This document shows, one piece after another, positions 1 through 64,000 of a stretch of DNA of 64,000 nucleotides. Source of the DNA: Candidatus Woesearchaeota archaeon (GTDB taxonomy: Archaea > Nanobdellota > Nanobdellia > Woesearchaeales > DSVV01); assembly GCA_038884615.1 (NCBI GenBank), contig JAWABL010000004.1, forward strand, positions 4,479 through 68,478, written 5' to 3'. Position 1 is the stretch's first letter. Each line of letters opens with the position of its first letter. The notes below the pieces were generated by a model. It did not search any database. It saw only the letters and a list, made by a program, of their open reading frames with translations, and had not been told where the DNA came from. The translations under genes and the position numbers were made by a program.

Positions 1-2952
1 CCCTATCAAACTATTTGCTTTTATTACCGCAGAAACGCCTTTTCCAATTGTTGTAATCTCAGGAGCTAAATTCAATGCGATCTCTAAAGGAGATTTTGGG
101 ATTATCTCTTCAAACACCACCTTTGCATTTCTCCATCTCTCTTCTGACTTATATACTAGGTTCAACTTCGCAAATTCTGTTACCGCATCCATTGGTATCT
201 TATTTTCTTTAATCATTTCAATTATTTCCGGAGATGCGAAAAAGAGAGCGGGTTTTCCGTCTAACTCTATTTGAATATATTCGTGGGGTGTAACACCCTT
301 GTCTATGGATGTTAGTGTCTTTTCGTCAATAAACTCAACCGTGCCTTCAGTGTGTCTTCTTAGTTCTGCGCCCTTCAGCTTCCTGCCTTCTATGGCGTTT
401 GATAGAAAATTCTGGAAAATTTTTTGGTCGTCGGCTGATAGGGAAGATGTTATCTCTCCCCCGAGTATTTTTAAAGCAACAAGACCATCCCTCAATAACC
501 CTGGCTCTTTTCTTAAATAGGCCCTTGCAACTTCTAACGCAGATAAAATCTCTGCATCTTCTCTATTCACTATCTTTTTTTCTATTTTGCCTTCTTCCAA
601 GTAAAATAAGGGAACCTTTTCAGTGCTCATTAATTCAGCAATCTCTTTATTCATTTGATGTAGTAAATAGGGTTCATGAAAAGCGGCCTGAATTTCTGGG
701 CTTTGAGTAGATGCGAAAATCTCTGGTAAAGTCAGGGATGGGTTTGCTACCCTCGCAGAAAAAATTTGTTGTCCACCTTCATATCTCTCTTGATACACGC
801 CTATCAGCTTCTTAGCTTCTTCAACTGGGTATGTCGCTAGGATTTCTCTTATTAATTCTCTTGAACGAGGGCTGTCTGTGTTAACCGCTTTGGAGGAGTC
901 AATAATGGCTGATACAAATTGAAGCCTTGATTTTAGGAAAATCTCCTCCTGTTTTAGCGCAAATAGCCTCTCAAATTCGGCTTTCTTCTCCTCTTCATTG
1001 TTGTAATCCTTTGTTTCTAGTAGTTTCATTAACTCTTCTGAAGGCGCCTTGGTGCTGAAAAACCATTGATATGTCCCTCTCTCTACAACACGGAACTGGT
1101 CTGTTATTAGATGGTCTTCTTTTGTTATTGTGTATAGGTTTTGGACGGAAATTTTTGTGCCACTATTATCAAAGTTGAAGGCTGTATCGTCAACAATGTA
1201 TATGTTTCTCTGGCTGTCGCCTTTATTAAATGTGCTTACTGCTTGTTTTCCATGCAGGTATTCAAACTCGTCAAGGTATCTTTTCACACTTTTGCTTCCT
1301 CCATCTCCGCCACCTTGGAGATTATTAGATCTGTATACCCCAGTTCCATATACATCACTACCTCTGTTTGGGTTGTATATGTCATTGTCTGCAAAAGTTA
1401 TGCCAAATTCGTTGAACTTTGCAAACTCAATGTATGGCGCAATACTTCCTGCATCAATTCTGTTCTCCATATAATGCAGTTGAGGCACCCTATGCTCTGA
1501 AGAATAATAGTCATTTCCTATCCTGATGAATTTATTGTTTATAATGTTTACTCCCACTATCGTGTCCTTGCCTGATTTGCAACCGTCACAACTTTCAATT
1601 TTTAAGACTGCCATCGGAGTTTCTGTTGGGTCCTTTCCATCTGTATAATAAGAAACCTTGAGATTCTTATCAAATCCCTCATGAAAAGTGTCTCTCTCAA
1701 ATCTTGCTGCGACAAGGCCAGTAATCTCTGCCTTGTAACCTTTATCGCAGCCTAGAGCATTGCAGTTTCCATAGTCGAAAACTGTGAACCTTACAGAACC
1801 GTCCTTTCCCATGTCATCAAAGGAGTTGCATGCGAAGCAAACCGCAACCGAATTTCCACCCGAACCAGTTGCGATCTCAACATCTCCAAAATGTCTTCCT
1901 TCGTCTTTTTTTGGGTCTTTTAAGATGATAAAACTGTTGAACTTTCCAAGCGACCGCCTTTCAAACTTCATCAGCTCAATTTGATTGCTTAAATCAATCG
2001 CCGAGCCTGTTTCGTCAAGCTTGATGATAAATTTTCCGGCGAGGAGGTTGTCTCCGATTCTTAAAACCCCGTCGTTTACCTGCAAATTATTGTTTTCACG
2101 GCGTTGTAAGACGCCATTCTGATTGAGCACTATCTCGGCTTCTCCTATCTGTAGCGCACAGCCGTTTGCGCAGCTTACTATAGAACTACCATCACTAACT
2201 GAAAAAGAAACCGAATTCTTAAGCTCTTTGCCGCTCGTATCAATCCTAAAAACCTCGCCGTTGTATTCGTAACCTTCACCATTTCTTCTTATGGTTCCCT
2301 GAAGTACTTCTAAGAATGGGCCAGTCTCCCTGCGGAGTATGTAGCCACCGCCTTTTAATGCTTCAATTGCCTTAATTGTAGAGTCTTCCCTAATTGTCTT
2401 AAAATCAATCCATACATCTTTGCCATCCTTTGCTCCAAAAAAGAACCTTCCTATGGAGGACTCATATCTATAGGAAATGCCATTTACAAGCAATATATTC
2501 CTAACGCCTGTTTCTGCAACCAAAATCTTCTGTGCGATGCTGTTATCCTCCATGCTTAACACTCTTGAGCCGTCCGCTATATATGACAGATATCTTTTGA
2601 AGGATTCTGGTTGTTCCTCGTATACAATTTTACTTAGAACTTCCCTGAATATTCTTTCATTGCCTGCAATAGCAACTGTTTTGTCCTCAACAACCCTCTT
2701 TGCAAGCTGGAGTTCATTTTCTCTGTAGGTGCTCCTTTCCTTAAGATATTTTAATGCCGCTTCTTTGGCCGCAGGGTTGTCGTAGTTTTTTAGTATGAAC
2801 TCGGCTTTTTGCGCATCCGAAATCTGCTCCAATTGTCGATTAAAATCAACATAGCTCACATCAGAGTCTGGTTCGTCGTTCTGTCCAAAAACGCATAAAG
2901 AGTCCACTACTAAAACAAGTATAAGGAAAAGTGAAATGCTCTTTTTTGTCAT
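1..2952 (-). CDS. Large secreted hypothetical protein (partial; the C-terminus lies beyond the window start, so more than 980 aa are present)
   Basis: A continuous minus-strand reading frame runs from the ATG at 2950-2952 to position 1. This was checked by hand-translating several blocks, which gave MTKKSISLFLILVLVVDSLCVFGQNDEPDSD... and ...NKFIRIGNDYYS..., with no stops. The N-terminus is a hydrophobic signal peptide. The start overlaps the stop of the upstream gene by 4 nt (ATGA). Only short ORFs occur on the opposite strand. Confidence 0.55.
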   Translation of the reverse strand, partial: MTKKSISLFLILVLVVDSLCVFGQNDEPDSDVSYVDFNRQLEQISDAQKAEFILKNYDNPAAKEAALKYLKERSTYRENELQLAKRVVEDKTVAIAGNERIFREVLSKIVYEEQPESFKRYLSYIADGSRVLSMEDNSIAQKILVAETGVRNILLVNGISYRYESSIGRFFFGAKDGKDVWIDFKTIREDSTIKAIEALKGGGYILRRETGPFLEVLQGTIRRNGEGYEYNGEVFRIDTSGKELKNSVSFSVSDGSSIVSCANGCALQIGEAEIVLNQNGVLQRRENNNLQVNDGVLRIGDNLLAGKFIIKLDETGSAIDLSNQIELMKFERRSLGKFNSFIILKDPKKDEGRHFGDVEIATGSGGNSVAVCFACNSFDDMGKDGSVRFTVFDYGNCNALGCDKGYKAEITGLVAARFERDTFHEGFDKNLKVSYYTDGKDPTETPMAVLKIESCDGCKSGKDTIVGVNIINNKFIRIGNDYYSSEHRVPQLHYMENRIDAGSIAPYIEFAKFNEFGITFADNDIYNPNRGSDVYGTGVYRSNNLQGGGDGGSKSVKRYLDEFEYLHGKQAVSTFNKGDSQRNIYIVDDTAFNFDNSGTKISVQNLYTITKEDHLITDQFRVVERGTYQWFFSTKAPSEELMKLLETKDYNNEEEKKAEFERLFALKQEEIFLKSRLQFVSAIIDSSKAVNTDSPRSRELIREILATYPVEEAKKLIGVYQERYEGGQQIFSARVANPSLTLPEIFASTQSPEIQAAFHEPYLLHQMNKEIAELMSTEKVPLFYLEEGKIEKKIVNREDAEILSALEVARAYLRKEPGLLRDGLVALKILGGEITSSLSADDQKIFQNFLSNAIEGRKLKGAELRRHTEGTVEFIDEKTLTSIDKGVTPHEYIQIELDGKPALFFASPEIIEMIKENKIPMDAVTEFAKLNLVYKSEERWRNAKVVFEEIIPKSPLEIALNLAPEITTIGKGVSAVIKANSLIG

Positions 2953-3959
2953 CTTATTTCCAGATAAAACATTTGATTGTCTCTTGCACCTTTTACATCA
3001 ACAACTGTGATGTTTATAATATGAAGCCCAATATTGGCGTAACTTGGTGTAAAGTTTAATATGCCTGTCAGAGGCTCAACTACAAACATTTCAGAGTCAT
3101 CAAAAAATATAAGCGAGTCATTATCTGCGTCTGCCGCAGTAAAAGCGTAATCAAAACTCTTTCCGACCTGAGCTGTCTGGTATCCTATTTCTTTCAGAAC
3201 CGGTGCACTGTTTTTCCAGTATATATCATTATCTCTGGGAATCTCCTTAATTGTTGAATTGCATTGCGAGAACTTCACTGCAAACTGGAAAATATAAGGC
3301 TTGTTTAAATCAGGAACTCTTGATAAATTATCTAATATAATATAGATATCTGTGCAATTATCATATTGCAGCACAGAGATTTCTAAATCCTGATTTAATA
3401 GGAAAGTAAGGTCAACATAGTTTGGGTTTTCCTCAATCTTTTCTATTATCTCTTCTGATTTCTGTCTTATATAACCAATCCTAAAAGGGAGGTCGTACGA
3501 GAAGTCATCGATGTTGATTACAGTGTCGTTTCTAATAAACTTAACAGGAAAATCTACCTTTATTTTAGCCACGGCCGAGGCAATTTTCACTTCAGCAAGA
3601 GCTTCTCCAAACTCAATTGAGTAGCCATGTGTTTCAAACTGCGTTGACCTAATGCAGTGCTTTAGATTATCTTCAATATAAAGTGCCAACTGGTTTTGTA
3701 TGGTTTCAAGAGTAGGAACATCTCCTCTACCTTGTTTATAGTAATATGGCACCGAGAAAAACAAAGTCTCAAGACTATTATTTTTTGTGTTGTAAAAACC
3801 TCCTTGCTTACCAAGGTAATAAGCACCCTCTACTGATGTCCTCTTTACACAAGCATCAATGTAAACTCTAAAAAATGTTTTTTCTGGTTCGGTGTAAGAA
3901 TTGGAAATATCTTTTTTGTACTTTGTTATGTAAAGTGCGGCTGCAAGTATAAATAGCAA
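2949..3959 (-). CDS. Membrane-anchored hypothetical protein, co-transcribed with the large secreted protein
   Basis: 336-aa ORF. The N-terminus (K)AQTTIFITAGIFLLFILAAALYI is a single TM or class-III-signal-like helix. The track start is a TTG. There is no in-frame ATG or GTG upstream before the stop, so the true start is uncertain. A 4-nt overlap with the downstream gene suggests an operon. Confidence 0.5.
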   Translation of the reverse strand: MLFILAAALYITKYKKDISNSYTEPEKTFFRVYIDACVKRTSVEGAYYLGKQGGFYNTKNNSLETLFFSVPYYYKQGRGDVPTLETIQNQLALYIEDNLKHCIRSTQFETHGYSIEFGEALAEVKIASAVAKIKVDFPVKFIRNDTVINIDDFSYDLPFRIGYIRQKSEEIIEKIEENPNYVDLTFLLNQDLEISVLQYDNCTDIYIILDNLSRVPDLNKPYIFQFAVKFSQCNSTIKEIPRDNDIYWKNSAPVLKEIGYQTAQVGKSFDYAFTAADADNDSLIFFDDSEMFVVEPLTGILNFTPSYANIGLHIINITVVDVKGARDNQMFYLEIR

Positions 3960-4407
3960 AAATATGCCAGCCGTTATAAATATAGTTGTCTGCGCCTTTT
4001 CAATAAGGCCTCACCATTCTCCTTTTAATTCCTACTTTGATGATGAAATTCTCTTTGCAAAAAAAGAAAAGGCACCGCGCATCTTTTGGTTGCAACATCC
4101 ATCCTCTTATTGTCCTTTCTGCCTTGATATGTTTTCTGCTATATTCTTTTGGCTACTATCACTTTGCTACCTTTATCACTGCAGCATAAGGTGCAGCATA
4201 AAATAACTTTTATTCCTTTTTGTTCTCCTCTTATTATCCTTTTTATTTATTTTTTTCTGGATTTTTCTTTTTTTTACTCTCTTTCTTAGTCATAAGCTAT
4301 TAACTTAAATTTTTTGTTATTGTTATGATTTTTATAATCTTTATAATCTTTATACATCCACTTTATTTATTGAACACATAGCGCAACTATTAAGAGCCAT
4401 TGACAAC

Positions 4408-4445
4408 TATTATATACTTCATCTATTTTAGACATTTTGGGTGAT
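4408..4445 (+). promoter_or_regulatory. Putative archaeal TATA box (TATTATATA, 4408-4416) plus a GGGTGAT ribosome-binding site (4439-4445) upstream of the FKBP gene
   Basis: An AT-rich TATA-like octamer lies about 33 bp upstream of the ATG at 4449. A GGTGA-type SD lies 4 nt before that ATG. This SD motif recurs before many genes in the window. Confidence 0.3.
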
Positions 4446-4448
4446 TTT

Positions 4449-4874
4449 ATGCGAATAAAAGAAGGAAGCAGGGTAAAGGTCCATTATACAGGGACGCTTG
4501 ATGATGGAAGTGTGTTTGACAGCTCAGAGGGGGGCGAACCTTTGGAGTTTACAATCGGAGATGGGCAGATAATAAAAGGTTTTGAAGAGGGACTGTTGGG
4601 CAAAGAGGCTGGAGATGAGGCAAACTTTAAGATTCTGCCAGATGAGGCGTATGGCCGTGAAATACCTGAGTTTGTGCAGAAAGTTTCAAAAGAATTTATT
4701 CCACCTGGTATGGATGTTAAAACCGGCTCTCTAGTTGTGCTTAGGGCACCTGATGGTAGGCATATTCATGCGCGTGTAAAGGAGATAAGCGAGGGAGAAG
4801 TCACGCTTGATTTTAATCATCCACTTGCTGGTAAAACTCTTGCTTTTAGGGTAAAAATTATAGAGGTAAGATAA
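4449..4874 (+). CDS. slyD: FKBP-type peptidyl-prolyl cis-trans isomerase (SlyD-like)
   Basis: MRIKEGSRVKVHYTGTLDDGSVFDSSEGGEPLEFTIGDGQIIKGFEEGLLG matches the FKBP fold signature, and the IF/chaperone insert domain follows. The track starts 12 nt upstream at a TTG. The SD (GGGTGAT) supports the ATG at 4449. Confidence 0.85.
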   Translation: MRIKEGSRVKVHYTGTLDDGSVFDSSEGGEPLEFTIGDGQIIKGFEEGLLGKEAGDEANFKILPDEAYGREIPEFVQKVSKEFIPPGMDVKTGSLVVLRAPDGRHIHARVKEISEGEVTLDFNHPLAGKTLAFRVKIIEVR

Positions 4875-4904
4875 AAATACGAGTAATATCCAAATTAGCC
4901 AATC

Positions 4905-5117
4905 TTAGCTTAAATATCTTTTTTTGCCTACAAAATAGGCAATTAGAAACAGCACAATAAAGCTCGTAAAGAACAATATCACAAGCGGAAAAAATGGGGC
5001 ATTTTTAGCACTGACTTTTATAAATACTAGTATGAGGGTAATAAGCATAAAAAGACCTAGGCTTACAATAAGTTCCTTTTTCCAGTAACTCCTCCATCTT
5101 TTTAAGTTATAAGGCAT
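4905..5117 (-). CDS. Small hypothetical membrane protein (two predicted TM helices)
   Basis: 70-aa ORF with two hydrophobic stretches (LIVSLGLFMLITLILVFI and FFPLVILFFTSFIVLFLIAYFV). No recognised family. Confidence 0.3.
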   Translation of the reverse strand: MPYNLKRWRSYWKKELIVSLGLFMLITLILVFIKVSAKNAPFFPLVILFFTSFIVLFLIAYFVGKKRYLS

Positions 5118-5346
5118 TTTAGTATTTTATAATCTGCTTTATACCCCTTTAATCCTTTAATTCTTTTTTTATATTTTTAATATTAATTCTTTATACAATT
5201 CTTTATATTATACTTATTATCTCTTTATATTATACTAGTTATTATACTAGTTATCATACTCTTTAAATTTAGAATATTTAAATAATTTTAGCATAATCTT
5301 TATAAACTACTCCCACATCCATTCAAACTAACTGGAAGGTGATAAA

Positions 5347-5769
5347 ATGGCAGTTATTGGTTTTAATTTCAACAAAATTGTAGCAGAGCGGGGTTCGGCT
5401 CCAAAGGAAAAGGTGAGTGTAAGCAATAATTTGAGCATTAAGGATGTTGAAGAGGTGTCTATTGCGTTCGGAAAGGAAAAACAGAAGGCCCTAAGGTTTC
5501 TTTTTCAGTTTGAGTCAAAATACTCACCCCAAGATGTAGGGAACCTTAGTATTGATGGTGAAATCCTATATATGCAGGAACCCAAAAAACTAAAGGAAAT
5601 CCAAGAATATTGGAAAAAAAATAATAAGCTTCCGAATGATGTTATGCCTATTGTTATGAATCATATACTTTTCAAGACAAACCTTAAGGCGTTGAATCTG
5701 GCTAGTGATGTGAATCTTCCATTGCCATTGCCAATGCCGAGAGTGCGAAATGCGGGAAGCAAAGCTTAA
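5347..5769 (+). CDS. Hypothetical protein (140 aa) overlapping the start of cdc48
   Basis: The ORF is preceded by a GGAAGGTGA SD. It overlaps the CDC48 start by 20 nt. No recognisable motif. Confidence 0.4.
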
Positions 5770-8248
5770 GGTGGCGGAAGCCATACAGGATGATGTAAAC
5801 AAGGGCATTGTTAGAATGGATTCTGGCTTTATGCACGATATTGGTGTAAGGCCAGGTGACATTGTTGAGATTGAAGGAGAAAGAAAAACAGTTGGAATAG
5901 TTGATAGAAGCTATCCTGGGGATATCGGACTTAAAATTATTCGGATGGACGGAATTGTAAGACGCAATGCCAAGACCGGCATAGGCGAGACTGTTGTTGT
6001 AAGAAAGGCTGATGTCAAAGAGGCTAAGAAAATAGTAATCGCACCAGCACAGAAAGGAATTATGGTGAGGGTATCACCACATCTTCTTAAGCAGGGGCTG
6101 CTTGGCAGGGCGGCTGTTAAAGGTGACATTATAAGTCTTGGAGGCACAAGTCGCAGAAGAACAGCCATGGGCGGTTCGCCTTTCTTTGATGATATCTTTG
6201 CGAGTATGCTTGATGAAGGAGTGCAAAGTTTTGGATTTTCAGATATAAAATTTATTGTTGTGGATACAATGCCGAAGCAACCTGTTATTATAACCGAGCT
6301 TACTGAGATAGTATTTAATCCCGAGGCTGTGGAGGTAAGAGAGGAAAAAGTTCTTGAGGTAACCTATGAGGATATTGGCGGGCTTGGGGACGAAATAAAA
6401 AAAATAAGGGAAATGGTTGAGCTTCCTCTGAAGCACCCCGAAATATTTGAAAGGCTGGGAATAGAACCACCAAAAGGCGTTCTTTTGCATGGCCCACCTG
6501 GAACTGGGAAAACACTGCTCGCAAAGGCAGTTGCGAATGAAACAGCAAGCAATTTTTATCTTATTAATGGTCCTGAAATAATGAGCAAATTCTATGGGCA
6601 GTCTGAAGCAAACCTCAGAAAAAAGTTTGAAGATGCCGAGAAAAACGCACCTTCGATAGTGTTTATTGATGAAATTGACAGCCTTGCACCAAAAAGAGAG
6701 GAAAGTTACGGCGAGGTTGAGAGAAGGGTTGTTGCGCAGCTTCTTGCATTAATGGACGGGTTAAAAAGCAGGGGACGAGTTGTTGTTATTGCAGCGACAA
6801 ATATACCAGATGTTCTTGATCCAGCACTCAGAAGGCCTGGGCGCTTTGACAGAGAAATTGAAATCGGCGTGCCAAGCAAAGAGGGCAGACTTTCAATCTT
6901 AAAAATACACACACGAAACATGCCTCTGTTCGGACCTCTTGATGCACTTAGGGAAAATGCAAATATCGAGGAAAACTATAAGGAAGCAATAATTGACCTA
7001 TTTGCCAATATACGTGACAAGGAAGGCATAAATCTAAGAACACTAGATAAACAGATAGGAAAGTATCTCAAGGATAATCCTGATAAAAACAAGCTTTTTT
7101 CCGAACTTGACTATAACAAAATAAAACAGTACATCCAGATGATAACCGAGGATCAAAGAATTGTAGATTTGAAAACTATAGCTGAAATTACACATGGTTT
7201 TGTAGGTGCAGACTTAAGCGCACTTACAAAAGAGGCTGCAATGGAAGTTCTAAGAAGGCTGCTTCCTGAGATAAAACTTAGAGAGGACGAGCCTATCCCA
7301 AAAGAGCTTTTAGAAAAACTAAAAATAACACAACAGGACATGAAAGAGGCGCTAAGAAGCGTTAGGCCTAGTGCAATGCGTGAAGTGCTCGTTGAAGTTC
7401 CCAATGTTAAGTGGTCTGATATAGGTGGACTTGATGATGTCAAGCAGGAGCTGATAGAAGCAGTTGAGTGGCCCATAAAAAACCCGCAAAGTTTCAGGAG
7501 GCTCGGCGTCTCCCCTCCTAAAGGAATTCTTATATATGGTCCGCCTGGGACTGGAAAAACAATGCTTGGTAAGGCTGTTGCAACCGAGAGCCAGGCAAAC
7601 TTTATACTTGTAAAAGGACCTGAGCTGCTTTCAAAGTGGGTTGGCGAAAGCGAAAAGGCAGTGAGAAAAATATTTAAAAAAGCTAGGCAGGCATCGCCGA
7701 CTATTATATTCTTTGACGAGATAGATAGCCTTGCTCCAAAGCGCGATGCAAGTTCAGACAGTCATGTTACAGAAAGAGTGGTAAACCAACTGCTCACAGA
7801 AATGGATGGGCTTGAAGAATTGCATGATGTAGTTATAATTGCTGCGACCAATAGGCCAGATATAATTGACGCTGCCCTTCTCAGGCCAGGAAGATTTGAC
7901 AGACTTATTTATACGCCTGTACCTGATGAAAAATCAAGAGAAGAAATATTCAAGGTACACACTCGAAAAATGCCCTTGAAGGATGTAAGCCTAAAAGAAC
8001 TTGCTAGAGAAACAGAGGGTTATGTAGGTGCGGACATAGAGGCTGTTTGCAGAGAGGCTGCGATGCTGGCGCTTCGAGACGATATAAATACTAAAGAGGT
8101 AACAAAAAAATATTTTGATATGGCAATGGAAAAAGTAAGGCCGTCTGTTACCAAAGAGGTAGAAAAAGTATATAAAGAGATGGAGAATTATCTGCGCTCT
8201 GCAAAGGCCAATGAAATAAAAGAAGAAAAACCTGCGTACATGGGCTGA
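5750..8248 (+). CDS. cdc48: CDC48/VCP/VAT-type AAA+ ATPase (N-domain plus two AAA modules)
   Basis: Two Walker A motifs (GPPGTGKT twice), two Walker B motifs (IVFIDEIDS and IIFFDEIDS) and arginine fingers ([11 protein letters not shown] and [11 protein letters not shown]). There is a double-psi-barrel N-domain ([25 protein letters not shown]). Length is 832 aa. Confidence 0.95.
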
Positions 8249-8327
8249 TTTATGAGTTGGTTTGTTGCTTTACTAACACAAAAAATAGGAAAACACTTTT
8301 AAACCCGACATTATTTTCGCTACTAAA

Positions 8328-8537
8328 ATGGTTAAAAGATCATTGCCTTTATCGTCCATGGAGAGAATACTTAAAAAGTGCGGTGCTGAAAGAGTTAGTG
8401 ATGAGGCGAAAAAAGCACTTAAAGCGGTAATTGAAGAACGCGCCACTGCCATCGCACAGAAAGCAATAAAAATTGCCGAGCACACAGGCAGAAAAACTGT
8501 TAAGGGAGCGGATATAAGGTTAGCAGTCAGAAGGTGA
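8328..8537 (+). CDS. Archaeal histone (HMf family)
   Basis: 69 aa. LPLSSMERILKKCGAERVSDEAKKALKAVIEE...HTGRKTVKGADIRLAVRR aligns along its whole length to HMfB (AGAERVSD...HAGRKTIKAEDIELAVRR). Confidence 0.9.
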   Translation: MVKRSLPLSSMERILKKCGAERVSDEAKKALKAVIEERATAIAQKAIKIAEHTGRKTVKGADIRLAVRR

Positions 8538-8558
8538 GTTTTTTAAAAGGTGAATCTG

Positions 8559-8786
8559 ATGGGAAGAATAAAAACAGACCTGATAAAGCGCATTACACAT
8601 AAAATAATGGAGAAGCATGGATATAAAATTACGGATAATTTTGAAAAAAACAAACAGATTGTTGGGATGCTTGTTGATTTTCCATCAAAAAAAATAAGAA
8701 ATGTCGTTGCGGGCTATGCAACTCGGCTTGTTAAAATGCGGAATCGGCCGAGGGTAAGAAGAATTGTCCAGTCTGAAGAGATGTGA
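8559..8786 (+). CDS. rps17e: Ribosomal protein S17e
   Basis: MGRIKTDLIKRITHKIMEKH... is the conserved S17e N-terminus. AGGTGA lies 6 nt upstream of the ATG at 8559. The track start at 8550 is probably over-extended. Confidence 0.85.
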   Translation: MGRIKTDLIKRITHKIMEKHGYKITDNFEKNKQIVGMLVDFPSKKIRNVVAGYATRLVKMRNRPRVRRIVQSEEM

Positions 8787-8974
8787 AAATGGGAACTACG
8801 CTTTATAGCAAGAGGTACAATCCTAGATTTGGGAGAAACCGAAGACCTAGACCCAAGACCTTTAATACGCAAGAGGCTGCAAAGAAGTGGGCTCAAACAA
8901 AAGGACTTACTAATTTTGAAATTGTTCCTGCAAAAAAAGACAAATGGGCCGTAAAGACTTTAGAGTTACACTAG
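8783..8974 (+). CDS. Small basic hypothetical protein
   Basis: 63-aa ORF rich in K and R, overlapping the S17e stop. No recognised family. Confidence 0.3.
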   Translation: MKMGTTLYSKRYNPRFGRNRRPRPKTFNTQEAAKKWAQTKGLTNFEIVPAKKDKWAVKTLELH

Positions 8975-9150
8975 ACTCTAAATTAAACTCAAAAAAATAA
9001 AAGATTTATTAACAAATTTTTAAACTGGAGTAATATATAAAGATAATATTAATATAGAGATAATATCTTTATTGGAGCAAAAATTTCGTATGCGATTCCT
9101 GAAAAATTCTAAAGTTTCAAGTTATATATCTGTAAGTTATATATTTGTAT

Positions 9151-10470
9151 CTAGTTTATACTGCAACATACCTTTTTGTCGTATTCTGAGTTGCAATCTC
9201 CAATATAAGCGTCTGTTTGCTCTCCAACATCGTTTCCAAAACTGAAAAGACATCCTTCATTTCCGCTGCAACCACCAGCACTTCCGCTCTTAACACTACA
9301 AGTCGTGTCTCCTATGTTGGTATCTAAGCAAAGCCGTATGCTATAAAATGGAGTAGTATCATCATATCTTGCAATCTTGCTGTTGTTCCATGAAGACAGT
9401 TCAATTATGCCTGCAGACGACCCAGATATGTCCATGCACCTTTCCGAATCGCTTATATTGAAAACCTCCAAAACATCGAGTGTTCTTGACCTGCAGCAAA
9501 GAGTCCATTTGTAATCACTATAATTTGTTGTCTGGACAACTGCCTTATCATGCCCTCTGGTGCTGTTCTCCAGCCTTAAAATCGGTATCTCTTTTGTAAT
9601 GTCATTACATTCTGAGCTGTAGTTTATCATCCTGCAGACAATATCCCCTCTATAGTCCAAAAGGCCGTCACAATCATTGTCAATTCCATCATTGTCTATA
9701 GTTTCGCTTATCTCATAATCTGCTGATACAGATGGCTCATTGCCACCATTTATAGGGCTATCATCACCGCAGCACGCGTTTTGTCCAAAATATCCTGTCC
9801 AGTTATAGCCACTCGCAAGGCAAAGATAAATGCATGAATCGTTGTCGGTGTAAATCTCGTCGGTCTCTCCGTCGCAGTCGTCATCAAGAGCGTTGCAGTC
9901 TTCAGGCCTTGGCAGTATCTCATTTACGCAAACACTTTTATCCCCAAGACTGCACCTCAAGTTGCCTTCTTTACAGACACCTTGCAGGGTGTTTTCATCG
10001 CTATGGCACGATTCCTCAACACATGTATAATCTAGTCCTGTGCTTAGAATTATTACGCCGTAATCCTTTACTATATATATCAAGCCGCCACCAATATTGC
10101 TTTTATTTATCATGTCAACAAGCAAAACATCTGATTTAAAGGATACGCTTGTTATGCCTACAGGCGTTGAAATATTGAATACAAGCTCATTTCCAGCTCC
10201 TTTTGGAACATATATGCTCTCAACAGAGTCAGGCGTCTTAAAATTTAATTTTCTTAAAGTGTAACCCCCAGTTGAGTAAGCCATCTCTGCAACATCAATT
10301 ATCTCGTTGCCTATTTTCTTTACCTCTATAGTCTCAACATCGCTTACCGTCCTTTTGTGAAAATAATAGTATCCTACTAGCGCACCTATGAGTGCGAGAA
10401 AAACAAGGGTTATTGTTAATAAATATTCAAGACTCTGCTGCCCGTTTTTTCTTATGCCACCCTTTTTCAT
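9151..10470 (-). CDS. Type IV pilin-like protein with a large Cys-rich C-terminal domain carrying MopE-like metal-binding motifs
   Basis: The N-terminus MKKGGIRKNGQQSLEYLLTITLVFLALIGALVGYYYF matches the archaeal class III signal/pilin consensus (K-G-Q...E-Y-L plus a hydrophobic helix). The C-terminus has more than 35 Cys and two copies of C-x-x-x-DDDCDGETDE and DNDCDGLLDY. Confidence 0.6.
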   Translation of the reverse strand: MKKGGIRKNGQQSLEYLLTITLVFLALIGALVGYYYFHKRTVSDVETIEVKKIGNEIIDVAEMAYSTGGYTLRKLNFKTPDSVESIYVPKGAGNELVFNISTPVGITSVSFKSDVLLVDMINKSNIGGGLIYIVKDYGVIILSTGLDYTCVEESCHSDENTLQGVCKEGNLRCSLGDKSVCVNEILPRPEDCNALDDDCDGETDEIYTDNDSCIYLCLASGYNWTGYFGQNACCGDDSPINGGNEPSVSADYEISETIDNDGIDNDCDGLLDYRGDIVCRMINYSSECNDITKEIPILRLENSTRGHDKAVVQTTNYSDYKWTLCCRSRTLDVLEVFNISDSERCMDISGSSAGIIELSSWNNSKIARYDDTTPFYSIRLCLDTNIGDTTCSVKSGSAGGCSGNEGCLFSFGNDVGEQTDAYIGDCNSEYDKKVCCSIN

Positions 10471-10560
10471 ATTTTCAGCACATAATTTTTTTCAGCAAAT
10501 ATACTCTCTAAACTATATCATCTGCTCAGTAGTATTTATAAATATTTTTCTTTTATCTTG

Positions 10561-10725
10561 GGCACCCTTCAAAATCTCGTTTTCGGTCGGTTTAACATCA
10601 TGTTGGCACTTTTCCATTCAAATCAAAATATCTGGTTCTCCGTATGGAACAACTCACTTCAAACCCATATATTGTTCCTGAATGTACATACGCGGTAGAT
10701 GCTAACACACTTTTTGAACGCAGCC
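10561..10725 (+). repeat. MITE-like repeat element, copy 1 (about 165 bp, imperfect terminal inverted repeats GGCnnCGTTCAAAA)
   Basis: About 93% identical to 24649-24813. It is the reverse complement of 59895-60059 and 61726-61889. It is non-coding and intergenic between the pilin and T2SSF genes. Confidence 0.8.
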
Positions 10726-10783
10726 GTATTTAAAAAACTAAATCTAAATATCAACACAGATAAGTATTAGTGTTGGTTATACA

Positions 10784-12376
10784 TTATGAAAAGATGCTTC
10801 CAAACAGCATTCCCATTATTTTTGACGCAAGAAAAAATATAATCATTGTTGCCAAAATAAATATTGGGAGATAGTGTAGCCCTTCTTTCACATCGCCTTT
10901 TCTTATTGTTGTAACAATGATACCAGAAAATAGGGAAGAAACTCCAAGACATGCGTAGATAAATATTCTATAGTCTTCAGGTTTGATATTATCGCTAGAT
11001 ATATTTATTGATATCATTCCCCCTCTTGGCATTGAACCCGCTGAACTTACGCCAGTGGCTATCTTCTGTACAATTAAAAGAAGCTGTTCTGATAGGGCAA
11101 AAAGTACTGGTGCGGCTATTATAGAGGCGAATGTTATGAAAATCGCATAGGTCATTACATTCGCGCTCATCTCTTTTTTCATCGCTCGTAGTTCGCTTAT
11201 GTTTATTGCAATCTTGTTAAGAAGTTCGCCCACATCTCCGCCAGACTCAGTGCCTTCAATTAAAAGGGTTATTGAGCGCTCAAGTATTGTAGAATCATAT
11301 CTTTTTGAAAAATCAATAAGTGCCTTGTTAAGGTCTTCGCCGCTGAGAGTCCTTTTTGCAACATCTTCTATTTCCTTTGCAAGAACACCAAATTTTGGCC
11401 TTACAGCAAACCAAAGTGCTCGGTCAATGGACATGCCCGCCCTTATGTTTGCAGATGTAAGCTGAAGAAAATCTGGCAGTACTTCTTCAATCATAAGCTT
11501 TCTTTGGTACATCCTAATATCAATATAAATCATAAAAGACAGCCAGATAACTACCCATATAAGGAAGAATCCAAGAGTCCCTAATAGTAGAATCATTAAA
11601 GCAATATGACTTAGCGAGTCGTCATGTGAAGCTAGCCTTATGATTACAAAGAGAGTTGCAATTGCTGTAATTACGCCTGAGACTGTAAGAATTATTTTTG
11701 GTACCTTTGCGGGCTCAAGCTCAAGCCCTGCCTTCTCCATGTGCTCAACAAGCCGCCTTTTTCTTGCAGGAGCTGTCAGCTTCTTCCTTGTCTCCTCTGT
11801 TTGTTTTCTGAATACTTTAGCAATTTCAATCCTTTCTTCCTTTTTTGCGTTGTTTAGGCCATCTTTCTGTTTGTTTGAAATCTTAAATCTACTTTTGACA
11901 TGATTTATGGCATTGAGCAGGAGAGACCCTTTTGATTTTTCTACTACATCTTCAGATTTTTTAGCAGATGGTGTATTCTCCTCTTGATTATCTACTACTT
12001 TTTCAGCCTTTTTTTCAAATGTTTCTTTTTGCTGTTCCTCTTTTTTCTCTTTAGAACTCTCTTTTAGTTTACCAAGCAAATTTCTATATAAACTCCAAGT
12101 AAACCCGGCCTTCTTTGTACTTTTTTCATCATTTTTTGCGACATTTGAAAGACTTTCTCCCATGCTTTCTCTGCGACTAACTTTAGAAACATCTAACTTA
12201 GACTCCTGTGTTTTCTTTGTTATTTCTGTTTTTTTTCTATTCATTCCAGCAGCATTAGTTTTCATATTACTGCTGACTTTTTTTTCTCTTTTATCGCCTT
12301 TCGTTCTCTTTCCTGTACTAACTGCCTTTCCTTTATATAGCATTCCATATGCGCTTTTGATATTTTTTTTAGCCAT
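10784..12376 (-). CDS. T2SSF-domain membrane protein (TadC/FlaJ-like) with a lysine-rich disordered N-terminal extension of about 230 aa
   Basis: The C-terminal half has a GspF/TadB/FlaJ-type domain (LPDFLQLTSANIRAGMSIDRALWFA...LLIEGTESGGDVGELLNKIA) flanked by TM helices. The N-terminal 230 aa are low-complexity K/E/S-rich. Confidence 0.7.
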   Translation of the reverse strand: MAKKNIKSAYGMLYKGKAVSTGKRTKGDKREKKVSSNMKTNAAGMNRKKTEITKKTQESKLDVSKVSRRESMGESLSNVAKNDEKSTKKAGFTWSLYRNLLGKLKESSKEKKEEQQKETFEKKAEKVVDNQEENTPSAKKSEDVVEKSKGSLLLNAINHVKSRFKISNKQKDGLNNAKKEERIEIAKVFRKQTEETRKKLTAPARKRRLVEHMEKAGLELEPAKVPKIILTVSGVITAIATLFVIIRLASHDDSLSHIALMILLLGTLGFFLIWVVIWLSFMIYIDIRMYQRKLMIEEVLPDFLQLTSANIRAGMSIDRALWFAVRPKFGVLAKEIEDVAKRTLSGEDLNKALIDFSKRYDSTILERSITLLIEGTESGGDVGELLNKIAINISELRAMKKEMSANVMTYAIFITFASIIAAPVLFALSEQLLLIVQKIATGVSSAGSMPRGGMISINISSDNIKPEDYRIFIYACLGVSSLFSGIIVTTIRKGDVKEGLHYLPIFILATMIIFFLASKIMGMLFGSIFS

Positions 12377-12507
12377 TATCTCTCTTTTTTTGTTTATTTT
12401 AATTTTTTCCTCTATTTTTATTGAGTGTATAAAATATATAATTCCTAAAATAATTCCTAGATTCTTGCTGTTATACTTATGTTACACACCCGTTATGCAT
12501 ATATTAA

Positions 12508-13335
12508 TTATAATTCTACTGACGGCCTTGAGCTCTTGATTATTGCGTAAAACATGAATTGTATAAAACCAAGCATTCCTGCAACCATCAATAAAAAAAC
12601 AAGGGAAAGCTTAAATCCTATGAAACTTGAGAAAATTATTAGCATTGTTGTTCCGAGTGAGGGAAGGATTACTGCTATCAGCATATAAAACATAGCCAGC
12701 GGATTAAGCTTTCTGCCATATTCCTCAACTTCAATTTTTTGCTCTCTTACAATCTGCTCAAGCACAGATGAAAGTGCAGTTGTTACATCTGCGCCTGTTT
12801 TTATAGAGTTAAGAATTTGCCAGAATATTTTTCTTAAGTTGTTGGATGGCACAATCTCAGTTGCCTCTGTTATTGCATCGTCCATAGATGTCCCTAGATT
12901 AACCTTCTCTACAATGGCACCATAGTATCTTCCTACTGCAGGATACGCCTTTGCTACATTAACAAACGCGTTGTATATGGGCACTCCTGATTCAATCTCT
13001 ATTATGATAAATCTAGTAGCAAAAACAATCTCTTTGTTTATGGCCTTTTCACGGCGTTTGATTTTTATATCGGGCACTCTCATCATATAAAAGAACATTA
13101 TTGCAACAGCTATGGGAAAGAGGACAAGGGTTATTTCTATGGGGACTCCAAATCCCTTTAGGATGCCTCCAAGAAAAAGCACAACAACCCCAAATGAAAG
13201 CATGAGAGAGATGATTAAAGTTTTTCTTACAAATTCTTCAGGTGAGTCAAGAATTTCTGCCTGGACAAGCTTGAGCTTTAAGCCAGGGTAGAAATCGCTT
13301 ATTTTATGAAAGATAAAATGTACAATGTTAATCAC
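12508..13335 (-). CDS. T2SSF-domain membrane protein (TadB/FlaJ-like, second half-size paralog)
   Basis: 275 aa with TM helices at both ends and a central cytoplasmic T2SSF-like domain (NKEIVFATRFIIIEIESGVPIYNAFVNVAK...). It lies directly adjacent to the ATPase gene. Confidence 0.7.
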   Translation of the reverse strand: MINIVHFIFHKISDFYPGLKLKLVQAEILDSPEEFVRKTLIISLMLSFGVVVLFLGGILKGFGVPIEITLVLFPIAVAIMFFYMMRVPDIKIKRREKAINKEIVFATRFIIIEIESGVPIYNAFVNVAKAYPAVGRYYGAIVEKVNLGTSMDDAITEATEIVPSNNLRKIFWQILNSIKTGADVTTALSSVLEQIVREQKIEVEEYGRKLNPLAMFYMLIAVILPSLGTTMLIIFSSFIGFKLSLVFLLMVAGMLGFIQFMFYAIIKSSRPSVEL

Positions 13336-15144
13336 CTAAGCAAGCTTTTTATTTGCTCTTACATACTTCAATAGATTTTCATAGTTTGTGTAGTACTCTG
13401 CCATTACTCTGCCTACTCCATCAACTGTATCTATGTTATTTCTAACAAGGTAGTTGAGCACCTCCTCCTTTGTCTTAAGAATGTTTTGTATCTCTTTTGG
13501 CGAATGCCCTGTAAAAAGCTGGAGTGTCTGCATAAGCGCCTTGCTTTCCTTTACTTTTTTAAGTTTATCTTCCTTTGGGTCGTACTGCATTATAACATTA
13601 ACTGATGCGTCAGGTAAAATTTCGGCTATCTGGAATGTTCTTCTAAGGCCAGTTCTCCTGTTTCTAAACTGAACAATTATAAGAGAAATTGCAGGCATCA
13701 TGCTTTTTGGAACCTCAATAGGGGGGTTAGTCAGCCTGTTTACGGTCTCCTCAGCTGTGTTTGCGTGGAATGTTGCATAGCAGCTGTGCCCAGTATGTAT
13801 TGCCTCAAAAAGAGTTTCAGCCTCTCTCTTCCTTCTTACCTCGCCTACAAGTATTCTATCTGGCCTCATTCTAAGGCTATTTACAAGAAGGTCTTCCATT
13901 GTTACTTCTCCTTTCCCTTCGGTGTTTGGAAGCCTTGTATTCATAGGGACCCAATGCAAAAACTTAGGTAGCCTTATTTCTCTTGTATCCTCTATAGATA
14001 TTATTCGTTGGTTGGGGGGGAAGAAGCTTGCAAGCACATTAAGCGCGCTTGTTTTTCCGCTTGCAGTTCCTCCAGCTATTATCGCAGAAAGCTCATACTG
14101 CATGCAAAGCCAGATAAGTGCAGCCGCTTCTGTGCTGATTGTATTGTGCTGCAAAAACTTTGTTATTGTAAATGGGTCTCTTGAAAACTTTCTTATCGTA
14201 ATTGTATTGCCTCTTGTTGATATAGGCATGATTGTAGCATTGACCCTGTCACCCTCTGAGAGATGGGCGTCTAGCAACGGCTCAAGTATGCTAATCTGTC
14301 TCCCTACCCTGCGGCCTATCATTGCTGCATAGTGCTTTGTCTGGTCGTCATTTGGCATGAATATATTTGACTTTAGCCAGCCGTGTTTCTTATGGTATAC
14401 CCAAACCGGTTCCTCAACGCTGTTTATTACTATCTCCTCAAGAGCAACATCATGCATTAATATGTCAATATTTCCCATTCCAAGACTCTTTTGTATAAGA
14501 TATGTTGTTAGATACCCCTTGGTCTCATCGTCGACATCAGGGAAATACTTTTTAACAAGAATTGCTATCGTTTCCTTGAACTTTTCTTCTACAATCCCTG
14601 TTTCCTTTGGGTTTATTATCTCAACCATTCCAAGGGTTACTTCCTTAATCAGCTTTTTTCTTATTTGCTCAAGTATCATCTCAGTAGTCTTGCTGATGCT
14701 TGCGATTGAGACCTCATATATAGGCACAAACTCTCCTTCTTTTGTATATACTCTTATTGTTATCGGCATATTATCGCAGTTAAAATGGTATTCGTCAAGA
14801 AGCCGTATTATTCTATCAGAATTCTCATCAAGTCTTTCCTGTTTATCAAACGCACTATGCTGATAATTTTTTTTGTTTAATTTCTTTTTATCTTTGGCAG
14901 TCCCCTGCTTTTCTTGTAAGGCATCACCACTTTTTGTTTGAGATGCGTCTCCTTCCAGATGCTCTTTTACCTCTTCCTTCACTGCGCCTAGTTTGCCTGC
15001 TTCCTTTTTGCTGGAAGTTTGTGTAGATACGCCGCTAGTCAACTCCTGCGAGTCTCTCCTTTTTTTCTCTTTCGTTTTTTTTGTTTCTGGACTCCAAACT
15101 AATTTTGATTTGCCATGTCCCCCTCTTTTTTTAACCATCTTCAA
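13336..15144 (-). CDS. Type II/IV secretion-system ATPase (FlaI/PilB/VirB11 family) with a basic disordered N-terminal extension of about 110 aa
   Basis: Walker A (AGGTASGKTSALN), an Asp box / Walker B (IISIEDTREI), a His box (AIHTGHSCYATFHA) and the VirB11/GspE core (RMRPDRILVGEVRRKREAE). The N-terminus is K-rich low complexity. Confidence 0.85.
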   Translation of the reverse strand: MKMVKKRGGHGKSKLVWSPETKKTKEKKRRDSQELTSGVSTQTSSKKEAGKLGAVKEEVKEHLEGDASQTKSGDALQEKQGTAKDKKKLNKKNYQHSAFDKQERLDENSDRIIRLLDEYHFNCDNMPITIRVYTKEGEFVPIYEVSIASISKTTEMILEQIRKKLIKEVTLGMVEIINPKETGIVEEKFKETIAILVKKYFPDVDDETKGYLTTYLIQKSLGMGNIDILMHDVALEEIVINSVEEPVWVYHKKHGWLKSNIFMPNDDQTKHYAAMIGRRVGRQISILEPLLDAHLSEGDRVNATIMPISTRGNTITIRKFSRDPFTITKFLQHNTISTEAAALIWLCMQYELSAIIAGGTASGKTSALNVLASFFPPNQRIISIEDTREIRLPKFLHWVPMNTRLPNTEGKGEVTMEDLLVNSLRMRPDRILVGEVRRKREAETLFEAIHTGHSCYATFHANTAEETVNRLTNPPIEVPKSMMPAISLIIVQFRNRRTGLRRTFQIAEILPDASVNVIMQYDPKEDKLKKVKESKALMQTLQLFTGHSPKEIQNILKTKEEVLNYLVRNNIDTVDGVGRVMAEYYTNYENLLKYVRANKKLA

Positions 15145-16295
15145 TCCTTTACAAGACTTAACAGTTTTTTGAGCTTGTTATGGAAGCTTTCTCTTTTTTT
15201 GTCTACCTCTACAAACTTTTTCTCAAGCTCTGAAATATGCTTTTTGACATCTGCGCTGTTTGATGCTAGATTGAATGCGGTAGCTTTCTTGATAAGATTG
15301 TTAAGCTCTTCGCGAAGGCTTATCCTTAGGGCATCGGTTTCTTCAAGGATTTTCTCAACCTCGTTCTTCCTGCTGAAGAAGGCTTCAAATTTCTTTGCCG
15401 CAGACTTTGCGTCCTGGGGAACATTTTGCATGCTTTTCTTTTTTTCCAGGACTTTTGCAAGCACATCTTGCTGCAAGGAGAGTATCTTTTTTTCACCCAT
15501 CTTGCTCTGCTCAATCAGAGGTTCTAGCTTTTTCTTTTCTTCAAGTATTCTGCTTTTTATTTTTTCAGCTGACTTTTCAAGAGCCTTTATATGCTCTTCA
15601 GTTATCTCTATTTTCTTGTCTTCTTGGTAGATGCTTTCGCGTATCTTTTTTATTATGTCTGAGAACTCGTCTAGCTTTTTAAGAAGCCCTGCTTCTTGTT
15701 CCTTAAGGCCCAACGACTGCGATTTTTCTTCTGCAAGCTTAACTCTTTCAAGCTCTATGTCATCAACAAGTTCCTGATATTTTGATTTTTCCTTTAAAAG
15801 CTCTTTCTCTAGCTCTTGTATCTTGTTTTTGAATGCTGCCTGTTGCTCAAGCAGCTGTTTGTCTATATTTTTCTTGAGTCGTTCGTAGTTTTCAAGCTCG
15901 GCGAGTTCCTGTTTTACGGAGTCTATATCGCTGCCTAGCTCCTTCTTAATGGCGGCGAACTCCTTTTTCAGGTTTTCAAGCCCTTCACATTCTCTGTCAA
16001 GCGTGGTTATTGCACTCTCTACCTTCCTTATAAACGCTTCCTTTGAGCTGTGGTATTCCTTCTCCTTTTTTGTTATCTCCTTTTTTGAAAGCTTTCTCTC
16101 AACAAGATAAGTTGTTGCGAGCTTGTACTCAAGGCTTATAATACCTTCCTCCTCAAGAAAATCCGCCCATTCATCAATAACTGCAGGAGAAACCCCCAGA
16201 ATCTTGGCAGCCTCGCTAGTAGATATTCTCGTTTTCTCATTTACCAGCTTAACAAGTTTGTCAACTCCTGTTTCAATAATTCCTCCTTTAACCAT
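15141..16295 (-). CDS. HTH-domain plus long coiled-coil protein encoded within the pilus operon
   Basis: The first ~70 aa (TRISTSEAAKILGVSPAVIDEWADFLEEEGIISLEY) look like a winged-HTH. The next ~300 aa are heptad-rich with E/K/L, consistent with coiled coil. There is a 4-nt overlap with the ATPase gene start. Confidence 0.5.
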   Translation of the reverse strand: MVKGGIIETGVDKLVKLVNEKTRISTSEAAKILGVSPAVIDEWADFLEEEGIISLEYKLATTYLVERKLSKKEITKKEKEYHSSKEAFIRKVESAITTLDRECEGLENLKKEFAAIKKELGSDIDSVKQELAELENYERLKKNIDKQLLEQQAAFKNKIQELEKELLKEKSKYQELVDDIELERVKLAEEKSQSLGLKEQEAGLLKKLDEFSDIIKKIRESIYQEDKKIEITEEHIKALEKSAEKIKSRILEEKKKLEPLIEQSKMGEKKILSLQQDVLAKVLEKKKSMQNVPQDAKSAAKKFEAFFSRKNEVEKILEETDALRISLREELNNLIKKATAFNLASNSADVKKHISELEKKFVEVDKKRESFHNKLKKLLSLVKD

Positions 16296-16391
16296 AAAGG
16301 CGACTTTAAACCTTCTTTCTTTAAAAATGTTTCTATGCGTTATATCTCTATGCTATATCTGCTGCTCTTTGCTATTATATCTCCTACGCAC

Positions 16392-17330
16392 TCACTCAAT
16401 GAGTTCTTCAACCTCATACCTTGCAAGATGTCCACTCTCGTTGTCCAGCCTAAACCAGTTGTATGTGTTTTTTATAAGATAGTGTTCTGGGCTTTCCTTG
16501 CTGAAATATATATAATCTATACAAGACTTGTTTAGTGTGTTTATATCATTTGCCTCGAGCTCAATAAGGTTTACAAGGCTTTCAATGCCGTACGGAGAGC
16601 TATTTAGGTCTCCTTTTAGCCTCATAAGATAACTCGGTGCACTTTGTGAGTCTATATATAATGAATTGTCAAGATGGTATAGAAGGTTTGTTGTGTCGTT
16701 ATTTGGTCCGACAAAATCGGTTATGCTGCTTTTTTCAATTGTATTTATCACTCTTCCAAATGTATTTACAGTGTATAGTGGGTCTTCAAACCCCACTATA
16801 CTGAGCGATGTGTTTATTCTCTTGTTTCGTGACCAGTAGGCAAGTCCGTTTCTGTCCTGTATATACTCTGTAACATCTAGCGATATTGTTAGTGTCCAAG
16901 GATCAGAATGGCTTATACTTATGTCATTAAGCGTGTAGTTGAAATATATCCCTGTCTTTACAGCCTCAACCCTTATTCTTTCAACCCATATACTTAGCTG
17001 TGTATCATTCATAACACTCATGTATTCGCCGTTTATTGTTCCGTTTATTATAATCTCCTCAATAACATCATCTGTGTCATAAAGGAACTCGCCTTTTGAT
17101 GTTATATACTGCTGGATTGCTAGCAGAGACCTAAATGACGCGATATAAACACCCCTCTCAATGTCCTTTTCTAGGTCATCAACAAAATGGTCTAGCGTTG
17201 TAACTCTGCTGTCAATTACAATTGCTTTGTCTCTTAAGCGCGTCTGATAATCTAGCGAGATGTACAAAAAGAGTAGAACTAAAAATACCATCGCTGTTAA
17301 TGTAAAGAAAAACCCTTTTTTCACTGCCAT
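16392..17330 (-). CDS. Pilin-like protein (class III signal peptide MAVKKGFFF-hydrophobic)
   Basis: The N-terminus MAVKKGFFFTLTAMVFLVLLFLYISL is nearly identical to the N-terminus of the giant downstream protein. The mature part is rich in N-x-S/T sequons. It overlaps the next gene by 10 nt. Confidence 0.5.
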   Translation of the reverse strand: MAVKKGFFFTLTAMVFLVLLFLYISLDYQTRLRDKAIVIDSRVTTLDHFVDDLEKDIERGVYIASFRSLLAIQQYITSKGEFLYDTDDVIEEIIINGTINGEYMSVMNDTQLSIWVERIRVEAVKTGIYFNYTLNDISISHSDPWTLTISLDVTEYIQDRNGLAYWSRNKRINTSLSIVGFEDPLYTVNTFGRVINTIEKSSITDFVGPNNDTTNLLYHLDNSLYIDSQSAPSYLMRLKGDLNSSPYGIESLVNLIELEANDINTLNKSCIDYIYFSKESPEHYLIKNTYNWFRLDNESGHLARYEVEELIE

Positions 17331-20300
17331 ACCCTCACCTCAACAATGGTTGGTCCCCAGAGGTAGGGTATATCCCTTACTACCTTAGCGTCAATGACTG
17401 CATCTTCCTCATGGAAATTTATAAACACTCTACCATCGTTATTGTAGTCAAGATGTGTAAGAAGCAGATGCATTGCTACATCATAACTATCGTCGGAGTC
17501 ATATCCGGATGAATCATGAGACGAGTTTGTATAAAAGCACTTCTTACTACCTGAATAACTGCTTGGGACACTGACGTTTGTGAGGGTTAAGTCTTCAAGC
17601 TCTATTGTCCAGTTGCAGCCCTCAGCCTTGTATTTTACTTCGCTGTATGGCAAAGTGAAGTTTACAACATTTATAAGCCCAGTATATAGGAATGTGTTGT
17701 TTACAGAGCAGTTGCTTGTATTTGTTGGCTCGTCACCCACATTTATTTTTATAGTGTTGGTTTCTCCTCTTACAATATATGAGGTGCTAAATGGGATAGC
17801 GAATGGGTCTCCCATATAACTATAGTCTGTGCTGAAACGGCTGAGGTTATAGAAAACAAAAGTTCCCATAGAGTTATTTATTGTAAGCAAGTCTGTCCAA
17901 TGCGTACCAGAGTATGATGTAACCGCAGCTTCAATAGGTCTTACCTGACTTGGAATAAAAACACTAAAAGTGCAATTCTCCGGATTTTTGTATTCAAAGA
18001 ATATAGGAACCTCTCCATATTGAACAGGCTGTGTATATGGGGTATAATTAAGCATTATGTAAGAGTCAGGGTACAGGTAGCTCTTCTCAAAATTACCCAC
18101 TATTGTTATAATTTGCTGGACTTTATATGAAAAGCTGTTGCTTAGCTTCTCGGCTATCTCGCTGTATATTAGAGAAAGTCCGCTTGGGTTGTCGCTTTCA
18201 TAGTAGTGTGTATTGTTTGTGGAATTATATTCTGGATCGCACAGCGCCGTTAGGTTAAGCGTTTTCCTGCCGCCGGTGCCTACAGAACCAAATGCTACTG
18301 TATAAATAGAAAGATTGTATTTTTTTTGATAGTAGCATGTAATGTTTATAAGCTGTTCTGCGGCGTCTTCGTCTCCGTCAGAGAATTCAGCCTGGTCGAT
18401 TTCAGGCAGGTCTGGGCATGGCACGCTAAGCTGGCCTATTGCGTCAGGACAGCATCCTGAACCAGCGCAGTTGTCGCAGCCATTGTCAACCATCCCTCCG
18501 TCATCAACGCAGACATTTGCCTCGCCATCGCTCATTAAAACCAGCGCTTTCTGCCTTTTTGTTGCGTTTGCATAAAGCCCGACTTGCAGTTTGCCATTGC
18601 TATCTGAGTTGTACAGCTTAATGCCCATGATGTTTTCGCCTTCATTTAGGAGCGCCTTGCTTATCTGTGTCACCCTGTTGTCTACATGCCCAGTATAGGA
18701 GTCTACAAGGTTTCCGTTTATATAGACATCAGCTCCATCGTCTGATGTTATATTAATATATACATTTTCATCAATTCCAGTTGCATCAAGGACAAAAAAT
18801 TTATTTCTATAAAATGTGTTATTACTAGTGTTTGTAAATACAAGCTGGATGTTGTCAAATGAAAACGAGCCTATCTCGCTTGACGAATCTCTTCTCAGTT
18901 TTCCGCCGATTGCAAGGTAATAGTATCCTTCACCTGTAATCCACTCTGTTATATCCTGGACAAAATGTCCGCTATGCTCATAGTCCGGGTCATCAGCAGA
19001 CCATATTTCTTCGCCGGCGTCACCGTCATCTGAAGACATTTCAGTACCAAGGTAGTGTTTGCTTCCTGTTCTGTTCATAAAAAAGCCTTTAACCCATACC
19101 TCATCAGAAGTTTCAAACACGCTGGAGCTTCCGTCGTCAGCAGCGTCCCATCTGTAGTTGAATGACAACAGCGCTTTTCCACCGTTGCTGTTCATCATGT
19201 CTATCATTTCGGGGGTTATGTTAATCTGTATGCCCCATGCGCCCGAGTTTGAGCCAGAACCTGAGCCGTTTACAACAAATTCAAGGTTTCCTGTCGCGTT
19301 ATAGTAAAAATCAGTATAATTACCATTATAGCCAAAAACACCCCCCTGCCAGTCCCAGCCATCGTCTGTGCTTTCTATTGAAGGAGTGTAGTTTATAGTT
19401 ACACCTATATCATCAAACGCAACCACCGTCCTGCTTGTTCCATTGCTTACGACTGCGCCACATAGGAGGTTATAGCTGAATGTATCGGATGTAATAAGGT
19501 TTGTTATATCTATAATCTCTTCCTTTGGTCTTTCTGTGTTGTTGTTTGCCGACCAGTTTACAGACCATACCTCTGTTTCTCCGATAGGGGAAGTAATGTT
19601 GCAAAAAAGGTATGCAGTTCCATTAAAGTAAAGGTCATTTGTGCTGTGCCTAAGTGTTAAAGATACATTATTTGGCGAAGATGTTGGGCTTGTGAATGTT
19701 TGGTTTACATATCCTATTCCGCCAACCCATGAGTCTACAATAAAATAGTCGGTCATTCCAAACACATTTGTGCTTACATTGATATAGTCAAAATCTGCGC
19801 CATAATTTCCATCGTCCATAGCCCATGCATAGACAGCGACGGTTCCATTGGCTAATGTGTTGTCATTTGCTTGTGCGATGAGCGTTGAACCCCTATAAAT
19901 TTTAATATTAGTCCCGGTAACCTCAATAATCATGTTATTCCAGTTATCAGTACTGAAACCGGATGATGAACCTTCGTTTGACCATAGTATAGTTCTTGTT
20001 CCGCTGTGTATCCTCTCAAGCCTGGAAAATAGTCCGCCGAAGTTGTCGTTGTCAATTCTGAATCTATAGTAGTTCTGGTTATCATTATACCTAAATAGCA
20101 GTCCTATGCAGTCGTTGTCGTTAGGTCTTATTCTTGCATTCACAGTATAGTCTTTCCAGTTGAATCCATTTCTGTAGTAAGCATATGGACCGTAACCGTC
20201 GTCCCTTGAGCCTGGTGCAGAGTTTGTTGATTCTACAAGATAATTGTTAAATATTTGCCAGTTTCCTCCGTTTGGAACCTCCATCCAGTTGCTCCCTATA

Positions 20301-22228
20301 TTATCATTGTTTGGCCTGTTGAAATTATCATACATAAACTCCGCTATTCTAGAGCTCTCTGTTGCGACAGAGCCAGTAGACTGCCAGCTGTTAAGACTCG
20401 GTCCTGTAAAGTTCATGTTTTTGATTGGCATTATTGTAATAGCAGTTGGAAGTCCGAAAGTGTTTCCCTTAGAATATATGCCTGAATTGAAATCAACTGG
20501 TGCAATTTTATCGGATGGGTGAGGCCAGAGATACGCCTGAATAGTGTTACCAGCGTAGTAGTCTGCAGGAAAGCCTATACCAAACTTTAGTGTTCCTTCC
20601 TGCCAGAGGCTATCGTCATAGTCAACAGCAGTCCATCCGGGAGGTTCTGATACCTGAAACTCACTTGTATATCTCCACTTATTGTGCAATAGGTCAGTCA
20701 CATTGTTGCCCATAAGTATATTGACTCCTTGATAGACCCCGCATGAAATACAAGTTCCTCCGTTCGCATAATATTGCTTAATCTGGTCTAAAATAAGTGT
20801 GCTGTTTTTTGTTAAACTTAATATATCTCTAATGCCTGAATAATAACTTACAAGCCCTATCCTGTTTCCAGATGTGTTTACAACAATCTGCCTATTAAAA
20901 TCATCAAGTATGCATTTTAGCAAGCTCAGCCTTTGTGTGCTGTTAAGTTTTAGTAGAGGGTCTTTGCAAAACCTTTCAACCCCTGTATTTGTATCGTCAA
21001 ACCTCCAATTCATGCTTCCGCTTACATCGTTCACTACTACAACGTCTCCATTTCCTCTATCACTTATAGTTCTTACAAAAGAAAGGTTTTCAAACCCAAG
21101 CCTCACAGGGACTGTCTGGTTGCTGATTGCTTTATAATCAATCAAGCTACTAAGGTTGCTGTTATTAATATATACACTAATAGTTGTATTGGAGTAGTTG
21201 TCTGAGTAGATCAGCGTATTCCCTATAAGAAGTGAAAGTGTGCTGTTTGAGTTGTTTGAATGGTTTGCAAAATAATGAAGGTATACCTCCATGCTGTTCA
21301 GATCGCCTGGGATGTCAATAGCAGAATAAAAATTTATAATTCCTGAAATTCCAGAGAAAAGGAACACTTCTGAGTCAATATCTTTATAATATATTTGTTT
21401 GGTGTAATAGTCAATCCTTATGAACCCTCCGGCGACATATGCAGATTCTATCTCTTCTGGAAATACGAGTGTAAACTCTGTAGTTATGTCCTTGTTTATA
21501 AGGTTCTTGCATGATGTTATGTCAAAAGCGTCGGCCTCCATATTTCTCCCGCTGACTACGAAATCTCCGCAATGTGTTCCATTAATATAAAGGCTAAAAT
21601 TATTTCCCGCGGAAATCTCCATATAAACCTTTGTTATATTGGCATCGCTTGGGGTTTGCTGTATAATCTTTGTAATGTTTCCTTGTCCTTCAAACCCTCC
21701 AAAATATGCATAAATAGACCTTGCAAGTTGCTCCTCACCTCCTGTAAGAAATATTCTTGCAGAGGTTCCCTTTATTGGTCTTGATTTTTGTATTCCTGTT
21801 ATCATGCTTTTATAGACTGCAAGGTCCTTTTGTCTAGAAATATTTCTAGAATACATAGTTTGATTGCCGTAAATGGCCATCATTCCGTAAGTCCTTGGCA
21901 CAAGTTGAGCAGTAATGTTTTGTATAAGCACCTCTGCAATTTCTGTATTGTTTTTTGCCCATAGTATGCCAATTTCTTCTATAACTGTATTATCATACTC
22001 CGTTTCAGGGATGGTTCCATTGAATATAAGCTCTTTTAGGATAGGATTGTCAAACTCTATTACCTTGGTTGTTGAGAGGATACGGATTATATCCATCGGT
22101 GCGTAGTTTATCTGTGCGGTCGGCTGCTTATACGCGTAGATGGCGGAAAACAGAAGGAACCCTCCTCCTATGAGCATAAGAGCAAGAAGTGCATCAGTGC
22201 TGAAGAAAAATCCCCTTTTCACCGCCAT
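17321..22228 (-). CDS. Giant (1635 aa) pilin-like surface adhesin with VWA and LamG/concanavalin-like domains, heavily sequon-decorated
   Basis: The N-terminus MAVKRGFFFSTDALLALMLIGGGFLLF is class-III-signal-like. A VWA MIDAS motif is present (VVVVNDVSGSM ... and a second KALVLMSDGEANVC). A LamG-like segment is present (CIGLLFRYNDNQNYYRFRIDNDNFGG). More than 100 N-x-S/T sequons are visible by eye. Confidence 0.6.
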   Translation of the reverse strand: MAVKRGFFFSTDALLALMLIGGGFLLFSAIYAYKQPTAQINYAPMDIIRILSTTKVIEFDNPILKELIFNGTIPETEYDNTVIEEIGILWAKNNTEIAEVLIQNITAQLVPRTYGMMAIYGNQTMYSRNISRQKDLAVYKSMITGIQKSRPIKGTSARIFLTGGEEQLARSIYAYFGGFEGQGNITKIIQQTPSDANITKVYMEISAGNNFSLYINGTHCGDFVVSGRNMEADAFDITSCKNLINKDITTEFTLVFPEEIESAYVAGGFIRIDYYTKQIYYKDIDSEVFLFSGISGIINFYSAIDIPGDLNSMEVYLHYFANHSNNSNSTLSLLIGNTLIYSDNYSNTTISVYINNSNLSSLIDYKAISNQTVPVRLGFENLSFVRTISDRGNGDVVVVNDVSGSMNWRFDDTNTGVERFCKDPLLKLNSTQRLSLLKCILDDFNRQIVVNTSGNRIGLVSYYSGIRDILSLTKNSTLILDQIKQYYANGGTCISCGVYQGVNILMGNNVTDLLHNKWRYTSEFQVSEPPGWTAVDYDDSLWQEGTLKFGIGFPADYYAGNTIQAYLWPHPSDKIAPVDFNSGIYSKGNTFGLPTAITIMPIKNMNFTGPSLNSWQSTGSVATESSRIAEFMYDNFNRPNNDNIGSNWMEVPNGGNWQIFNNYLVESTNSAPGSRDDGYGPYAYYRNGFNWKDYTVNARIRPNDNDCIGLLFRYNDNQNYYRFRIDNDNFGGLFSRLERIHSGTRTILWSNEGSSSGFSTDNWNNMIIEVTGTNIKIYRGSTLIAQANDNTLANGTVAVYAWAMDDGNYGADFDYINVSTNVFGMTDYFIVDSWVGGIGYVNQTFTSPTSSPNNVSLTLRHSTNDLYFNGTAYLFCNITSPIGETEVWSVNWSANNNTERPKEEIIDITNLITSDTFSYNLLCGAVVSNGTSRTVVAFDDIGVTINYTPSIESTDDGWDWQGGVFGYNGNYTDFYYNATGNLEFVVNGSGSGSNSGAWGIQINITPEMIDMMNSNGGKALLSFNYRWDAADDGSSSVFETSDEVWVKGFFMNRTGSKHYLGTEMSSDDGDAGEEIWSADDPDYEHSGHFVQDITEWITGEGYYYLAIGGKLRRDSSSEIGSFSFDNIQLVFTNTSNNTFYRNKFFVLDATGIDENVYINITSDDGADVYINGNLVDSYTGHVDNRVTQISKALLNEGENIMGIKLYNSDSNGKLQVGLYANATKRQKALVLMSDGEANVCVDDGGMVDNGCDNCAGSGCCPDAIGQLSVPCPDLPEIDQAEFSDGDEDAAEQLINITCYYQKKYNLSIYTVAFGSVGTGGRKTLNLTALCDPEYNSTNNTHYYESDNPSGLSLIYSEIAEKLSNSFSYKVQQIITIVGNFEKSYLYPDSYIMLNYTPYTQPVQYGEVPIFFEYKNPENCTFSVFIPSQVRPIEAAVTSYSGTHWTDLLTINNSMGTFVFYNLSRFSTDYSYMGDPFAIPFSTSYIVRGETNTIKINVGDEPTNTSNCSVNNTFLYTGLINVVNFTLPYSEVKYKAEGCNWTIELEDLTLTNVSVPSSYSGSKKCFYTNSSHDSSGYDSDDSYDVAMHLLLTHLDYNNDGRVFINFHEEDAVIDAKVVRDIPYLWGPTIVEVRVWQ

Positions 22229-23340
22229 GCATACACCACCATTATAATTGGTTGACGGTTATACAACATAACTCTCTGAAGGCTTACAAGGCTGCTTGAG
22301 TTTACCTTACTGAAGTCAAGGCTTGCGTTTATCACTACATCATTAAAATGTTGTTCTACTGCCTCCTCAATATAGTCTTGGTATTCTCCGTATTCCCCAG
22401 AGTAGACTGCGTCAAAACTACTGAAATAGTAGACCTGACCTTTGCCGTAAACCCATTTTGCAATCGTGCTAGTCTCTCCAGATTTTGCTATAGTTTCAAA
22501 ATATTGTGTGCGGTTTCCTAGAACTGTGCTGTTGTGGTTATAGGATATTATGTCATTAGGATTAAAGTCCAGATAGTTGTCGCTGCTTACAACAGTAGAA
22601 TTAAATGTACCTAAATCTCCGGCAATATATGTTACATTAAGGAACTGCCCATCTGTTTGGGAAACATTGCCGGACAAAAAAATAAAGTGTCCTGTTCTAA
22701 CATAGTCCTCAATAATAGAGACCTGTGCAGGGCTGAACCTTGGATTTTCTATCAGTGCTGCGTCAAGCGAATTAATATTTGTAACAAGTTCGTCAGGACT
22801 TGTATACGATACAACATTTATCCCTGTCCTTGCCTCAAGAATAGGCATTTTTGTATGCAACAGGCTTGCTGGCATTGCATAATAGCCAAAAAATTTCTCG
22901 TCAGCATTTGTTTTTACCTCAACAGACCAATGCCCTATATAATACTGGCTTCCGATTTTTCTTAATCTTCCATCGGGGCTTTTGAAGAAAACCGCAAAAT
23001 CGCTTCTTGACCCAAAAAGAAACTTGCTTTTGTAGTAACTGCTGTTTGTGAGGTTTGCAAACCTATCTGCTTTTGATTTGTCAAGCACATAATCGCTTTT
23101 AAAAAGCCCTATCCTACGCACAGTGGTGTTAGTCCAGTCTGGTGGGTATCCTTCTGTCATAAGTCCTCCAGAAATAGACCTTGCGTCGTTATAGACCTCC
23201 TCAATCTTTTTGAGTTTTTGTTCTCTTATATTCGGAATAAAGCTGAATATAAACGCCATTGAAATGCTAAATATCACTATTGCAATTATAAAATCCTGGT
23301 ACCATACCTGACCATGCCTCTTTTTTAGCATTTCATGCAC
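22219..23340 (-). CDS. Pilin-like or secreted protein (373 aa)
   Basis: The N-terminus KKRHGQVWYQDFIIAIVIFSISMAFIFSFI is a basic stretch, then G-Q, then a hydrophobic helix, which is class-III-signal-like. It overlaps the giant gene by 10 nt. Confidence 0.45.
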   Translation of the reverse strand: MHEMLKKRHGQVWYQDFIIAIVIFSISMAFIFSFIPNIREQKLKKIEEVYNDARSISGGLMTEGYPPDWTNTTVRRIGLFKSDYVLDKSKADRFANLTNSSYYKSKFLFGSRSDFAVFFKSPDGRLRKIGSQYYIGHWSVEVKTNADEKFFGYYAMPASLLHTKMPILEARTGINVVSYTSPDELVTNINSLDAALIENPRFSPAQVSIIEDYVRTGHFIFLSGNVSQTDGQFLNVTYIAGDLGTFNSTVVSSDNYLDFNPNDIISYNHNSTVLGNRTQYFETIAKSGETSTIAKWVYGKGQVYYFSSFDAVYSGEYGEYQDYIEEAVEQHFNDVVINASLDFSKVNSSSLVSLQRVMLYNRQPIIMVVYAWR

Positions 23341-23419
23341 GCACTTTTACTGGCAATCTTGTTTTTGCTTTAGCACCCTGCGTATGTTTATTATTTTGCA
23401 TCTAACTGATATTTAGGTC

Positions 23420-23809
23420 TTAAATTACATTTATATAAACAATCCCCCCAAGTTTATCTATCTTGTTTGCTCCTTTGGTTATATTTCCGATCACATCAGG
23501 TACTATAAACTCTCTTTGAATGTTGGCCGATGTAATTATTATTGAACTGTTTTTTTGAAGTGTTATATTATAATACACTCCGTCCTTTTCTTCAGGGAGT
23601 ACAAAGATTCTGGTATAGCCATCGTCTACCATTGTGGCGGTGACTATCTCGTTTTGGACAAATTCACCGATATCGTTTATTGCTTCAAGTCTTTTTTGCT
23701 CGTTTACTTGTGATATCTCCTCAAAAATCAACCCTAATATAAAGATAAATAGCATTGTAGTTATTGATATAAGAATTACAAATTCTGTGGAAATCTGTGC
23801 TTTTCGCAA
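23420..23809 (-). CDS. Type IV pilin-like protein (129 aa)
   Basis: MRKAQISTEFVILISITTMLFIFILGLIF matches the archaeal pilin consensus (K-A-Q...E-F-V plus helix). Confidence 0.6.
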   Translation of the reverse strand: MRKAQISTEFVILISITTMLFIFILGLIFEEISQVNEQKRLEAINDIGEFVQNEIVTATMVDDGYTRIFVLPEEKDGVYYNITLQKNSSIIITSANIQREFIVPDVIGNITKGANKIDKLGGIVYINVI

Positions 23810-24000
23810 TACTCCACCTCCGCTATACTCTAAAATAACTTAAAGTTTATTCGGTTTTTAAGGCGTTCTTCTTTAGTATGGTGTTTTTTGTTAGTATTAT
23901 CCTCTTTGTTAGTTTTATTGTCTTTGTTAGCTTTACTATTTTTTGCTTCAACGACCCTTTCTTTAGTCGTCCAAAAAATAAGTAATCCTTTTAACTATGT

Positions 24001-24414
24001 TTAGTCATCTATTATGACGCCAGTGTCTGTAGCAGTTATGGATATATACCTTATACCTGCATGAGGCGATAAACTTCCTGAAAGATTGACTTGGCTTTGC
24101 TGGGTTATATCAGTAGTCTCTCCTTGCCATTTCATCCTAAAAACAAGTTCCTTTTCTGTTATTATAATTGCATCAATATTTTTTGGCATATAAACCTTAA
24201 GTGTTGTTTTTGAGGGCTCACCTAAGTAGTACACCGTTTCTGCCGAGTCAACTATCTTTCTTGCAAGAAGGTGTGCTTGATTAGCATTTACTCTCATCTC
24301 CACTGCACTTTTTTCAGAGCCGTATATAAAAAGAAGCGGTATCAATGCAAGAAGCGCAAATGAAACTATCACTACATATTCAATAGCAAACTGCGACCTA
24401 ACCCCTTTCATCAT
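24001..24414 (-). CDS. Type IV pilin-like protein (137 aa)
   Basis: MMKGVRSQFAIEYVVIVSFALLALIPLLFIYG matches the QxxxEY class III motif. Confidence 0.6.
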   Translation of the reverse strand: MMKGVRSQFAIEYVVIVSFALLALIPLLFIYGSEKSAVEMRVNANQAHLLARKIVDSAETVYYLGEPSKTTLKVYMPKNIDAIIITEKELVFRMKWQGETTDITQQSQVNLSGSLSPHAGIRYISITATDTGVIIDD

Positions 24415-24648
24415 CTACCCTCTTTTTTAGTAGCTTGAGACCTACTATTTTGGAGATATACTATTTAAATCTATTTCATAAGATGTAACTATCATCTAAT
24501 GATACCATCCTTCTCTATTCTAAAATAATCTGCTAAAATAAAAAATATATACTAATAAAAATATATACTGTTTTTAATTTTTATATAATTTTTTAAAGAT
24601 GTAGAGCAAAAGCTTATAGTAAGCAAGCCTTTAAGAAGATTACTTTAA

Positions 24649-24813
24649 GGCTGCGTTCAAAATCTAGTTTTCGGTCGGTTTAACATCATGTTGGTACTTT
24701 TCCGTTTAAATGAAAATATCTGGTTCTCCGTATGGAACAACTCACTTCAAACCCATATATTGTTCCTGAATGTGCATACGCGGTGGATGCTAACACACTT
24801 TTTGAACGGTGCC
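24649..24813 (+). repeat. MITE-like repeat element, copy 2, flanked by a 12-bp direct duplication GATTACTTTAAG (24638-24649 and 24814-24825)
   Basis: It has the same family sequence as copy 1. A perfect 12-bp direct repeat lies immediately on both flanks, consistent with a target-site duplication. Confidence 0.8.
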
Positions 24814-25101
24814 GATTACTTTAAGAAAATTATTTATACTTATTATCTAATTAATAATAGACATGCCTCTTACAAAACCAGGAACCAAATCGCCAGCGGT
24901 CGAGTATGCAATAAAGGAGTACAAAGGCAAGGGTAGATTGCGAAAGGCTGATGCTTCACTGGAAAAAAAGTCAAGCGACACCGTTGAACAAAACAATATA
25001 TCTATTGATGTAGTAAGGATAAAAAAAAGGCCGCTAAGAAGGGCGCTGGATAAAATTAAGAGGTATTTCAAGTAAATATTAATATAATCTACTCTTAAAA
25101 A

Positions 25102-25833
25102 TTGAAGAATGTCAAAATGAAAGCCCAGGTTACGCTCTTTATCTTGATAGGGCTGTTTATATTGTTTGCTTTTGCACTGTCCTTCAGCACTTTGACTGAT
25201 ATTAACAGCCTTAAAGAGCCGTCTTCTGATGCAAAAAAAGCAAGGGCGTTTGTTGAGTCGTGTCTTGCATCATCTCTTAGTGATGGAATAAGTGATGTTG
25301 CACAGCACGGCGGTTATTATGTTGTTCCTGAGCCAAAAACTATTGTGTATCTATTTCATCAGATTCCTTTTTACTTTAAAAATGCAACCTTACATGTTCC
25401 AACAAAAAAGGAGGTTGAAGAGCAGCTTGGGGCGTATGTTTCAGACAGACTTAAATATTGCATAGAGTCCTATAACGGCATTAGCTCGCATGATCTTGCA
25501 GTCAGCATAGCCATTTACGATGATGCGATAAAGGCAACTACTTCTGGCTCAATTGAAATAAGCAATCAAAAGAAAACCACAAGGCTTTCAGGCTTTCAAG
25601 CTCAGAAAAACTCGCAATTTGGAATGGTTTACAATGCAGTTCTTGAGATTCTTGAGATTCAGAAAAGATACCCTACCGAGATATGCTTAACTTGCGCATA
25701 CACAATCGCCACCGAGAAAGGGCTTGCAATTTCGGTTGTTCTTATAGGAAACAAAACAGCACTCTTCACAATCCTTGATAACCAGATTAATCCAACTGTG
25801 AATTATATGTTCCTATATGAGGTTGTAAAATGA
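25102..25833 (+). CDS. Secreted or pilin-like hypothetical protein
   Basis: The internal start MKAQVTLFILIGLFILFAFALSF at 25117 resembles a class III signal. The rest has no recognised motifs. Confidence 0.45.
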   Translation: MKNVKMKAQVTLFILIGLFILFAFALSFSTLTDINSLKEPSSDAKKARAFVESCLASSLSDGISDVAQHGGYYVVPEPKTIVYLFHQIPFYFKNATLHVPTKKEVEEQLGAYVSDRLKYCIESYNGISSHDLAVSIAIYDDAIKATTSGSIEISNQKKTTRLSGFQAQKNSQFGMVYNAVLEILEIQKRYPTEICLTCAYTIATEKGLAISVVLIGNKTALFTILDNQINPTVNYMFLYEVVK

Positions 25834-27164
25834 AAGGTTTGTTTAGCATGGTCGCGAGCATTGTCATTTTAAATATATGCTTAATATGCTTATCCGTTTC
25901 TGCTGAAGAGAGCAACGAAGCCGGCATTTTACAAACTAAAGAGGAAAGCATAACTATTGAAGCGTTGCGGGAAATTGGTTTTGAAAATCTAAAACCAGAG
26001 CAGCTTTTAGATGTCCCTGATAGCATCCTTAATGAAGCAACAACGAAGGATGCTGCAGACTATTTCAAGGGAAAACTTCCAAAGGAGCTTGCACGTAAAG
26101 AAAGGATTTTGTATGCTAAACTTTCCGGGATTGATTTTAATGATGCTAAAACTTTTCCAAGCTCTGCTTTATTTGACATAGAATCCATAAGGCTTGGCGG
26201 CTCAGCAGTTCAGTTTTCAAGCTCAGGCGAAAAGAATATAAAATGGGCAGAAAACAAGATTGTTGTTAATAGCAATATTGAATTACAATCAGGAACATTA
26301 ACTATAATTGATAATGGTCTTTTATTTATTGACAAAGAAAGCAGGCTTTTATATAAGGATAATGAGAAAACGCTTGATATAACAACAGATGCTATACCGA
26401 TAAATATACAGTTTGGCTATGGGTGTAGCGTCAACTGCCTTTCAATAAGAGATGGAGCAGTTTTTGCGGACGGCGATTTTTCATTTGAAGTTGTCGGACG
26501 TGGCATAAGATACGAAAACGGCAATGTTTTTCAGCAGTTATCTTTTATGGGCACGGAAGGTTCTGAACTGTTCCTACAGACAAGCCATGCAGTTTTTCTG
26601 CTTAACTCCGATGGAACACTCTATTCATATAATGGCGTAGGAGGCGCTGGGGAAGAATATCCTTCTGAGGCCTGCAAAACAGAAATCAGCGGCACAGGAT
26701 ATAGTATTTATTCAATAACTGGTTTGCAAATGGCTAGCAATAGCAAACCATGCTATGTTCAAACAGCCTCTGTTTCAACAGGAAGAATACTTGAAGATTT
26801 AAGAGGGGTTGAAGCCTCCTGTTCCTCAGAGAGATGTGATATATTTTTAGACAACCCTGGATATAAAACTTTACTTGGATTTATCAAAATAGACCTTTTT
26901 GATATAATTGATCATATAAGTAAGATGTCAGAACTGACCGACTATAAGGACCAAATTACAGTTCTTGAGCGAAATTTTAAGACAGCGCTCAAGAGTAATG
27001 GATTTAAACCCGATGCTCTTTCAACATCAACCGTGACCATAGAAAGCGGGAAAATCTCTGTTGTTATACGGGGAAAAGAAATGCGGATTGAAGTTTCATG
27101 CAGCCGTGAACTCACAACAGCAATGAACAAGTTGATAATTGATAAAATAACTGCTCCATCTTGA
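25830..27164 (+). CDS. Secreted hypothetical protein (444 aa, Sec-type signal peptide)
   Basis: The N-terminus MKGLFSMVASIVILNICLICLSVSAEES is a signal peptide. There is a 4-nt overlap with the upstream gene. Confidence 0.45.
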   Translation: MKGLFSMVASIVILNICLICLSVSAEESNEAGILQTKEESITIEALREIGFENLKPEQLLDVPDSILNEATTKDAADYFKGKLPKELARKERILYAKLSGIDFNDAKTFPSSALFDIESIRLGGSAVQFSSSGEKNIKWAENKIVVNSNIELQSGTLTIIDNGLLFIDKESRLLYKDNEKTLDITTDAIPINIQFGYGCSVNCLSIRDGAVFADGDFSFEVVGRGIRYENGNVFQQLSFMGTEGSELFLQTSHAVFLLNSDGTLYSYNGVGGAGEEYPSEACKTEISGTGYSIYSITGLQMASNSKPCYVQTASVSTGRILEDLRGVEASCSSERCDIFLDNPGYKTLLGFIKIDLFDIIDHISKMSELTDYKDQITVLERNFKTALKSNGFKPDALSTSTVTIESGKISVVIRGKEMRIEVSCSRELTTAMNKLIIDKITAPS

Positions 27165-27286
27165 AAGGTATAATAAGAGTGAGAAGTGTAATAAATAAGT
27201 GTAGTAAGATTTGCTTCCTCATTTTTTATTTTTTGTCAAAGTAAAGAACAGCAAAATAGAAGCATACAAATAAAAAAGCTAGGAGC

Positions 27287-27907
27287 CTACCATCCTCCTG
27301 TAATTCTCTCATACATCATAAAGCTTAGTAGCATGTTGAACTTGTTTATATTTTTCCAGTGTTCATAAAGCTCTTTTAGATGCGGAGAAACATAGTTGTG
27401 GTTACCTTGCATCAGTGCATTCATTTGGATAGTTCTTACAACCTCTTTCCTTTCATCATAAGATATTAGTTCTTCTCCGATATTTGAGGCTTTTCTACCA
27501 TCTTGACTGATATACTCATAGTCGGCAACTCTTGTAGACGCGCCTTCTCTAAGATAAGCCAAAAGAAAATTCATATGGCTTTTAAGAGTTCTCTCATAAT
27601 TTTCGCGAAATAACATCTCTTCAATCTCTCTGTACTTCACCTTGTGCGTATCACTTAGTCCTTTAGGTTCAGAGTCGCTTTTTTTTGTAAGCTTTTCCTT
27701 CTCAAGCGAGGATTCAATATTTACGCTCTTAGAAATGCTCTTTATATTTCCACTTGCTTTTTCTTGTTTAATTGTTTTTTTGCTGCTGCCAGTCTCAAAA
27801 TATTTGTAACCTTCTCTGTAATTGTCTTTATCTATAACAAGCTCTTCGATGCACTGCCTTTTTCTTTCTTCTTCCAGTGATGCTTTTTTTTTGTCTTGCT
27901 CGGTCAT
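27287..27907 (-). CDS. Hypothetical protein
   Basis: 206-aa ORF of charged, low-complexity character. No family recognised. Confidence 0.35.
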   Translation of the reverse strand: MTEQDKKKASLEEERKRQCIEELVIDKDNYREGYKYFETGSSKKTIKQEKASGNIKSISKSVNIESSLEKEKLTKKSDSEPKGLSDTHKVKYREIEEMLFRENYERTLKSHMNFLLAYLREGASTRVADYEYISQDGRKASNIGEELISYDERKEVVRTIQMNALMQGNHNYVSPHLKELYEHWKNINKFNMLLSFMMYERITGGW

Positions 27908-28059
27908 ATCTTAAATAGCGCAAATGATTACATAATTTAAAACAGGGTTTAATTCAAGTCTTATAAATTTAATTGCACAAATTGCATAGCTTGACTTTGT
28001 GCCTTAGCATAAGCTCTTTTTATTAAGCTCTCTTTTTTATGTTTTTGCTTATTGTGCTT

Positions 28060-29322
28060 TTAAGTTCCTTCCTCCCAGCTTTCATAATACTTTTTTTGTT
28101 CTGGAGTCATTCTATCAATTCTAACTCCCATTGCTTCAAGCTGAAGTTCTGCAACCATTTTATCAATTTCTTCTGGTAGGGTTATAATTTTTATTGGTAG
28201 ATCTATTCTATTTTTTGATAGGTACTCGCATGCAAGCGCCTGACCACAGAAGCTCGTTGACATCACTTCGCTTGGATGCCCTTCCGCAGCAGCTAGGTTT
28301 ACAAGTCTTCCTTCCCCGGCAACAAATAGTCTCTTTCCTGAGAAAACATATTCATCGAGGAACATCCTTACTTTTCTCTTGCATTTTGCCATTTTCTCAA
28401 GTGCAACAAGATTAATCTCTACATCAAAATGTCCGCTATTAGCGAGAATAGCTCCGTCCTTCATAACCTTAAAATGTTCTTCGTCCAGCACATGCTTATT
28501 TCCTGTTACAGTGATGAAAATATCACCAATTTTTGCTGCTTCCAATAGCGGCATTACAAGATGCCCGTCCATTTTTGCCTGCAGCGCTCTTATAGGGTCT
28601 ACCTCTGTTATTATAACATTTGCACCCATACCCCTGGCCCTAAGAGACACCCCCTTGCCGCAGCTTCCATAGCCTGACACAACCACAGTTTTTCCTGCGA
28701 AGAGGATGTTTGAGGAACGCATAAGTCCGTCTATTGTGCTTTGCCCAGTGCCGTAAAAATTATCAAATAGATGTTTTGTCTTATTGTCGTTTACAGCGAT
28801 AATCGGATATTTAAGTGCATTGGCATGCTCCATAGCTCTCAGCCTTATAACACCTGTGGTTGTTTCCTCGCAGCCCCCTATAATTTCCTTTATAAGCTCT
28901 TTGTGTTTTGTATGTATCTCACTAACTAGGTCGCATCCATCGTCAATTGTGATATGTGGCTTGAATCCAATTACATATCCAAGAAACCTATAATAGTCTT
29001 CTTTGGTCTCCCCTTTGTAAGCCCAGACCTTTACGCCTCGTTTTGCAAGCGCCGCTGCTACATCATCCTGCGTTGAAAGAGGATTACAACCAGTTATTGC
29101 AATCTCAGCGCCGCCGGCCATAAGTGTTTCCACAAGATTTGCAGTTTCTTTTGTAACATGGAGGGCCATCCCTATTCTAAGCCCTGCGAGCGGTTTTTCT
29201 TTTGCAAATCTATCTCTAACTTTTGTGAGTGCACCCATATGCATGCGTGCAAATTCTATATTTTTTTCTCCTTGCTCAGCAAGATTTATATCTCTTACCT
29301 CATATGTTTTTCCTTGGTCCAT
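28060..29322 (-). CDS. ahcY: Adenosylhomocysteinase
   Basis: [26 protein letters not shown] matches the AhcY N-terminus. The NAD-binding site is [40 protein letters not shown]. The archaeal-short length is 420 aa. Confidence 0.95.
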
Positions 29323-29968
29323 TCTTTCCCTCCAATCTTGAAATAATTTTTTTTGTAAGCTTACGGATATCCGGTATGACTACATCCGCTTTGGAAAGCT
29401 CTGCTTTTTTAAACGTGCTTGCTATTGCAATGCATTTCATTCCTGCTTTCTTTGCTGCTTCAATACCCTTTTTTGAGTCTTCAATAACTACACACTCGTT
29501 CGGCGCAACCTTGAGCCTTCTTGCACATTCTAAAAATATATCAGGTACAGGCTTTGCCCTTTCTACATCCTCGTCTACAACCACAGTCGAAAAGAATTTG
29601 TCTAGCATGAATCTTCTTATAAGCAGGAACGCATCTGCTCTATTACTGGAGGTGGCGAGTCCAAGTATATAACTCTTAGAAATCTCCTTGAGCTTTGGTC
29701 TAGCTCCTGTAAAAAGTCTGGCTTTTCTCAGTAAAGTCATGTTGAGCGTTTTTTTCTGCCTTATAATATCCACTACAGGAACCTTAAGTTTAAACTGCTT
29801 TTTTCTTATTAAAGCAGTCTCCTCCACAGAGTACCCATTGAGCCTATTAAACTCGCGTTGTGAAAGCCTTATTCCATACCTTGCAAGTACTATTCTCCAA
29901 GCCTCATAATGTAGTCCGACGGAGTCAACAAGAACACCATCAAGATCAAAAATTATTGCCTTTATCAT
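29300..29968 (-). CDS. HAD-superfamily hydrolase (beta-phosphoglucomutase-like subfamily IA)
   Basis: [16 protein letters not shown] carries HAD motif I, DxDG. GLATSS matches motif II and KPVPDIF...[16 protein letters not shown] matches motifs III/IV. It overlaps the ahcY start by 23 nt. Confidence 0.8.
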
Positions 29969-30093
29969 GCTTGGTTAACTATTGTCAATGTTTTTATATT
30001 TTTTCCATTCTATAAAATAAATTGTTCATAATAATTGTATTTTTATGGACAAATAGAAAAAATTTTTATATTTTTGCATAAATACTTCCAAAA

Positions 30094-30765
30094 ATGCTGT
30101 TTATAGTTGCAACACCCATTGGAAATTTGAAGGACATAACGCTTCGTGCGCTTGAAACACTAAAAACCGTAGATATAATCGCAGCAGAAGATACTCGCAG
30201 GACAGGTATTTTGCTAAGTCACTATAATATCGTTTGCGATATGGTTAGTTATAACGAGCACAACAAAAAAAAGAGAACACCCTTTCTTATAAGCAAAATG
30301 AAGGATGGAAAAAAAGTGGCGCTTGTTTCAGACGCAGGAACACCGGGCATATCAGACCCAGGATACCATCTTATATGTGCCGCAATTTCTGAAGGTATAA
30401 GAGTGGTTCCACTTCCTGGTCCATGCGCAGCTGTAACAGCTCTTGTCTGCTCAGGGCTTCAGACTTCCTCATATTCATTCTATGGTTTTCTTCCAAAAAA
30501 AGAGCATCAAAAAAAGAAATTGTTCAGGTCTTTAAGCATGGAGACTGCTGCAACCAAAACATTAATTTTTTACGAGTCTCCTCACCGCATACATAAAACT
30601 CTTAGACTTCTTTGCGATGTTTTGCCTAAGAAGAATCTGTGCGTCGCAAGAGAGCTAACAAAGAAGTTTGAAGAGTTTATAAGAGGAACACCCGGTGAGG
30701 TTATCTCCAAGATAGGCAATAAAAAGCTTAAAGGTGAAATTGTACTTTTAATCGGAGAGGTGTAA
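30094..30765 (+). CDS. rsmI: Tetrapyrrole-methylase-family SAM methyltransferase, RsmI-like (16S rRNA C1402 2'-O-methyltransferase-like)
   Basis: LFIVATPIGNLKDITLRALETLKTVDIIAAEDTRRTGILLSHYNI is nearly identical in pattern to the bacterial RsmI N-terminus. Confidence 0.8.
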   Translation: MLFIVATPIGNLKDITLRALETLKTVDIIAAEDTRRTGILLSHYNIVCDMVSYNEHNKKKRTPFLISKMKDGKKVALVSDAGTPGISDPGYHLICAAISEGIRVVPLPGPCAAVTALVCSGLQTSSYSFYGFLPKKEHQKKKLFRSLSMETAATKTLIFYESPHRIHKTLRLLCDVLPKKNLCVARELTKKFEEFIRGTPGEVISKIGNKKLKGEIVLLIGEV

Positions 30766-30789
30766 GCCGGATAGGCGCAGTGATTAGAT

Positions 30790-31230
30790 TTGAGGATGGT
30801 GAGAAAAATGCTTGATGAGCGAGATAGGAGGATTATTGCAGAGCTAAAAAAAAACAGCCGAAGCACAATAAGAAACATTGCTAAAAAAACCAGGTTAAGA
30901 CCAAGCACAGTGCATATGAGAATAAAGTGGCTTGAAAAAAACAAGGTCATAGAAAAATATACAATTGGCCTCAATCGCAAATCTGTCGGTAGGGATCTGG
31001 TTGCTTTTGTCCTTATTCAGACAGAAGGTAGACTTCCTTTGTCTATTATAGACAATTTGCATATTGAAGAGGCGTACGGCATAACAGGAGAATATGACCT
31101 TCTCCTGAAGATGTCTTTCGGCGGCATAGAAGACTTTAATAGATTCCTTCTTAGATTACGGGAAGTTGATGCAGTTGAAAAGACACTTAGCATGGTTGCG
31201 ACACTGTGTCTTAAAGAATCCTCATATTAA
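30790..31230 (+). CDS. Lrp/AsnC-family transcriptional regulator
   Basis: LDERDRRIIAELKKNSRSTIRNIAKKTRLRPSTVHMRIKWLEKNKVIEKYT is the HTH. A C-terminal RAM domain follows (VAFVLIQTEG...). Confidence 0.85.
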   Translation: MRMVRKMLDERDRRIIAELKKNSRSTIRNIAKKTRLRPSTVHMRIKWLEKNKVIEKYTIGLNRKSVGRDLVAFVLIQTEGRLPLSIIDNLHIEEAYGITGEYDLLLKMSFGGIEDFNRFLLRLREVDAVEKTLSMVATLCLKESSY

Positions 31231-31285
31231 TAGGAGCTAGCATAAATCTATCGCCTATAAATACAATTATCTTATTATGAGCTCC

Positions 31286-31783
31286 CTATTTTTTTTGTCG
31301 CTTAGTCTCCATCTTTTTTATTATGTCTTTACAGAAGTTTTTGACAATCTCAGGTATCATTTTCCTTTCTCTAGGCATCCTTATCCCTATTTTAGCAATA
31401 ATTTCTGCATTTGGTATCATCTTCTCAGTTTCAGCAAAGCACTTTTTATCCCCTGAGCTGCCCATTGTACAGAACAACGCAACCCTTTTCCTTCCTATAT
31501 CATACTTTGAAAGAAATGTTCGCAACGCAGGCACCATAGTCCATCCCCAGACAGGCTGGCCGATTATGATTGTATCGTATTTTTCTGGCTTTTTCTTTAT
31601 CGACTCTATTCTTGTCATTTTTTTGCGGATAGCGTCTCTCCCTGCGCGGAGGTAACCAAGAACTCCTTCTCTGCTAGTCTTGTCTACTATTTCTTCAATA
31701 TCCGCATTTAGCTCTTTTGCAATCATTTCTGCAACAAGCCTTGTGTTTCCAGTTCTTGAATAATAAATAACAAGTGTTTGCAT
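31286..31783 (-). CDS. Flavodoxin-like protein
   Basis: MQTLVIYYSRTGNTRLVAEMIAKEL is the flavodoxin FMN-binding loop. GQPVWGWTMVPALRTFL also fits. The track start is a TTG 12 nt upstream. The ATG at 31781-31783 has a GAGGG SD. Confidence 0.8.
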   Translation of the reverse strand: MQTLVIYYSRTGNTRLVAEMIAKELNADIEEIVDKTSREGVLGYLRAGRDAIRKKMTRIESIKKKPEKYDTIIIGQPVWGWTMVPALRTFLSKYDIGRKRVALFCTMGSSGDKKCFAETEKMIPNAEIIAKIGIRMPRERKMIPEIVKNFCKDIIKKMETKRQKK

Positions 31784-31932
31784 ACTAGCCCTCAAATCGT
31801 TTTTATGCCTTTTTCGCGTATAAATCTATGCTCTTATTTCTCTTCTTTCGCGCAACATTACTATAACTTTCTGCCTAAGCTACTGATTATAGTTATTTAT
31901 AATATAATAATCATTGATATTTATAATCTTTT

Positions 31933-32832
31933 TTAAAACTTAACAATCTCCTCAAACTCATTATACCTTTTTTCGATGTCCATCATTGAAATTACTTTAA
32001 GTTTGTTGAGTGAGAAGTCCTCAGCGTTGAAGCTTGCAACGGTGCTGCCATAAATTATCCCCTTTCGCATGGAAGATTCGTCAATATCTTTGCATTTTCC
32101 AAGGTACCCTATAAATGCCCCTGCAAAACTGTCGCCGCAGCCTGTCGGGTCTTTTATAATTTCAAGCGGAAACCCCGGAGCAAAAAAAAACCTTCCGTTG
32201 CTGAAAAGAAGCGCACCATGTTCGCCTTTCTTTATGACCATCGTCTTTACCCCCATCTTTCTTCCTTTTTTTGCAGCATCAACAAGATTAACGGTTTCAA
32301 AAAGCTGCCTTGCTTCTGCGTCGTTTACAACGAGAATGTCACACATGCCGATGGCTTCAATAACTCTGTCTCTTTTGGTCTGAATCCAGTAGTTCATTGT
32401 ATCCAGAACGACAAGCCTTGGCTTTTTAAGCTGCTTCAGTATGCTTATTTGAAGCTCAGGGTCTGTATTTGCAAGAAAGCAGTATTTTGCTTTCTTGTAT
32501 TTTTCAGGGAGTTCAGGCTTAAACTCTGAAAGGCAGTTAATTTCTGTGGCAATGGTTTTTGCTTCATTCATGTCATATTCATACTCCCCTTTCCACCTAA
32601 AAGTCGTGCCTTTAACTTGCAGACCTTCGGTATTTATACCTCTTTTTTTCAATAGAGTGATATGCTCTTTTGGGAAGTCCTCGCCTATTATACTTACTAT
32701 CCCAACATCCAAAAAGAATGACGCTGCAAGTGCTGAGTAAACTGCAGAGCCACCTAGAACCTCTTCAGCCACTCCGAACGGAGTTTTTATGCTGTCAATT
32801 CCCACGGTTCCAAGTATTATTAGCTCAACCAT
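31933..32832 (-). CDS. PfkB-family carbohydrate/nucleoside kinase
   Basis: There is an N-terminal GG motif (EVLGGSAVYSA). The PfkB signature 2 is DPTGCGDSFAGAFIGYL. Confidence 0.85.
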   Translation of the reverse strand: MVELIILGTVGIDSIKTPFGVAEEVLGGSAVYSALAASFFLDVGIVSIIGEDFPKEHITLLKKRGINTEGLQVKGTTFRWKGEYEYDMNEAKTIATEINCLSEFKPELPEKYKKAKYCFLANTDPELQISILKQLKKPRLVVLDTMNYWIQTKRDRVIEAIGMCDILVVNDAEARQLFETVNLVDAAKKGRKMGVKTMVIKKGEHGALLFSNGRFFFAPGFPLEIIKDPTGCGDSFAGAFIGYLGKCKDIDESSMRKGIIYGSTVASFNAEDFSLNKLKVISMMDIEKRYNEFEEIVKF

Positions 32833-32928
32833 TCGCTAGATGCAATTATTTTCACTATTTAAATATGTCGTAGCATGTACTTGATAATTAGGAATCTTTT
32901 TATATTTTGCATTTATAACCTTGTGCAC

Positions 32929-34188
32929 ATGCAATCCGTACTTAAGAAGTACAAGTTCAGCGAGAAAGAAATGGCTGAAATAATGGACAAAGTAAACTCC
33001 TTCTGTAATAAGCTTAGTCAGAAGCTTAAAAAAAATAATGTCAGCGCAGATGTTATGCTTGGTGGAAGCGCGGCAAAAGGCACTTTAATAAAAGGCGACT
33101 TTGACTGCGATATTTTTGTAAGGTTTAATGATAAATACTCATCTGTAAACATTTCTGATGTTCTTGAGAATGCTCTACATAGCCAAAAATATCAACGGTT
33201 GCACGGCTCAAGAGATTATTTCCAAGTTTATTCAAAAGGAATAAAGTATGAAATAGTTCCTGTTCTAAGGGTTGATAAAACTGAACAGGCAAAAAATGTT
33301 ACTGATCTATCTCCTTTGCATGTCAGCTGGATAAAGGCAAGGATTCAAAAAAACCCTTCTCTCGTTGATGAGATACTTCTTGCAAAACTTTTTTGCAAGG
33401 CACAGAACCTGTATGGTGCGGAGAGCTACATAAGAGGCTTTTCGGGGCATGTTCTTGACATACTTGTTGCATACTATGGCTCATTTGAGAGTTTGCTGAG
33501 AAACGCTGTTCATTGGCACAGGTACAAGGTTATTGACATTGAAGGGCATAATTCAAGAAGAGAGCTTAACAAATCAAAAATATCTCCTCTTATTGTTATA
33601 GATCCAATACAAAAGGATAGGAATGCAGCGGCGGCGTTGAGCATTGAAAATTTTGAACTCTTCAAAAAAAGAGCAAAAGAGTATATAGACCATCCTTCTC
33701 CAAAGTTTTTCGATAAAAAGCCTATTACTGTTGGAGTTTTGAGGAGGCTTTGTCCACCAGGTCGTGATGCAGTGATTCTTGAGGTAAGTCCATTAGAAGG
33801 AAAAGAAGATATCATAGGCACAAAGATGCTTAAAGTTTTTATTTTTATTTCAAGGCAGCTGGAGTTGCATGATTTCATAGTAACAGATAAAGGGTGGTCA
33901 TGGGACAGGAAAAAAAAGGCGCTTATGTGGTTTTTTGTTCCAAAAGGCGAGATTGCGCATACGAAAGAGCACATGGGTCCTCCGCTACATTGCAAGAAGG
34001 ATGTTTCAGCATTCAAGGCGGCTCATCGTGATACTTTTGTTCGCGGACATAGAATTTTTGCCAGAATAAAGAGACAATTTGTATTTCATAGGGACCTTAT
34101 TGAGCATCTTATAAATCAAAGCTATATAAAAGAAAAGGTTGCATCGGTTAGGCTGCTATCCGAAAATAAGCATAAACGAGGCGCATAA
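32929..34188 (+). CDS. cca: CCA-adding enzyme (archaeal class I tRNA nucleotidyltransferase)
   Basis: GGSAAKGTLIKGDFDCDIFVRF is the Pol-beta-type NTase motif (GS...D.D) typical of the archaeal CCA enzyme. The track starts 54 nt upstream. The sensible start is MQSVLKKY. Confidence 0.7.
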   Translation: MQSVLKKYKFSEKEMAEIMDKVNSFCNKLSQKLKKNNVSADVMLGGSAAKGTLIKGDFDCDIFVRFNDKYSSVNISDVLENALHSQKYQRLHGSRDYFQVYSKGIKYEIVPVLRVDKTEQAKNVTDLSPLHVSWIKARIQKNPSLVDEILLAKLFCKAQNLYGAESYIRGFSGHVLDILVAYYGSFESLLRNAVHWHRYKVIDIEGHNSRRELNKSKISPLIVIDPIQKDRNAAAALSIENFELFKKRAKEYIDHPSPKFFDKKPITVGVLRRLCPPGRDAVILEVSPLEGKEDIIGTKMLKVFIFISRQLELHDFIVTDKGWSWDRKKKALMWFFVPKGEIAHTKEHMGPPLHCKKDVSAFKAAHRDTFVRGHRIFARIKRQFVFHRDLIEHLINQSYIKEKVASVRLLSENKHKRGA

Positions 34189-34197
34189 TTAGTTCAG

Positions 34198-34779
34198 GTG
34201 TTTGTCTTGGACAAGGTTGAGTTTAGGAGGCAGGTATTTCATCTTGTATCTGGTATAGTTTTAACACTGCTTCTTTATTTTGGAGTAATTAGCAGGTTTC
34301 ATATGCTTGTTTTTATTCCTATATCTATTTTAATAAGCATTTTTTCAATATGGTATCGGCTTCCATTTTTTGCTTTCATGCTTGAAAAGTTTGACAGAAA
34401 GACGTCTCTTATTCCTGGTCAGGGGGCAATAACTTTTTTAATCGGCTCGGTGGCTGCGCTTTACTTATTTGAAAAAAATATCGCATATGCGTCAATTCTG
34501 ATTTTGTCTTTAGGTGACTCTGTTGCGCCGATTGTAGGAATAAACTACGGCAGAAGAAGGATGTGGTTCAATAAAAAAAGGTACCTAGAGGGAATGATTG
34601 CAGGATTTGTTGCATCGGCATTAGCTGCATCTATTTTCGTGCCGTTTATTGATGCTTTTATAGCGTCGTTTTTAGCAATGCTTATAGAAACTATAGAAGT
34701 CACACTTTTCAATCGCCATTTAGACGATAATCTTTACCTCCCTGTTGTGGCTGGTGTTGTGCTGTCTTTTTTGAAGTAG
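34198..34779 (+). CDS. CTP-dependent polyprenol (dolichol) kinase-like / CdsA-family integral membrane protein
   Basis: Six hydrophobic segments. The C-terminal motif LGDSVAPIVGINYGRRR resembles the cytidylyltransferase/dolichol kinase signature. Confidence 0.5.
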   Translation: MFVLDKVEFRRQVFHLVSGIVLTLLLYFGVISRFHMLVFIPISILISIFSIWYRLPFFAFMLEKFDRKTSLIPGQGAITFLIGSVAALYLFEKNIAYASILILSLGDSVAPIVGINYGRRRMWFNKKRYLEGMIAGFVASALAASIFVPFIDAFIASFLAMLIETIEVTLFNRHLDDNLYLPVVAGVVLSFLK

Positions 34780-34831
34780 CAGAAATCGCCGATAAATCGC
34801 ATTAACAATAAAACAAAACTTTATAAAATAA

Positions 34832-35890
34832 ATGGCACTTCACTTCTATCCTATGCAAATTCAAGAACAGCTAAAAAAGGCATTTTTAGGCAGAGAAGAT
34901 GTACTAACTGATATTATTGGTCAGGATTCTGCAAAAAAAGAACTTATGAGTGCGCTTCTCATGGGCAGGCATATTATAATCTTTGGGAAGCCGGGGATTG
35001 GAAAGACCACTCTTGCAAAAAATGTGGCAAGGCTGCTTCCAGAGCTTGAGCTTTCAGACTGCGATTACAATTGTCTCCCTGAAAAGCCCCTCTGTCCTAG
35101 GTGTATCGCAGGAAAAAGCAGGACGCGGAAGGTTCCGGGAGTAAAGAGGTTTGTTCGTGTGCAGGGTAGCCCTGACCTCACAGCAGAGGATATTCTTGGG
35201 GACATTGATCCGATAAAAGCGATGAAATTTGGTCCATTAAGTATCGAGGCATTCACGCCAGGCAAAATACTTAAGGCAAATAACGGAATTTTGTTTTTTG
35301 ACGAGCTCAACAGATGCCCCGAAAAACTGCAAAATGCTCTGCTTCAGGTGCTTGAGGAAGGAAAAATTACAATTGGAGGATATGATTTCGATTTTCCTGT
35401 GAACTTTCTTTTTATAGGCACGATGAACCCCCAAGATACAAGCACAGAGGAACTTTCAGAAGTTCTCCTTGACAGGTTTGATGTTGTCTACATGAGTTAT
35501 CCTGAGAGCGACAAGATTGAAATACAAGTTGTAAAGACAAATGGAAAACAAGTGTGTGAGATTTCTGAGGGGATGCTTGCACTTTTGGTGCGGTTTATCC
35601 GCTCGCTTCGTGAAGATAGCAAGCTCGAGCTTGTTCCAAGCGTTAGGGCTACTATAGGGCTTTATGAGCGTTCTCAAGCAAATGCGTTGCTTCAAGGAAG
35701 AAAAAAAGTGCAGTTTGAAGACATAAAGGACGCAGTGATTAGCGTTGTGGCGCACAGAATTCGCCTTAAGCCTAGCGCAAAGTTTCTTGACGAACCAACA
35801 AGCTACTTAAAAAAAGAATTTGAAGACTTTATAAACAATAATTATCCTGAAGCACAGCAACTGGAGCAGGACCGCGGTGATTATCGGTAG
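34832..35890 (+). CDS. MoxR/ChlI-family AAA+ ATPase with a Cys-rich insertion
   Basis: Walker A is IIFGKPGIGKTT. Walker B is GILFFDELNRCPEKLQNALLQVLEEG. Sensor 2 also fits. An inserted CDYNCLPEKPLCPRC carries 4 Cys, a possible Zn ribbon. Confidence 0.7.
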   Translation: MALHFYPMQIQEQLKKAFLGREDVLTDIIGQDSAKKELMSALLMGRHIIIFGKPGIGKTTLAKNVARLLPELELSDCDYNCLPEKPLCPRCIAGKSRTRKVPGVKRFVRVQGSPDLTAEDILGDIDPIKAMKFGPLSIEAFTPGKILKANNGILFFDELNRCPEKLQNALLQVLEEGKITIGGYDFDFPVNFLFIGTMNPQDTSTEELSEVLLDRFDVVYMSYPESDKIEIQVVKTNGKQVCEISEGMLALLVRFIRSLREDSKLELVPSVRATIGLYERSQANALLQGRKKVQFEDIKDAVISVVAHRIRLKPSAKFLDEPTSYLKKEFEDFINNNYPEAQQLEQDRGDYR

Positions 35891-37076
35891 CGTAAGCAGT
35901 CTGCATAATGGGCATATGGGTGTAAAGTGCTCTTCAAACATAAAAGAGTTCCCGGGTAGCTTGCATTTTCAGGCGCTTGATGCAAAACTTATGCATTCTG
36001 TAATTGAAAATGATAAGGGAGTTATTGATGAGGGAAAGCTGATTAGCGAAGCCATCAACTTAGGGGTCGGCTCTTTTATGCCGGAACTCATGTTTGAGAG
36101 CATCGTCAATAATTTTGCGGTTGCAAAAAACCTTTATGGCGAAAGGCTTATAAGGGAGATATGTGGTTGCGAGCCGGACTACATTGAAAAAAACGCATCA
36201 GTCCCAGAATTTCGGCGTTGGCTAAAAAAGCGCATTCAAGACAAGCTTGATGCCATGAGGTTCTCTAAGCTGCTTGAAAGAGACTATTCAATAAGCGAGA
36301 AAGGCATTGAGCTTGCTGCTCTTGTTATGTATGTAGATGAGCTTGAAAAAATAGTGCCTACAGGAATGAAAGGAAGAAGGGAGCATAGAAAATCCTATAT
36401 TTATGGTGAGAAGCAGAATGTCAGGAACTATACTAAACAATCAAGGTATAGGGACATTGCGTTGAGAAATTCCATAAAGACAGCCTTGCGTAGAGGGCAT
36501 CGTTCTCTTGAGAAAGAAGATTTAAGGGTATTTGAGCGGAGCTCAAAAGGTATGAACCATATAATATATGCTCTTGATGCATCAGGCAGCATGAAGGGCA
36601 AAAAAATTGATAGCTGCAAAAGGGCGGGAGTTGCTCTTGTTTACAAGGCACTGTCTGAAAAGGACATGGTTGGGCTTATTGTCTTTGGCAAGGAGGTTTC
36701 AAAGGCAATCCCTCCGACAAATGATTTCGCCATGCTTGTGAAAGAAATATCTTCAATACATGCAGCACACGAAACCAATCTCTCTGCAACAATAAAAAAA
36801 TCTATGGAGTTGTTTTCAGACAGCAAAGTGACAAGACATCTTATTCTTATAACTGATGTTTTGCCTACTGTCGGGACAGACCCTTCTACAGAGACGCTTG
36901 AAGCTGTTTCGGAGGCAAGAAGCGCCGGCATCACCATCTCTGTTGTTGGCATAAACCTTGATGACAAGGGAAAGAATCTAGGAGAAAAAATAGTTGAGAT
37001 TGGAAAAGGTAGGTTTTATATTGCTGGGACAGACAATCTTGATAAAGTTGTGCTTGAAGACTACTACTCAATTTAA
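35877..37076 (+). CDS. VWA-domain protein, partner of the MoxR/ChlI-like ATPase
   Basis: MIDAS motif IIYALDASGSMKGKKID...LITDVLPTVG. It overlaps the upstream ATPase gene by 14 nt. Confidence 0.7.
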   Translation: MIIGSVSSLHNGHMGVKCSSNIKEFPGSLHFQALDAKLMHSVIENDKGVIDEGKLISEAINLGVGSFMPELMFESIVNNFAVAKNLYGERLIREICGCEPDYIEKNASVPEFRRWLKKRIQDKLDAMRFSKLLERDYSISEKGIELAALVMYVDELEKIVPTGMKGRREHRKSYIYGEKQNVRNYTKQSRYRDIALRNSIKTALRRGHRSLEKEDLRVFERSSKGMNHIIYALDASGSMKGKKIDSCKRAGVALVYKALSEKDMVGLIVFGKEVSKAIPPTNDFAMLVKEISSIHAAHETNLSATIKKSMELFSDSKVTRHLILITDVLPTVGTDPSTETLEAVSEARSAGITISVVGINLDDKGKNLGEKIVEIGKGRFYIAGTDNLDKVVLEDYYSI

Positions 37077-37193
37077 AGAGGTGGAAGAGCAATTTAGAAA
37101 TAAACTAAGTTTTAGAAATATACTAAATAAATAGCAGTACAAACAATTGCGCAAAGAAAAAACTTATAAAACTTAAAGTACATTCGGTATGTT

Positions 37194-37784
37194 ATGAGAA
37201 TTCTTGCCTTTACTGACATGCATGGAGATTTAAGCTCGTTAAAATCAATCAAGAAGAAAGCAAGAAATGCAGATGTAGTTGTTTGCTGTGGAGACTTAAC
37301 CATCCTTGGACAGCATCTTTCCTATCTTTTGCTTGAGTTAAACCGCCTTGGAAAACCAGTCTTCATTGTTCATGGTAATCATGAAGGCGAAAGCGCGATG
37401 AGGAAGGCAGGGTCTCTTTTTAGCCGTATCCATTATCTCCACAGGGACTATTTTGTTTACGGTGATGTTGTTTTCTTAGGTTATGGCGGCGGTGGGTTTT
37501 CAATGCACGATGCAGGGTTTGAAAAGGATGCAGAAAAGCTTTTCGGTGCAATGAAAAAAGCTGAAAGTTCCGTACTTATTCTTCATGGGCCGCCGTATGG
37601 AGTAAAGCAGGACAGAATAATGAATGGCCATTGTGGGAACAAAAGCTACACAAAGTTTATTCGTGAAAAGAAGCCGAATTATGTTTTTTGTGGTCATATA
37701 CACGAGAACAATGGAACAATAGACAAGATAGAAGACAGTATTATTTGTAATCCGGGCCATAAAGGAAAATTAATTAATCTTTAA
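37194..37784 (+). CDS. Calcineurin-like metallophosphoesterase
   Basis: MRILAFTDMHGD...VVVCCGDLT...VHGNHEG...ILHGPP...GHIHE is the complete set of phosphoesterase metal-ligand motifs. Confidence 0.8.
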   Translation: MRILAFTDMHGDLSSLKSIKKKARNADVVVCCGDLTILGQHLSYLLLELNRLGKPVFIVHGNHEGESAMRKAGSLFSRIHYLHRDYFVYGDVVFLGYGGGGFSMHDAGFEKDAEKLFGAMKKAESSVLILHGPPYGVKQDRIMNGHCGNKSYTKFIREKKPNYVFCGHIHENNGTIDKIEDSIICNPGHKGKLINL

Positions 37785-38710
37785 GGATGTTTTTTGTCGT
37801 TAACGCTTGTGAGAAGCACTACTCGTGACTCTTTTTTTTCATCAGTTATTCTATAATTGCAGTGCTTGCAAATTTCTTCTGCAAAGTTTTTCACCTCTGA
37901 ATGCAGCGGCATGTTCTCCATTTTTAGTCGGAATCGCGAAAAACCAACATGCATATACGCCTTGACTTCCACAAACATCGGCTCTGCTTTGCTTATTATT
38001 TCTGCCCATTGTTTTGGGTGTACCATATTTAAGCCTTTAATCATTGTAAATCTGAGAGTTGTCCTTGTTTTGTTCCTTAGGTTCTTTAGTATCGTAAGGC
38101 TTTTCATCAGCCTTTCCCAGCCGTCCTTTAGCATTGGCTGGTCAATCTTCTTAAAAAGCTCCCTGTTTGGCGCGTCAACAGATACATATAGTTGCGTTGG
38201 CTGCACAATCTTTGCCAGCTTGCTCGGCATCATTCCGTTTGTTACAAGAAAAGTTGTGAATCCTTGCTTGTGTAGCTCGGTTATAAGCTCATTAAGTTTT
38301 GGATAAATTGTAGGTTCGCCTACAAGAGATATTGCAAAATGTTTTGGTTGTGCTGCTTCTTTAAGCTTTTTTTTGTCGGCTCTTTCATACCCACCATATC
38401 CTGAAAGAAGCTTTTTCTGCATAAGGAGCGAATTTTTTATTATGTTTCTGGGCTTGTCAAGGATATTCTTTTGTATTCTTGTTCCCTCAGTGTACTCAAT
38501 CGGTCTCCAACAAAACACGCATCTGTTATGGCAGTAGCCAATAGAAGGGCTCATCTGTACGCATCTGTGACTTGCAATTCCATAAAACTGCTGCTTGTAG
38601 CAATGACCCTGCCCCCTGAGTGCCTTTTTTGTCCATGTACAAAGCTTCACAGCAGAATGATTTCCTGAAAAAGCATAGTGCTGTTTTGCAAGAATTCCCT
38701 TGTAGTTCAT
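37781..38710 (-). CDS. Radical SAM enzyme, TYW1/Taw1-like (tRNA 4-demethylwyosine synthase)
   Basis: Radical SAM Cx3Cx2C (GYCHNRCVFCWRP) is preceded by additional conserved Cys (GHCYKQQFYGIASHRCVQM), as in TYW1. LVGEPTIYPKLNELI...FLVTNG follows. Confidence 0.6.
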   Translation of the reverse strand: MNYKGILAKQHYAFSGNHSAVKLCTWTKKALRGQGHCYKQQFYGIASHRCVQMSPSIGYCHNRCVFCWRPIEYTEGTRIQKNILDKPRNIIKNSLLMQKKLLSGYGGYERADKKKLKEAAQPKHFAISLVGEPTIYPKLNELITELHKQGFTTFLVTNGMMPSKLAKIVQPTQLYVSVDAPNRELFKKIDQPMLKDGWERLMKSLTILKNLRNKTRTTLRFTMIKGLNMVHPKQWAEIISKAEPMFVEVKAYMHVGFSRFRLKMENMPLHSEVKNFAEEICKHCNYRITDEKKESRVVLLTSVNDKKHP

Positions 38711-38716
38711 TTTAAG

Positions 38717-38977
38717 CTATTTTATCAATGTAAAACCTATTGCCTTATAATAGCATTTTGAATCTATTGGATAATATGTGTTGCATCTCTCATCTTTAAG
38801 AACTGCAATTCTTATTCTTCCGTTGATTGGTTTGTTGCAAAAATAACACTGAAATCTTGAAAGTCCAATTGCGTCATAATCTTTTTCAAGCCCCCTTATC
38901 TCAGCATATCCTTCTCTGATTCTCTCCGCAAGTTCCATTCTTGCCTCCTCAACTCTTGAGCCGATTTTAATAACCAT
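38717..38977 (-). CDS. Hypothetical small protein with a CxxC...C...C cluster
   Basis: 86 aa. FQCYFCNKPINGRIRIAVLKDERCNTYYPIDSKCYY is a possible zinc-ribbon. Confidence 0.35.
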   Translation of the reverse strand: MVIKIGSRVEEARMELAERIREGYAEIRGLEKDYDAIGLSRFQCYFCNKPINGRIRIAVLKDERCNTYYPIDSKCYYKAIGFTLIK

Positions 38978-39307
38978 ACTACAGGAATGCTGCAGTAGTT
39001 TATAAATCTGCCTTATTACTGCTAATTAAATATATCTCAATTAATTAAATAATTAATTAAATATAATTATAAACATAACTATTGGACTATAATAAATATT
39101 AAACTATCATTTTTACCTTTTTCCTAATTCTAAATCACAAATTTTTTGAATATCTAACTTATAGTTTATTTCTATAGTTTATTTTTATAGCTTATTTTTG
39201 TAGCTAATATATCAATGTTATGAATAATTATGAATACCCATTTTAAAAGCTTATTTCAGAGAAACTATTTCAAAAAACTATATAAAGAATAAAAATATTG
39301 GTCACTT

Positions 39308-39802
39308 ATGCTTGTAACGGATATTGTTGAGCAGGTTGAAAAAAGCCAGACCTATACTTCATGGGAGGGAAGAGAAAACTTCTATTTGGTGCATCTTTTT
39401 TATATGACCGGCCATAATTGGCAGGTTGGTTATTATAATAAAGGTACAGGGAGGATAGTAACATTTGAGGCAAACGGCGGGGTAAAAAGGCTTGAGGAGT
39501 CAGATGTTTTTCAGGACAGTCCTCTACCTCTTTCTAGATTAAATGTTGAATCTGTTAAGATAGATTATAAGGATGCAGTGGAAAAAGCAAAGATTGTAGC
39601 AGAGAAACATTTTCCACATGAGCATATTGATAAGGAGATTGCGGTGCTTCAGGAAACAAAGCAAGGTGTCTTGTATAATATCACTTTTTTAACACGAAGC
39701 TTTAAAATGCTTAACATAAAGATTGATGCGGACAAAAGTGAAGTGCTTCATTATGAATTGCACTCCCTTATGGATATGACAAGAAAAGAGGATATTTTAT
39801 AA
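39308..39802 (+). CDS. Hypothetical protein
   Basis: 164-aa ORF in an AT-rich context. No recognised motif. Confidence 0.4.
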   Translation: MLVTDIVEQVEKSQTYTSWEGRENFYLVHLFYMTGHNWQVGYYNKGTGRIVTFEANGGVKRLEESDVFQDSPLPLSRLNVESVKIDYKDAVEKAKIVAEKHFPHEHIDKEIAVLQETKQGVLYNITFLTRSFKMLNIKIDADKSEVLHYELHSLMDMTRKEDIL

Positions 39803-39988
39803 TAGTGGAGGATAGTAGTTAAACTCCAAGAATAACCAAGAATAATATATGGAACAGCTATTATATACCCTACTATTATATCCACTCTTATATGTCTTTT
39901 TATAATATATTTTGTAGAATAAAATATTTTATATATTACTTGTTTGCTTTTTTTTTAAAAAAATTTTTAAAAAAGTGGGGGTGATGTT

Positions 39989-40417
39989 GTGAGGGTACGA
40001 ATAAAGCTTTTGCATAAGGAAGCAAAGATACCTCAATATGCGCATAAAGGGGATTCTGGCGTTGATTTATACTCGATTGAAAATATTGTTATAAAACATG
40101 GAGAATGGCAGCTTGTTAGAACAGGTGTGTCTATAGAGATTCCGTCTGGTTATGAAGCCCAGATTAGGCCAAGAAGTGGGCTAGCGCTTAAACATGGAAT
40201 AAGCGTTCTTAACACACCAGGGACTATTGATTCTGGTTACAGGGGAGAAATAGGTGTGATTCTTGTAAATCATTCGCGGCACGATTTTCTTGTTGAAAAG
40301 CATACTAAGATAGCTCAAATGGTTTTTTGTAAAGTTGAGCGAGTGTCCTTTCAGCAGGTTGATAAGCTTAAAGAAACTACAAGAAATAAGGGAGGCTTTG
40401 GAAGCACAGGTAAATAG
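39989..40417 (+). CDS. dut: dUTP diphosphatase (dUTPase)
   Basis: dUTPase motifs: AHKGDSGVDLY, IRPRSGLALKHGI, GTIDSGYRGEIGVIL and GGFGSTG. It has a GTG start preceded by a GGGGGTGAT SD. Confidence 0.85.
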   Translation: MRVRIKLLHKEAKIPQYAHKGDSGVDLYSIENIVIKHGEWQLVRTGVSIEIPSGYEAQIRPRSGLALKHGISVLNTPGTIDSGYRGEIGVILVNHSRHDFLVEKHTKIAQMVFCKVERVSFQQVDKLKETTRNKGGFGSTGK

Positions 40418-40644
40418 GGGGTGTAAAAATGGCGTTAGTCAGAAACAATATAAGCTATAACACAATAAAAAAGAACCAGACTCTATCACAGTTTGTAAAA
40501 TTGAAATCAGAAGAGAAGAATGAGGATACCAACTCTGAGTCATAAAACGCATTATTTTTCTTGAATGCATCCTCACATGTAAATAAATTTGCCTAAAGAA
40601 AATTATTTAAGGTATCTTAAAATTCTTTCTTTTAGGGGGTTTAA

Positions 40645-41388
40645 TTGCAGGCGTATATTGCAGAACTATCTGATATATCAGAGGAAAATCTTCATGGTAG
40701 ACTTTCTCTTGCAGTCTATTTTGCAGGCTGCGATTTTCACTGTGTTGGTTGCAACACACCTGCACTTAGAGAGTTTAAAAGCGTCTATATGAAAGAACTT
40801 AGAGAGGTAAAAAACCACATCAAGATGAGAATGCCTACAGCAGTAACTTTTACAGGTGGAGAGCCCTGTCTTCAGAAAGAAGCGCTTTTTGATCTGGCAA
40901 AGTTCTGCCGTAGACTTGGTATAAAAACTGCAATAGAAACAAATGGCTCAAGACCTGATGTTCTCCGTGCTCTCCTTTTAATGGAGCTTATTGATTTTGT
41001 TGCGCTTGACATAAAGGCTCCATTGACAAAAGATATATTCCAAAGGGTTTCTCGTTGCAACACCTTCTTCAAAGGAACAGATTCTGTTATTGAAGACATA
41101 ACATGCAGCATTGATGTTCTTAAGGAGTTTCAAGCAAAAAATCCCAAGCTTGATATAGAGTTTCGCACTACGATTATCCCAGGAAACATCTATAGAAAGG
41201 AGCACATTCTTGAAATAGCCGATAAGATTAGTGGGTTTTATAGCAGGTACAGACTTCAGCAGTACAGGCCTGAGAATGTTGCAGATAAGAATATGAAAAA
41301 CATAAATTCGCCAAGCAAGGAGTTTTTAAAAAATCTTGCAAATGCAATCAGAAAACAGTACCCTGACATGAGAGTGGTTGTTTCATGA
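40645..41388 (+). CDS. Radical SAM activating enzyme (NrdG/PflA/QueE-like)
   Basis: Cx3Cx2C (AGCDFHCVGC) lies near the N-terminus. TFTGGEPCLQ matches the SAM-binding GGE motif. It has a TTG start with an AGGGGGT SD. Confidence 0.7.
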   Translation: MQAYIAELSDISEENLHGRLSLAVYFAGCDFHCVGCNTPALREFKSVYMKELREVKNHIKMRMPTAVTFTGGEPCLQKEALFDLAKFCRRLGIKTAIETNGSRPDVLRALLLMELIDFVALDIKAPLTKDIFQRVSRCNTFFKGTDSVIEDITCSIDVLKEFQAKNPKLDIEFRTTIIPGNIYRKEHILEIADKISGFYSRYRLQQYRPENVADKNMKNINSPSKEFLKNLANAIRKQYPDMRVVVS

Positions 41389-41603
41389 AAGACCCTGATG
41401 TAGGAAAGAAGATTGACTATGCCCATGCTATTATGCATATGTTTCAGTACAACTATAAGGATCAGTGGGTGCCACAAGCAGCATTGATAGGCAGAGATAG
41501 GCTATGGACCCAGACCTTCAATGAGCTTGTAAAGAAGGGCATCATTGAGCGCAAAAAAACATTTTTTGGTTATCAATACCGCTGGAAAGCAAAGTTTCCT
41601 TAA
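41385..41603 (+). CDS. Hypothetical small protein
   Basis: 72-aa ORF overlapping the stop of the upstream gene by 4 nt. Confidence 0.3.
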   Translation: MKDPDVGKKIDYAHAIMHMFQYNYKDQWVPQAALIGRDRLWTQTFNELVKKGIIERKKTFFGYQYRWKAKFP

Positions 41604-41633
41604 TTCCTTTTTGATACTTGATTACTTAGAATT

Positions 41634-42362
41634 TCATTGTCCTAAAAATTCCCTAAAAATCTCAATGCTTTTTCTTTTTGTATCCTCAACAGAGTCAGGA
41701 GGATTTGTATCAAGATACACTACCTTTGTACCTCGCTGCTCAAAAAGTCTCTTTAGCCACTCGCTTTCGTATCTCTCTTCTATCTTTCTTTGGAAAATAA
41801 GGTTCTCAAATATGGCATAGTCCTTCTTCTCCCTTAGCTCTAACCTTTTTATAACAACCTCAGGCTGAACCTTGGTTATTATTAATAAATCTGGTGGATA
41901 CTGAAGCGCAAGCCTATTGCCTGGTAGCGACATTACTGTTGAAAGGTCAATCTTTTCATGCTGTACTGGCTGATAGACAAGTGAGGTTACAACGCCTCTT
42001 TCCTGAACAACTATCATGCCCTTTTTTAAAATAGGTATAATCAATTTCGTATATAATATCTCTCTATCTAGTGCAAACGCATGCGCAGTTGAGAGGGCAG
42101 AATAACTCCTTCCATGACTGTTTACTCTTATTATCTCATCTCTTATAACCTTTCCAATAAGCCCATAAGTCGGCTCTGACGAGATTATCGCATCATACTC
42201 TTTAACTTCCTCACTTTCAGGGATGTTATTACAGGTTTTCCAGTACTCATTCAAATCAAAGATACGCTTTCCTATACTTTCAAGATACTCTTTAATTGCT
42301 GTAACACACACGCCCTTGCCTGAGCCGTCAAGCCCATCAACGATAATAAGTTTTCCTTTCAC
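41634..42362 (-). CDS. P-loop nucleotide kinase (thymidylate kinase / deoxynucleoside kinase-like)
   Basis: KLIIVDGLDGSGKG is the P-loop of the dTMP-kinase type (I-x-G-x-D-G-S-GK). ERG..TSLVYQ is lid-like. It lies near dut, thyA and folA. Confidence 0.5.
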   Translation of the reverse strand: MKGKLIIVDGLDGSGKGVCVTAIKEYLESIGKRIFDLNEYWKTCNNIPESEEVKEYDAIISSEPTYGLIGKVIRDEIIRVNSHGRSYSALSTAHAFALDREILYTKLIIPILKKGMIVVQERGVVTSLVYQPVQHEKIDLSTVMSLPGNRLALQYPPDLLIITKVQPEVVIKRLELREKKDYAIFENLIFQRKIEERYESEWLKRLFEQRGTKVVYLDTNPPDSVEDTKRKSIEIFREFLGQ

Positions 42363-42582
42363 TCTGTCGTGTAAACATAAAATAATATATTAATATTTTG
42401 ATGTTTAGTTTAGGTAGATTGTTATTTCCTCTCTATTTTCTACTTTTATCTTCTTTTCTATAATCTTCTTTCTTAAATTTTCTTTCTTATATCTTGCTTA
42501 CTATAGAAAGTAACAGAGACGAACATAAATTAATAAATAACTAAATATTTATAAATAACAACTTTGTTATAGCATCCAAGGG

Positions 42583-43152
42583 GTGATACAAATGAATTGG
42601 CTATTGTGGGGTTTTTTTGGAGTTGCAGCGTTTTTTTTGCTTTGGATAGCTTTCGCATACAACAGGCTTATTGTGCTCAGGACAAGAATAGATAATGCGT
42701 GGTCTCAGATAGATGTTCAGCTTAAGAGAAGATATGATCTTATACCTAATCTTGTAGAAACAGTTAAGGGGTATGCAAAGCACGAGCGGAAAGTTTTTGA
42801 GGAAGTTACAAAGGCACGTAGCGCATGGGCGAATGCAAAATCAGTTCAGGAAAAGGTGCAAGCGTCAGAAGGTCTTGCAGGAGTTCTTAAGTCTTTGTTT
42901 GCAGTTGCAGAGAACTATCCAACTCTCAAGGCGAATGAAAACTTCAAGATGCTTCAGGAAGAGCTTTCAGGAACTGAGTCAAAGATAGCCTATAGCAGGC
43001 AGTTCTATAACGACAATGTTATGGTCTATAACGCAAAGCTTCAGATGTTTCCTACAAACATTTTAGCGAGGTTGTTTAATTTTACCCAGCGTGAATTTTT
43101 CAAGACTGATACAGAAGAGGAGAGGAAGCCTGTTAAAGTAAAATTTGATTAG
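42583..43152 (+). CDS. lemA: LemA-family membrane protein
   Basis: An N-terminal TM helix is followed by the full LemA core ([43 protein letters not shown]...[13 protein letters not shown]...QFYND). Confidence 0.85.
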
Positions 43153-43216
43153 ATGTTTGCTGCTAAAAGCGAATTTGGCAACAAAAAGAAGCTGCAAAAG
43201 TAGGTTCATCTAAAAA

Positions 43217-44122
43217 ATGGAGACACTATATGATAGAATAAGCGTCAACAAAAGAAGCACTTATTTACTTGTTTTTCTTTTTACCTGTATTATTGGATTT
43301 TTGGGGTATATGTTTGGTTTGTATATGGGTTCTCCATATGTCGGGCTTGCAGTAGCACTTACAATTGCAGTTGCACTATCGCTTTTCTCGTATTTTGAAG
43401 GCGCGAGCGCAATCCTCGAACTCTCTGGTGCAAGGCTTGCTAAAAAAGAAAATTTTTCTTATCTTATAAATACCGTAGAGGGCTTATCAATTGCAGCCGG
43501 AATTCCAGCACCAAAGGTTTATGTTATTGATGAGGACTCTATAAACGCATTTGCTACAGGCCGGGACCCAGAGCATGCAAGCATTGCTGTGACGACAGGT
43601 GCGCTGAAAAAACTTAACCGGTCAGAACTTGAGGGTGTAATAGCGCATGAAATAAGCCACATAAAAAATTATGATATCCGTCTTATGATGATTGTTGTTA
43701 TTCTTGTTGGTGTTGCTGCTCTTTTAAGCGATATGATATTAAGGACCTTTATATATGGAAAAGGTCGTCGTAACGCCCATGAAAACCGAGGGGGTGTTTT
43801 TTTTGTTGTATTGCTTACAGCAGGACTTATCCTTGCAGTGCTTTCGCCTATAATAGCGCAGATAATAAAATTCGCCATATCACGAAGGAGGGAGTATCTT
43901 GCAGATGCAGATGGTGCCCTTCTAACAAGACATCCAAAAGCTCTTGCAAATGCACTTAGAAAAATAAAAAATGATAATGATAGGATTGTTGACTCTGCAA
44001 ACAAGGTAACTGCTCACCTCTGGATAGAAAATCCTTTGCGTAAATATGAAGGTGTAATAAACAGGATGTTCAGCACACATCCACCTATAGAAGAGCGGAT
44101 AAAAATTCTTGAATCAATGTAG
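43217..44122 (+). CDS. htpX: HtpX-like M48 zinc metalloprotease
   Basis: HEXXH is present (IAHEISHIKNYD). There are four TM segments. The C-terminal motif EYLADADGALLT matches M48. The pairing with LemA is typical. Confidence 0.85.
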   Translation: METLYDRISVNKRSTYLLVFLFTCIIGFLGYMFGLYMGSPYVGLAVALTIAVALSLFSYFEGASAILELSGARLAKKENFSYLINTVEGLSIAAGIPAPKVYVIDEDSINAFATGRDPEHASIAVTTGALKKLNRSELEGVIAHEISHIKNYDIRLMMIVVILVGVAALLSDMILRTFIYGKGRRNAHENRGGVFFVVLLTAGLILAVLSPIIAQIIKFAISRRREYLADADGALLTRHPKALANALRKIKNDNDRIVDSANKVTAHLWIENPLRKYEGVINRMFSTHPPIEERIKILESM

Positions 44123-44261
44123 CTATTCTGGTAAATAAAATATGCGTCAAAGAACTCGCATACCCAACTTATCTCTAAACTTAAAAATAAACTAATAGCG
44201 CCAAAAAAGAGGAACATAAAAAAATAACACTTATAAATTAGTTTTCCTTTCCTAACTATTT

Positions 44262-44513
44262 ATGTATGAGAAATTAGCATTATGTGCAAAACATTTTCAT
44301 GGCAAATATTATTCGCTTAAAGATATAAAAGAACAAATTCGCGCATATGGGTATACCTCATGTTTAAGCAGTACTATGGCCTTTATTGTGGCAAGGAGCG
44401 GTTTTTTTGTGCGTGAAGAAGGTAACCTTGCCCTTTATTTTCTTAAAAAAGACACACACCATACTTTTTCATGGCAGCAAACCAAAGTGTCGTCTTTAGA
44501 CTTAATTTTATAG
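44262..44513 (+). CDS. Hypothetical small protein
   Basis: 83-aa ORF. No recognised motif. Confidence 0.3.
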   Translation: MYEKLALCAKHFHGKYYSLKDIKEQIRAYGYTSCLSSTMAFIVARSGFFVREEGNLALYFLKKDTHHTFSWQQTKVSSLDLIL

Positions 44514-44653
44514 TTTTTTTGGTTAATAATCTAATAAGCCGATGCTGAACTAATATAGTTACTACAAATATTTTATGGTTTAATATACCTGGTTAATATA
44601 TACGGTTAATATAATATAAATAATATAAATAAACTCTACACTAAATATCTTAA

Positions 44654-45163
44654 CTAATCAGGTGTTTTTGCAGGACTAGATGCTAGATGCTTTATTCTTT
44701 CGTATTTTAAAAAACTGTATCCGTTATGTTTTTCTTCATTTACACGGCGCCATTCTTTCCAGTCAATATGAGGGAACACGACGTCTCCAATTGGGCTTGT
44801 ATGTACTCGCGTAATTTCAAGTGTATTAGCATCTTTAAGAGCCGTCCTGTAAACAGAGGCGCCTCCGCACACGAAAACCTTTTCTCTATTTTTTAAATAT
44901 GAGATGGCACTCTCCCATGATTCAAACACTTTTGCACCTTTCGCACGATAATTGCGGTTAGTTGTTAGAACTATATTCTCTCTTCCAGGGAGAGGTCTAG
45001 CATTGTCCGGCAGGGACTCGTAGGTAAGCCTGCCCATCACACATGCATGTCCCATTGTAAGCTTTTTGAAGTGCATGAAATCTTCTTTTATATGCCATGG
45101 AATTTTTCCATCCTTCCCTATAACACCGTTCTCAGCAACTGCAGCAATTATGATGATTTCCAT
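44654..45163 (-). CDS. folA: Dihydrofolate reductase
   Basis: MEIIIIAAVAENGVIGKDGKIPWHIKEDFMHFKKLT has the DHFR signature (I-G-x-x-x-x-x-P-W ... F-x-x-x-T). VCGGASVY is the C-terminal GG motif. Confidence 0.85.
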   Translation of the reverse strand: MEIIIIAAVAENGVIGKDGKIPWHIKEDFMHFKKLTMGHACVMGRLTYESLPDNARPLPGRENIVLTTNRNYRAKGAKVFESWESAISYLKNREKVFVCGGASVYRTALKDANTLEITRVHTSPIGDVVFPHIDWKEWRRVNEEKHNGYSFLKYERIKHLASSPAKTPD

Positions 45164-45177
45164 TGTAGCACGGCTCT

Positions 45178-46044
45178 TTAAACTGAAATCTCAAAATGTA
45201 TTTTAGGATGGCAGCGATAGTCTAATATTTCAGAGTCAGTATACTCCCATTCAAATATTGACTTAAATCTCTCTGTTTTTATTTTTGGCAATGGAAACGG
45301 TTCTCTGCCAAGCTGTTCTCTTAGTCCTTGTATGTGGTTAAGATAGATATGTGTGTCGCCGAGAAAACCAACAAGCCTGCCTTCCTTTAATCCAGACTCT
45401 TTTGCAAGAAGATGCAGTAGCAGCCCATATCCGGCGATATTGAACGGTAGCCCAAGTGCAACATCCACGGATCTCTGGCTCCACATAAGACTTAGCTTAT
45501 CTTCTATTACAACAACCTGAAAACAAAAATGGCATGGAGGAAGAGCCATTCTTGGCAGGTCAGTAGGGTTCCAGGCGCTTACAATCATTCGTCTGTCTGA
45601 AGGATTCTTCTTTAGAGTTTCAACGACACAACGTAGTTGGTCAATGCCGTTGCTTTGTGGTGGTTTATCGTATGAAACATATTTCGCGCCGAAATTGCGC
45701 CACTGCCAACCGTATATCGGCCCAAGCTCTATCTCCTCCATCATCTTTTTTTTTGTTTCCTCATCATGCCCATATTTTACTTTCTCAGGGCTGCACCACT
45801 CGTCCCAGATATGGTTGTTTCTTTCCTGCAACCATTTCTTGTTTGTTATGCCCTTTATGAAAAACTCCATTTCAGACGCAATAAGTCTGAACGGCATTTT
45901 TTTGGTAGTAAGGAGCGGAAACCCCTCAGGCATGTTATGTTCAAACATCACGCCAGCAATGGCAAGTGTTCCTGTTCCTGTCCTATCATCCTTTCTTTGC
46001 CCTTGCTCCAGAATTTTTCTGACAATATCCAAATAGCCTTTCAT
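45178..46044 (-). CDS. thyA: Thymidylate synthase (ThyA, bacterial/eukaryotic type)
   Basis: DRTGTGT is present. The catalytic Cys lies in ALPPCHFCFQVVV, which matches the ThyA active-site pattern. Length is 288 aa. Confidence 0.9.
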   Translation of the reverse strand: MKGYLDIVRKILEQGQRKDDRTGTGTLAIAGVMFEHNMPEGFPLLTTKKMPFRLIASEMEFFIKGITNKKWLQERNNHIWDEWCSPEKVKYGHDEETKKKMMEEIELGPIYGWQWRNFGAKYVSYDKPPQSNGIDQLRCVVETLKKNPSDRRMIVSAWNPTDLPRMALPPCHFCFQVVVIEDKLSLMWSQRSVDVALGLPFNIAGYGLLLHLLAKESGLKEGRLVGFLGDTHIYLNHIQGLREQLGREPFPLPKIKTERFKSIFEWEYTDSEILDYRCHPKIHFEISV

Positions 46045-46068
46045 GAAAAACTGGTATTGAGCTATGTT

Positions 46069-47439
46069 TTAAATAGTTTGCTGGATGTTGCTTACATAAA
46101 GATGGCCTGAAAAATCTGTTATTACAATCGGGCCGTTTGAAACTCCAATTCGTTGTGCAACAATCTTCTGTAGGCTGGCAAGAGCATATATATTTGGAAC
46201 AAACGCGCCCTCTCCTTTAATGAGCCTTCCATCATGCGTGACTGTCGCAATATGATGACTTCTGTAAAGTGCGTGCATTTCAAGTTTGTTCTCTCTTACA
46301 ACAAACCACAGTATGTCAAGGCAGGGGCTATTCTCGCGCTCAATATCATCTTGGCTGTCCCATAGAGATATTGTAGCCCTTCTAGTGTTTGGTTTAGAGA
46401 TAAGAAGTTTAACCACTTTTTCAACCTGGTTGCCCCATCTTTTGAAAATCCTGTTGTGATAGGTATAGACAAAATCGTCCAAAATATTCTCTCCACCGTT
46501 CAAGAACTCATCGGTATATTTTTTTAAATACTCCTCAGAAAATCCGTCGGGTATGCTTTTCAGCGGCTCAAGTATTGTTATAGATATGCTTCTGCATTCT
46601 ATAATCATTATGCCGCGCTGATCCCTAAGCATTGTTCCATTTTTGTATATAAACGCCGCAGCCTGAGTAAGTGCATCTGTCAGTGTCTCTGCTTGAACCG
46701 ATTGGCCGATAGTCGTTGCGAGTGCTCTCTCCTCAAATATTATATTTTCAGCTGCTTGTGCAAGCTCAAGCAACATTGGTTCGTCAAATCTGCAACCGCC
46801 ATCGTAAATCTTTTTACAGGATGCTTTACAGAGTGTATTTGTTATAAATTCAAACCCCTCAGGTGTTTCAATAGCATTTTGTGGTTCTTGAATGCACCCT
46901 CGAACAAGATGCTCTATCCTGTCAAAGTCACCAAAACTGAGATCTCTGCCAATAATCAAGTCGCATTGCTTTCTTATTCTTTCAAGTGCTTCAATTGGTA
47001 CACCTTCAAATTTTGGATTTGCCGCTTTTGTGTTCAGGATTATTCCATTGCTGTTTGTTCCATTCTTCCAGAATTTTTCAAGGGCATCTACAAGCATATG
47101 GCCATTGTCTTTTTTGTCAAACACAAGCAAGATAATTTTGTTTATGTTTGGGTTTGAGAGCAGGTTGGCAAACACATATTTTGCACCGTTGGTTGTTCTC
47201 CAAAAACCAGTCAGTGCGCAGTAGTTTGAAATTTTCAAAAAGAACTGTCTTATTTCTTCAGGCGGCAAATCGCTTTTCCATGTATACACAAATGCGACAG
47301 CCACATTTGATGTAGGGTTTCCTGATACGACATCTTTGGAATTGAAGAGCTGGACTTTTGGAATCTCATTTTGTTCATATACTATTTTTTTAATATCCCT
47401 TATAAGAAAAGGATCATACCCAATTTTAATCGTTTTCAT
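46069..47439 (-). CDS. Fusion protein: unknown N-terminal domain (about 235 aa) plus a compact thymidylate-synthase-like (ThyA-fold) C-terminal domain
   Basis: C-terminal residues align to ThyA landmarks. The matches are VEKVVKLLISKPNTRRATISLWD, SPCLDILWFVV (nucleophile Cys), LYRSHH, PNIYALASL and ITDFSGHLY. The N-terminal half has no P-loop or other recognisable motif. Confidence 0.6.
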   Translation of the reverse strand: MKTIKIGYDPFLIRDIKKIVYEQNEIPKVQLFNSKDVVSGNPTSNVAVAFVYTWKSDLPPEEIRQFFLKISNYCALTGFWRTTNGAKYVFANLLSNPNINKIILLVFDKKDNGHMLVDALEKFWKNGTNSNGIILNTKAANPKFEGVPIEALERIRKQCDLIIGRDLSFGDFDRIEHLVRGCIQEPQNAIETPEGFEFITNTLCKASCKKIYDGGCRFDEPMLLELAQAAENIIFEERALATTIGQSVQAETLTDALTQAAAFIYKNGTMLRDQRGIMIIECRSISITILEPLKSIPDGFSEEYLKKYTDEFLNGGENILDDFVYTYHNRIFKRWGNQVEKVVKLLISKPNTRRATISLWDSQDDIERENSPCLDILWFVVRENKLEMHALYRSHHIATVTHDGRLIKGEGAFVPNIYALASLQKIVAQRIGVSNGPIVITDFSGHLYVSNIQQTI

Positions 47440-47652
47440 AGGTTAAGTTAATCTTAAATAATATATAAAGATTGTACATGCCTATTTATAAATAATTATA
47501 AATAATATCAACGAGATGTAAACAATATCAACAAGACATACTAAAGTCCTATTAGAATACATGTTTCTTAAAGTTAGGGTGCTGAGGTCTAATCTTAATT
47601 ACTTTTTATAATAATTACTTTTATAAACTCTTTTTAATCTAGCATATGCAGT

Positions 47653-48231
47653 ATGATTGTAGGTTTGACAGGGCCAAGCGGTTCAGGCAAGGGGAGTGTT
47701 GCAGACTATCTTATTGAAAAGGGATTTGTCTACCTGTCGCTGTCAAACTTTTTGCGTGAAGAGGCTAAAAAAATTGGAGTGCCTGATACAAGACTTGCGT
47801 TACAGGACCTTGGAAATAGGCTTAGGCGTAGAAACGGGCCAGGGTTTCTTGCAGAACTTGCTGTAAAAAAGATTTTATCCGATAAAAATTATAAACATAA
47901 AAACTATGTTGTAGACAGCATAAGGAACCCTGAGGAAGTGCAGTGCTTAAGACGACTTTGTGACTTTTTTTTAATATCTGTTGATGCTCCAGTTGAAGTT
48001 AGATACAAAAGAATCATTGCACGAGGAAGAGAAGAGAATGCCCCTACATTAACAAGATTTATAGAGATTGAAAAGAGAGAGAACGAAGAAGGGCCGGAGA
48101 GGATACAGGTTTTAAAGTGTATGGAGCTGGCAGATTTCTTTATAAATAACAATAGAACTCTTGCAGACCTTAAACTGAAAACAAAAAAGACCCTAAAAAA
48201 TATAACTGAAAGACTCACTCAATCTTTATGA
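47653..48231 (+). CDS. P-loop kinase (dephospho-CoA kinase / dNMP kinase-like)
   Basis: MIVGLTGPSGSGKGSVADYL is a Walker A of the CoaE/dNMP-kinase type. Length 192 aa. It lies adjacent to the ThyA-like fusion and thyA-folA. Confidence 0.5.
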   Translation: MIVGLTGPSGSGKGSVADYLIEKGFVYLSLSNFLREEAKKIGVPDTRLALQDLGNRLRRRNGPGFLAELAVKKILSDKNYKHKNYVVDSIRNPEEVQCLRRLCDFFLISVDAPVEVRYKRIIARGREENAPTLTRFIEIEKRENEEGPERIQVLKCMELADFFINNNRTLADLKLKTKKTLKNITERLTQSL

Positions 48232-48460
48232 GTTTTGTTGAGTTTTTTACACCCCTTAATATTTTTGCATTTTTATTGGTAAGCTTTTTGAGATATTTTA
48301 TTATCTCTATGTTTGCAGCACCGTTTTCAGGAGCTGCATGAACATCCATTTTTAAGACCCTTCCATCCCATGCGGTTATTTTTGTTTCAGGCATCCTTGT
48401 TTTTGCCTTTACACAAAAAGTTCCGGAACAAAGGTCTCTTATAGAATTCGTTGCTTCCAT
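48215..48460 (-). CDS. DUF167 (YggU/UPF0235-like) protein
   Basis: 81 aa. VKAKTRMPETKI...LKMDVHAAPENGAANIEIIKYL...ILRGVKNSTKLIKI matches the DUF167 pattern A-x-P-x-x-G-x-A-N. Confidence 0.5.
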   Translation of the reverse strand: MEATNSIRDLCSGTFCVKAKTRMPETKITAWDGRVLKMDVHAAPENGAANIEIIKYLKKLTNKNAKILRGVKNSTKLIKIE

Positions 48461-48472
48461 CTTATTGCTTAT

Positions 48473-48781
48473 TTAATGGCTTTTATGTATAATCTGTGAT
48501 TCAATCTTTTTCAGTACCTTGTCTACTGCAAAAAGCAGGTTTCTATCCTCAACTTCAGCATGATATATATGGTCTGTTGTAAGTTTTGCCTGAAGCTCAA
48601 AAACTTGTGAATCTTCTCGCTCATGAACCTTTTTAAGCGTGAGGTTTAGCCTCTGGAATTTAGGGTTGTGCTGGTTTAAATCCTTAACAAAATTCCCTAC
48701 TATCTTTTTTATTATTATCATATTACCGCCGTCAATATCCTTAAATCCTGCAAGCTCTATATTCCCGCCAAGCTCTATCAT
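48473..48781 (-). CDS. Ribosome hibernation-promoting factor (HPF/RaiA)-like protein
   Basis: 102 aa. The C-terminal AEVEDRNLLFAVDKVLKKIESQIIHKSH parallels the HPF signature (...DMYAAIDGLIDKLARQLTKHKDK). This is a weak remote similarity. Confidence 0.4.
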   Translation of the reverse strand: MIELGGNIELAGFKDIDGGNMIIIKKIVGNFVKDLNQHNPKFQRLNLTLKKVHEREDSQVFELQAKLTTDHIYHAEVEDRNLLFAVDKVLKKIESQIIHKSH

Positions 48782-49137
48782 GTTGCTTCACCACTTACTA
48801 TCGTTTTTTGTATTCTATTTTTATTTTTGTTTCTTCTTTTTTAGATTTATATTCTTAATTATTAAATTATTATTATATCACTCTTATATAATACCCTCTT
48901 ATACTCACTATATTTACCTATCTAAATATTTAAATGTTGTGTTTGAACCCAGCTTGTTTGTTAGCGAATAATTATATCGTGAATAAATATCTAATTAGAC
49001 CTAGGATAGACATAGAATATATAATATACATAATACTCTGATACACATAATATAAACGTAGGAGTATTATTATACAAAAGTATAAAGGGGCACAAACAAT
49101 TTAGTCTTAGATTTAATTTATGGTTATAGGTGGGCTT

Positions 49138-50397
49138 ATGGTTAGGATATACATCAAAACATTTGGTTGTAGTGCAAACCAAAGTGACTCTGAAATAATG
49201 GAAGGTATATTGGTAGATTCAGGCACTGAGATAGTTCATTGTATAGAGAATGCAGACATGGTTGTGGTAAACACCTGCACAGTTAAATCAGCCACAGAAG
49301 TAGGGGTCATAAGGTATCTTAAGCGGCTTCCGAAGATTCCTGTGGTTGTTACAGGTTGCCTTGCACAGGCAAGGCCAGAATTATTCACCGACTATACTGT
49401 TTTGGGCACTTACCATATCCATAGAATAAAGGATGCTGTTCTAAGCGCACTTGCAAATAAACCTGAAAAATATCTTAATATGGAGCATGACGAGCAAATG
49501 ATGAAAAGAAAAAAGCTTGAGCTTCCTTATGTAAGAAAAAACAAGGTTATTGAGATTCTGCCTATCTCTGTTGGCTGTCTTGGTGAGTGTAGCTACTGTC
49601 ATACGAAGTTTGCAAAAGGGAGGCTCGTTTCGTTTCGAGAATATGATGTTGTTAATCGAGCAAAAAAAGCAATAGCAGAAGGAGCCAAAGAAATATGGCT
49701 TACTTCACAGGACACTGCAGCATATGGTATAGATACCGGCACAAACCTCGTCTCGCTCCTAGAAAAGCTAGTTAAAATTGATGGTGATTTTCATATCAGG
49801 CTTGGAATGGCCAACCCTGAGCATATCATGCCATTAAAAAAAAGACTTTCGTATATTCTAAAAAATGATAAGATGTTTAAGTTCCTCCATATCCCTGTTC
49901 AGTCAGGCAATGATAGAATTCTTGGGCTTATGGAAAGAAAATATACAACAAAGGATTTTATAGAGACCATATCTTACTTCCGCAGAGAGATACCCAAAAT
50001 AACCATCTCTACAGATATAATCTGTGGTTTTCCTGGTGAAACGGATAAAGAGTTCTTAGATACTTTAAAACTTGTAGAGGAGGTAAAACCTGGAGTATTA
50101 AACATTAGTAGATATTCGCAGAGACCAGGAACAAAATCAGCGGCTCTTAAACCACAAGCAGGAAGCGTCATAAAATCACGCTCCAGAGCGGCTACAAAAC
50201 TGTTTTCCAAAATCAGCCTTCAGGAAAATAGAAAATGGATTGGTTGGCATGGTTGGGTTCTTGTTGATGAATATCATAAGAGTTTTGTCGGAAGAAATTA
50301 TGCTTACAAGCAGGTAGTTTTAAGCGAAGCACATACACTTGGAACAAAAGTAAATGTTAAGGTAAAAAGTGTGACCTCTTATGATCTTAGAGCCTAG
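49138..50397 (+). CDS. MiaB-family tRNA methylthiotransferase (archaeal MtaB/e-MtaB type; radical SAM plus TRAM)
   Basis: An MTTase N-domain is present (YIKTFGCSANQSDSEIMEG...VNTCTVK). Radical SAM is VGCLGECSYC. A TRAM-like C-terminus is present. GGTGGG SD precedes the ATG at 49138. The track start is 18 nt upstream. Confidence 0.85.
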   Translation: MVRIYIKTFGCSANQSDSEIMEGILVDSGTEIVHCIENADMVVVNTCTVKSATEVGVIRYLKRLPKIPVVVTGCLAQARPELFTDYTVLGTYHIHRIKDAVLSALANKPEKYLNMEHDEQMMKRKKLELPYVRKNKVIEILPISVGCLGECSYCHTKFAKGRLVSFREYDVVNRAKKAIAEGAKEIWLTSQDTAAYGIDTGTNLVSLLEKLVKIDGDFHIRLGMANPEHIMPLKKRLSYILKNDKMFKFLHIPVQSGNDRILGLMERKYTTKDFIETISYFRREIPKITISTDIICGFPGETDKEFLDTLKLVEEVKPGVLNISRYSQRPGTKSAALKPQAGSVIKSRSRAATKLFSKISLQENRKWIGWHGWVLVDEYHKSFVGRNYAYKQVVLSEAHTLGTKVNVKVKSVTSYDLRA

Positions 50398-51310
50398 CCT
50401 TGCCTTTGCTCCCAAAAAGAACCATCTTGGCCATCACAATCTCTTTTATTGCATTTCTCGCAGTAGCGAAAATCTTTCTTGGGTCATATATATTTGGGTT
50501 TGTAGATAGATATTCTCTTATTGCTTCTGTAGCAGTAATTCTAAGGTCAGTATCTATGTTGATTTTTGAGATTCCTAATTTACAGGCCTTCTTTATGCTT
50601 TCCGGATCAACGCCTCTCGCGCCTTCAAGAAGCATTCCTGACTTAAGACCGTTGTTTACAATATCAGATGGGATTTCAGAAGCGCCGTGCAAAACCAATG
50701 GAATTTTGACATTCGTGCTTATTTTTCTGAGCCTTTCAAAATCAAGTTTTGGTTTGCCACTGAACTTATAAGGGCCATGGCTTGTGCCTATTGCTATGGC
50801 AAGGCAGTCAACGCCGGTTCTTTTTATAAATTCGACTGCTTCATATGGATCTGTAAAAAAAGATTCTCGTGTTGCAACATTATCCTCGGCGCCTCTTATC
50901 ATTCCAAGCTCACCCTCAACGCTCACATTTTTTGGCTTGGCCATGCTTACAACCTTCTTTGTGATAGCAATATTATCCTCAAAAGATAGATGCGAGCCAT
51001 CAATCATAACAGAAGTAAAGCCAGCTGTGATGCATTTTTTTATTATTGTTATGTCCCTTCCATGGTCAAGATGAAGCGATATAGGAACTTTTGCATTCTT
51101 CCCTGCCGCTTTTACTATTGAAATAATCATCTCAACTCCGCAATAATGTACGCTGTGCTCACTTACTGCAAGTATAACCGGCGAGTTGCATTCAAAAGCA
51201 GCATCAATGACCGCCTTAACGCTCTCCATATTGTAAACATTGAAGGCTCCGATAGCATAATGGCCTCTGCGCGCTTTTTCCAGAATTCTCTTTGTTGATA
51301 CAATTGACAT
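50387..51310 (-). CDS. fba: Class II fructose/tagatose-bisphosphate aldolase
   Basis: YAIGAFNVYNMESVKAVIDAAFECNSPVILAVSE, LHLDHG and MIDGSHLSFEDNIA are zinc-aldolase motifs. Confidence 0.85.
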   Translation of the reverse strand: MSIVSTKRILEKARRGHYAIGAFNVYNMESVKAVIDAAFECNSPVILAVSEHSVHYCGVEMIISIVKAAGKNAKVPISLHLDHGRDITIIKKCITAGFTSVMIDGSHLSFEDNIAITKKVVSMAKPKNVSVEGELGMIRGAEDNVATRESFFTDPYEAVEFIKRTGVDCLAIAIGTSHGPYKFSGKPKLDFERLRKISTNVKIPLVLHGASEIPSDIVNNGLKSGMLLEGARGVDPESIKKACKLGISKINIDTDLRITATEAIREYLSTNPNIYDPRKIFATARNAIKEIVMAKMVLFGSKGKARL

Positions 51311-51545
51311 ATCAGTTAGTTCTTTTAAATAATCCTATTTAAATATTTACTTTTATCTTAAACTTTTTTGTTTTTATTAAATCTTATAATTCTTTATATA
51401 TTCTACCTTATATATCCTATTTTATATACTATCTGTTGTACTTTGTCAATCAATTACCTATATCATTTTATCTTTATTTTACATTTTATCTCATACCACA
51501 TCATATAATGTAATACAAATACAAAATTTTATAAATATGTAAATT

Positions 51546-52388
51546 GTGCTTCACAAAATGAAAGAGCGGGTTACACTCACATTAGAATCAAGTATTCTTT
51601 CACAGATTGATAGTCAGGTAGATGGCTTTAAGGTTAAGAACAGAAGCCATGCAATAGAACTTTTGCTTTTAAAAAGTCTTGGGAAAGATATACCAAAAAC
51701 AGGGTTTATCCTCGCAGGTGGACGAGGGACGAGACTTAAGCCGATAACTAATGAGATACCAAAACCAATGATACCTCTGCATGACAAGCCGATTATTGAG
51801 CACACTATTGACCTTTTCAAGAAATATGGCATTAGAAGAATAATCATCAGTATAGGCTACAAGGGTGACAAAATAAAAGAGTATTTTGGTGATGGCAGGC
51901 GCATAGGGCTTAATATCCTATATATAGAAGAAAAAGAACCTCTTGGTACAGCGGGGCCATTGAACCTTGTAAAGCCTTTTATAAACGACACCTTTATCAT
52001 GTGCAACGCCGATGAGCTTAAGGATATTGACCTTAATGAGATGTATTTACAACACAAAGAAAGCAAGGCAGTTGCTACGATAGCTCTGACTACCGTAGAG
52101 AATCCTTCTTCGTTTGGTGTGGTTAAGCTGAAGGGAAATAGGATTGTAGAGTTCATTGAAAAACCAAAACATGCTCCTAGCAAGCTTATAAACGCGGGTT
52201 TGTATATGCTCGAGCCTGAGATATTTAGTTATGCACCTCAACAAGTGGGTTCTATTGAGAAGGATGTGTTTCCAAAGCTCGCAAAGGAGGGTAAGCTCTT
52301 TGGTTTTCCTTTTGATGGTCAGTGGTTTGATACAGGAACTATGGAAAGGTACCAGGAAGCAATTGAGAAGTGGAAGGACATTAATTAA
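51546..52388 (+). CDS. Sugar-phosphate nucleotidyltransferase (G1P thymidylyl/uridylyl-transferase-like) with an N-terminal ribbon-helix-helix-like extension
   Basis: GFILAGGRGTRLKPITNEIPKPMIPL is the NTP-transferase signature. The preceding ~45 aa (ERVTLTLESSILSQIDSQVDGFKVKNRSHAIELLLLKSL) resemble a CopG/RHH fold. Confidence 0.75.
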   Translation: MLHKMKERVTLTLESSILSQIDSQVDGFKVKNRSHAIELLLLKSLGKDIPKTGFILAGGRGTRLKPITNEIPKPMIPLHDKPIIEHTIDLFKKYGIRRIIISIGYKGDKIKEYFGDGRRIGLNILYIEEKEPLGTAGPLNLVKPFINDTFIMCNADELKDIDLNEMYLQHKESKAVATIALTTVENPSSFGVVKLKGNRIVEFIEKPKHAPSKLINAGLYMLEPEIFSYAPQQVGSIEKDVFPKLAKEGKLFGFPFDGQWFDTGTMERYQEAIEKWKDIN

Positions 52389-52390
52389 AA

Positions 52391-53710
52391 ATGAGCGTAT
52401 TTAAGGCATATGATATACGTGGTGTATATCCAAGAGAGATTAATGAAACTCTTGCATACATGATAGGACGGGCATTTGTAATATTTCTTTCCTGCAAAAA
52501 GGTTGTTGTCGGAAGAGATGCAAGGCTCTCAAGTCCATCTCTTTTTGAGGCTCTTACAAGGGGCATTACAGACCAAGGTGCAGATGTTATGGACATAGGT
52601 GTTTGCACCACTCCATTAGTTAGTTTTGCTGTTGCAAGCAAAGAACTTGATGCTGGAATAATGATAAGTGCGTCGCACAACCCTTCACAGTACAATGCTT
52701 TTAAGATAATCGGAAAAAGGGCGGTGCAGTTGCATAAGGATACAGGAATTGAGAATATTAGACAGATTGTTGAAAAGGGAGTTTTCCCCGATGCAAAAAA
52801 AGGCAGGATAATCCATTTTAAAATATTGGAGGATTATATATCGCATATTATGAGTTTTGTAGTTGGAATAAAAGGTATAAAAATTGTAGTTGATTATGGC
52901 AACGGTGTTGGCTCTATAACTGCGAAGCCTGTATTTGCAAAGTTGCCTATCAAAGTCATAGGGATGTTTGAGGAACCAGACGGAACCTTTCCTAATCATC
53001 CTGCGAATCCTCATGATGTAGAGAATATAGCTCCTTTACAAAAAAAGGTTCTTGAGGAAAAAGCAGATGTCGGGCTTTTTTTTGACGGAGATGGAGACCG
53101 ATGCCTTTTTGTGGATGAACATGGCAAAATAGTTTTTCCAGATCTTTTGCTTGCGCTTCTTGCTCAGGCAGAGCTTGCAAAGCATACACACGAGAAAGTA
53201 TACTTTGATCTTAGATTCAGCAGGGTTGTAAAGGATGTGATTGAAAGAAGCGGCGGCATTCCTGTTATGATGCGTGTTGGCAATCCTTATTACAAAGAGA
53301 AGCTTGTTTACGAGGGTGGCGTCTGCGGTGGAGAATTTTCGGGGCATATGTTTTTTAGGGATAATTACTGCATTGATGATGGGCTTTTTGCAGCAATTAA
53401 ACTTTTATCTTTGTTATCCTCAAAAGGCAGGCCTCTTTCAGAGCTTATAAACCCTCTTAAGGTTTATTTTTCGTCTGAAGAGATAAGTCTTCATGTGAAA
53501 GACACCGATTCTGTAATTGAAAAAGTTAGAAGAGAATTTTCAGATGGAGAAAACATAGAGCTAGATGGCTTGTTGATACAATATTCTGATTGGTGGTTTA
53601 GCCTAAGAAAGTCAAATACAGAACCTCTAGTCAGACTGCGCCTTGAGGCAAATACTGCTGAAAAACTTGAAAGGATGCGTTCAAAACTATTTTCCATTAT
53701 TAAAAGCTAG
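52391..53710 (+). CDS. Phosphoglucomutase/phosphomannomutase (alpha-D-phosphohexomutase)
   Basis: The active-site Ser loop is ISASHNP. The metal-binding motif is FFDGDGDRC. The sugar-binding motif is GGEFSGH. Confidence 0.9.
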   Translation: MSVFKAYDIRGVYPREINETLAYMIGRAFVIFLSCKKVVVGRDARLSSPSLFEALTRGITDQGADVMDIGVCTTPLVSFAVASKELDAGIMISASHNPSQYNAFKIIGKRAVQLHKDTGIENIRQIVEKGVFPDAKKGRIIHFKILEDYISHIMSFVVGIKGIKIVVDYGNGVGSITAKPVFAKLPIKVIGMFEEPDGTFPNHPANPHDVENIAPLQKKVLEEKADVGLFFDGDGDRCLFVDEHGKIVFPDLLLALLAQAELAKHTHEKVYFDLRFSRVVKDVIERSGGIPVMMRVGNPYYKEKLVYEGGVCGGEFSGHMFFRDNYCIDDGLFAAIKLLSLLSSKGRPLSELINPLKVYFSSEEISLHVKDTDSVIEKVRREFSDGENIELDGLLIQYSDWWFSLRKSNTEPLVRLRLEANTAEKLERMRSKLFSIIKS

Positions 53711-53751
53711 CAAGTTAGGAACTAAGTTAGGGGCTAATAAGCTGGATTGCG

Positions 53752-54615
53752 CTAGGCGTTGCGAGAAAGCATAATAACTGCATCCTCTATCATTTTAATC
53801 TGCTTTTTAAGCCTGCCAAAAATAGCTTCACAGTTTACATATCTAATATTCATTTTTCCACAGTAATATGACATAGAACCGTCATTAATATGCTCTCTTG
53901 CAAGAACAGTATTATACCCTTTTTTTCTCATATAATGAAAGTCCTGTTCATGTGTAACAAGGAAAAAGTCGTCAGGCTCACTGTCATTTATGAAAACTTC
54001 CTTTGCTTGCTTAATAAACTCGTCGTCTTCAAGATAACTACGCGCAGAAAAATCCTTTCCATTTTTGCTTCGGAAATCAACATTATTGTGGACAGCGAGA
54101 ACAGGGCTATTTGGCAAAAGAGAGGACTTAACTACCTCTGCAAGCTTGTTCACGAGCCTTGTAGATTCGGCGTCTGCCTTTGAGTATCCATTGCCGCAGT
54201 AATTATTTAGTGTTCCAACAATCCCTTCAATAGTATAAATCCTATTTGGGTCAAATCTGTAAGACTTTCCATTGTTGTCAAAACATATCAACCTTTCTGG
54301 CTTTTGGCCTTCAATTACGACAAGTCTGCCTCCTTTTGTCTCATGCACAATCCTTGCAGCCTCAATCGCAGTTTTTTCGTTCTGATGAACCCAAAGATAA
54401 GTAATGTATGCACCAGATTTATTCTTGTTTACAACATTAATCAAAGAATTTCCGAGTCTTATAGGATAATATTCAGAGCGAACAGCGTCAGCGACGCTAT
54501 TTGTAGATTTAATGGTCCCGGTACCATCTACAATAACGGCTCTTCCTAATGTTCTAGATGCTTCTGCATTAGATGCATATTTATGGGTATATATTGAGCA
54601 ATATTCTGCACACAC
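53752..54615 (-). CDS. Hypothetical protein
   Basis: 287-aa ORF. No confident family assignment. Confidence 0.4.
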   Translation of the reverse strand: MCAEYCSIYTHKYASNAEASRTLGRAVIVDGTGTIKSTNSVADAVRSEYYPIRLGNSLINVVNKNKSGAYITYLWVHQNEKTAIEAARIVHETKGGRLVVIEGQKPERLICFDNNGKSYRFDPNRIYTIEGIVGTLNNYCGNGYSKADAESTRLVNKLAEVVKSSLLPNSPVLAVHNNVDFRSKNGKDFSARSYLEDDEFIKQAKEVFINDSEPDDFFLVTHEQDFHYMRKKGYNTVLAREHINDGSMSYYCGKMNIRYVNCEAIFGRLKKQIKMIEDAVIMLSRNA

Positions 54616-55101
54616 TCCTAAAAAAGCATATTTTAAAAATCCCTTCTACAGAGATTGGTATTCATCTTCTTTATTTTTATTCTTTTTACTTTTTTGTCTA
54701 TTTATCTATATATCGCTATCTATATTACTATTATAATCTCTATATATGTTTATATATCAATATATGTATATCAATATATATAATTATCAAATATCAATTA
54801 TCTAATTTCAATATCATACCAATATTATCAATATAATGTCTTCTTTTTTATGTATTATTATGTATACTTATCTATAATATACTTTTTATTATCTCTATAT
54901 CTCCTATATCTATAATTCTATGACTTCAATATAATTATAATTTTTAATAATTATAATACTTTATATATAACTTGGTTAAGGATAAAAACATTAAATTTAA
55001 ATACCACTGGCTTCTTGCTAAATAAGGAGAGAAAAAGGAAGAAAAGCAATCAAAAGCTTTTTTCTCAATTAATAAAAGTTGTTTTCGGGTGAAAAAGACT
55101 G
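54616..55101. repeat. AT-rich low-complexity intergenic region (degenerate TATA/ATATC-type microrepeats) between divergent genes
   Basis: About 480 bp composed of irregular ta/tat/tatc repeats. There is no regular repeat-spacer periodicity. It is a probable divergent promoter region. Confidence 0.5.
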
Positions 55102-55644
55102 ATGAAACGGTTGAAAGCGGTTTCACCGTGTTTAAGAGAAAAAAAACGTTATTTGGCGTATGAAGTTTTATCTAAACAACCAATAAATGATAAAAAAGTG
55201 TTATTTGACGCCTTAAACAAATCTTTTATAGACTATTTAGGGCAACTTGAGGCAGGAAAAGCAAGCATTATAATTATGCCTGAGATATATATACCAGTAT
55301 ATAAACAATCTTGCACACAAGGTACTATAAGAGGTACTATAGGTAATGTAACACCAAATAATGAAATATTGAAGACAGAAAGCAAAAGCATGGAAGATTT
55401 TGTACAGAATAAGTATAACAAATATAAAAAACAATATAATGAACCTATAAATAATTATACTATAAATAAGTATATAATAAATGGTATAATTAAAGTGAAC
55501 AACAAGTATGTAGACCATGTCAGGGCATCGCTTTGCTTTGTAAATAGGGTAGGAGAACAAGATGTTATTGTAAGGAGTATAAAAGTTTCAGGAATGATAG
55601 GCAAAATAAAAAGGCATATAATAGATAGAAAGATGGCGATGTAG
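55102..55644 (+). CDS. RNase P protein component Pop5/Rpp14-like, with a low-complexity insertion
   Basis: The N-terminus (LKAVSPCLREKKRYLAYEVLS) matches the Pop5 signature (L-x-x-x-L-R-x-K-x-R-Y-(L/I)-x-F-E-(V/I)). It sits in the conserved slot upstream of psmA in the archaeal exosome superoperon. An N/K/Y-rich insert of about 50 aa is present. Confidence 0.55.
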   Translation: MKRLKAVSPCLREKKRYLAYEVLSKQPINDKKVLFDALNKSFIDYLGQLEAGKASIIIMPEIYIPVYKQSCTQGTIRGTIGNVTPNNEILKTESKSMEDFVQNKYNKYKKQYNEPINNYTINKYIINGIIKVNNKYVDHVRASLCFVNRVGEQDVIVRSIKVSGMIGKIKRHIIDRKMAM

Positions 55645-55834
55645 AGGTGTAAAAAGCGCATAAAGCATAAAAAACAGCCACTTTTAGTTTTAATATTTAA
55701 AATTAATTTAAAATAAATATTTAGGATAGATATTTAGAATAATAAGAATAATAAATTTTTAGAAAAAAATACCTTTTTTAGAAAAAGAAAAAAAATGAAT
55801 AATAACTTAGACAAACTAGCTGGAGGATGATAAA

Positions 55835-56590
55835 ATGCAACCGATGAATCATCAGATAATGGGTTATGACCGGGCAATAACAATGTTTAGTCCAGATGGA
55901 AGGCTACTTCAAGTAGAGTATGCTAAAAAAACCGTGAAGCAGGGAAGCACTGCTATTGGCATTGTATGTAAAGATGGAGTGCTTCTGTGCACTGACAAAC
56001 GCATAGTTGACCCTCTTGTAGTTCCAGAGTCTGTGGAAAAGATATGGCAGATTGACGATCATATTGCAGCCACTGCTTCAGGTATCCTCTCTGACGCAAG
56101 AGTGCTTATTGAGCGTGCACAGTTAAAGGCGCAGCAATACAAAGTTACATATGATGGCCCTATTGACACTGTTTCAATCATAAAAGACATGTGCAACCTT
56201 ATGCAGTTGTGTACACAATCAGGTGGGCTAAGGCCTTTTGGCGTGTCTATTCTCGTTGCTGGTATAGACAATGGAACTCCTAAGCTTTTTGAAACAGACC
56301 CTACAGGCATATACTTCCAGTACAAAGCAGCAGCCATTGGAGAAGGTGAAACAGAAGCCGAGGAAATACTAAACAAAGAGTATAAGCCAGATATAACTAC
56401 TGAAGAGGGGCTTAAGCTTGCTGTAAAGGCGCTTGCGCATTCACTAAACTATAATGTTACAATTGAAAGGCTTGACTGCGTCATGATTGCGACAAAGGAT
56501 AAGACTTTTATACGGGTTCCTCAGGAGAAAATATCAAGAATTCTTGCTGATATTAAACCAACCTCTGATGTGAAGAAAAAGCGACAGTGA
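55835..56590 (+). CDS. psmA: Proteasome subunit alpha
   Basis: YDRAITMFSPDGRLLQVEYA is the alpha-subunit N-terminal signature. The rest follows the Ntn-hydrolase fold pattern. Confidence 0.95.
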   Translation: MQPMNHQIMGYDRAITMFSPDGRLLQVEYAKKTVKQGSTAIGIVCKDGVLLCTDKRIVDPLVVPESVEKIWQIDDHIAATASGILSDARVLIERAQLKAQQYKVTYDGPIDTVSIIKDMCNLMQLCTQSGGLRPFGVSILVAGIDNGTPKLFETDPTGIYFQYKAAAIGEGETEAEEILNKEYKPDITTEEGLKLAVKALAHSLNYNVTIERLDCVMIATKDKTFIRVPQEKISRILADIKPTSDVKKKRQ

Positions 56591-56609
56591 TTAAAAAAGG
56601 TGTTTTAAA

Positions 56610-57332
56610 ATGGTTGATGTAGACAAGGCAATAATTGCACGGTTTAAGACGCAGGGCATTGTTTTTGAGGTTCTTGTTGATTGTGATTTGGCATTGGCTT
56701 TAAAAGGAGGCCAGAGCGTAGACATGCATGATGTTCTTGCAGTTCAGAAGGTATTTAATGATGCAAGGAAAGCGATGGTTGCGCCAGAAAACCAGCTTAT
56801 CCAGATATTTGGTACCTCCGATGTTTTTTCTGTGGCAAAAGATATAATAATAAAAGGCGAAGTTCAAATAACTGCAGAGCACAGGGCAAAAATTCTGGAA
56901 GAAAAAAGAAAAAGAATACTTTATACAATCCATAAAAATGGCGTTGACCCAAAAACCCATTTGCCTCACCCTATAACAAGGCTTGAGCTTGCATTTGAAG
57001 AGGCGAAAATAAGGATTGACGAGTATCAAAGTGAAGAGAAGCAGATCAAAGAAATTCTGAAAAAGCTAAGACCTATTCTTCCTATTGCTTTTGAGAAAAA
57101 GGAAGTTGCTGTAAAGATACCTCCTGAGTTTGGCCATAAGGCATACCAGGCAGTAAAGAATTTTGGTGAACTTAAAAAGGACGAATGGCAGAACGATGGA
57201 AGCTGGGTTGCAGTGGTTGAAATACCAGCAGGGCTTCAGGCAGAGTTTTTTGAGAAGCTAAATAGCCTTACTCATGGCAGTGTTGAAAGCAAAATCCTAA
57301 AAACAACGAGGAGTGAAAATGACAAAGAGTGA
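56610..57332 (+). CDS. SBDS-family ribosome maturation protein (Sdo1)
   Basis: IARFKTQGIVFEVLVDCDLALALKGG is the FYSH domain N-terminus typical of archaeal SBDS. It sits in the conserved position between psmA and rrp4. Confidence 0.9.
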   Translation: MVDVDKAIIARFKTQGIVFEVLVDCDLALALKGGQSVDMHDVLAVQKVFNDARKAMVAPENQLIQIFGTSDVFSVAKDIIIKGEVQITAEHRAKILEEKRKRILYTIHKNGVDPKTHLPHPITRLELAFEEAKIRIDEYQSEEKQIKEILKKLRPILPIAFEKKEVAVKIPPEFGHKAYQAVKNFGELKKDEWQNDGSWVAVVEIPAGLQAEFFEKLNSLTHGSVESKILKTTRSENDKE

Positions 57333-58089
57333 ATTAATTGCAAAAGACAAGTGCGTGGTTGTTCCAGGCGAAGTGCTTGTAGAAGGGATGGACTATTTGC
57401 CGGGTTTCGGTACTTATAGGCTTGGTGAAAGAATACTTGCCTCACGACTAGGGCTTGTAAACATAGACGGCAGGGCGATTAAAATAATACCCTTAAGTGG
57501 GAGATATCTACCAAAGAGGAATGATGTGATAATTGGCAGAGTGATTGATGTAACTCTTAATGGTTGGAGGCTTGACATAAATAGCGCATACACAGCAATG
57601 CTTATGATAAAGGATGGAACAAGCGATTTTGTTAACAAAGGCGCAGACCTTACTCAGTACTATAATCTTGGTGACTATATAGTATGCAAGATAATAAATG
57701 TAACCACACAAAAGCTTGTTGATGTTACAATGAGAGGTCCGGGACTTAAAAAGCTTAAGAATGGAAGAATCTTAAAGGTGAATCCATTCAAGGTACCTAG
57801 GATAATTGGAAAGCAAGGCTCAATGGTTAGTATGATTAAGGATGCTACAAAGTGCTGGATAATAGTAGGTCAAAACGGCATTATCTGGCTGCAAGGAAAG
57901 CCAAGGGATGAGGTTATTGCAGTTCAGGCAATAAGGATGATTGAAAAAGAGGCGCACCTTCCAGGATTGACTGACAAGATAAAGCAACATTTGGAAAGCT
58001 TCTATGGAAAACAAGAGCAAAAAGAAACACAAAAAGAAATAAGATCTGAGCAGCTAAAATATGAAATAGGTGAAGAAGATGACTTATGA
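57313..58089 (+). CDS. rrp4: Exosome complex RNA-binding protein Rrp4 (S1 + KH)
   Basis: VVPGEVLVEG...PGFGTY is the N-terminal domain. An S1 domain is present (IIGRVIDVTLNGWRLDI). A KH domain is present (RIIGKQGSMVSMIKDATKCWIIVGQNG). Confidence 0.9.
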   Translation: MKMTKSELIAKDKCVVVPGEVLVEGMDYLPGFGTYRLGERILASRLGLVNIDGRAIKIIPLSGRYLPKRNDVIIGRVIDVTLNGWRLDINSAYTAMLMIKDGTSDFVNKGADLTQYYNLGDYIVCKIINVTTQKLVDVTMRGPGLKKLKNGRILKVNPFKVPRIIGKQGSMVSMIKDATKCWIIVGQNGIIWLQGKPRDEVIAVQAIRMIEKEAHLPGLTDKIKQHLESFYGKQEQKETQKEIRSEQLKYEIGEEDDL

Positions 58090-58804
58090 GAAAAGACCTT
58101 CAAATCGTGGGTTTACTGATGTTAGGCCTATAGAGGCAAAAGCAGGGATTATACCTAATGCAGATGGTTCTGCGTTTTTTAAAATTGGCAATACTACAGC
58201 TTATGCAGCTGTCTATGGACCCAGAGATTTGCATCCTAAGTTTTTGCAGGATCCATCAAAAGGCATTTTAAGGTGCAACTATAATATGATGCCTTTTGCA
58301 GGGATGGGTGAGCGAGTGAAGCCTGGTCCAAGCAGAAGATCACGCGAAATTTCAGTGGTAACTGAAAAAGCACTTCTTCCAGTGGTTGACTTAGACGAGT
58401 TCCCAAATGCAGTTGTTGATGTTTTTATTGAGCTTCCTGAGACAGATGCGGGTAGCCGTTGTGCAGGCATTTGTGCTGCTAGCATAGCTCTTGCAGACGC
58501 AGGAATCCCAATGAAAGACCTTGTAACAGCAGTGTCCATTGGCAAGGTTGATGATAAGCTACTTGTTGACCTTGAATATGAAGAAGAGGCGTATGAAGAA
58601 GGCCCTGTTGCTGATATACCTATTGCAATGGTTCCTTCAACAGGAAGGCTGTCATTGCTTCAGATGGACGGCGAAATAAAAAAGGAAGAACTCATAAAGC
58701 TTTTCGACATTGGGAAAAGTGCAATTATGAAGATATACGAAGCTCAGAAAAATGCTTTAAAAGAGAGGTATGCTATAGAAGCGGTGAGTAAAAATGAACA
58801 ATGA
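58070..58804 (+). CDS. rrp41: Exosome complex exonuclease Rrp41 (RNase PH domain)
   Basis: RPIEAKAGIIPNADGSAFFKIGNTTAYAAVYGPRD is the RNase PH core. It overlaps rrp4 by 20 nt. Confidence 0.9.
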   Translation: MKKMTYEKRPSNRGFTDVRPIEAKAGIIPNADGSAFFKIGNTTAYAAVYGPRDLHPKFLQDPSKGILRCNYNMMPFAGMGERVKPGPSRRSREISVVTEKALLPVVDLDEFPNAVVDVFIELPETDAGSRCAGICAASIALADAGIPMKDLVTAVSIGKVDDKLLVDLEYEEEAYEEGPVADIPIAMVPSTGRLSLLQMDGEIKKEELIKLFDIGKSAIMKIYEAQKNALKERYAIEAVSKNEQ

Positions 58805-59570
58805 TTTTAGGGTGCACATTATTGTTTCACTTAAAGAAAATATAAGGCTTGATGGAAGAAAGCTAGACGAATATAGACCTATAAAGATTCAGTATGGCGT
58901 TTCAAGGACAGCAGAAGGCTCTGCAATGGTATCTATCGGAGAAACAAAGGTGATTGCAGGAGTTAAGATGCTGATTGCAGAACCTTTTCCTGACAAACCT
59001 GATGAGGGTACTATCATGGTAAATGCAGAGCTTTTGCCAATGTCAAACCCTTTATTTGAACCAGGTCCGCCAGGGGATAATGCAATCGAGCTTGCAAGAG
59101 TTGTTGATAGAGGCATAAGGGAAAGCAAGGCTATTGATGTAAAAAAACTATTGATAAAAAAAGGTGAAAAGTGCTGGGTTGTTTCAATAGATATAATAAC
59201 CGTAAACGATAGTGGAAATCTATTTGATGCATCAGCGCTTGCAGCGGTTGCAGCCATACAGGACACTACCTTGCCTCTTTATGAGAACGATGAAATCAAC
59301 TATAAGAAACGAACAGAGGAAAGGCTTCCTATAACAAAGCTTCCAGTAAGCGTGACTGTTATAAAGATAGGTGACAGCTATATAGTTGATCCACTTCCTG
59401 AAGAGGAAGCTGCGTGCGATGCGCGGCTTACAGCAGCAACAACAGAAGATGGAACAATCTGTGCGCTTCAGAAAGGAGGTAATGAAACATTAAGCATTGA
59501 TGATGTATCGGCAATGCTTGATATAGCAATTGAAAAGGCAAGATATCTAAGGGGTTGCTTAAAAAGCTAA
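58794..59570 (+). CDS. rrp42: Exosome complex component Rrp42
   Basis: RLDGRKLDEYRPIKIQYGVSRTAEGSAMVSIGETKVIAGVK is the inactive RNase PH-like subunit pattern. It overlaps rrp41 by 11 nt. Confidence 0.9.
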   Translation: MNNDFRVHIIVSLKENIRLDGRKLDEYRPIKIQYGVSRTAEGSAMVSIGETKVIAGVKMLIAEPFPDKPDEGTIMVNAELLPMSNPLFEPGPPGDNAIELARVVDRGIRESKAIDVKKLLIKKGEKCWVVSIDIITVNDSGNLFDASALAAVAAIQDTTLPLYENDEINYKKRTEERLPITKLPVSVTVIKIGDSYIVDPLPEEEAACDARLTAATTEDGTICALQKGGNETLSIDDVSAMLDIAIEKARYLRGCLKS

Positions 59571-59677
59571 AATAAATACCTTCTAAATACAAGCATAAAT
59601 ACTCAATCTAGATTATAAAATATAATCTAAGAATATAATATAGGGGATTATAAAAATAGAAAGACTATGGTATGTTG

Positions 59678-59830
59678 CTAAGGTGTATTGCAACGGCAAA
59701 TCTCAATTCCTATTGGTATAACTTTGTATACTATAAGAAGTATTAAGATTATTCCTGCAATGAGCCCAAAAAAAAATCCCTTGAAAACATCAGACCACAT
59801 TCCTACAAAAGCATTTTTTAATTTAAGCAT
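59678..59830 (-). CDS. Possible small membrane protein (50 aa, below the ORF-track threshold)
   Basis: Hand-translated as MLKLKNAFVGMWSDVFKGFFFGLIAGIILILLIVYKVIPIGIEICRCNTP*, with a single TM helix. There is no homology evidence, so this is speculative. Confidence 0.2.
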   Translation of the reverse strand: MLKLKNAFVGMWSDVFKGFFFGLIAGIILILLIVYKVIPIGIEICRCNTP

Positions 59831-59894
59831 CTTCATCTCTTATCACCTTTTAAACTTTTATAGAAACTTATATAAATAATTTACCTTTTTATTG

Positions 59895-60059
59895 GGCACC
59901 GTTCAAAAAGTGTGTTAGCATCCACCGCGTATGCACATTCAGGAACAATATATGGGTTTGAAGTGAGTTGTTCCATACGGAGAACCGGATATTTTCATTT
60001 AAACGGAAAAGTGCCAACATGATGTTAAACCGACCGAAAACGAGATTTTGAACGCAGCC
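59895..60059 (-). repeat. MITE-like repeat element, copy 3 (reverse orientation)
   Basis: It is the reverse complement of the 24649-24813 family sequence, with more than 90% identity. It lies immediately upstream of the Sm gene. Confidence 0.8.
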
Positions 60060-60190
60060 CTTGCAAAAGAAAAGATTTAAATATGGTTCACAATTCCGCT
60101 GATTTAGTTTTATATATGTTTATTTTGATTTGGGATTAAATTTTAAGGTTGATTTTTTAACTTAGCAAGGTTTATATGGAGGTTATATTT

Positions 60191-60421
60191 ATGGAGACAA
60201 GACCATTAGATGCTCTTAATCAGTCAAGAAACAAAAGAGTAATTGTTGAGCTAAAGAACAATAAGCAGTATGTAGGTCTTCTGAAAGCTTTTGATATACA
60301 TATAAATATAGTACTAGAAGATGCAGAAGAGAGAATTGATGGAGAGGTCAAGAGAAAGTTGGGCACTGTTTTTGTAAGAGGAGACACAATAACAATAATA
60401 TCGGCTTCAAAGCAAGCGTGA
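60191..60421 (+). CDS. Sm-like archaeal protein (SmAP/Lsm)
   Basis: RPLDALNQSRNKRVIVELKNNKQYVGLLKAFDIHINIVLEDAEE contains the Sm1 and Sm2 motifs. GGAGGT SD is 8 nt upstream of the ATG at 60191. The track's upstream ATG lies inside that SD. Confidence 0.85.
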   Translation: METRPLDALNQSRNKRVIVELKNNKQYVGLLKAFDIHINIVLEDAEERIDGEVKRKLGTVFVRGDTITIISASKQA

Positions 60422-60509
60422 TAGTAGTATTATATTTTAAACAATCTCTAATAATATAATAAATATAAAGCATATCAAACATAATATCAAGCTTTAATAG
60501 TGAATTAAA

Positions 60510-60677
60510 ATGTCAAAAGGAACAGCAAGTCATGGCAAGAAATCTGGTAAAAAGACACATATACCTTGTAGGCGTTGTGGTAATTATTCTTATCATATAA
60601 GAAAAAAGGTTTGTTCAAGCTGTGGTTTTGGTAAATCAAAACGCAAAAGAAGCTATGCATGGCAGAAAAAGGGTTAA
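60510..60677 (+). CDS. rpl37e: Ribosomal protein L37e
   Basis: Hand-translated as [55 protein letters not shown], which is the L37e C4 zinc ribbon. It occupies the typical Sm-L37e gene pair. It is below the ORF-track size cutoff. Confidence 0.85.
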
Positions 60678-60686
60678 TTTTTTGAT
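60676..60686 (+). terminator. Oligo-T tract (TTAATTTTTTG) after rpl37e, an archaeal-type terminator candidate
   Basis: A run of 6 T immediately follows the stop codon. Archaeal RNAP terminates at oligo-T. Confidence 0.3.
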
Positions 60687-60849
60687 ATATCTCTTTTAGG
60701 GGATCCTGAACCTAGAAAATAAACCACTATAAATAAACAGAATAATAACTATAAACCAATATAAATATATACTACCATCTAACCTGTACATAAAATATAG
60801 GTGCATAAAATCTAATATGTTGTATTTAATTAAATGTATTTAATTAAAT

Positions 60850-61051
60850 GCGGGGATGCCGGAGTGGCCAAACGGGATAGGCTTAGGACCTATTGGCTTA
60901 GTGCCTGCAGGGGTTCGAAAAACAGAATACCAAATGAAACAGAAAATGCGCGTTTTATCCATCATGGTTTTAAATAGTTTTATTTGATTAAAAAGTGGTT
61001 AAATAAAGACAATTTATTTTTGGTGTTCTGGCGGAAGTCCTCTTCCCCGCA
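60850..61051 (+). tRNA. tRNA-Leu(TAG) interrupted by an intron of about 118 nt in the T-loop (position 59/60)
   Basis: Acceptor 5' GCGGGGA (60850-56) pairs with 3' TCCCCGC (61044-50), followed by discriminator A. The D-arm is GCCGGAGTGGCCAAACGGG. The anticodon stem-loop is ATAGG-CTTAGGA-CCTAT, with anticodon TAG. The variable arm is GGCTTAGTGCC (class II). T-stem AGGGG and T-loop TTCGAA are separated from the final loop nt T and the 3' T-stem CCTCT by about 118 nt. No CCA is encoded. Confidence 0.7.
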
Positions 61052-61381
61052 TATTTAATTTTTTAATAAAAAAATTTGCTGTTAGCAAAGCATTTTTAAT
61101 GCAAAGACATGCCATCGGATTTTATTTATCAGTACTTTGAATTCATGCCCTATTATTCTTATGACCTATATAATAGAATACTTATAAAAAAATACTTTAT
61201 AAAAACACTATAGATATATATACAAGCTCTTTTTTATATCATAAATTTATATCATAAAAATAATATGGCAAACAGGGCAAACACCGTAAGACCTTTGCCC
61301 TTTGTTTTTAATAGAATTTTATATAAAGAAGCTTTTTGCTACAAATTTTTAAGGTTTTTATAAAACCTGTAAAACATTTTT

Positions 61382-61545
61382 GCGGGGGTGCCGGAGTGGC
61401 CAAACGGGCACGATTCAGGCACTTGCCTGCCTGACATAGGCAGATTGAAACGTCGTGTGGCTCAGTGCCTACAGGGGTTCAAATAGCGAATTACAAAAAA
61501 TAGAAAACCATTTACGGAATTCGCTTGGGAGTCCTCTCCCCCGCA
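61382..61545 (+). tRNA. tRNA-Leu(CAG) with two introns (about 32 nt at canonical 37/38; about 48 nt in the T-loop at 59/60)
   Basis: Acceptor GCGGGGG pairs with CCCCCGC plus A73. The D-arm is identical to the neighbouring tRNA. The anticodon stem CACGA pairs with TCGTG across a 32-nt insert placed after the loop TTCAGG (anticodon CAG). The variable arm is GGCTCAGTGCC. T-stem AGGGG and loop TTCAAA are followed by a 48-nt insert containing the perfect 8-bp inverted repeat AGCGAATT...AATTCGCT, then T CCTCT. Confidence 0.7.
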
Positions 61546-61725
61546 TTAATTTATTTCTTTAACTACTTATAACTACTTATATAATTATAGGGTCATTTAT
61601 AGATATCATATAATAAACCCTCCATATTATTAATTCCCTATTTTATTATTGTGTTTATTGTGTTATACATATCATCATGTTATACACTATTTTATACTAT
61701 TTTATGTTATTATACTCTATATTAT

Positions 61726-61889
61726 GGCACCGTTCAAAAAGTGTGTTAGCATCCACCGTGTATGCACATTCAGGAACCATATATGGGTTTGAAGTGAGTT
61801 GTTCCATATGAAGAACCAGATATTTTCATTTAAACGGAAAAGTGCCAACATGATGTTAAACCGACCGAAAACGAGATTTTGAATGCAGC
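61726..61889 (-). repeat. MITE-like repeat element, copy 4 (reverse orientation)
   Basis: It has the same family sequence as 59895-60059, with a few substitutions. It lies downstream of the second tRNA-Leu. Confidence 0.8.
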
Positions 61890-62355
61890 TCTAATATATA
61901 TTATATAATATATATTATATTAATAGTATCTAATAGTACGCTGATGTAATAGTACATTATATACACGTTATATACTAATTAAATCATTAGTATTAATTCT
62001 TTAAGTAGTAAGTTGAGTGTTTTATTCTCTATGTGGGTGTTATTTTGTCATTTTGTTTTTGCTTTTAATTTAACTATTTTTAATCTTATAACAAAATAAA
62101 AATAGAATTAATACCTTGTGACTACTTACTATTTGATATCTATTTACAAGTGATAACAGCCTCTTTTGTAGTTTAATAGTATTATTAAGCCTTAATAAGG
62201 CTCTTTGCCTATTTTATAGTTTTATTAATCACGAAAAATTTATAAAGCAGGGTTCATAAACAAACAACTTAATAGCTGTCATAGTGTTTGTTATAGCTCT
62301 TTTGTTTGGGGCGTAACATTTAAAAACAAAGGTAGAATACGGCTATAATGATGGC

Positions 62356-62374
62356 TTTAAAAAACATGGAGGTG
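62356..62374 (+). promoter_or_regulatory. TATA-like element (TTTAAAAA) plus a strong Shine-Dalgarno sequence (GGAGGTG, 62368-62374) upstream of the S-layer gene
   Basis: GGAGGTG lies 6 nt before the ATG at 62381. An AT-rich box lies immediately upstream. The placement of the TATA box relative to the TSS is not established. Confidence 0.3.
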
Positions 62375-62380
62375 TGATAG

Positions 62381-64000
62381 ATGAAGGTTAGGAAAGCAAT
62401 TAAAAAAATTGCTGCACTCAGCCTTGGTGCCTCAATGATGGGCGCGACAATGATGGGTGCATTGGCTGCCGACCTATCGGAATACCCGGGGATGTTTATT
62501 AAGAACGGCGAATTCCAGGGTGTTATCGTTGTTGGTAAGGAGGCGCTGTCAACAGACACCATCGGCATGACCAATATTGCGCTGGGTTTGCAGGGAGCTG
62601 CAAAAACATGTACGCAAGTGTGCACTGGTGGCGGAGCAGTGCCTGTCTCAGTTGATGACGGCGTTGAACTTGGAGACAAAAACCTCTTCTATGGTTCAGC
62701 TATTACAGCAGACCAGTCTCTGCTTGACGCAAACGACTTGGACATTCTTGCAGATGGAACATACGAGGATAGTGAAGGCAACAATGAAAATGATGAAGAC
62801 TATGAGCAAAGTTTGACAATAGGAGGGAATATTTTTAGCTATTACCAAGATGACCACCTCCTTCCAGAAGCTGCACCGGCTGTAAAGCTCGCAGAAGAGA
62901 CAGTAATGTACAACTATACACTTGAATTTGACAATGCCATTGACCATGATGGCACAAGCAGCGACCTGACAGGTACCACCATTATGATACAGGGAAGAGA
63001 ATATACAATAACAAAGGCAGGTTTCAGTAGTAACATCTTAACAAAATTAACTCTTCAGTCAGGAGAAAGTTCCCTCTGGCTTACCAAGGGTGACGAGCCG
63101 CTGGAAAAAACAATCAATGGAAAGAACCATCAGATTGAGGTTACAGGCGTCAATATAAACGAGAACAAGTGTGGCCTAAAAGTTGATGGTGTTTCAGCAA
63201 CAGTAAACGAAGGCTCTACAAAGAGTATCGGCGGAATAGACATTGGGGTTCTTGATGTTGTTGCAATGCATACAGCAGGCGGACAGTTGACTTCGCCAGA
63301 CATGTGTAAAATAACCATCGGCAGCGATGAGATAGTACTTGAAGACGGTCAAGAAGTTATTGTAAATGGAAAAACATTGTCAGGTATAAATGTTGGCAGG
63401 GCAAATGTAGAAATAACTGGAACTGCATATAAATGGGATGGGTTTACAATTGACTTCAAGCCTGATGACGATGTATATTTGGCTGAAGGAGACTCTTATA
63501 TAGACCCTGTGTTTAACAACTTTAAGATATACTTTGCCAACCTGGTGACAGGCAGTGCTGACAAGATAGTGTTTAAGTCTTCAGGAAGCACAGCAAAAGT
63601 AACAATACCCAACTCAGATGGCAAAGAGCTTGAATTTGACTTGAAACAAAGCGGAACAAACATTATTTTGGGTGACGGCACAGACATTGATGACAAAATC
63701 TACCTTGAAGGCGAGACCTGTTCATTTACAGGTACAGACATAACTCAGTGTGAAGGCGCAAGGTTCTTGTTCGTAAAGAACAATGAAGAAGCACACATCC
63801 TTGAAATAACAGACTTTGATGCAAACAACGGAGAAGTAAGTCTTAAGGACCTGACCTATGGAAAAACATTGGCAGACAGGGATGCGACATTTGCACCAAA
63901 TCTGACAACAGTTGCCTTAGGTTCTGGCTATGGTGACATAGTCTTTAAAACAAGAATCGATAATGGGACATGCGACTTTACCAACTGTACAACTTTAGTG
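62381..64000 (+). CDS. S-layer protein (Methanococcales/Thermococcales-type N-terminal S-layer domain); partial, continues beyond the window end
   Basis: A signal peptide MKVRKAIKKIAALSLGASMMGATMMGALA is followed by ADLSEYPGMFIKNGEFQGVIVVGKEALSTDTIGMTNIALGLQ. This matches the conserved N-terminal S-layer domain motif (DLsdyP.pFv.dG..d..iVVG..Aa..Dv.ga.diA..L). The frame stays open to position 64000. Confidence 0.75.
   Translation, partial: MKVRKAIKKIAALSLGASMMGATMMGALAADLSEYPGMFIKNGEFQGVIVVGKEALSTDTIGMTNIALGLQGAAKTCTQVCTGGGAVPVSVDDGVELGDKNLFYGSAITADQSLLDANDLDILADGTYEDSEGNNENDEDYEQSLTIGGNIFSYYQDDHLLPEAAPAVKLAEETVMYNYTLEFDNAIDHDGTSSDLTGTTIMIQGREYTITKAGFSSNILTKLTLQSGESSLWLTKGDEPLEKTINGKNHQIEVTGVNINENKCGLKVDGVSATVNEGSTKSIGGIDIGVLDVVAMHTAGGQLTSPDMCKITIGSDEIVLEDGQEVIVNGKTLSGINVGRANVEITGTAYKWDGFTIDFKPDDDVYLAEGDSYIDPVFNNFKIYFANLVTGSADKIVFKSSGSTAKVTIPNSDGKELEFDLKQSGTNIILGDGTDIDDKIYLEGETCSFTGTDITQCEGARFLFVKNNEEAHILEITDFDANNGEVSLKDLTYGKTLADRDATFAPNLTTVALGSGYGDIVFKTRIDNGTCDFTNCTTLV

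Follow-up and report, generated by a model that had tools for sequence, protein, structure and literature searches.

At positions 9151-24414, the 64-kb stretch of DNA analysed here (the window), which comes from a Woesearchaeota MAG, very probably carries the conserved operon by which a DPANN archaeon of the Woesearchaeota encodes its type IV pilus (type IV filament). An assembly locus of type IV pilus/Tad-like character had been proposed in an earlier note, and this assignment was borne out: the locus encodes a T2SSE ATPase, a split platform, a protein combining a winged helix with a coiled coil, several pilin-like proteins and a giant adhesin with a VWA domain. For this DPANN group the locus is standard and vertically inherited; it is neither a new nor a mobile accessory system.

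All genes were indeed found on one strand, as ten co-directional ORFs (Table 1). Their order is two small pilins, three proteins with class III signals (373, 1635 and 312 aa), the winged-helix/coiled-coil protein, the T2SSE ATPase, and a FlaJ/TadC-type platform divided between an N-half and a C-half gene; the gene of the Cys-rich pilin comes past the platform genes, after a 166-nt MITE. This is nearly the order given before, except that two small pilins, not three, open the operon: only those at 24001-24414 and 23420-23809 were found, with no pilin-like ORF in the 191 nt that separate them. Overlaps of 4-10 nt, previously claimed throughout, occur at three junctions only (10, 10 and 4 nt, the last requiring a TTG start); one further junction abuts, and the remaining genes are separated by 79-191 nt, or by 313 nt where the MITE lies. 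The proposed Pfam searches identified T2SSE in the 602-aa protein, one T2SSF each in the 275-aa and 530-aa proteins, and VWA_2 (27.7 bits) in the 1635-aa protein. Six proteins on the operon strand possess class-III-type (prepilin) N-termini, as judged by a motif and hydrophobicity emulation of the FlaFind criteria. Each pilin-like protein has a single N-terminal hydrophobic segment (residues ~8-35), preceded by a short basic leader and a G/A/S cleavage-type motif. In agreement with the earlier note, no prepilin peptidase was detected among window ORFs of at least 150 aa, and the locus is neither an archaellum (FlaI model 262 bits vs. a cutoff of 550; FlaH/G/F absent from the locus) nor Ups (UpsF model 28-34 bits vs. 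a cutoff of 400). Aap-like features were not shown by the locus either.

Table 1. Features of the pilus locus and its surroundings (positions in the window)
Feature	Position	Strand	Evidence
Cys-rich modular pilin, 439 aa	9151..10470	-	N-terminus KNG/QQSLEY
MITE copy	10561..10726	+	between C-half platform gene and Cys-rich pilin gene
Platform protein, FlaJ/TadC C-terminal half, 530 aa	10784..12376	-	one T2SSF, 59.8 bits
Platform protein, FlaJ/TadC N-terminal half, 275 aa	12508..13335	-	one T2SSF, 49.5 bits
Assembly ATPase, T2SSE/VirB11 family	13336..15144	-	Pfam T2SSE, 117 bits
Winged-helix + coiled-coil protein, 384 aa	15141..16295	-	immediately upstream of ATPase; AF2, Foldseek
312-aa pilin-like protein	16392..17330	-	N-terminus KKG/FFFTLTAM
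Giant modular pilin/adhesin, 1635 aa	17321..22228	-	pilin-type N-terminus KRG/FFFSTDALLA, VWA_2
373-aa pilin-like protein	22219..23340	-	N-terminus MLKKRHG/QVWYQDF
Small pilin 2, 129 aa	23420..23809	-	motif scan, leader MRKA/QISTEF, Glu +5
Small pilin 1, 137 aa	24001..24414	-	class-III-type N-terminus, leader MMKGVRS/QFAIEY, Glu +5
MITE copy	24649..24814	+	in divergent promoter region upstream of operon
Small basic ORF, 70 aa	24863..25075	+	divergent from operon; tblastn with L019 64-aa protein 39%, E=6e-11
Two lineage-specific genes, 243 aa and 444 aa	25102..27164	+	N-terminal hydrophobic leaders, class-III-like or Sec-like

The locus had also been called accessory. In related Woesearchaeota, the synteny comparison suggested earlier revealed the full operon in the same order (L007, L008, L018, L019 and L020), and synteny of the ATPase module was kept in L001-L016. 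The upstream (pilin-side) flank, comprising genes for an AsnC regulator, a TP_methylase, a HAD hydrolase and AdoHcyase, is common to L019, and four families (the ATPase, the coiled-coil protein, the adhesin and the 312-aa protein) are conserved across Woesearchaeota/DPANN. From the operon order kept in relatives and the housekeeping flank shared with L019, it follows that this is a conserved core locus rather than an accessory one. Nor can it be regarded as undescribed, since a split platform (PMC4858521, PMC6668835), DPANN pilus islands (PMC6393860) and coiled-coil/CpaF/TadC loci (PMC11291902) are all present in the literature.

Direct repeats do bracket the locus, as had been noticed: 13.9 kb are flanked by the two direct MITE copies, which are 166 nt long, 93% identical and equipped with terminal inverted repeats. 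Outside both copies, gene content differs from that of relatives, upstream by insertion of the 243-aa and 444-aa genes (div243/div444) and downstream by the Cys-rich pilin, which replaces the 155-aa pilin, a 558-aa protein and Memo. Nevertheless, it is very improbable that the locus is an accessory island for a hitherto undescribed adhesive pilus, mobile or variable by virtue of this bracketing, and the idea is already largely refuted. Four dispersed MITE copies are present in the window, and a pair 14 kb apart is therefore approximately what their density predicts. The element is absent from all relatives, including those carrying the same operon, and the genes on either side of the upstream copy (24863-25075 and 24001-24414) keep their synteny in L019, where no MITE is present. 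Moreover, the flanks consist of housekeeping genes (histone, S17e, CDC48, AdoHcyase), its components rank with the best-conserved proteins of DPANN (identity of the ATPase is 65-77% over hundreds of DPANN genomes), and this type of locus had already been reported (PMC11291902, PMC6393860). The element is dispersed, its two insertions here are incidental, and they mark no mobile block.

As for the divergent genes, the 70-aa basic ORF is conserved in the closest relative, has no Pfam match and could encode a regulator. The 243-aa and 444-aa genes, possible members of the pilus system, form an insertion relative to L019; their products have no Pfam or PHROG match and no homologs in L001-L020.

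The ATPase comprises 602 aa when read from TTG, or 600 aa from ATG at 15138. Its N-terminal tail (~115 aa) is basic and poorly conserved, the Walker A motif GGTASGKT is seen in the translation, and a weak Pfam match to PilB3_C was obtained. Its closest solved structure is A. fulgidus GspE (2OAP, 258 bits), followed by FlaI (194) and CpaF (166); that GspE and FlaI outscore CpaF/TadA argues against an affiliation with the Epd/Tad clade. The platform is split as the earlier note had stated, into two single-T2SSF proteins matching the N and C halves of FlaJ/TadC. The N half, whose gene abuts the ATPase stop codon, aligns with UpsF positions 55-237 of 484, and the C half with FlaJ 204-465 of 465 and UpsF 275-465 of 484. 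The latter begins with a Lys-rich cytoplasmic extension of ~215 aa (net charge +29). Among archaeal systems, those of clade 1, clade 2 and 4B are already known to have two platform genes (PMC4858521, PMC6668835).

The 384-aa protein encoded before the ATPase possesses neither a TM segment, nor a signal peptide, nor a class III leader. In its AF2 model, a winged helix of H-S-H-H-S-S topology (residues 10-66), matching ArsR/MarR-type folds in Foldseek (rmsd 1.1-2.5 A), is followed by four long helices. The winged helix is kept at the same position in Micrarchaeota and Nanohaloarchaeota loci. DPANN coiled-coil proteins were reported to be structurally similar to reovirus sigma-1 (PMC11291902), which might indicate an extracellular attachment protein, while the fold of the N-terminal domain might indicate a regulator of the operon, of the classical winged-helix transcription factor type. 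Both are unlikely. The protein carries no export or membrane signal of the kinds listed above, sigma-1 was not among its top 50 Foldseek matches, and the stop codon of its gene overlaps the ATPase start or lies directly next to it. The family length is constant (380-387 aa), as would be that of a structural element, and the third helix, at the recognition position, has a net charge of -4 to -6 in 30/30 homologs; being so strongly acidic, it is unlikely to read DNA. What is new here is the acidic winged helix of the coiled-coil protein and its predicted cytoplasmic location. The protein would be a fixed-length accessory subunit of the motor, with possible docking sites in the N-terminal tails of the ATPase or of the platform C half, both of which are very basic.

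Small pilin 1, encoded by the first operon gene, is a candidate for the major or an abundant pilin. Its orthologs occupy the same position in L018/L019 (51-54% identity) and L007 (43%), and a hairpin with an oligo-T run lies 3' of its stop codon. Small pilin 2 has orthologs in the same three relatives (34-43% identity) and a weak Pfam Class_IIIsignal match below the cutoff (16.5 bits). The 373-aa protein, which probably starts at the ATG at 23331 and whose N-terminus weakly matches Pfam DUF7287, contains a ~200-aa insert relative to orthologs of 157-176 aa: residues 5-137 and 341-373 align with the 176-aa ortholog of L018. The L019 ortholog is full-length (363 aa, 40% identity). The 312-aa protein is predicted to be a minor pilin and partner of the adhesin. 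The start of its gene overlaps the adhesin gene by 10 nt, and its ortholog adjoins the adhesin in L007, L008, L013, L018 and L019. Its family comprises 1137 clusters (50% identity) at E<=1e-3, uniform in length (~300-330 aa), and no sequence match was found in Pfam, NCBIfam or PDB. Residues 5-141 of the Cys-rich pilin are a paralog of small pilin 1 (BLASTP, 26% over 140 residues, E=2e-8); beyond them extends a Cys-rich region of ~300 aa with DxDCDG motifs, and Pfam and other profile searches returned no family match. In the relatives compared, this gene is not kept at the downstream position. Instead, a highly conserved gene for a 155-171-aa pilin is located directly 3' of the platform genes; where the window has a MITE, relatives encode a pilin of 155-156 aa. 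No homolog of the 155-aa pilin is present within the window, and the lack of this usual downstream gene from the locus of a Woesearchaeota genome is a new observation.

The adhesin, also new, is a TadG/CpaL-like modular pilin in which an insert of lectin-like beta-sandwiches (712 aa) interrupts a VWA domain whose MIDAS is invariant. This all-beta insert spans residues 508-1219, and family members of ~900 aa lack exactly these residues. When the two VWA halves were spliced, the VWA_2 score rose from that of the intact protein to 35.4 bits (profile positions 1-106). The MIDAS residues (D401-x-S403-x-S405, T492 and D1234) are invariant across 50 homologs, a conserved C-terminal region follows the VWA domain, and 58 N-glycosylation sequons are present. 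The AF2 model (pLDDT 79.5, with a low-confidence stretch at model residues 169-311) matched CBM66, CBM22, Vip3 CBM-like domains and the Mfa5 pilus-tip vWF domain in Foldseek. Of the pilin-like VWA/LamG protein described previously, the VWA_2 domain and the pilin-type N-terminus were recovered; Laminin_G had no Pfam match, and a ConA/LamG-like fold is suggested at model level only, by CBM66.

The nearest published counterparts are found in DPANN. Makarova et al. 2019 (PMC6393860) showed pilus islands with unrecognisable "dark-matter" pilins, and the pilins here are likewise recognisable by signal peptides only. Hamm et al. 2024 (PMC11291902) described a locus of cluster-2 DPANN encoding a coiled-coil protein, CpaF and TadC, whose products were detected by proteomics in Ca. 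Nanohaloarchaeum antarcticus. Its taxon range is the same, with Woesearchaeota explicitly included, and the coiled-coil gene similarly adjoins ATPase and TadC-type platform genes, the coiled-coil families being likened by description. In contrast, the published description contains no winged helix, cytoplasmic location, split-VWA adhesin or complete nine-gene order, and the window genome differs in lacking the downstream 155-aa pilin and in its MITE insertions. With the clade 1 (Epd pilus, Methanococcus maripaludis) and clade 2 PilB3/PilB4-type euryarchaeal pili, the locus shares two platform genes (PMC4858521; bioRxiv 10.64898/2026.04.22.720090), a set of five or more minor-pilin-like proteins with class III signals and a large candidate for the tip adhesin. 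DUF2341 of clade 1 adhesins occurs in some relatives of our adhesin, and the ATPase has the weak PilB3_C match. However, EppA, a FleN/MinD or FlaH-like ATPase and a ~70-aa Epd-type major pilin are missing from the window locus, and Epd loci as described have no winged-helix/coiled-coil gene. Two platform proteins together with a PilY-like adhesin are also known from DPANN systems (bioRxiv 10.64898/2026.04.22.720090).

Bacterial Tad systems have a similarly split platform (TadB/TadC, PMC6668835), but TadB (C-half-like) precedes TadC (N-half-like), whereas the order here is ATPase, N half, C half. Moreover, the window locus lacks a secretin, TadZ and a Flp-type pilin, and it occurs in an archaeon that uses class III signals. 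CpaL, a pilin module with a vWA split by a beta-rich insert (PMC11870444), resembles the adhesin, as does TadG, in the pilin-like N-terminus, the MIDAS VWA and the interruption of its fold by beta-rich domains, although the insert here is four times larger and lectin-like. Modular pilins have been placed at the pilus tip (PMC8179133). In Streptococcus sanguinis PilB (vWA) and PilC (ConA-like lectin), an effector module is likewise grafted on a pilin module, with a predicted tip position and adhesion role; the 1635-aa protein, which has no sequence similarity to them, joins both modules, the lectin-like one inside the VWA.

In the proposed mechanism, a prepilin peptidase whose gene would lie beyond the window trims the leaders. 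A priming complex might be built on the platform from the giant VWA protein, the 312-aa and 373-aa proteins and at least one of the two small pilins, ending at the pilus tip like CpaL/TadG with CpaJ/K (Tad) or PilY1 with minor pilins (T4aP). Beneath it, the T2SSE hexameric-type ATPase would polymerise the major pilin, for which the candidates are the first-gene 137-aa pilin here and the 155-aa pilin just downstream in relatives. Alternatively, the machine could build a short pseudopilus or display stalk (of the T2SS pseudopilus or Sulfolobus bindosome type) that exposes the giant VWA/lectin protein, together with the Cys-rich pilin, on the cell surface. This would agree with the lack of a canonical major pilin within the window and with the mostly large size of the class-III proteins (312-1635 aa), and it has been proposed that binding proteins with class III signals functionalise type IV filament machines of archaea (bioRxiv 10.64898/2026.04.22.720090). 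Still, such a stalk is quite improbable given the conserved pilin gene after the platform genes of relatives, the two small Glu+5 pilins that begin the operon, and an architecture paralleling pilus tip complexes (PMC11870444). The adhesin, placed at the pilus tip by analogy, would recognise glycans or proteins presented by a host cell or a surface, in keeping with the episymbiotic lifestyle of DPANN.

Ten ORFs were found on the minus strand at 9151-24414, and their Pfam and NCBIfam domains agreed for the most part with the earlier reading of a type IV pilus-type locus comprising an ATPase, a split platform, pilin-like proteins and a VWA adhesin. Two small upstream pilins were present (137 and 129 aa), not three as had been claimed, and no third one was found in the gaps 23810-24000 and 23341-23419. 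The overlaps of 4-10 nt that had been described throughout were observed at three junctions (10, 10 and 4 nt), but elsewhere one junction is abutting and the others are gaps of 79-191 nt. Rfam and tRNA searches of the window gave zero matches. An oligo-T run with a short hairpin (GACGAC...GTCGTT) is located at 23975-24000 on the minus strand, just past the stop of the 137-aa pilin, and could attenuate transcription, making this pilin the most abundant product.

Pilus genes, MITE copies and the divergent gene pair (window positions)
Feature	Position	Strand	Remarks
137-aa small pilin	24001-24414	-	1st in transcription order
129-aa small pilin	23420-23809	-	2nd
373-aa pilin-like protein	22219-23340	-	3rd
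1635-aa adhesin	17321-22228	-	4th; Pfam VWA_2
312-aa pilin-like protein	16392-17330	-	5th
384-aa winged-helix/coiled-coil protein	15141-16295	-	6th; Pfam HTH matches sub-threshold only
602-aa ATPase	13336-15144	-	7th; Pfam T2SSE
275-aa platform N-half	12508-13335	-	8th; one Pfam T2SSF domain
530-aa platform C-half	10784-12376	-	9th; one Pfam T2SSF domain
439-aa Cys-rich protein	9151-10470	-	10th, beyond intergenic repeat
MITE copy 1	10561-10726	+	dispersed repeat
MITE copy 2	24649-24814	+	divergent promoter region, between first pilin gene and 24863-25075 ORF
MITE copy 3	59894-60059	-	dispersed repeat
MITE copy 4	61725-61890	-	dispersed repeat
Overlapping gene pair, 243 + 444 aa	25102-27164	+	hydrophobic N-terminal leaders, no family matches, beside upstream MITE

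Six proteins of the operon strand showed class III signal features in a motif and hydrophobicity scan, for which a short basic leader, G/A/S at position -1 and about 20 hydrophobic residues were demanded. Each possesses a single hydrophobic segment (residues ~8-35) behind a short basic leader, with G/A/S where cleavage is predicted. Three of the six (137, 129 and 439 aa) carry Q at +1 together with E at +5, two start with G|FFF(S/T) and one with G|QVWYQDF. The class III signals proposed earlier were thus recovered in six proteins by the scan, but the Pfam Class_IIIsignal model matched only one of them, below its cutoff. As for the PibD/FlaK/EppA peptidase, which is expected in the pilus model alongside a AQAAMEFLMTYGW-type pilin, no class III signal (prepilin) peptidase was found among the ORFs of 150 aa or more that the 64 kb of the window contain, as had been stated before. 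In archaeal genomes, the prepilin peptidase is often encoded away from the pilus locus (PMC4858521). The family of the 312-aa protein comprises 1137 clusters at 50% identity and is uniform in length; a PDB sequence search gave no match for this protein.

The ATPase matched Pfam T2SSE with 117 bits (cutoff 24.9) and is a secretion ATPase of the T2SSE/VirB11 family, as type IV filament systems require, and the two platform proteins carry one above-cutoff T2SSF domain each. In NCBIfam alignments, the 275-aa protein corresponds to the N-terminal half of UpsF (positions 55-237 of 484) and the 530-aa protein to the C-terminal half of FlaJ (204-465 of 465) and UpsF (275-465 of 484), indicating that the platform is truly split into two halves. 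Two contiguous single-T2SSF genes are the platform arrangement of Epd-like and System 1 loci. Systems of clade 1 and 4B and many of clade 2 typically have two platform genes (PMC4858521), and the pair has been explained as a fission common to Epd-like and Tad systems (PMC6668835).

An archaellum can be rejected: the NCBIfam FlaI model gave the ATPase 261.6 bits, short of its cutoff of 550, the ArlJ models gave 26-42 bits against cutoffs of 400-550, and no FlaH, FlaG or FlaF domains were detected at the locus by Pfam. The same applies to the Ups pili or bindosome of Sulfolobales, with UpsF at 28-34 bits (cutoff 400) and BasE at 150 (cutoff 1000). On the archaellum and Ups, the earlier note had been right. 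Among PDB structures, Archaeoglobus GspE comes closest to the ATPase (258 bits), followed by FlaI (194) and CpaF (166), and the C-terminus of the ATPase gave a weak Pfam match to PilB3_C. From this ranking and the PilB3_C match, the ATPase appears to point away from the Tad/Epd clade and to lean to the euryarchaeal 'clade 2'. The NCBIfam TadA model scored it lower than the FlaI model, and neither an EppA peptidase nor a short (~70 aa) pilin was found in the window.

The ATPase has a 100% identical counterpart in a Candidatus Woesearchaeota MAG and is 65-77% identical to hundreds of proteins of Woesearchaeota, Nanoarchaeota and other DPANN. A locus scan with one genome per species yielded 16 archaeal loci. 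The module of winged-helix/coiled-coil protein, ATPase and both platform halves was present in Woesearchaeota (related loci L001-L007) and, with a shorter coiled-coil protein, in loci of Micrarchaeota and Nanohaloarchaeota. The order coiled-coil, ATPase, TadC(N), TadC(C) is common to the window, L001-L007, L018 and L019, the last being the closest relative; the full nine-gene order recurs in L007, L018 (1.84-Mb contig) and L019/L020, and L008 differs from this order only in that no coiled-coil gene can be recognised. Identity to the window in L018 and L019 ranges from 39% (second small pilin, L018) to 86% (ATPase, L019). The upstream, pilin-side flank is common to L019 and the window (AsnC regulator, TP_methylase, HAD hydrolase, AdoHcyase, a protein of 173 aa and a small divergent ORF); the opposite flank of the window encodes an archaeal histone, ribosomal protein S17e and CDC48. 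The locus had been called accessory; given the same order in relatives, the flank in common with L019 and the wide distribution of the families, it is instead, by these sequence comparisons, a vertically inherited core locus.

Some variation in ORF structure was noted among the relatives. The 373-aa protein contains a ~200-aa insert (residues ~138-340) relative to its 157-176-aa orthologs in L007, L008, L016 and L018, and this long form is common to the window and L019. In Nanohaloarchaeota, the ATPase ORF at L016:9989-13636 is 1215 aa long and matches only query residues 116-365 in one piece, possibly owing to an intein or fusion, and at L011:11864-19282 the T2SSF match lies within a 2472-aa ORF.

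The system had also been regarded as possibly undescribed. However, DPANN pilus islands with pilins recognisable by signal peptides only have been reported (PMC6393860). Two conserved coiled-coil/CpaF/TadC loci have been described in cluster-2 DPANN, Woesearchaeota included, with proteomic support from Ca. Nanohaloarchaeum antarcticus (PMC11291902), and DPANN loci of System 1 and of subsystem 4A that encode a PilY-like adhesin along with two platform proteins are listed in a 2026 preprint (10.64898/2026.04.22.720090). By gene order and by its Woesearchaeota taxon, the present locus agrees with the cluster-2 DPANN coiled-coil/CpaF/TadC type. In view of these reports and of PMC4858521 and PMC6668835, the claim fails. 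The locus is ordinary for its lineage and represents neither a mobile nor a new system. What it adds is modest, namely an adhesin with a split VWA domain, an acidic cytoplasmic subunit of winged helix and coiled coil, and the lack of the downstream pilin.

As for mobility, this had been suggested by the MITE copies that bracket the locus. The MITE is 166 nt long with 14-nt terminal inverted repeats (GGCTGCGTTCAAAA ... TTTTGAACGGTGCC), and it occurs in four copies, 92-97% alike, in the 64-kb window, in which no transposase was seen. A MITE-bounded composite mobile element would come and go as one unit between its copies, and synteny would break at either end; however, the block is kept in relatives without MITEs (none was found in 20 related loci). 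Moreover, the genes on either side of the upstream copy are syntenic with L019, which indicates that no rearrangement occurred there, and the element is dispersed in four copies. We therefore rejected this explanation.

The edges of the locus are nevertheless variable. When window 9151-10783 was compared with L018:14236-18197 and L019:21153-24902, three genes were found to follow the platform genes in the relatives, coding for a pilin of 155-156 aa that is highly conserved (leader ...AQAAMEFLMTYGWAILVV), for a protein of ~560 aa and for Memo. No homolog of any of these was detected in the window, which contains the Cys-rich 439-aa protein at the downstream MITE instead. Residues 1-141 of the latter are a paralog of the 137-aa pilin, and this modular pilin may have taken the place of the canonical major pilin gene at a MITE-associated breakpoint. 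On the upstream side, the overlapping 243-aa/444-aa gene pair is specific to the window as compared with L019. From these window-specific features beside MITEs, it can be inferred that the MITEs are signs of local variation at either end of an operon that is itself fixed, not of a mobile block. The leader of the 444-aa protein is more Sec-like (SVSA|EE). A small basic 70-aa ORF (24863-25075, plus strand), divergent from the pilin operon, has a counterpart of 39% identity in L019 and no Pfam match; it may be a local regulator.

Homologs of the adhesin (901-1759 aa) occur in Woese-, Pace-, Micr- and Altiarchaeota and all begin with the common N-terminus KKG|(F/Y)(F/Y)F(S/T)xDAL. What is missing from those of ~900 aa corresponds exactly to residues 508-1219 in the window adhesin, a stretch falling between the MIDAS residues T492 and D1234. 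Once its flanks were spliced, the VWA_2 score rose to 35.4 bits with the whole profile covered, and D401, S403, S405, T492 and D1234 do not vary among 50 homologs. The AlphaFold2 model of residues 380-1345 (pLDDT 79.5) contains the two VWA halves, separated by an all-beta insert. In Foldseek, the VWA domain matched the vWF domain of the pilus-tip protein Mfa5, and the insert matched carbohydrate-binding jelly rolls, with CBM66 (TM 0.63 on target, rmsd 3.0 A) accompanied by CBM22, Vip3 C-terminal domains and reelin repeats; a PDB sequence search with the insert gave no match. In some of the longer relatives, Laminin_G_3, DUF2341 or MAM domains are located here. The VWA half of the former VWA/LamG designation is borne out by Pfam VWA_2, but no Laminin_G match was obtained for the window adhesin in Pfam, so that the LamG label goes back only to the CBM66 fold match. 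With its pilin-like N-terminus, DxSxS...T...D MIDAS and VWA domain broken by beta-rich domains, the protein has the layout of the modular VWA pilins CpaL/TadG of Tad pili (PMC11870444), and it fits the 'modular pilin' concept of Streptococcus sanguinis PilB and PilC (PMC8179133).

The family of the 384-aa protein is of near-constant length (380-387 aa), hypothetical in all annotations and without a Pfam domain, residues 1-70 being its best-conserved part. According to AlphaFold2 (pLDDT 75), residues 10-66 form a canonical winged helix, and four long helices come after it. In Foldseek, the winged helix superposes on ArsR/MarR-type regulators (1.1-2.5 A), and PHROGs gave only sub-threshold winged-helix matches. 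No signal peptide or TM segment was found in this protein. The helix in the DNA-recognition position (V-I-x-E-W-A-D-F-L-E-E-E) bears a net charge of -4 to -6 in 30 of 30 homologs, while the N-terminal tails of the ATPase and the platform C-half have net charges of +12 and +29. Because of the lack of an export signal or TM segment and the opposite charges of helix and tails, we read the protein as a putative cytoplasmic structural or adaptor subunit, which may contact these tails. DPANN coiled-coil proteins of this locus type were reported to resemble reovirus sigma-1 (PMC11291902), but the absence of an export signal argues against an extracellular role, and the interpretation as virus-like attachment looks doubtful.

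The cytoplasmic subunit may represent a new, DPANN-specific class of accessory subunits of type IV filament motors. Its coiled coil (~310 residues) would serve as a fixed-length scaffold or ruler, with the acidic winged helix docking on the poly-basic N-terminal tail of the ATPase or platform C-half; as such a scaffold, it would be neither a DNA-binding regulator nor an extracellular attachment protein. This reading, with the replacement of the major pilin by the Cys-rich pilin at a MITE breakpoint as its second point, is a tentative proposition, which we consider rather unlikely.

Elsewhere in the window, 10 kb from the locus, a gene for a MoxR-type AAA ATPase overlaps that of a cytoplasmic VWA-domain protein (34832-37076, plus strand); such pairs have been listed as candidate regulators associated with some of the pilus loci of archaea (Makarova et al. 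2016). An ORF of at least 984 aa (1-2952, minus strand), which runs past the window start, shows a Sec-like leader (MTKKSISLFLILVLVV) but gave no Pfam match, and is probably a further surface protein. In a 456-aa ORF (46069-47439, minus strand), an MtrA-like domain is joined to a C-terminus that is partially thymidylate-synthase-like, and full ThyA and DHFR genes are located directly downstream of it.

By analogy, the leaders would be processed by a peptidase encoded elsewhere, the ATPase would polymerise a small pilin on the heterodimeric platform, and the resulting pilus would adhere to a surface or a host cell. Attachment to the cells of a host is the presumed way of life of DPANN archaea. 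The operon is probably their main attachment organelle, and the variable lectin-like insert of the adhesin could determine host range. The locus thus offers testable parts, namely a predicted tip adhesin, its predicted conserved 312-aa partner and a cytoplasmic coiled-coil subunit.

What the first reader, a model, noticed from the sequence alone, without database searches (positions are those of the whole stretch)
10561..61889. Four-copy MITE-like repeat family of about 165 bp with imperfect terminal inverted repeats, one copy with a 12-bp flanking duplication
Four copies of one non-coding element were seen directly. Two are in one orientation (10561-10725 and 24649-24813) and two in the other (59895-60059 and 61726-61889), at about 90-95% mutual identity. 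The two ends are imperfect inverted repeats of each other (GGCTGCGTTCAAAATCT versus the reverse complement of ...ACTTTTTGAACGGTGCC). Copy 2 is flanked on both sides by a perfect 12-bp direct repeat GATTACTTTAAG, as expected of a target-site duplication. An internal 7-bp hairpin GGAACAA...TTGTTCC is conserved in all copies. All four copies are intergenic. The two direct copies bracket the 13.9-kb pilus-locus core, and the two reverse copies bracket the Sm-L37e-tRNA-tRNA block. This could allow recombinational excision or inversion of those segments. The element could instead be a structured sRNA gene.
Basis: seen in the sequence. Interest (0 to 1): 0.65.

Follow-up and report, generated by a model that had tools for sequence, protein, structure and literature searches.

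The report
Small mobile DNA repeat in Woesearchaeota
A 165-bp non-coding repeat with inverted ends, present at least seven times in one tiny-celled archaeon's genome, is best explained as an ordinary miniature transposon (MITE), with two unexplained oddities: a flipped core in one copy and missing insertion scars in three.

Summary
The window has exactly four copies of a 165-bp element, 91-98% identical, with sharp ends and 14-bp imperfect terminal inverted repeats (GGCTGCGTTCAAAA / GGCACCGTTCAAAA). All four are intergenic.

The source is a Candidatus Woesearchaeota MAG (DPANN archaea). ORFs miscalled across the element reveal at least three more copies on three other contigs. Syntenic spacers in relatives are empty, most clearly at copy 3.

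The element is neither a gene nor a structured RNA:
- 10 non-synonymous against 3 synonymous changes, one stop codon and one frameshift;
- fold z-scores of -0.3 and -0.8, no covariation, no Rfam hit.

The closest relative carries an element whose first 30 bp match (24/30) but whose interior differs. So the termini define a wider family.

The best reading is a MITE moved in trans by an unidentified transposase.

- only copy 2 has a target-site duplication (11 bp abutting); three young copies have none;
- copy 1's core is inverted relative to its outer 7-bp termini;
- the internal hairpin is broken in copy 4.

No transposase lies in the window. The termini resemble IS6/IS26 ends, but the duplication length does not fit. 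MITEs in Woesearchaeota are already documented, so this is a new member of a known kind and of low interest.

The parts
10561..10725 (+). Copy 1 of the 165-bp element. The interior is in + orientation, but the outer 7 nt of both termini are exchanged (5' GGCACCC, 3' CGCAGCC). No flanking duplication. Lies 58 bp downstream of the last pilus-operon gene (T2SSF, stop at 10784) and 90 bp upstream of the 439-aa Cys-rich protein gene (start at 10470).
   Evidence: gene context
24649..24813 (+). Copy 2, standard form (5' GGCTGCGTTCAAAA ... TTTTGAACGGTGCC 3'). Sits in a divergent intergenic region upstream of the first pilin-like gene (start at 24414).
24638..24648 (.). Left copy of the 11-bp target-site duplication GATTACTTTAA, abutting copy 2.
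24814..24824 (.). Right copy of the 11-bp target-site duplication GATTACTTTAA, abutting copy 2.
59895..60059 (-). Copy 3, standard form. Lies between the divergently oriented 52-aa membrane-protein gene and the Sm gene. No flanking duplication. The syntenic spacer in relative L001 lacks it, and the flanks align on both sides.
61726..61890 (-). Copy 4, standard arrangement but with a degraded left terminus (AGCTGCATTCAAAA; G1 and G7 lost) and a broken internal hairpin. Lies between the second intron-containing tRNA gene and the S-layer protein gene. No abutting duplication.
24649..24662 (+). Left terminal inverted repeat (reference copy 2): GGCTGCGTTCAAAA.
24800..24813 (-). Right terminal inverted repeat (reference copy 2), read on the minus strand: GGCACCGTTCAAAA.

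Best explanation
[quoted passage not shown] These are non-autonomous DNA transposons of 165 bp that encode nothing. [quoted passage not shown]

Shown here:
- multi-copy dispersal within one Woesearchaeota genome;
- sharp ends at the inverted repeats;
- lack of coding or RNA-structure constraint;
- one insertion with an 11-bp target duplication;
- absence from the syntenic site in a relative;
- the same termini and subterminal 30 bp on an element with a different interior in the closest relative.

Inferred:
- trans-mobilisation by a DDE-type transposase, not identified;
- the three copies without duplications lost or never had them, because of a replicative or cointegrate-type pathway or because of recombination with copies outside the window;
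- copy 1's 151-bp core was inverted after insertion, by recombination or template switching between the 7-9 bp inner parts of its own inverted repeats.
For: Copies and ends:
- Four copies at 91-98% identity with boundaries exactly at the inverted repeats.
- Matches far above chance.
- At least three further copies on contigs of 60.5, 8.5 and 55.1 kb of the same MAG. They were found because NCBI's annotation called ORFs across them: MEM4267615.1, MEM4268445.1, MEM4267778.1.
- A perfect 11-bp direct repeat abuts both ends of copy 2. By my estimate the chance probability is about 4e-7.

Occupied versus empty sites:
- Relative L001 has the same gene order (Rrp42, small membrane protein, Sm) but no element. 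Its spacer aligns with the window on both sides of copy 3, including the TTTAAATA box upstream of Sm.
- The copy-1-equivalent spacer in L004 (106 bp) and the copy-2-equivalent spacer in L003 (79 bp) are too short to hold an element.

Not coding: 10 non-synonymous against 3 synonymous differences, a stop codon in copy 1 and a frameshift in P0122.

Not a structured RNA:
- no Rfam family;
- fold z-scores of -0.26 and -0.84;
- covariation term 0, no compensatory pairs, several broken pairs.

Same termini on a different element: L002 7402-7431 matches element positions 1-30 at 24/30, starting at base 1 (0 of 300 shuffles reach the score), with an unrelated interior. A second terminus-like end (14/15) lies 10 bp away.

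Literature: MITEs occur in about 20% of archaeal genomes, and a Woesearchaeal genome is among the most MITE-dense archaea (PMC11602168).
Against: - Three of four copies have no abutting duplication, although the copies are too similar for a duplication to have eroded.
- At copy 3 the joined flanks align with the relative's empty site with no duplicated bases.
- No left-versus-right flank matches exist among the four copies that would reveal flank exchange.
- No transposase lies among the 48 ORFs of at least 150 aa in the window. Pfam was run on 40 of them, those from 2949 to 54615, and found none. The other eight are homologs of housekeeping genes in L001 or lie antisense within larger genes.
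- The rest of the genome could not be read.
- An 11-bp duplication is longer than the 2-10 bp usually quoted for MITEs.
- No copy was found in any other public genome, metagenome, virus or plasmid by exact 21-22-mer scans or BLAST, so mobility between genomes is not shown.
Confidence: 0.8

Rival explanations
1. A refinement rather than a true rival. The family is mobilised by an archaeal IS6/IS26-like transposase that works by a replicative 'copy-in' (cointegrate) pathway. Intramolecular events and recombination between copies would then routinely produce copies without target duplications.
For: - The termini share G1, G2, G7, T8, T9 and A12-14 with the IS6/IS26 consensus GGTTCTGTTGCAAA.
- The right end GGCACCGTTCAAAA matches IS26's GGCACTGTTGCAAA at 11/14.
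- Like archaeal IS6-like elements, the termini keep GG and G7 but lack G10 (PMC6807381 and PMC8477213).
- The family's terminal repeat is 14 bp, as here.
- Many IS6 entries have no recorded duplication, and the mechanism forms cointegrates.
- IS6-derived MITEs exist (227 and 336 bp; PMC7986276).
- Three of four copies here lack duplications.
Against: - The one clear duplication is 11 bp. IS6-family elements, including archaeal ones, give 8 bp, rarely 3, 5 or 9.
- The last 8 bases of the left repeat and the first 8 of the right repeat are different 8-mers, so an 8-bp duplication cannot be hidden inside the 11-bp one.
- No inverted half-duplications occur between oppositely oriented copies.
- No IS6-type transposase was found.
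- A 9-11/14 resemblance to one of about 30 insertion-sequence families could be coincidence. I did not test it against a library of IS ends.
Confidence: 0.15
2. The element is a family of small structured RNA genes. The 'terminal inverted repeats' form a closing stem, and the copies are paralogous sRNA genes.
For: - The two ends can pair into a 14-bp closing stem, and a 7-bp internal hairpin is predicted.
- The copies are intergenic, and two lie in divergent promoter regions.
- A TATA-like TTTAAATG lies inside the element (read from the sequence).
Against: - No Rfam match, even at E<=1 around copies 3 and 4.
- Minimum free energies are indistinguishable from shuffles on both strands.
- RNAalifold gives covariation 0, no compensatory pair and several broken pairs.
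- The hairpin is broken in copy 4.
- Copy 1's terminal swap keeps the two stem mismatches rather than repairing them.
- The TATA-like motif is mutated in copy 1, and P0123's matching substitutions imply the same.
- A target duplication at copy 2 and an empty site in L001 are insertion signatures, not gene-family signatures.
Confidence: 0.04
3. The element is a repeat spread by a process other than transposition: REP-like sequences propagated by recombination or gene conversion, or attachment-site remnants of integrated elements bracketing the pilus locus.
For: - Three of four copies have no duplication.
- The mosaic distribution of variants among copies suggests gene conversion.
- Copies 1 and 2 are direct repeats bracketing a 13.9-kb functional module.
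Against: - Copy 2 carries its own perfect 11-bp duplication.
- Pfam finds no integrase or recombinase domain in the ten proteins of the c1-c2 region.
- The pilus operon has the same layout in L002, L003 and L004 and shares the window's GC content, so it is a resident locus and not an island.
- Copies lie on four contigs in unrelated contexts.
- The boundaries coincide exactly with inverted repeats.
Confidence: 0.05
4. The copies are segmental duplications or an assembly artefact.
For: All four window copies lie on one contig of a metagenome-assembled genome.
Against: - Similarity stops exactly at the inverted repeats, with unrelated flanks.
- Copies differ from one another at 2-9% of positions.
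- Further copies lie on three other contigs.
Confidence: 0.01

Closest known systems
Prokaryotic MITEs in general, including those catalogued in archaeal and DPANN genomes (Nucleic Acids Res 2024, PMC11602168)
   Same: Size within 50-800 bp. Terminal inverted repeats of at least 10-15 bp. No transposase. Mainly intergenic. Multi-copy and taxon-restricted. That census reports a Woesearchaeal genome with about 105 MITEs per Mb.
   Different: The single duplication seen is 11 bp, against the usual 2-10 bp, and three of four copies have none. One copy has its core inverted relative to its outer termini. This particular sequence matched nothing in the collections I could search. I could not search that paper's MITE catalogue.
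IS6/IS26 family insertion sequences, their archaeal IS6-like relatives, and their MITE derivatives (PMC6807381, PMC7986276, PMC8477213)
   Same: 14-bp terminal repeat beginning GG, with G at position 7, TT at 8-9 and AAA at 12-14. Like archaeal members, no G at position 10. Copies frequently lack duplications. MITE derivatives are known.
   Different: The duplication here is 11 bp, not 8. No IS6-type transposase was found. The resemblance of the termini is 9/14 to the consensus and 11/14 to IS26, and was not tested statistically against other IS families.
Sulfolobus MITEs SM1-SM4 (recalled from memory: Redder, She and Garrett 2001; not checked here)
   Same: Archaeal, 80-190 bp, with terminal inverted repeats matching resident insertion sequences, tens of copies, intergenic.
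   Different: Different phylum and no sequence relationship tested. For those elements partner insertion sequences are known; here none has been identified.
Invertible DNA switches flanked by short inverted repeats, such as E. coli fimS (from memory)
   Same: Copy 1 shows a roughly 150-bp segment inverted between short inverted repeats, and it lies next to a pilus operon.
   Different: There is no recombinase nearby and no evidence that both orientations coexist. The internal TATA-like motif is mutated in copy 1. This is a resemblance in geometry only.

Membership tests
MITE (non-autonomous class II element) | Small size (about 50-800 bp) with no transposase gene or other coding capacity | tested here: met
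   165 bp. The one open frame shows 10 non-synonymous against 3 synonymous changes, a stop codon in c1 and a frameshift in P0122.
MITE (non-autonomous class II element) | Terminal inverted repeats of at least 10-15 bp that define the element's ends | tested here: met
   14-bp ends, 12/14 complementary. Similarity between copies stops at these ends.
MITE (non-autonomous class II element) | Target-site duplication of fixed length flanking insertions | tested here: inconclusive
   A perfect 11-bp duplication at copy 2 only. Copies 1, 3 and 4 have none. Flanks of the three or more other copies could not be read.
MITE (non-autonomous class II element) | Multiple dispersed copies in unrelated genomic contexts | tested here: met
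   Four copies in the window plus at least three on three other contigs of the same MAG.
MITE (non-autonomous class II element) | Presence/absence polymorphism (empty sites) between related genomes | tested here: met
   L001's syntenic spacer lacks copy 3 and aligns on both sides. The equivalent spacers in L003 and L004 are too short to hold an element. The relatives are distant (74-86% protein identity), so these are not strain-level empty sites.
MITE (non-autonomous class II element) | An autonomous partner in the genome that encodes a transposase and shares the terminal repeats | not testable with these tools
   None in the 64-kb window. The other contigs of the MAG were not retrievable. 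L002 has an element with the same first 30 bp and a different interior, but the contig ends 126 bp into it.
IS6/IS26-family-derived MITE | 14-bp terminal repeat matching the family consensus (GG at 1-2, G at 7; GGTTCTGTTGCAAA) | tested here: inconclusive
   G1, G2, G7, T8, T9 and A12-14 are present, and G10 is absent as in archaeal members. That is 9/14 to the consensus and 11/14 to IS26. Significance against other IS families was not assessed.
IS6/IS26-family-derived MITE | 8-bp target-site duplication | tested here: not met
   The only duplication is 11 bp and cannot be read as 8 bp. The family gives 8 bp, rarely 3, 5 or 9.
IS6/IS26-family-derived MITE | Cognate DDE transposase of the IS6 type in the same genome | not testable with these tools
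   None in the window.
Structured small RNA gene family | A conserved secondary structure supported by covariation, or a fold more stable than chance | tested here: not met
   z-scores of -0.26 and -0.84. Covariation term 0, no compensatory pairs and several broken pairs. Power is low with four near-identical sequences.
Structured small RNA gene family | Match to a curated RNA family | tested here: not met
   No Rfam 15 hit at gathering threshold over the whole window. Nothing at E<=1 over copies 3 and 4 apart from a tRNA.
IS200/IS605-derived palindrome-associated elements (PATEs) | No terminal inverted repeats; subterminal hairpins at each end; no target duplication (definition from general knowledge) | tested here: not met
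   The element has true terminal inverted repeats and one 11-bp duplication. No subterminal hairpins were predicted at the ends.

The most novel reading that the evidence does not exclude
The termini GGC(W)(S)C(G)TTCAAAA may mark an undescribed archaeal (DPANN) insertion-sequence lineage with an unusual integration chemistry. It would give either a full-helical-turn 11-bp duplication or none at all, for example through targeted or conservative integration at existing ends. The end, 10-bp spacer, end junction in L002 hints at this. In the same reading, the 151-bp core of its MITEs can be flipped between the inverted repeats, as in copy 1 beside the pilus operon, possibly as an active orientation switch rather than a one-off accident.
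Probability: 0.07. Interest if true: 0.5.

Novelty: new member of a known kind. Interest (0 to 1): 0.22.

Why it matters
The practical value is modest. The result documents an apparently lineage-restricted MITE family in a reduced DPANN genome. It shows that gene callers annotate its copies as 'hypothetical proteins' (three NCBI entries), and it gives a terminal motif with which the parent insertion sequence could be found. The copies are potential substrates for rearrangement around a type IV pilus-like locus and an Sm-L37e-tRNA block, but no such rearrangement is shown. The two oddities, a core inversion in copy 1 and missing duplications in three young copies, would only become interesting if they prove to reflect the transposition mechanism rather than later accidents.

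Tried and rejected
Searches for further copies that found nothing:
- Exact scans of GTDB representative genomes and JGI metagenome contigs with two invariant blocks (22-mer and 21-mer) found nothing. In hindsight a gapped pattern anchored on the terminal repeats would have been the better use of those scans.
- Viral contigs gave nothing with the 22-mer or with a pattern anchored on the terminal repeats.
- PLSDB plasmids and INPHARED phages gave nothing by sensitive blastn.

Attempts to read the source genome:
- Exact-protein look-up could not fetch the source contig or the three other MAG contigs; they are not on record.

Leads rejected:
- A phmmer pass over 1.84 billion representatives returned only the MAG's own copy plus P0124. 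P0124 is an 1832-aa translated tandem repeat whose E-value is inflated by repetition, so I rejected it as spurious.
- Candidate partner at 53.7-55.1 kb (terminus-like site at 53673, low GC, 287-aa ORF): rejected. The motif lies inside the conserved C-terminus of the phosphoglucomutase gene. The ORF has no transposase signature in Pfam or NCBIfam. There is no matching inverted end.
- Protein-coding small ORF in the element: rejected.
- Composite transposon c1-pilus-c2: rejected. Copy 2 has its own duplication, and the outer flanks of c1 and c2 do not match.
- Flank exchange among the four window copies: no support.
- Empty site for copy 4: the spacer is too diverged to align, and the tRNA block is inverted in L001.
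- The 107 bp upstream of L002's first end as a decayed copy: no significant similarity to the MITE interior.

Full report
OBSERVATION

The window contains exactly four copies of a 165-bp sequence:
- c1, 10561-10725 (+)
- c2, 24649-24813 (+)
- c3, 59895-60059 (-)
- c4, 61726-61890 (-)

Aligning each copy with 20-bp flanks shows that similarity starts and stops abruptly at the same positions in all four. Two invariant blocks of 24 and 27 nt each occur four times, against zero in shuffled sequence. The repeat finder and blastn recover the same four copies. A profile nucleotide search finds no additional or partial copy. Pairwise identity is 91-98%, or 94-98% for the interior. The ends are 14-bp imperfect inverted repeats, GGCTGCGTTCAAAA on the left and GGCACCGTTCAAAA on the right read inward, 12/14 complementary.

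SOURCE AND CONTEXT

The Rrp42 protein encoded in the window is identical to MEM4267533.1 of a Candidatus Woesearchaeota MAG, on a contig of 70,833 bp. The proteome is archaeal: a histone, Rrp41/42, Sm, L37e and proteins with class III signal peptides. All four copies are intergenic.
- c1 lies 58 bp past the stop of the last gene of a type IV pilus-like operon. That operon holds two T2SSF proteins, a T2SSE ATPase, a 1635-aa VWA protein and pilin-like proteins.
- c2 lies in the divergent region upstream of the first pilin-like gene.
- c3 lies between a 52-aa membrane-protein gene and the Sm gene.
- c4 lies between a tRNA gene and the S-layer protein gene.

There is no transposase among the 48 ORFs of at least 150 aa in the window. 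Pfam was run on 40 of them, those from 2949 to 54615, and found none. The other eight are homologs of housekeeping genes in L001 or lie antisense within larger genes.

COPY NUMBER BEYOND THE WINDOW

Exact scans of public genomes, metagenomes and viral contigs with two invariant blocks found nothing. Blastn against plasmid and phage collections also found nothing.

One reading frame is open across the whole element, so I searched its translation against 5.8 billion predicted proteins. That search returned exactly three hits, all 'hypothetical proteins' of the same MAG: QXK37_02180, QXK37_06485 and QXK37_03010, on contigs of 60.5, 8.5 and 55.1 kb. The family therefore has at least seven copies on at least four contigs. 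A full HMMER pass over 1.84 billion representatives added only a spurious repeat protein. The DNA of the other contigs could not be fetched.

WHAT IT IS NOT

It is not a gene. Among the four DNA copies the open frame shows 10 non-synonymous and 3 synonymous differences. Copy 1 has a stop codon and P0122 a frameshift.

It is not detectably a structured RNA:
- no Rfam family matches;
- the folding energy is no better than shuffles on either strand, with z = -0.26 and -0.84;
- the alignment fold has a covariation term of zero, no compensatory pair and several broken pairs;

With so little divergence these tests have low power. Still, nothing points to an RNA.

It is not a segmental duplication, because the flanks are unrelated and the copies are dispersed.

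INSERTION SIGNATURES

Copy 2 is flanked by a perfect 11-bp direct repeat, GATTACTTTAA, abutting both ends. It is 12 bp only if the element's first G is counted as flank. I estimate the chance probability of an abutting 11-mer at about 4e-7.

A relative with 74% Rrp42 identity (L001, ENA ERZ27245800) has the same gene order (Rrp42, small membrane protein, Sm) but no element. Its spacer aligns with the window on both sides of copy 3, including the TTTAAATA box upstream of Sm. The spacers equivalent to the copy 1 site in L004 (106 bp) and to the copy 2 site in L003 (79 bp) are too short to hold an element.

Against this, copies 1, 3 and 4 have no abutting duplication. At copy 3 the joined flanks match the relative's empty site with nothing duplicated. 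No copy's left flank matches another's right flank, in either orientation. The copies are too similar to one another for duplications to have decayed. This is the main unexplained point.

A WIDER FAMILY OF TERMINI

The closest relative found is L002 (JGI 3300022554, Ga0212093_1012887; ATPase 86% identical in protein, 76% in DNA). It has the same pilus operon.

Downstream of its last T2SSF gene, the site equivalent to copy 1, it reads ...CATTTTGAAGGCAGCC, then ATTATCCTGC, then GGCTCCGGTGAAAATCTCGCATTCGCTCGG.... The second stretch matches positions 1-30 of the MITE at 24/30, starting exactly at base 1; 0 of 300 shuffles reach that score. Its continuation is unrelated and richer in GC. The first stretch matches the terminus at 14/15. 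The contig ends 126 bp into the second element, as assemblies often do at repeats.

So the same termini and subterminal sequence occur in a second organism on an element with a different interior. That is what one expects of a MITE and its parent insertion sequence, or of sibling MITEs served by one transposase. L001, L003 and L004 have no such motif.

THE INVERTED CORE OF COPY 1

In c2-c4 the outer seven bases are GGCTGCG on the left and CGGTGCC on the right. In c1 they are GGCACCC and CGCAGCC, the reverse complements of the opposite ends, while the interior keeps the same orientation as c2.

Copy P0123 shares c1's three internal substitutions but has the standard right end. L002's second element also has the standard arrangement. 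So c1's state is derived. The simplest account is a single inversion of the 151-bp core by exchange within the 7-9 bp shared inner part of the inverted repeats, TTCAAAA with or without the preceding CG. This is inference, and the mechanism is unknown: template switching, short-homology recombination or an enzyme.

The swap keeps the two stem mismatches, so it is not RNA-type compensation.

WHICH TRANSPOSASE?

From memory the termini resembled IS26, and the literature confirms the comparison. IS26 has GGCACTGTTGCAAA. The IS6/IS26 consensus is GGTTCTGTTGCAAA, with G1, G2 and G7 nearly universal. Archaeal IS6-like elements keep GG and G7 but lack G10 (PMC8477213, PMC6807381). The element here fits that description (9/14 to the consensus, 11/14 to IS26).

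The family's cointegrate mechanism would also explain copies without duplications. However, IS6-type elements make 8-bp duplications, and the 11-bp repeat here cannot be read as 8 bp. I therefore do not file the element as an IS6 derivative. It remains a lead with about 15% confidence.

COMPARISON WITH WHAT IS KNOWN, AND VERDICT

The element meets the structural definition of a MITE: size, terminal inverted repeats, no coding capacity, multiple copies, and presence/absence between genomes. The duplication criterion is met only once, and the partner could not be tested.

MITEs are widespread in archaea, and a Woesearchaeal genome is already reported among the most MITE-dense (PMC11602168). This is therefore a new member of a known kind.

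Its sRNA alternative is not supported. Its idea of MITE-mediated excision or inversion is untested and is not needed to explain anything seen.

Interest is low (0.22). It rests on the two oddities and on the usable terminal motif for finding the parent element.

Noticed in passing
window 60850-61055: tRNA-Leu(TAG) gene interrupted by an intron of about 117 nt in the T-loop region. ARAGORN and Rfam at gathering threshold miss it. After in-silico removal of the intron, ARAGORN calls tRNA-Leu(tag).
   Followed up: yes
window 61382-61545: A second class II tRNA gene with two insertions, about 30 nt in the anticodon-arm region and about 47 nt in the T-loop region. After double in-silico splicing ARAGORN calls a tRNA. 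Given the long variable arm, tRNA-Ser(TGA) is the consistent reading, but the splice points are not determined.
   Followed up: partly
window 60850-61545 versus L001 11782-12252: The tRNA block lies on the opposite strand relative to the Sm gene in relative L001. The L37e gene next to Sm in the window has no detected counterpart among L001's called genes there. This looks like a local rearrangement between the lineages and is not attributable to copies 3 and 4, which are in direct orientation.
   Followed up: partly
L002 7371-7431: An element right end, a 10-bp spacer and the left end of a second element sit back to back (an end-spacer-end junction). The spacer length is close to the 11-bp duplication at copy 2. 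The first end shares with copy 1 the unusual C at terminus position 7, and it sits at the equivalent genomic site.
   Followed up: partly
window 55102-55644: The RNase P Rpp14 homolog is 180 aa, against 113 aa in L001. The tblastn match splits into two blocks (55111-55290 and 55483-55611), implying an insertion of about 64 aa.
   Followed up: no
window 53711-55101: The spacer between the phosphoglucomutase gene and Rpp14 is about 1.4 kb, against about 0.7 kb in L001. It has unusually low GC (about 30%) and holds a 287-aa ORF (53752-54615, minus strand) with no Pfam or NCBIfam match. Possibly lineage-specific or foreign DNA.
   Followed up: partly
window 46069-47439 (-): A 456-aa protein combining an MtrA-like N-terminal domain with a thymidylate-synthase-like C-terminal domain, next to a canonical thymidylate synthase and DHFR. 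The same fusion is present in L001.
   Followed up: no
window 9151-10470 (-): A 439-aa cysteine-rich protein with an N-terminal class III signal-peptide-like segment and no Pfam match, immediately downstream of copy 1. It has a weak homolog (25% identity) among the pilin-like genes of L003.
   Followed up: no
Copies c4 and P0122, versus c1, P0121, P0122 and P0123: Variants are distributed as a mosaic among copies. L->W is shared by c4 and P0122. L->S is shared by c1, P0121, P0122 and P0123 but not by c4. This suggests gene conversion between copies, or parallel mutation.
   Followed up: no
NCBI proteins MEM4267615.1, MEM4268445.1, MEM4267778.1: Three annotated 'hypothetical proteins' of the MAG (95, 44 and 44 aa) are translations of copies of this non-coding element, so they are annotation artefacts.
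   Followed up: yes

Follow-up and report, generated by a model that had tools for sequence, protein, structure and literature searches.

What a protein of 1635 aa does among the assembly genes of a type IV filament is the question raised by this locus, which lies in a 64-kb window (the whole stretch of DNA analysed here) from a Woesearchaeota archaeon. The reading frame, proposed in an earlier note from the sequence alone, is real, and its product, counted from the ATG, has 100% identity with a MAG protein that NCBI lists as "VWA domain-containing protein [Ca. Woesearchaeota]". Relatives of this protein, called the giant below, exist in at least 438 species genomes. Its host is a tiny symbiotic archaeon.

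The gene and its operon

The giant gene sits within a conserved Epd/Tad-like type IV filament operon, which contains pilins, an ATPase and a two-gene platform (Table 1). The gene overlaps each of its two neighbours by 10 nt, start against stop, which implies that its translation is coupled to that of the 373-aa and 312-aa proteins. N-termini in the family of the 373-aa protein read [KR][GA]/Q-x4-[DE]-F (here and below the slash marks the predicted cleavage site). A tblastn search over 84 related loci detected a homologue of the 312-aa partner in 80 of them, following the VWA gene, and one of the 373-aa partner in 51, directly upstream of it; pilin A was present in 63 loci and the ATPase in 53. 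The gene order recurs in loci of Woesearchaeota, Micrarchaeia and Altiarchaeota, and linkage of the VWA gene with pilus genes extends to at least five DPANN lineages plus Altiarchaeota.

Table 1. Positions of the giant gene, its protein segments and the neighbouring genes, counted from the first nucleotide of the window
Feature	Position	Strand	Residues and description	Basis or remark
Whole gene	17321..22228	minus	1635 aa; class-III-like signal and split VWA domain	ORF list, ATG start
N-terminus	22136..22228	minus	aa 1-31; short basic MAVKRG, hydrophobic helix F7-Y31, Asp12 at +6; putative class III (prepilin-type) signal and alpha1 helix	Family logo, AF2
Family-specific N-terminal domain	21059..22135	minus	aa 32-390; helices 38-107, then beta-rich 115-380	AF2 block pLDDT mostly 79-98
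VWA, N-terminal half	20705..21058	minus	aa 391-508; MIDAS D401-x-S403-x-S405 (21014-21028), T492 (20753-20755)	Pfam VWA_2 at aa 396-499
Insertion within VWA	18569..20704	minus	aa 509-1220 (712 aa); string of beta-sandwich/jelly-roll (CBM-like) modules	AF2, Foldseek, family comparison
"LamG-like" block of the earlier note	19772..20311	minus	aa 640-819; probable ConA-like lectin module nearest CBM66/DUF1080	Pfam and PDB profile matches
Last module of insertion	18584..18838	minus	aa 1131-1215; galactose-binding-domain-like beta-sandwich	Confident AF2 beta-sandwich, Foldseek beta-galactosidase matches
VWA, C-terminal half	18125..18568	minus	aa 1221-1368; strand beta4 ALVLMSDG with MIDAS D1234 (18527-18529), Cys-rich loop	VWA_2 after insert removal
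Family-specific C-terminal domain	17324..18124	minus	aa 1369-1635; all beta, ends in conserved strand ...LWGPTIVEVRVWQ	AF2 strands
Upstream pilin-like protein	22219..23340	minus	373 aa; KRHG/QVWYQD...	Weak DUF7287 N-terminal match; stop overlaps start of giant, 10 nt
Downstream protein	16392..17330	minus	312 aa; same N-terminal motif, without acidic residue at +6	Start overlaps stop of giant, 10 nt
Small pilin	24001-24414	minus	137 aa; Gln+1/Glu+5 class III signal	Weak Pfam Class_IIIsignal match for pilin pair
Small pilin	23420-23809	minus	129 aa; Gln+1/Glu+5 class III signal	Weak Pfam Class_IIIsignal match for pilin pair
Small pilin pair	23420..24414	minus		Upstream position conserved (63 and 51 of the 84 loci)
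Coiled-coil protein	15141-16295	minus	N-terminal HTH-like region	In assembly-gene block 10784..16295
FlaI/TadA-type ATPase	13336-15144	minus		Pfam T2SSE 7e-34; NCBIfam FlaI, TadA, BasE partial matches
Platform gene	12508-13335	minus		Pfam T2SSF 5e-13
Platform gene	10784-12376	minus		Pfam T2SSF 3e-16

A VWA domain split by lectin-like modules

The VWA domain of the giant is split by an insertion of 712 aa (509-1220), which consists of beta-sandwich, lectin-like modules. Ahead of the insertion, the segment VVVVNDVSGSM from aa 396 provides D401-x-S403-x-S405, and T492 and D1234 complete the MIDAS. Among 60 aligned homologues D401, S403 and D1234 are invariant, while S405 and T492 are conserved in at least 90%. 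The native protein matches Pfam VWA_2 at 27.7 bits (cut-off 27), over profile positions 1-83 of 107 only. When aa 509-1220 were deleted in silico, the match spanned the whole profile (1-107) and its score rose to 43 bits, and PF00092 (VWA) reached 34 bits against a cut-off of 23.8. With a complete, family-wide motif and a profile above cut-off that becomes stronger once the insert is removed, the MIDAS predicted in the earlier note is confirmed.

The core of the VWA region is modelled by AF2 with alternating strands and helices (a Rossmann-like alpha/beta fold). By Foldseek its top matches are the pilus-tip adhesins Mfa5, PitA and SpaC, with RrgA at rank 25, and the TM-score against isolated VWA domains, normalised to the target, reaches 0.79. 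The family profile matches the VWA of Mfa5 at E=3.9e-18 and that of the S. sanguinis type IV pilin PilB (PDB 7b7p) at E=9.2e-11; the matches to RrgA (7e-5) and to pilus adhesins of GBS (about 2e-4) are weaker.

The insertion is missing from family members of 900 aa. Its Foldseek matches are reelin repeats, enteropeptidase, CBM32/CBM22, galactose-binding domains of beta-galactosidase and Vip3 CBMs, and aa 829-1222 are modelled as all beta with a pLDDT of about 90. For its last module the Pfam matches, namely BetaGal_ABD2 (E about 1e-3), Glyco_hydro_2_N2, PA14 and PA-IIL, are all under cut-off. The block at aa 640-819 had been called LamG-like. Here, Laminin_G_3 is matched at E=1.4e-3, but its 19.2 bits are under the curated cut-off of 27.6, and hhalign with P0059 and P0116, two relatives that have a bona fide Laminin_G_3, gives only E=0.13. 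A profile of 3 sequences matches CBM66 of Bacillus levanase (4b1l; E=1.4e-3 over 147 residues) and the putative glycosyl hydrolase 4jqt, both over nearly the whole block and with E within 1-3e-3. The AF2 confidence is low (block pLDDT about 29-78), because just 3 sequences cover the block. The block is probably a ConA-like module nearest CBM66/DUF1080; support for the LamG label is marginal. In close relatives the same slot is taken by unrelated modules, namely an InhA-like MAM (P0004) or by other sequences (P0003 and P0005) between flanks that are 38-51% identical, and the insert modules of relatives are Laminin_G_3, MAM, DUF2341 or a beta-propeller instead.

The split VWA is framed by two domains of the family's own. 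The N-terminal one (aa 32-390) is without Pfam, NCBIfam or PDB sequence match; its profile finds 1416 cluster representatives, it is N-terminal in all 150 matches listed, and its YFGGFxGQGN motif is invariant. The C-terminal one (aa 1369-1635; AF2 block pLDDT mostly 77-96, two blocks lower) has no Pfam match even at E<=10. In its terminal strand W-G-P is found at -12..-10 in 97-99 of 120 family members, and W at -2 in 102.

N-x-S/T sequons (x not proline) number 58 in the giant, so the earlier estimate of about 100 was almost twofold too high. The enrichment itself is real, at 2.3 times the expectation from composition (24.9 +/- 4.4; maximum of 1000 shuffles, 41), but the density, described before as extreme, is typical for the family (3.55 per 100 aa against a median of 3.15; rank 39 of 120). 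Family-wide the enrichment is 2.2-fold. Within the operon it is confined to predicted extracellular proteins, the other secreted ones having 2.0-2.7 sequons per 100 aa; for cytoplasmic proteins in the window the figure is mostly 0-0.8.

The N-terminal signal and the proposed place of the giant in the filament

Archaeal class III signals need a charged residue at -2, G/A/S at -1 and a cleavage site before a hydrophobic domain near the N-terminus (PMC4371748). The signal of the giant reads K4-R5-G6/F7, followed by about 21 hydrophobic residues. The family logo is [KR][KR][GA]/[YFVI][FY]F[TS]xD-A-L-L-A, with K/R at -2 in 94, G/A at -1 in 98 and D at +6 in 101 of 102 homologues, and no A-x-A type Sec cleavage site is conserved after the helix in the family alignment. 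This geometry favours a class III signal, as had been suggested, over an ordinary Sec signal or TM anchor. The resemblance to the 312-aa neighbour, reported before as almost verbatim, does extend over the first 20 residues (MAVKRGFFFSTDALLALMLI vs MAVKKGFFFTLTAMVFLVLL; 17 of 20 positives), but only 11 of 20 are identical and the likeness ends beyond residue 20.

From these features we consider, with a probability of about 60%, that the giant is a large pilin-like adhesin subunit of a DPANN Epd/Tad-like type IV filament. It would assemble together with the two proteins coupled to it, and the tip is the probable site.

The giant may otherwise be a membrane-anchored accessory of the pilus machine with an uncleaved signal-anchor, acting as an anchor or gate at the base, or a co-regulated cell-surface adhesin, and this we regard as unlikely. 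At +1 the family of the giant has F/Y/V/I, against Gln in the operon's other pilins. Gln+1 is a requirement of EppA-type peptidases (PMC4371748), and such an enzyme would leave the giant uncut. Neither the window nor the flanking regions of the 84 related loci contain a prepilin peptidase gene. However, the conserved class III geometry argues against an arbitrary membrane anchor, since a plain anchor needs neither the fixed G/A nor the near-invariant Asp six residues on, and the coupled 312-aa partner bears the same N-terminal motif. AF2 predicts a helix at aa 4-31, a low-confidence break at 32-37, helices at 38-107 and then a beta-rich region; this predicted helical bundle plus beta domain does not look like the textbook alpha-beta pilin head, and no pilin is among the top 50 Foldseek hits, yet the VWA domain is nearest to tip adhesins. 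An anchoring role was formerly proposed for TadG (PMC4858521), but TadG/CpaL is now located at the tip (bioRxiv 10.1101/2025.02.12.637803; PMC13533445).

It is improbable that the giant belongs to a short bindosome-like or pseudopilus-like envelope structure which captures substrates such as glycans. Class III signals are also present on sugar-binding proteins assembled by the archaeal Bas system (PMC2910488), the ATPase in part matches BasE, and the insert is built of carbohydrate-binding-module-like folds. Dedicated Gln+1/Glu+5 small pilins, together with the PilA-like pilin that operons of relatives also encode, are nevertheless as in fibre-forming systems; VWA/MIDAS adhesins are typical of fibre tips, and no transporter genes are linked in the related loci examined. 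A generic secreted VWA protein with an ordinary Sec signal, beside pilus genes by chance, is suggested by the NCBI name alone and is very improbable in view of the pilus-gene linkage across lineages, the gene overlaps at both ends and the lack of a conserved A-x-A site after the helix.

Known systems and a proposed mechanism

The giant may be said to resemble bacterial pilus tip adhesins, and no such archaeal protein has been characterised. The earlier note compared it with PilY1/PilC. These proteins of type IVa pili are large tip-associated adhesins, often with an N-terminal VWA, which work with minor pilins and have a critical extreme C-terminal beta-strand (PMC13533445, PMC9210963). Unlike the giant, however, they are Sec/SPase I substrates with no pilin-type N-terminus, and their defining feature is a C-terminal beta-propeller (Neisseria_PilC), for which the giant has no Pfam or NCBIfam match at E<=0.1 and which is not seen in its AF2 model. 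Pilin-like proteins that bear VWA or lectin modules fit better.

One of these is TadG/CpaL (and KilN) of Tad (type IVc) pili, in which a pilin-like module is joined to a VWA with a beta-rich insert; together with two minor pilins, TadG/CpaL makes up a complex at the tip (bioRxiv 10.1101/2025.02.12.637803; PMC12075869; PMC13533445). Like TadG/CpaL, the giant is large and pilin-like, begins with a hydrophobic segment of class III type, has a full-MIDAS VWA whose chain is broken by a beta-rich stretch, and ends in a conserved beta-strand at the extreme C-terminus. In both systems two smaller minor-pilin-like genes lie next to the gene, and the machine combines an ATPase of TadA type with a TadB/TadC-type platform made by two genes. 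Two facts support a comparable tip complex of the giant, the gene coupling and the conserved terminal strand. The resemblance is one of architecture and gene context only, as no sequence similarity was detected outside the VWA, and the Tad_N, TadE and PilY1 models of Pfam/NCBIfam do not match the giant at E<=0.1. The giant is about 3 times larger, with unrelated N-terminal (360 aa) and C-terminal (270 aa) beta domains of its own; its insert enters after the MIDAS Thr helix, that of TadG/CpaL before; and it differs in Asp at +6, the heavy sequon load and the archaeal host.

In S. sanguinis, PilB (VWA) and PilC (ConA-like lectin) are pilins with a grafted adhesive module, as the giant would be, and a third minor pilin joins them in a complex at the tip (PMC8179133, PMC9934059). 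The giant has VWA and lectin-like modules in one chain, the lectin-like ones nested inside the VWA; its pilin part is predicted to be without the canonical head, and its system is archaeal Epd/Tad-like while theirs is type IVa. Mfa5 (type V) and RrgA, SpaC, PitA and GBS104 (sortase pili), the best profile and structure matches to the VWA, are MIDAS-dependent and displayed at the fibre tip. In contrast to the giant they lack a class III signal, carry their inserted "arms" at other places in the VWA and depend on a wholly different assembly chemistry, with sortase or with type V strand exchange.

Among archaea, the Epd pilus or "system 1" loci of Methanococcus maripaludis and relatives share with this operon the ATPase, the platform in two genes, pilins with Gln+1/Glu+5, and proteins with class III signals that are adhesin-like or bind galactose (PMC4371748), but no VWA/MIDAS subunit has been described in them; an EppA-like peptidase gene was not found in the locus of the giant. 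System 1 has been reported in some DPANN, and Tad pili are thought to stem from archaeal Epd-like systems. The archaeal VWA proteins discussed to date are cytoplasmic ArnB-type regulators (PMC4858521). The claim that such an adhesin is undescribed for archaea stands as far as the searchable literature goes, where no description of an archaeal pilus VWA adhesin of this type was found, but adhesin-like and PilY-like proteins of archaeal type IV loci are mentioned there in general terms (PMC4858521; bioRxiv 10.64898/2026.04.22.720090).

[quoted passage not shown] The helix would then dock with the translationally coupled 373-aa and 312-aa pilin-like neighbours in an initiation or tip complex, below which the two-gene platform and the FlaI/TadA-type ATPase would drive polymerisation of the two small Gln+1/Glu+5 pilins. 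At the distal end of the fibre, where the body would come to lie, the lectin-like cassettes and the metal site of the MIDAS may attach to ligands, which are probably glycans or proteins exposed by a host cell or some other surface. Dense N-glycosylation may shield the long exposed polypeptide, and swapping of inserted cassettes among relatives may retune the binding specificity.

Tentatively, and with the odds rather against it, the tip-initiation subunit TadG/CpaL could have its archaeal counterpart, perhaps its ancestral form, in the family of the giant. The 373-aa protein, the giant and the 312-aa protein would form a tip complex joined by conserved terminal strands (...VYAWR, ...VRVWQ), and the 312-aa protein, which is without the acidic +6 residue, would be the apical subunit. 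If this is true, the swappable lectin-like cassettes in the VWA would determine which host cells are open to attachment by a DPANN episymbiont.

The VWA domain and the family core

The 1635-aa protein with a pilin-like N-terminus (hereafter the giant protein) is a real entry in the open reading frame (ORF) list, and it is identical to a deposited Candidatus Woesearchaeota MAG protein named only "VWA domain-containing protein". In the family alignment, all members share a core of aa 1–500 and about 1300–1635, and the middle is variable. The VWA domain is contiguous in short members of about 900 aa. In the giant protein it breaks off after the helix headed by the MIDAS threonine (GGT492CISCG...) and restarts at KALVLMSD1234G. 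When aa 509–1220 were deleted in silico, the Pfam VWA_2 match rose from 27.7 bits (profile 1–83) to 43 bits (profile 1–107), and PF00092 reached 34 bits. By canonical VWA topology, the insertion point (after the MIDAS-Thr helix and before strand beta4) should lie opposite the metal-site pole.

The string VVVVNDVSGSM, recognised as a MIDAS motif in an earlier note made from the sequence alone, begins at residue 396. D401, S403 and D1234 are invariant in the family, and S405 and T492 are conserved at 90% or more. A single-sequence phmmer search of PDB with the whole protein gave chance matches only (complex I subunits, E>0.1), so a family profile was needed. The VWA matches of the core profile were Mfa5 (3.9e-18), the uncharacterised membrane protein 4rck (1.5e-13) and the VWA domain of the Streptococcus sanguinis type IV pilin PilB (9.2e-11), followed by weaker matches to RrgA (7e-5) and GBS pilus adhesins (about 2e-4). 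With the insert deleted, the core was modelled by AlphaFold at a mean pLDDT of 86.9, and the top Foldseek matches of this model are the tip adhesins Mfa5, PitA and SpaC, with RrgA at rank 25; the VWA domain also dominates the matches of the whole model. The VWA assignment is supported by these profile searches, and the domain with its MIDAS is established as adhesin-type.

For aa 32–390 and about 1369–1635, no Pfam, NCBIfam or PDB sequence match was found. A profile of the N-terminal domain retrieved 1416 cluster representatives among 1.84 billion. Among the 150 matches listed, the domain is at the extreme N-terminus and the proteins are mostly 850–2031 aa long; the shorter entries are probably fragments. 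The C-terminus is conserved, with W-G-P at -12 to -10 and W at -2 (102 of 120), and its extreme end is a strand in the AlphaFold prediction. A similar hydrophobic-x-hydrophobic-W ending is found in the upstream partners. The family is large and uncharacterised; its N- and C-terminal domains are peculiar to it, and its VWA domain carries cassettes.

The giant protein contains 58 N-x-S/T sequons, not about 100 as first estimated. The number predicted from composition is 24.9 ± 4.4, with a maximum of 41 among 1000 shuffles. The enrichment is genuine, yet not peculiar to this protein: the median density for 120 homologues is 3.15 per 100 aa, 96% of them are enriched at z>3, and the giant protein (3.55 per 100 aa) ranks 39th. 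For comparison, densities per 100 aa are 2.0–2.7 in the remaining predicted extracellular proteins of the operon and mostly 0–0.8 in cytoplasmic proteins of the window; the enrichment is confined to proteins predicted to be exported. The sequons of the giant protein are presumably glycosylated. A related Altiarchaeota locus (L004) encodes, at 5363–8659 and two genes upstream of the VWA gene, an oligosaccharyltransferase of the AglB/STT3 type with fused F5/8 type C (discoidin) domains; this fits glycosylation, but it bears on the Altiarchaeota locus, not on the Woesearchaeota genome. Elsewhere in the window, a 336-aa ORF probably encodes another exported glycoprotein.

Exchangeable modules in the VWA insert

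The insert (aa 509–1220) was modelled with a mean pLDDT of 76, in which aa 829–1222 are confident and all-beta and aa 632–819 are poor. Its Foldseek matches are jelly-roll arrays, including reelin repeats, enteropeptidase, CBM32 of EngBF, galactose-binding domains of beta-galactosidase, Vip3 CBMs and CBM22, and sub-threshold galactose-binding-like Pfam matches cover aa 1135–1208.

The LamG-like block (about aa 640–819) proposed in the earlier note is marginal: Laminin_G_3 matches below the cut-off (E=1.4e-3), and hhalign against the true Laminin_G_3 domains of relatives was not significant. AlphaFold left this block unresolved because too few sequences cover it, and a word-indexed homologue search with the block by itself gave zero matches. 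A 3-sequence profile of the block matched the CBM66 of Bacillus levanase and 4jqt (a putative glycosyl hydrolase) over nearly its full length (E 1–3e-3). A ConA-like lectin fold is therefore likely but unproven.

In close relatives, the flanking blocks are 38–51% identical and an unrelated sequence occupies the slot of the LamG block; for example, the slot of homologue P0004 holds an InhA-like MAM domain (9e-7). Among more distant members, Laminin_G_3 (4e-27 and 2e-16), MAM, DUF2341, reelin-like or beta-propeller modules are seen. The insert is thus modular, and since unrelated modules fill one slot between conserved flanks, the VWA domain acts as a scaffold for exchangeable binding cassettes. 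In three homologues from Pace- and Micrarchaeota (P0075, P0105 and P0109), a PSII_BNR/Ycf48-like beta-propeller follows the VWA "TDG" strand. This insertion point differs from that of the giant protein, so the scaffold takes modules at more than one loop.

The pilus operon and the predicted class III signal

The giant gene belongs to a pilus operon, whose genes are given in order in the table together with other features of the window.

Features of the giant protein operon and of its surroundings in the window
Feature	Position	Strand	Remarks
Operon	about 24414 to 9151	-	
Two small pilins		-	first and second genes; Gln+1/Glu+5 class III signals
373-aa pilin-like protein		-	upstream of giant gene
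Overlap, 373-aa stop and giant start	22219-22228		10-nt junction
Giant protein	17321-22228	-	1635 aa; ATG start
Overlap, giant stop and 312-aa start	17321-17330		10-nt junction
312-aa protein		-	downstream of giant gene
384-aa coiled-coil protein	15141-16295	-	weak HTH-like match at N-terminus; zero sequons
FlaI/TadA-type ATPase		-	Pfam T2SSE 7e-34
Two T2SSF platform genes		-	
439-aa Cys-rich protein	9151-10470	-	last gene; class-III-like start KNG↓QQSLEYLL; DNDCDG-type repeats; 9 sequons; no Pfam match
336-aa ORF	2949-3959	-	8 sequons (z=3.8 over composition); no Pfam match
MoxR-type AAA ATPase	34832-35890	+	
399-aa VWA/DUF58-like protein	35877-37076	+	overlaps MoxR-type gene

Both overlaps flanking the giant gene share one junction, ATGGC[G/A]GTGA. 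The 373-aa protein ends in VVYAWR and the giant protein in VRVWQ, and the following gene begins MAVK[R/K]GFFF both times. These likenesses point to an old duplication of a unit made up of a terminal strand and the leader that follows it, or to a common coupling signal. The MoxR–VWA pair, of the classic type, lies some 13 kb away from the operon and has no sequence relationship to the giant protein.

Relatives were found in at least 438 species genomes (scan with one genome per species), including Woese-, Nano-, Pace-, Aenigmat- and Altiarchaeota and some MAGs labelled Methanosarcinales. Loci on a 1.8-Mb Woesearchaeota chromosome, in a JGI metagenome and in one MAG each of Micrarchaeia and Altiarchaeota share the gene order. 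Of 84 related loci searched by tblastn, 80 have the 312-aa partner, 63 have pilin A, 53 the ATPase and 51 the upstream partner. The coiled-coil gene, which separates the pilin-like genes from the ATPase gene, is conserved in 40 of the 84; the Cys-rich gene has a match in just 8, and a plain PilA-like pilin is often there instead. Many TPA-assembled "uncultured Methanosarcinales archaeon" MAGs (L005, L010–L012, L024, L049 and others) carry the DPANN-type operon, with ATPases up to 76% identical, and the Methanosarcinales label on these records looks unreliable. The hallmark of archaeal "system 1"/Epd-like loci is an ATPase with a two-gene platform; some DPANN are reported to have such loci, from which bacterial Tad pili are believed to derive (bioRxiv 10.64898/2026.04.22.720090).

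The giant and 312-aa proteins had been described as nearly verbatim at the N-terminus. Residues 1–20 are indeed alike (11/20 identities, 17/20 positives) but not verbatim, and there is no similarity past residue 20. We aligned the N-termini of 102 homologues, anchored at the conserved Asp, and obtained the motif [KR][KR][GA]↓[YFVI][FY]F[TS]x-D-A-[LIF][LIF]-A (arrow, predicted cleavage site) followed by about 16 hydrophobic residues, with Gly/Ala at -1 in 98 and Asp at +6 in 101. In archaeal pilins, G/A/S must occupy -1 and a charged residue -2, and the cleavage site must precede the hydrophobic domain (PMC4371748), a geometry that the giant protein shows. AlphaFold predicts the N-terminal helix at residues 4–31, and no conserved Sec-type site follows it in this alignment. 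Judged from the alignment, the class III geometry is present and conserved. Residue +1 is not Gln, which EppA-type peptidases require (PMC4371748) and which all other pilins of the operon have. The window and the flanks of the 84 loci were scanned for multi-TM ORFs containing GxGD, and candidates were run against Pfam; they proved to be an M48 peptidase and unrelated membrane proteins, and no prepilin peptidase gene was found. Leader cleavage is predicted from the geometry, with these two findings as caveats. The upstream partner family has the motif [KR][GA]↓Q-x4-[DE]-F and therefore also an acidic residue at +6, and the 312-aa partner has the motif of the giant protein without the acidic residue.

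Related systems and proposed role

Functionally closest to the giant protein is TadG/CpaL, which likewise combines a pilin-like module with a VWA domain split by a beta-rich insert and works with two minor pilin partners and a Tad machine (bioRxiv 10.1101/2025.02.12.637803; PMC12075869). PilB and PilC of S. sanguinis are likewise among the closest (PMC8179133; PMC9934059). Membership of the TadG or PilY1 family is unsupported, because there is no profile match outside the VWA domain. Membership of the PilY1 family, to which the earlier note likened the giant protein, is also rejected because this protein has neither the propeller nor a Sec-type signal. Archaeal VWA proteins considered in connection with type IV systems are ArnB-type cytoplasmic regulators (PMC4858521), a role contradicted here by the N-terminal membrane helix, the extracellular-type sequon load and the adhesin-type VWA matches. 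Adhesin-like and PilY-like proteins appear in a 2026 census, which mentions no VWA subunit (bioRxiv 10.64898/2026.04.22.720090), and we found no description of the family in the searchable literature, which excludes most subscription journals.

A pilin-like adhesin subunit is the reading that the evidence favours most, and we regard the giant protein as an archaeal form of a known type, the VWA-bearing pilus adhesin subunit; the earlier observation is confirmed in part, and its interpretation is supported in part. Together with its two coupled neighbours, it would nucleate or cap the fibre, probably residing at the tip, and would present its MIDAS and lectin-like sites to a target, where they may bind ligands. 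In bacterial PilY1, GspK and CpaL, a terminal strand completes the sheet of the apical minor pilin, which has no acidic residue, and licenses assembly (PMC13533445). By analogy, the 312-aa protein could be the apical subunit, which we offer as a lead only. That the giant protein is an ancestral-type TadG-like tip initiator setting host specificity in DPANN is a tentative idea that we consider rather unlikely.

Few of the tiny DPANN archaea are in culture, and many of them grow attached to other cells. With a predicted metal-dependent adhesion site and exchangeable lectin-like modules, the giant protein is a concrete candidate for a determinant of attachment and specificity, and its family, which counts more than 1000 clusters at 50% identity and at least 438 species genomes, is tied to a type IV filament operon. 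A design known in bacterial Tad, type IVa and Gram-positive pili, a pilin plus a VWA adhesin at the tip, would extend to archaea, and this reading bears on whether licensing by a tip complex is ancestral to all type IV filaments.
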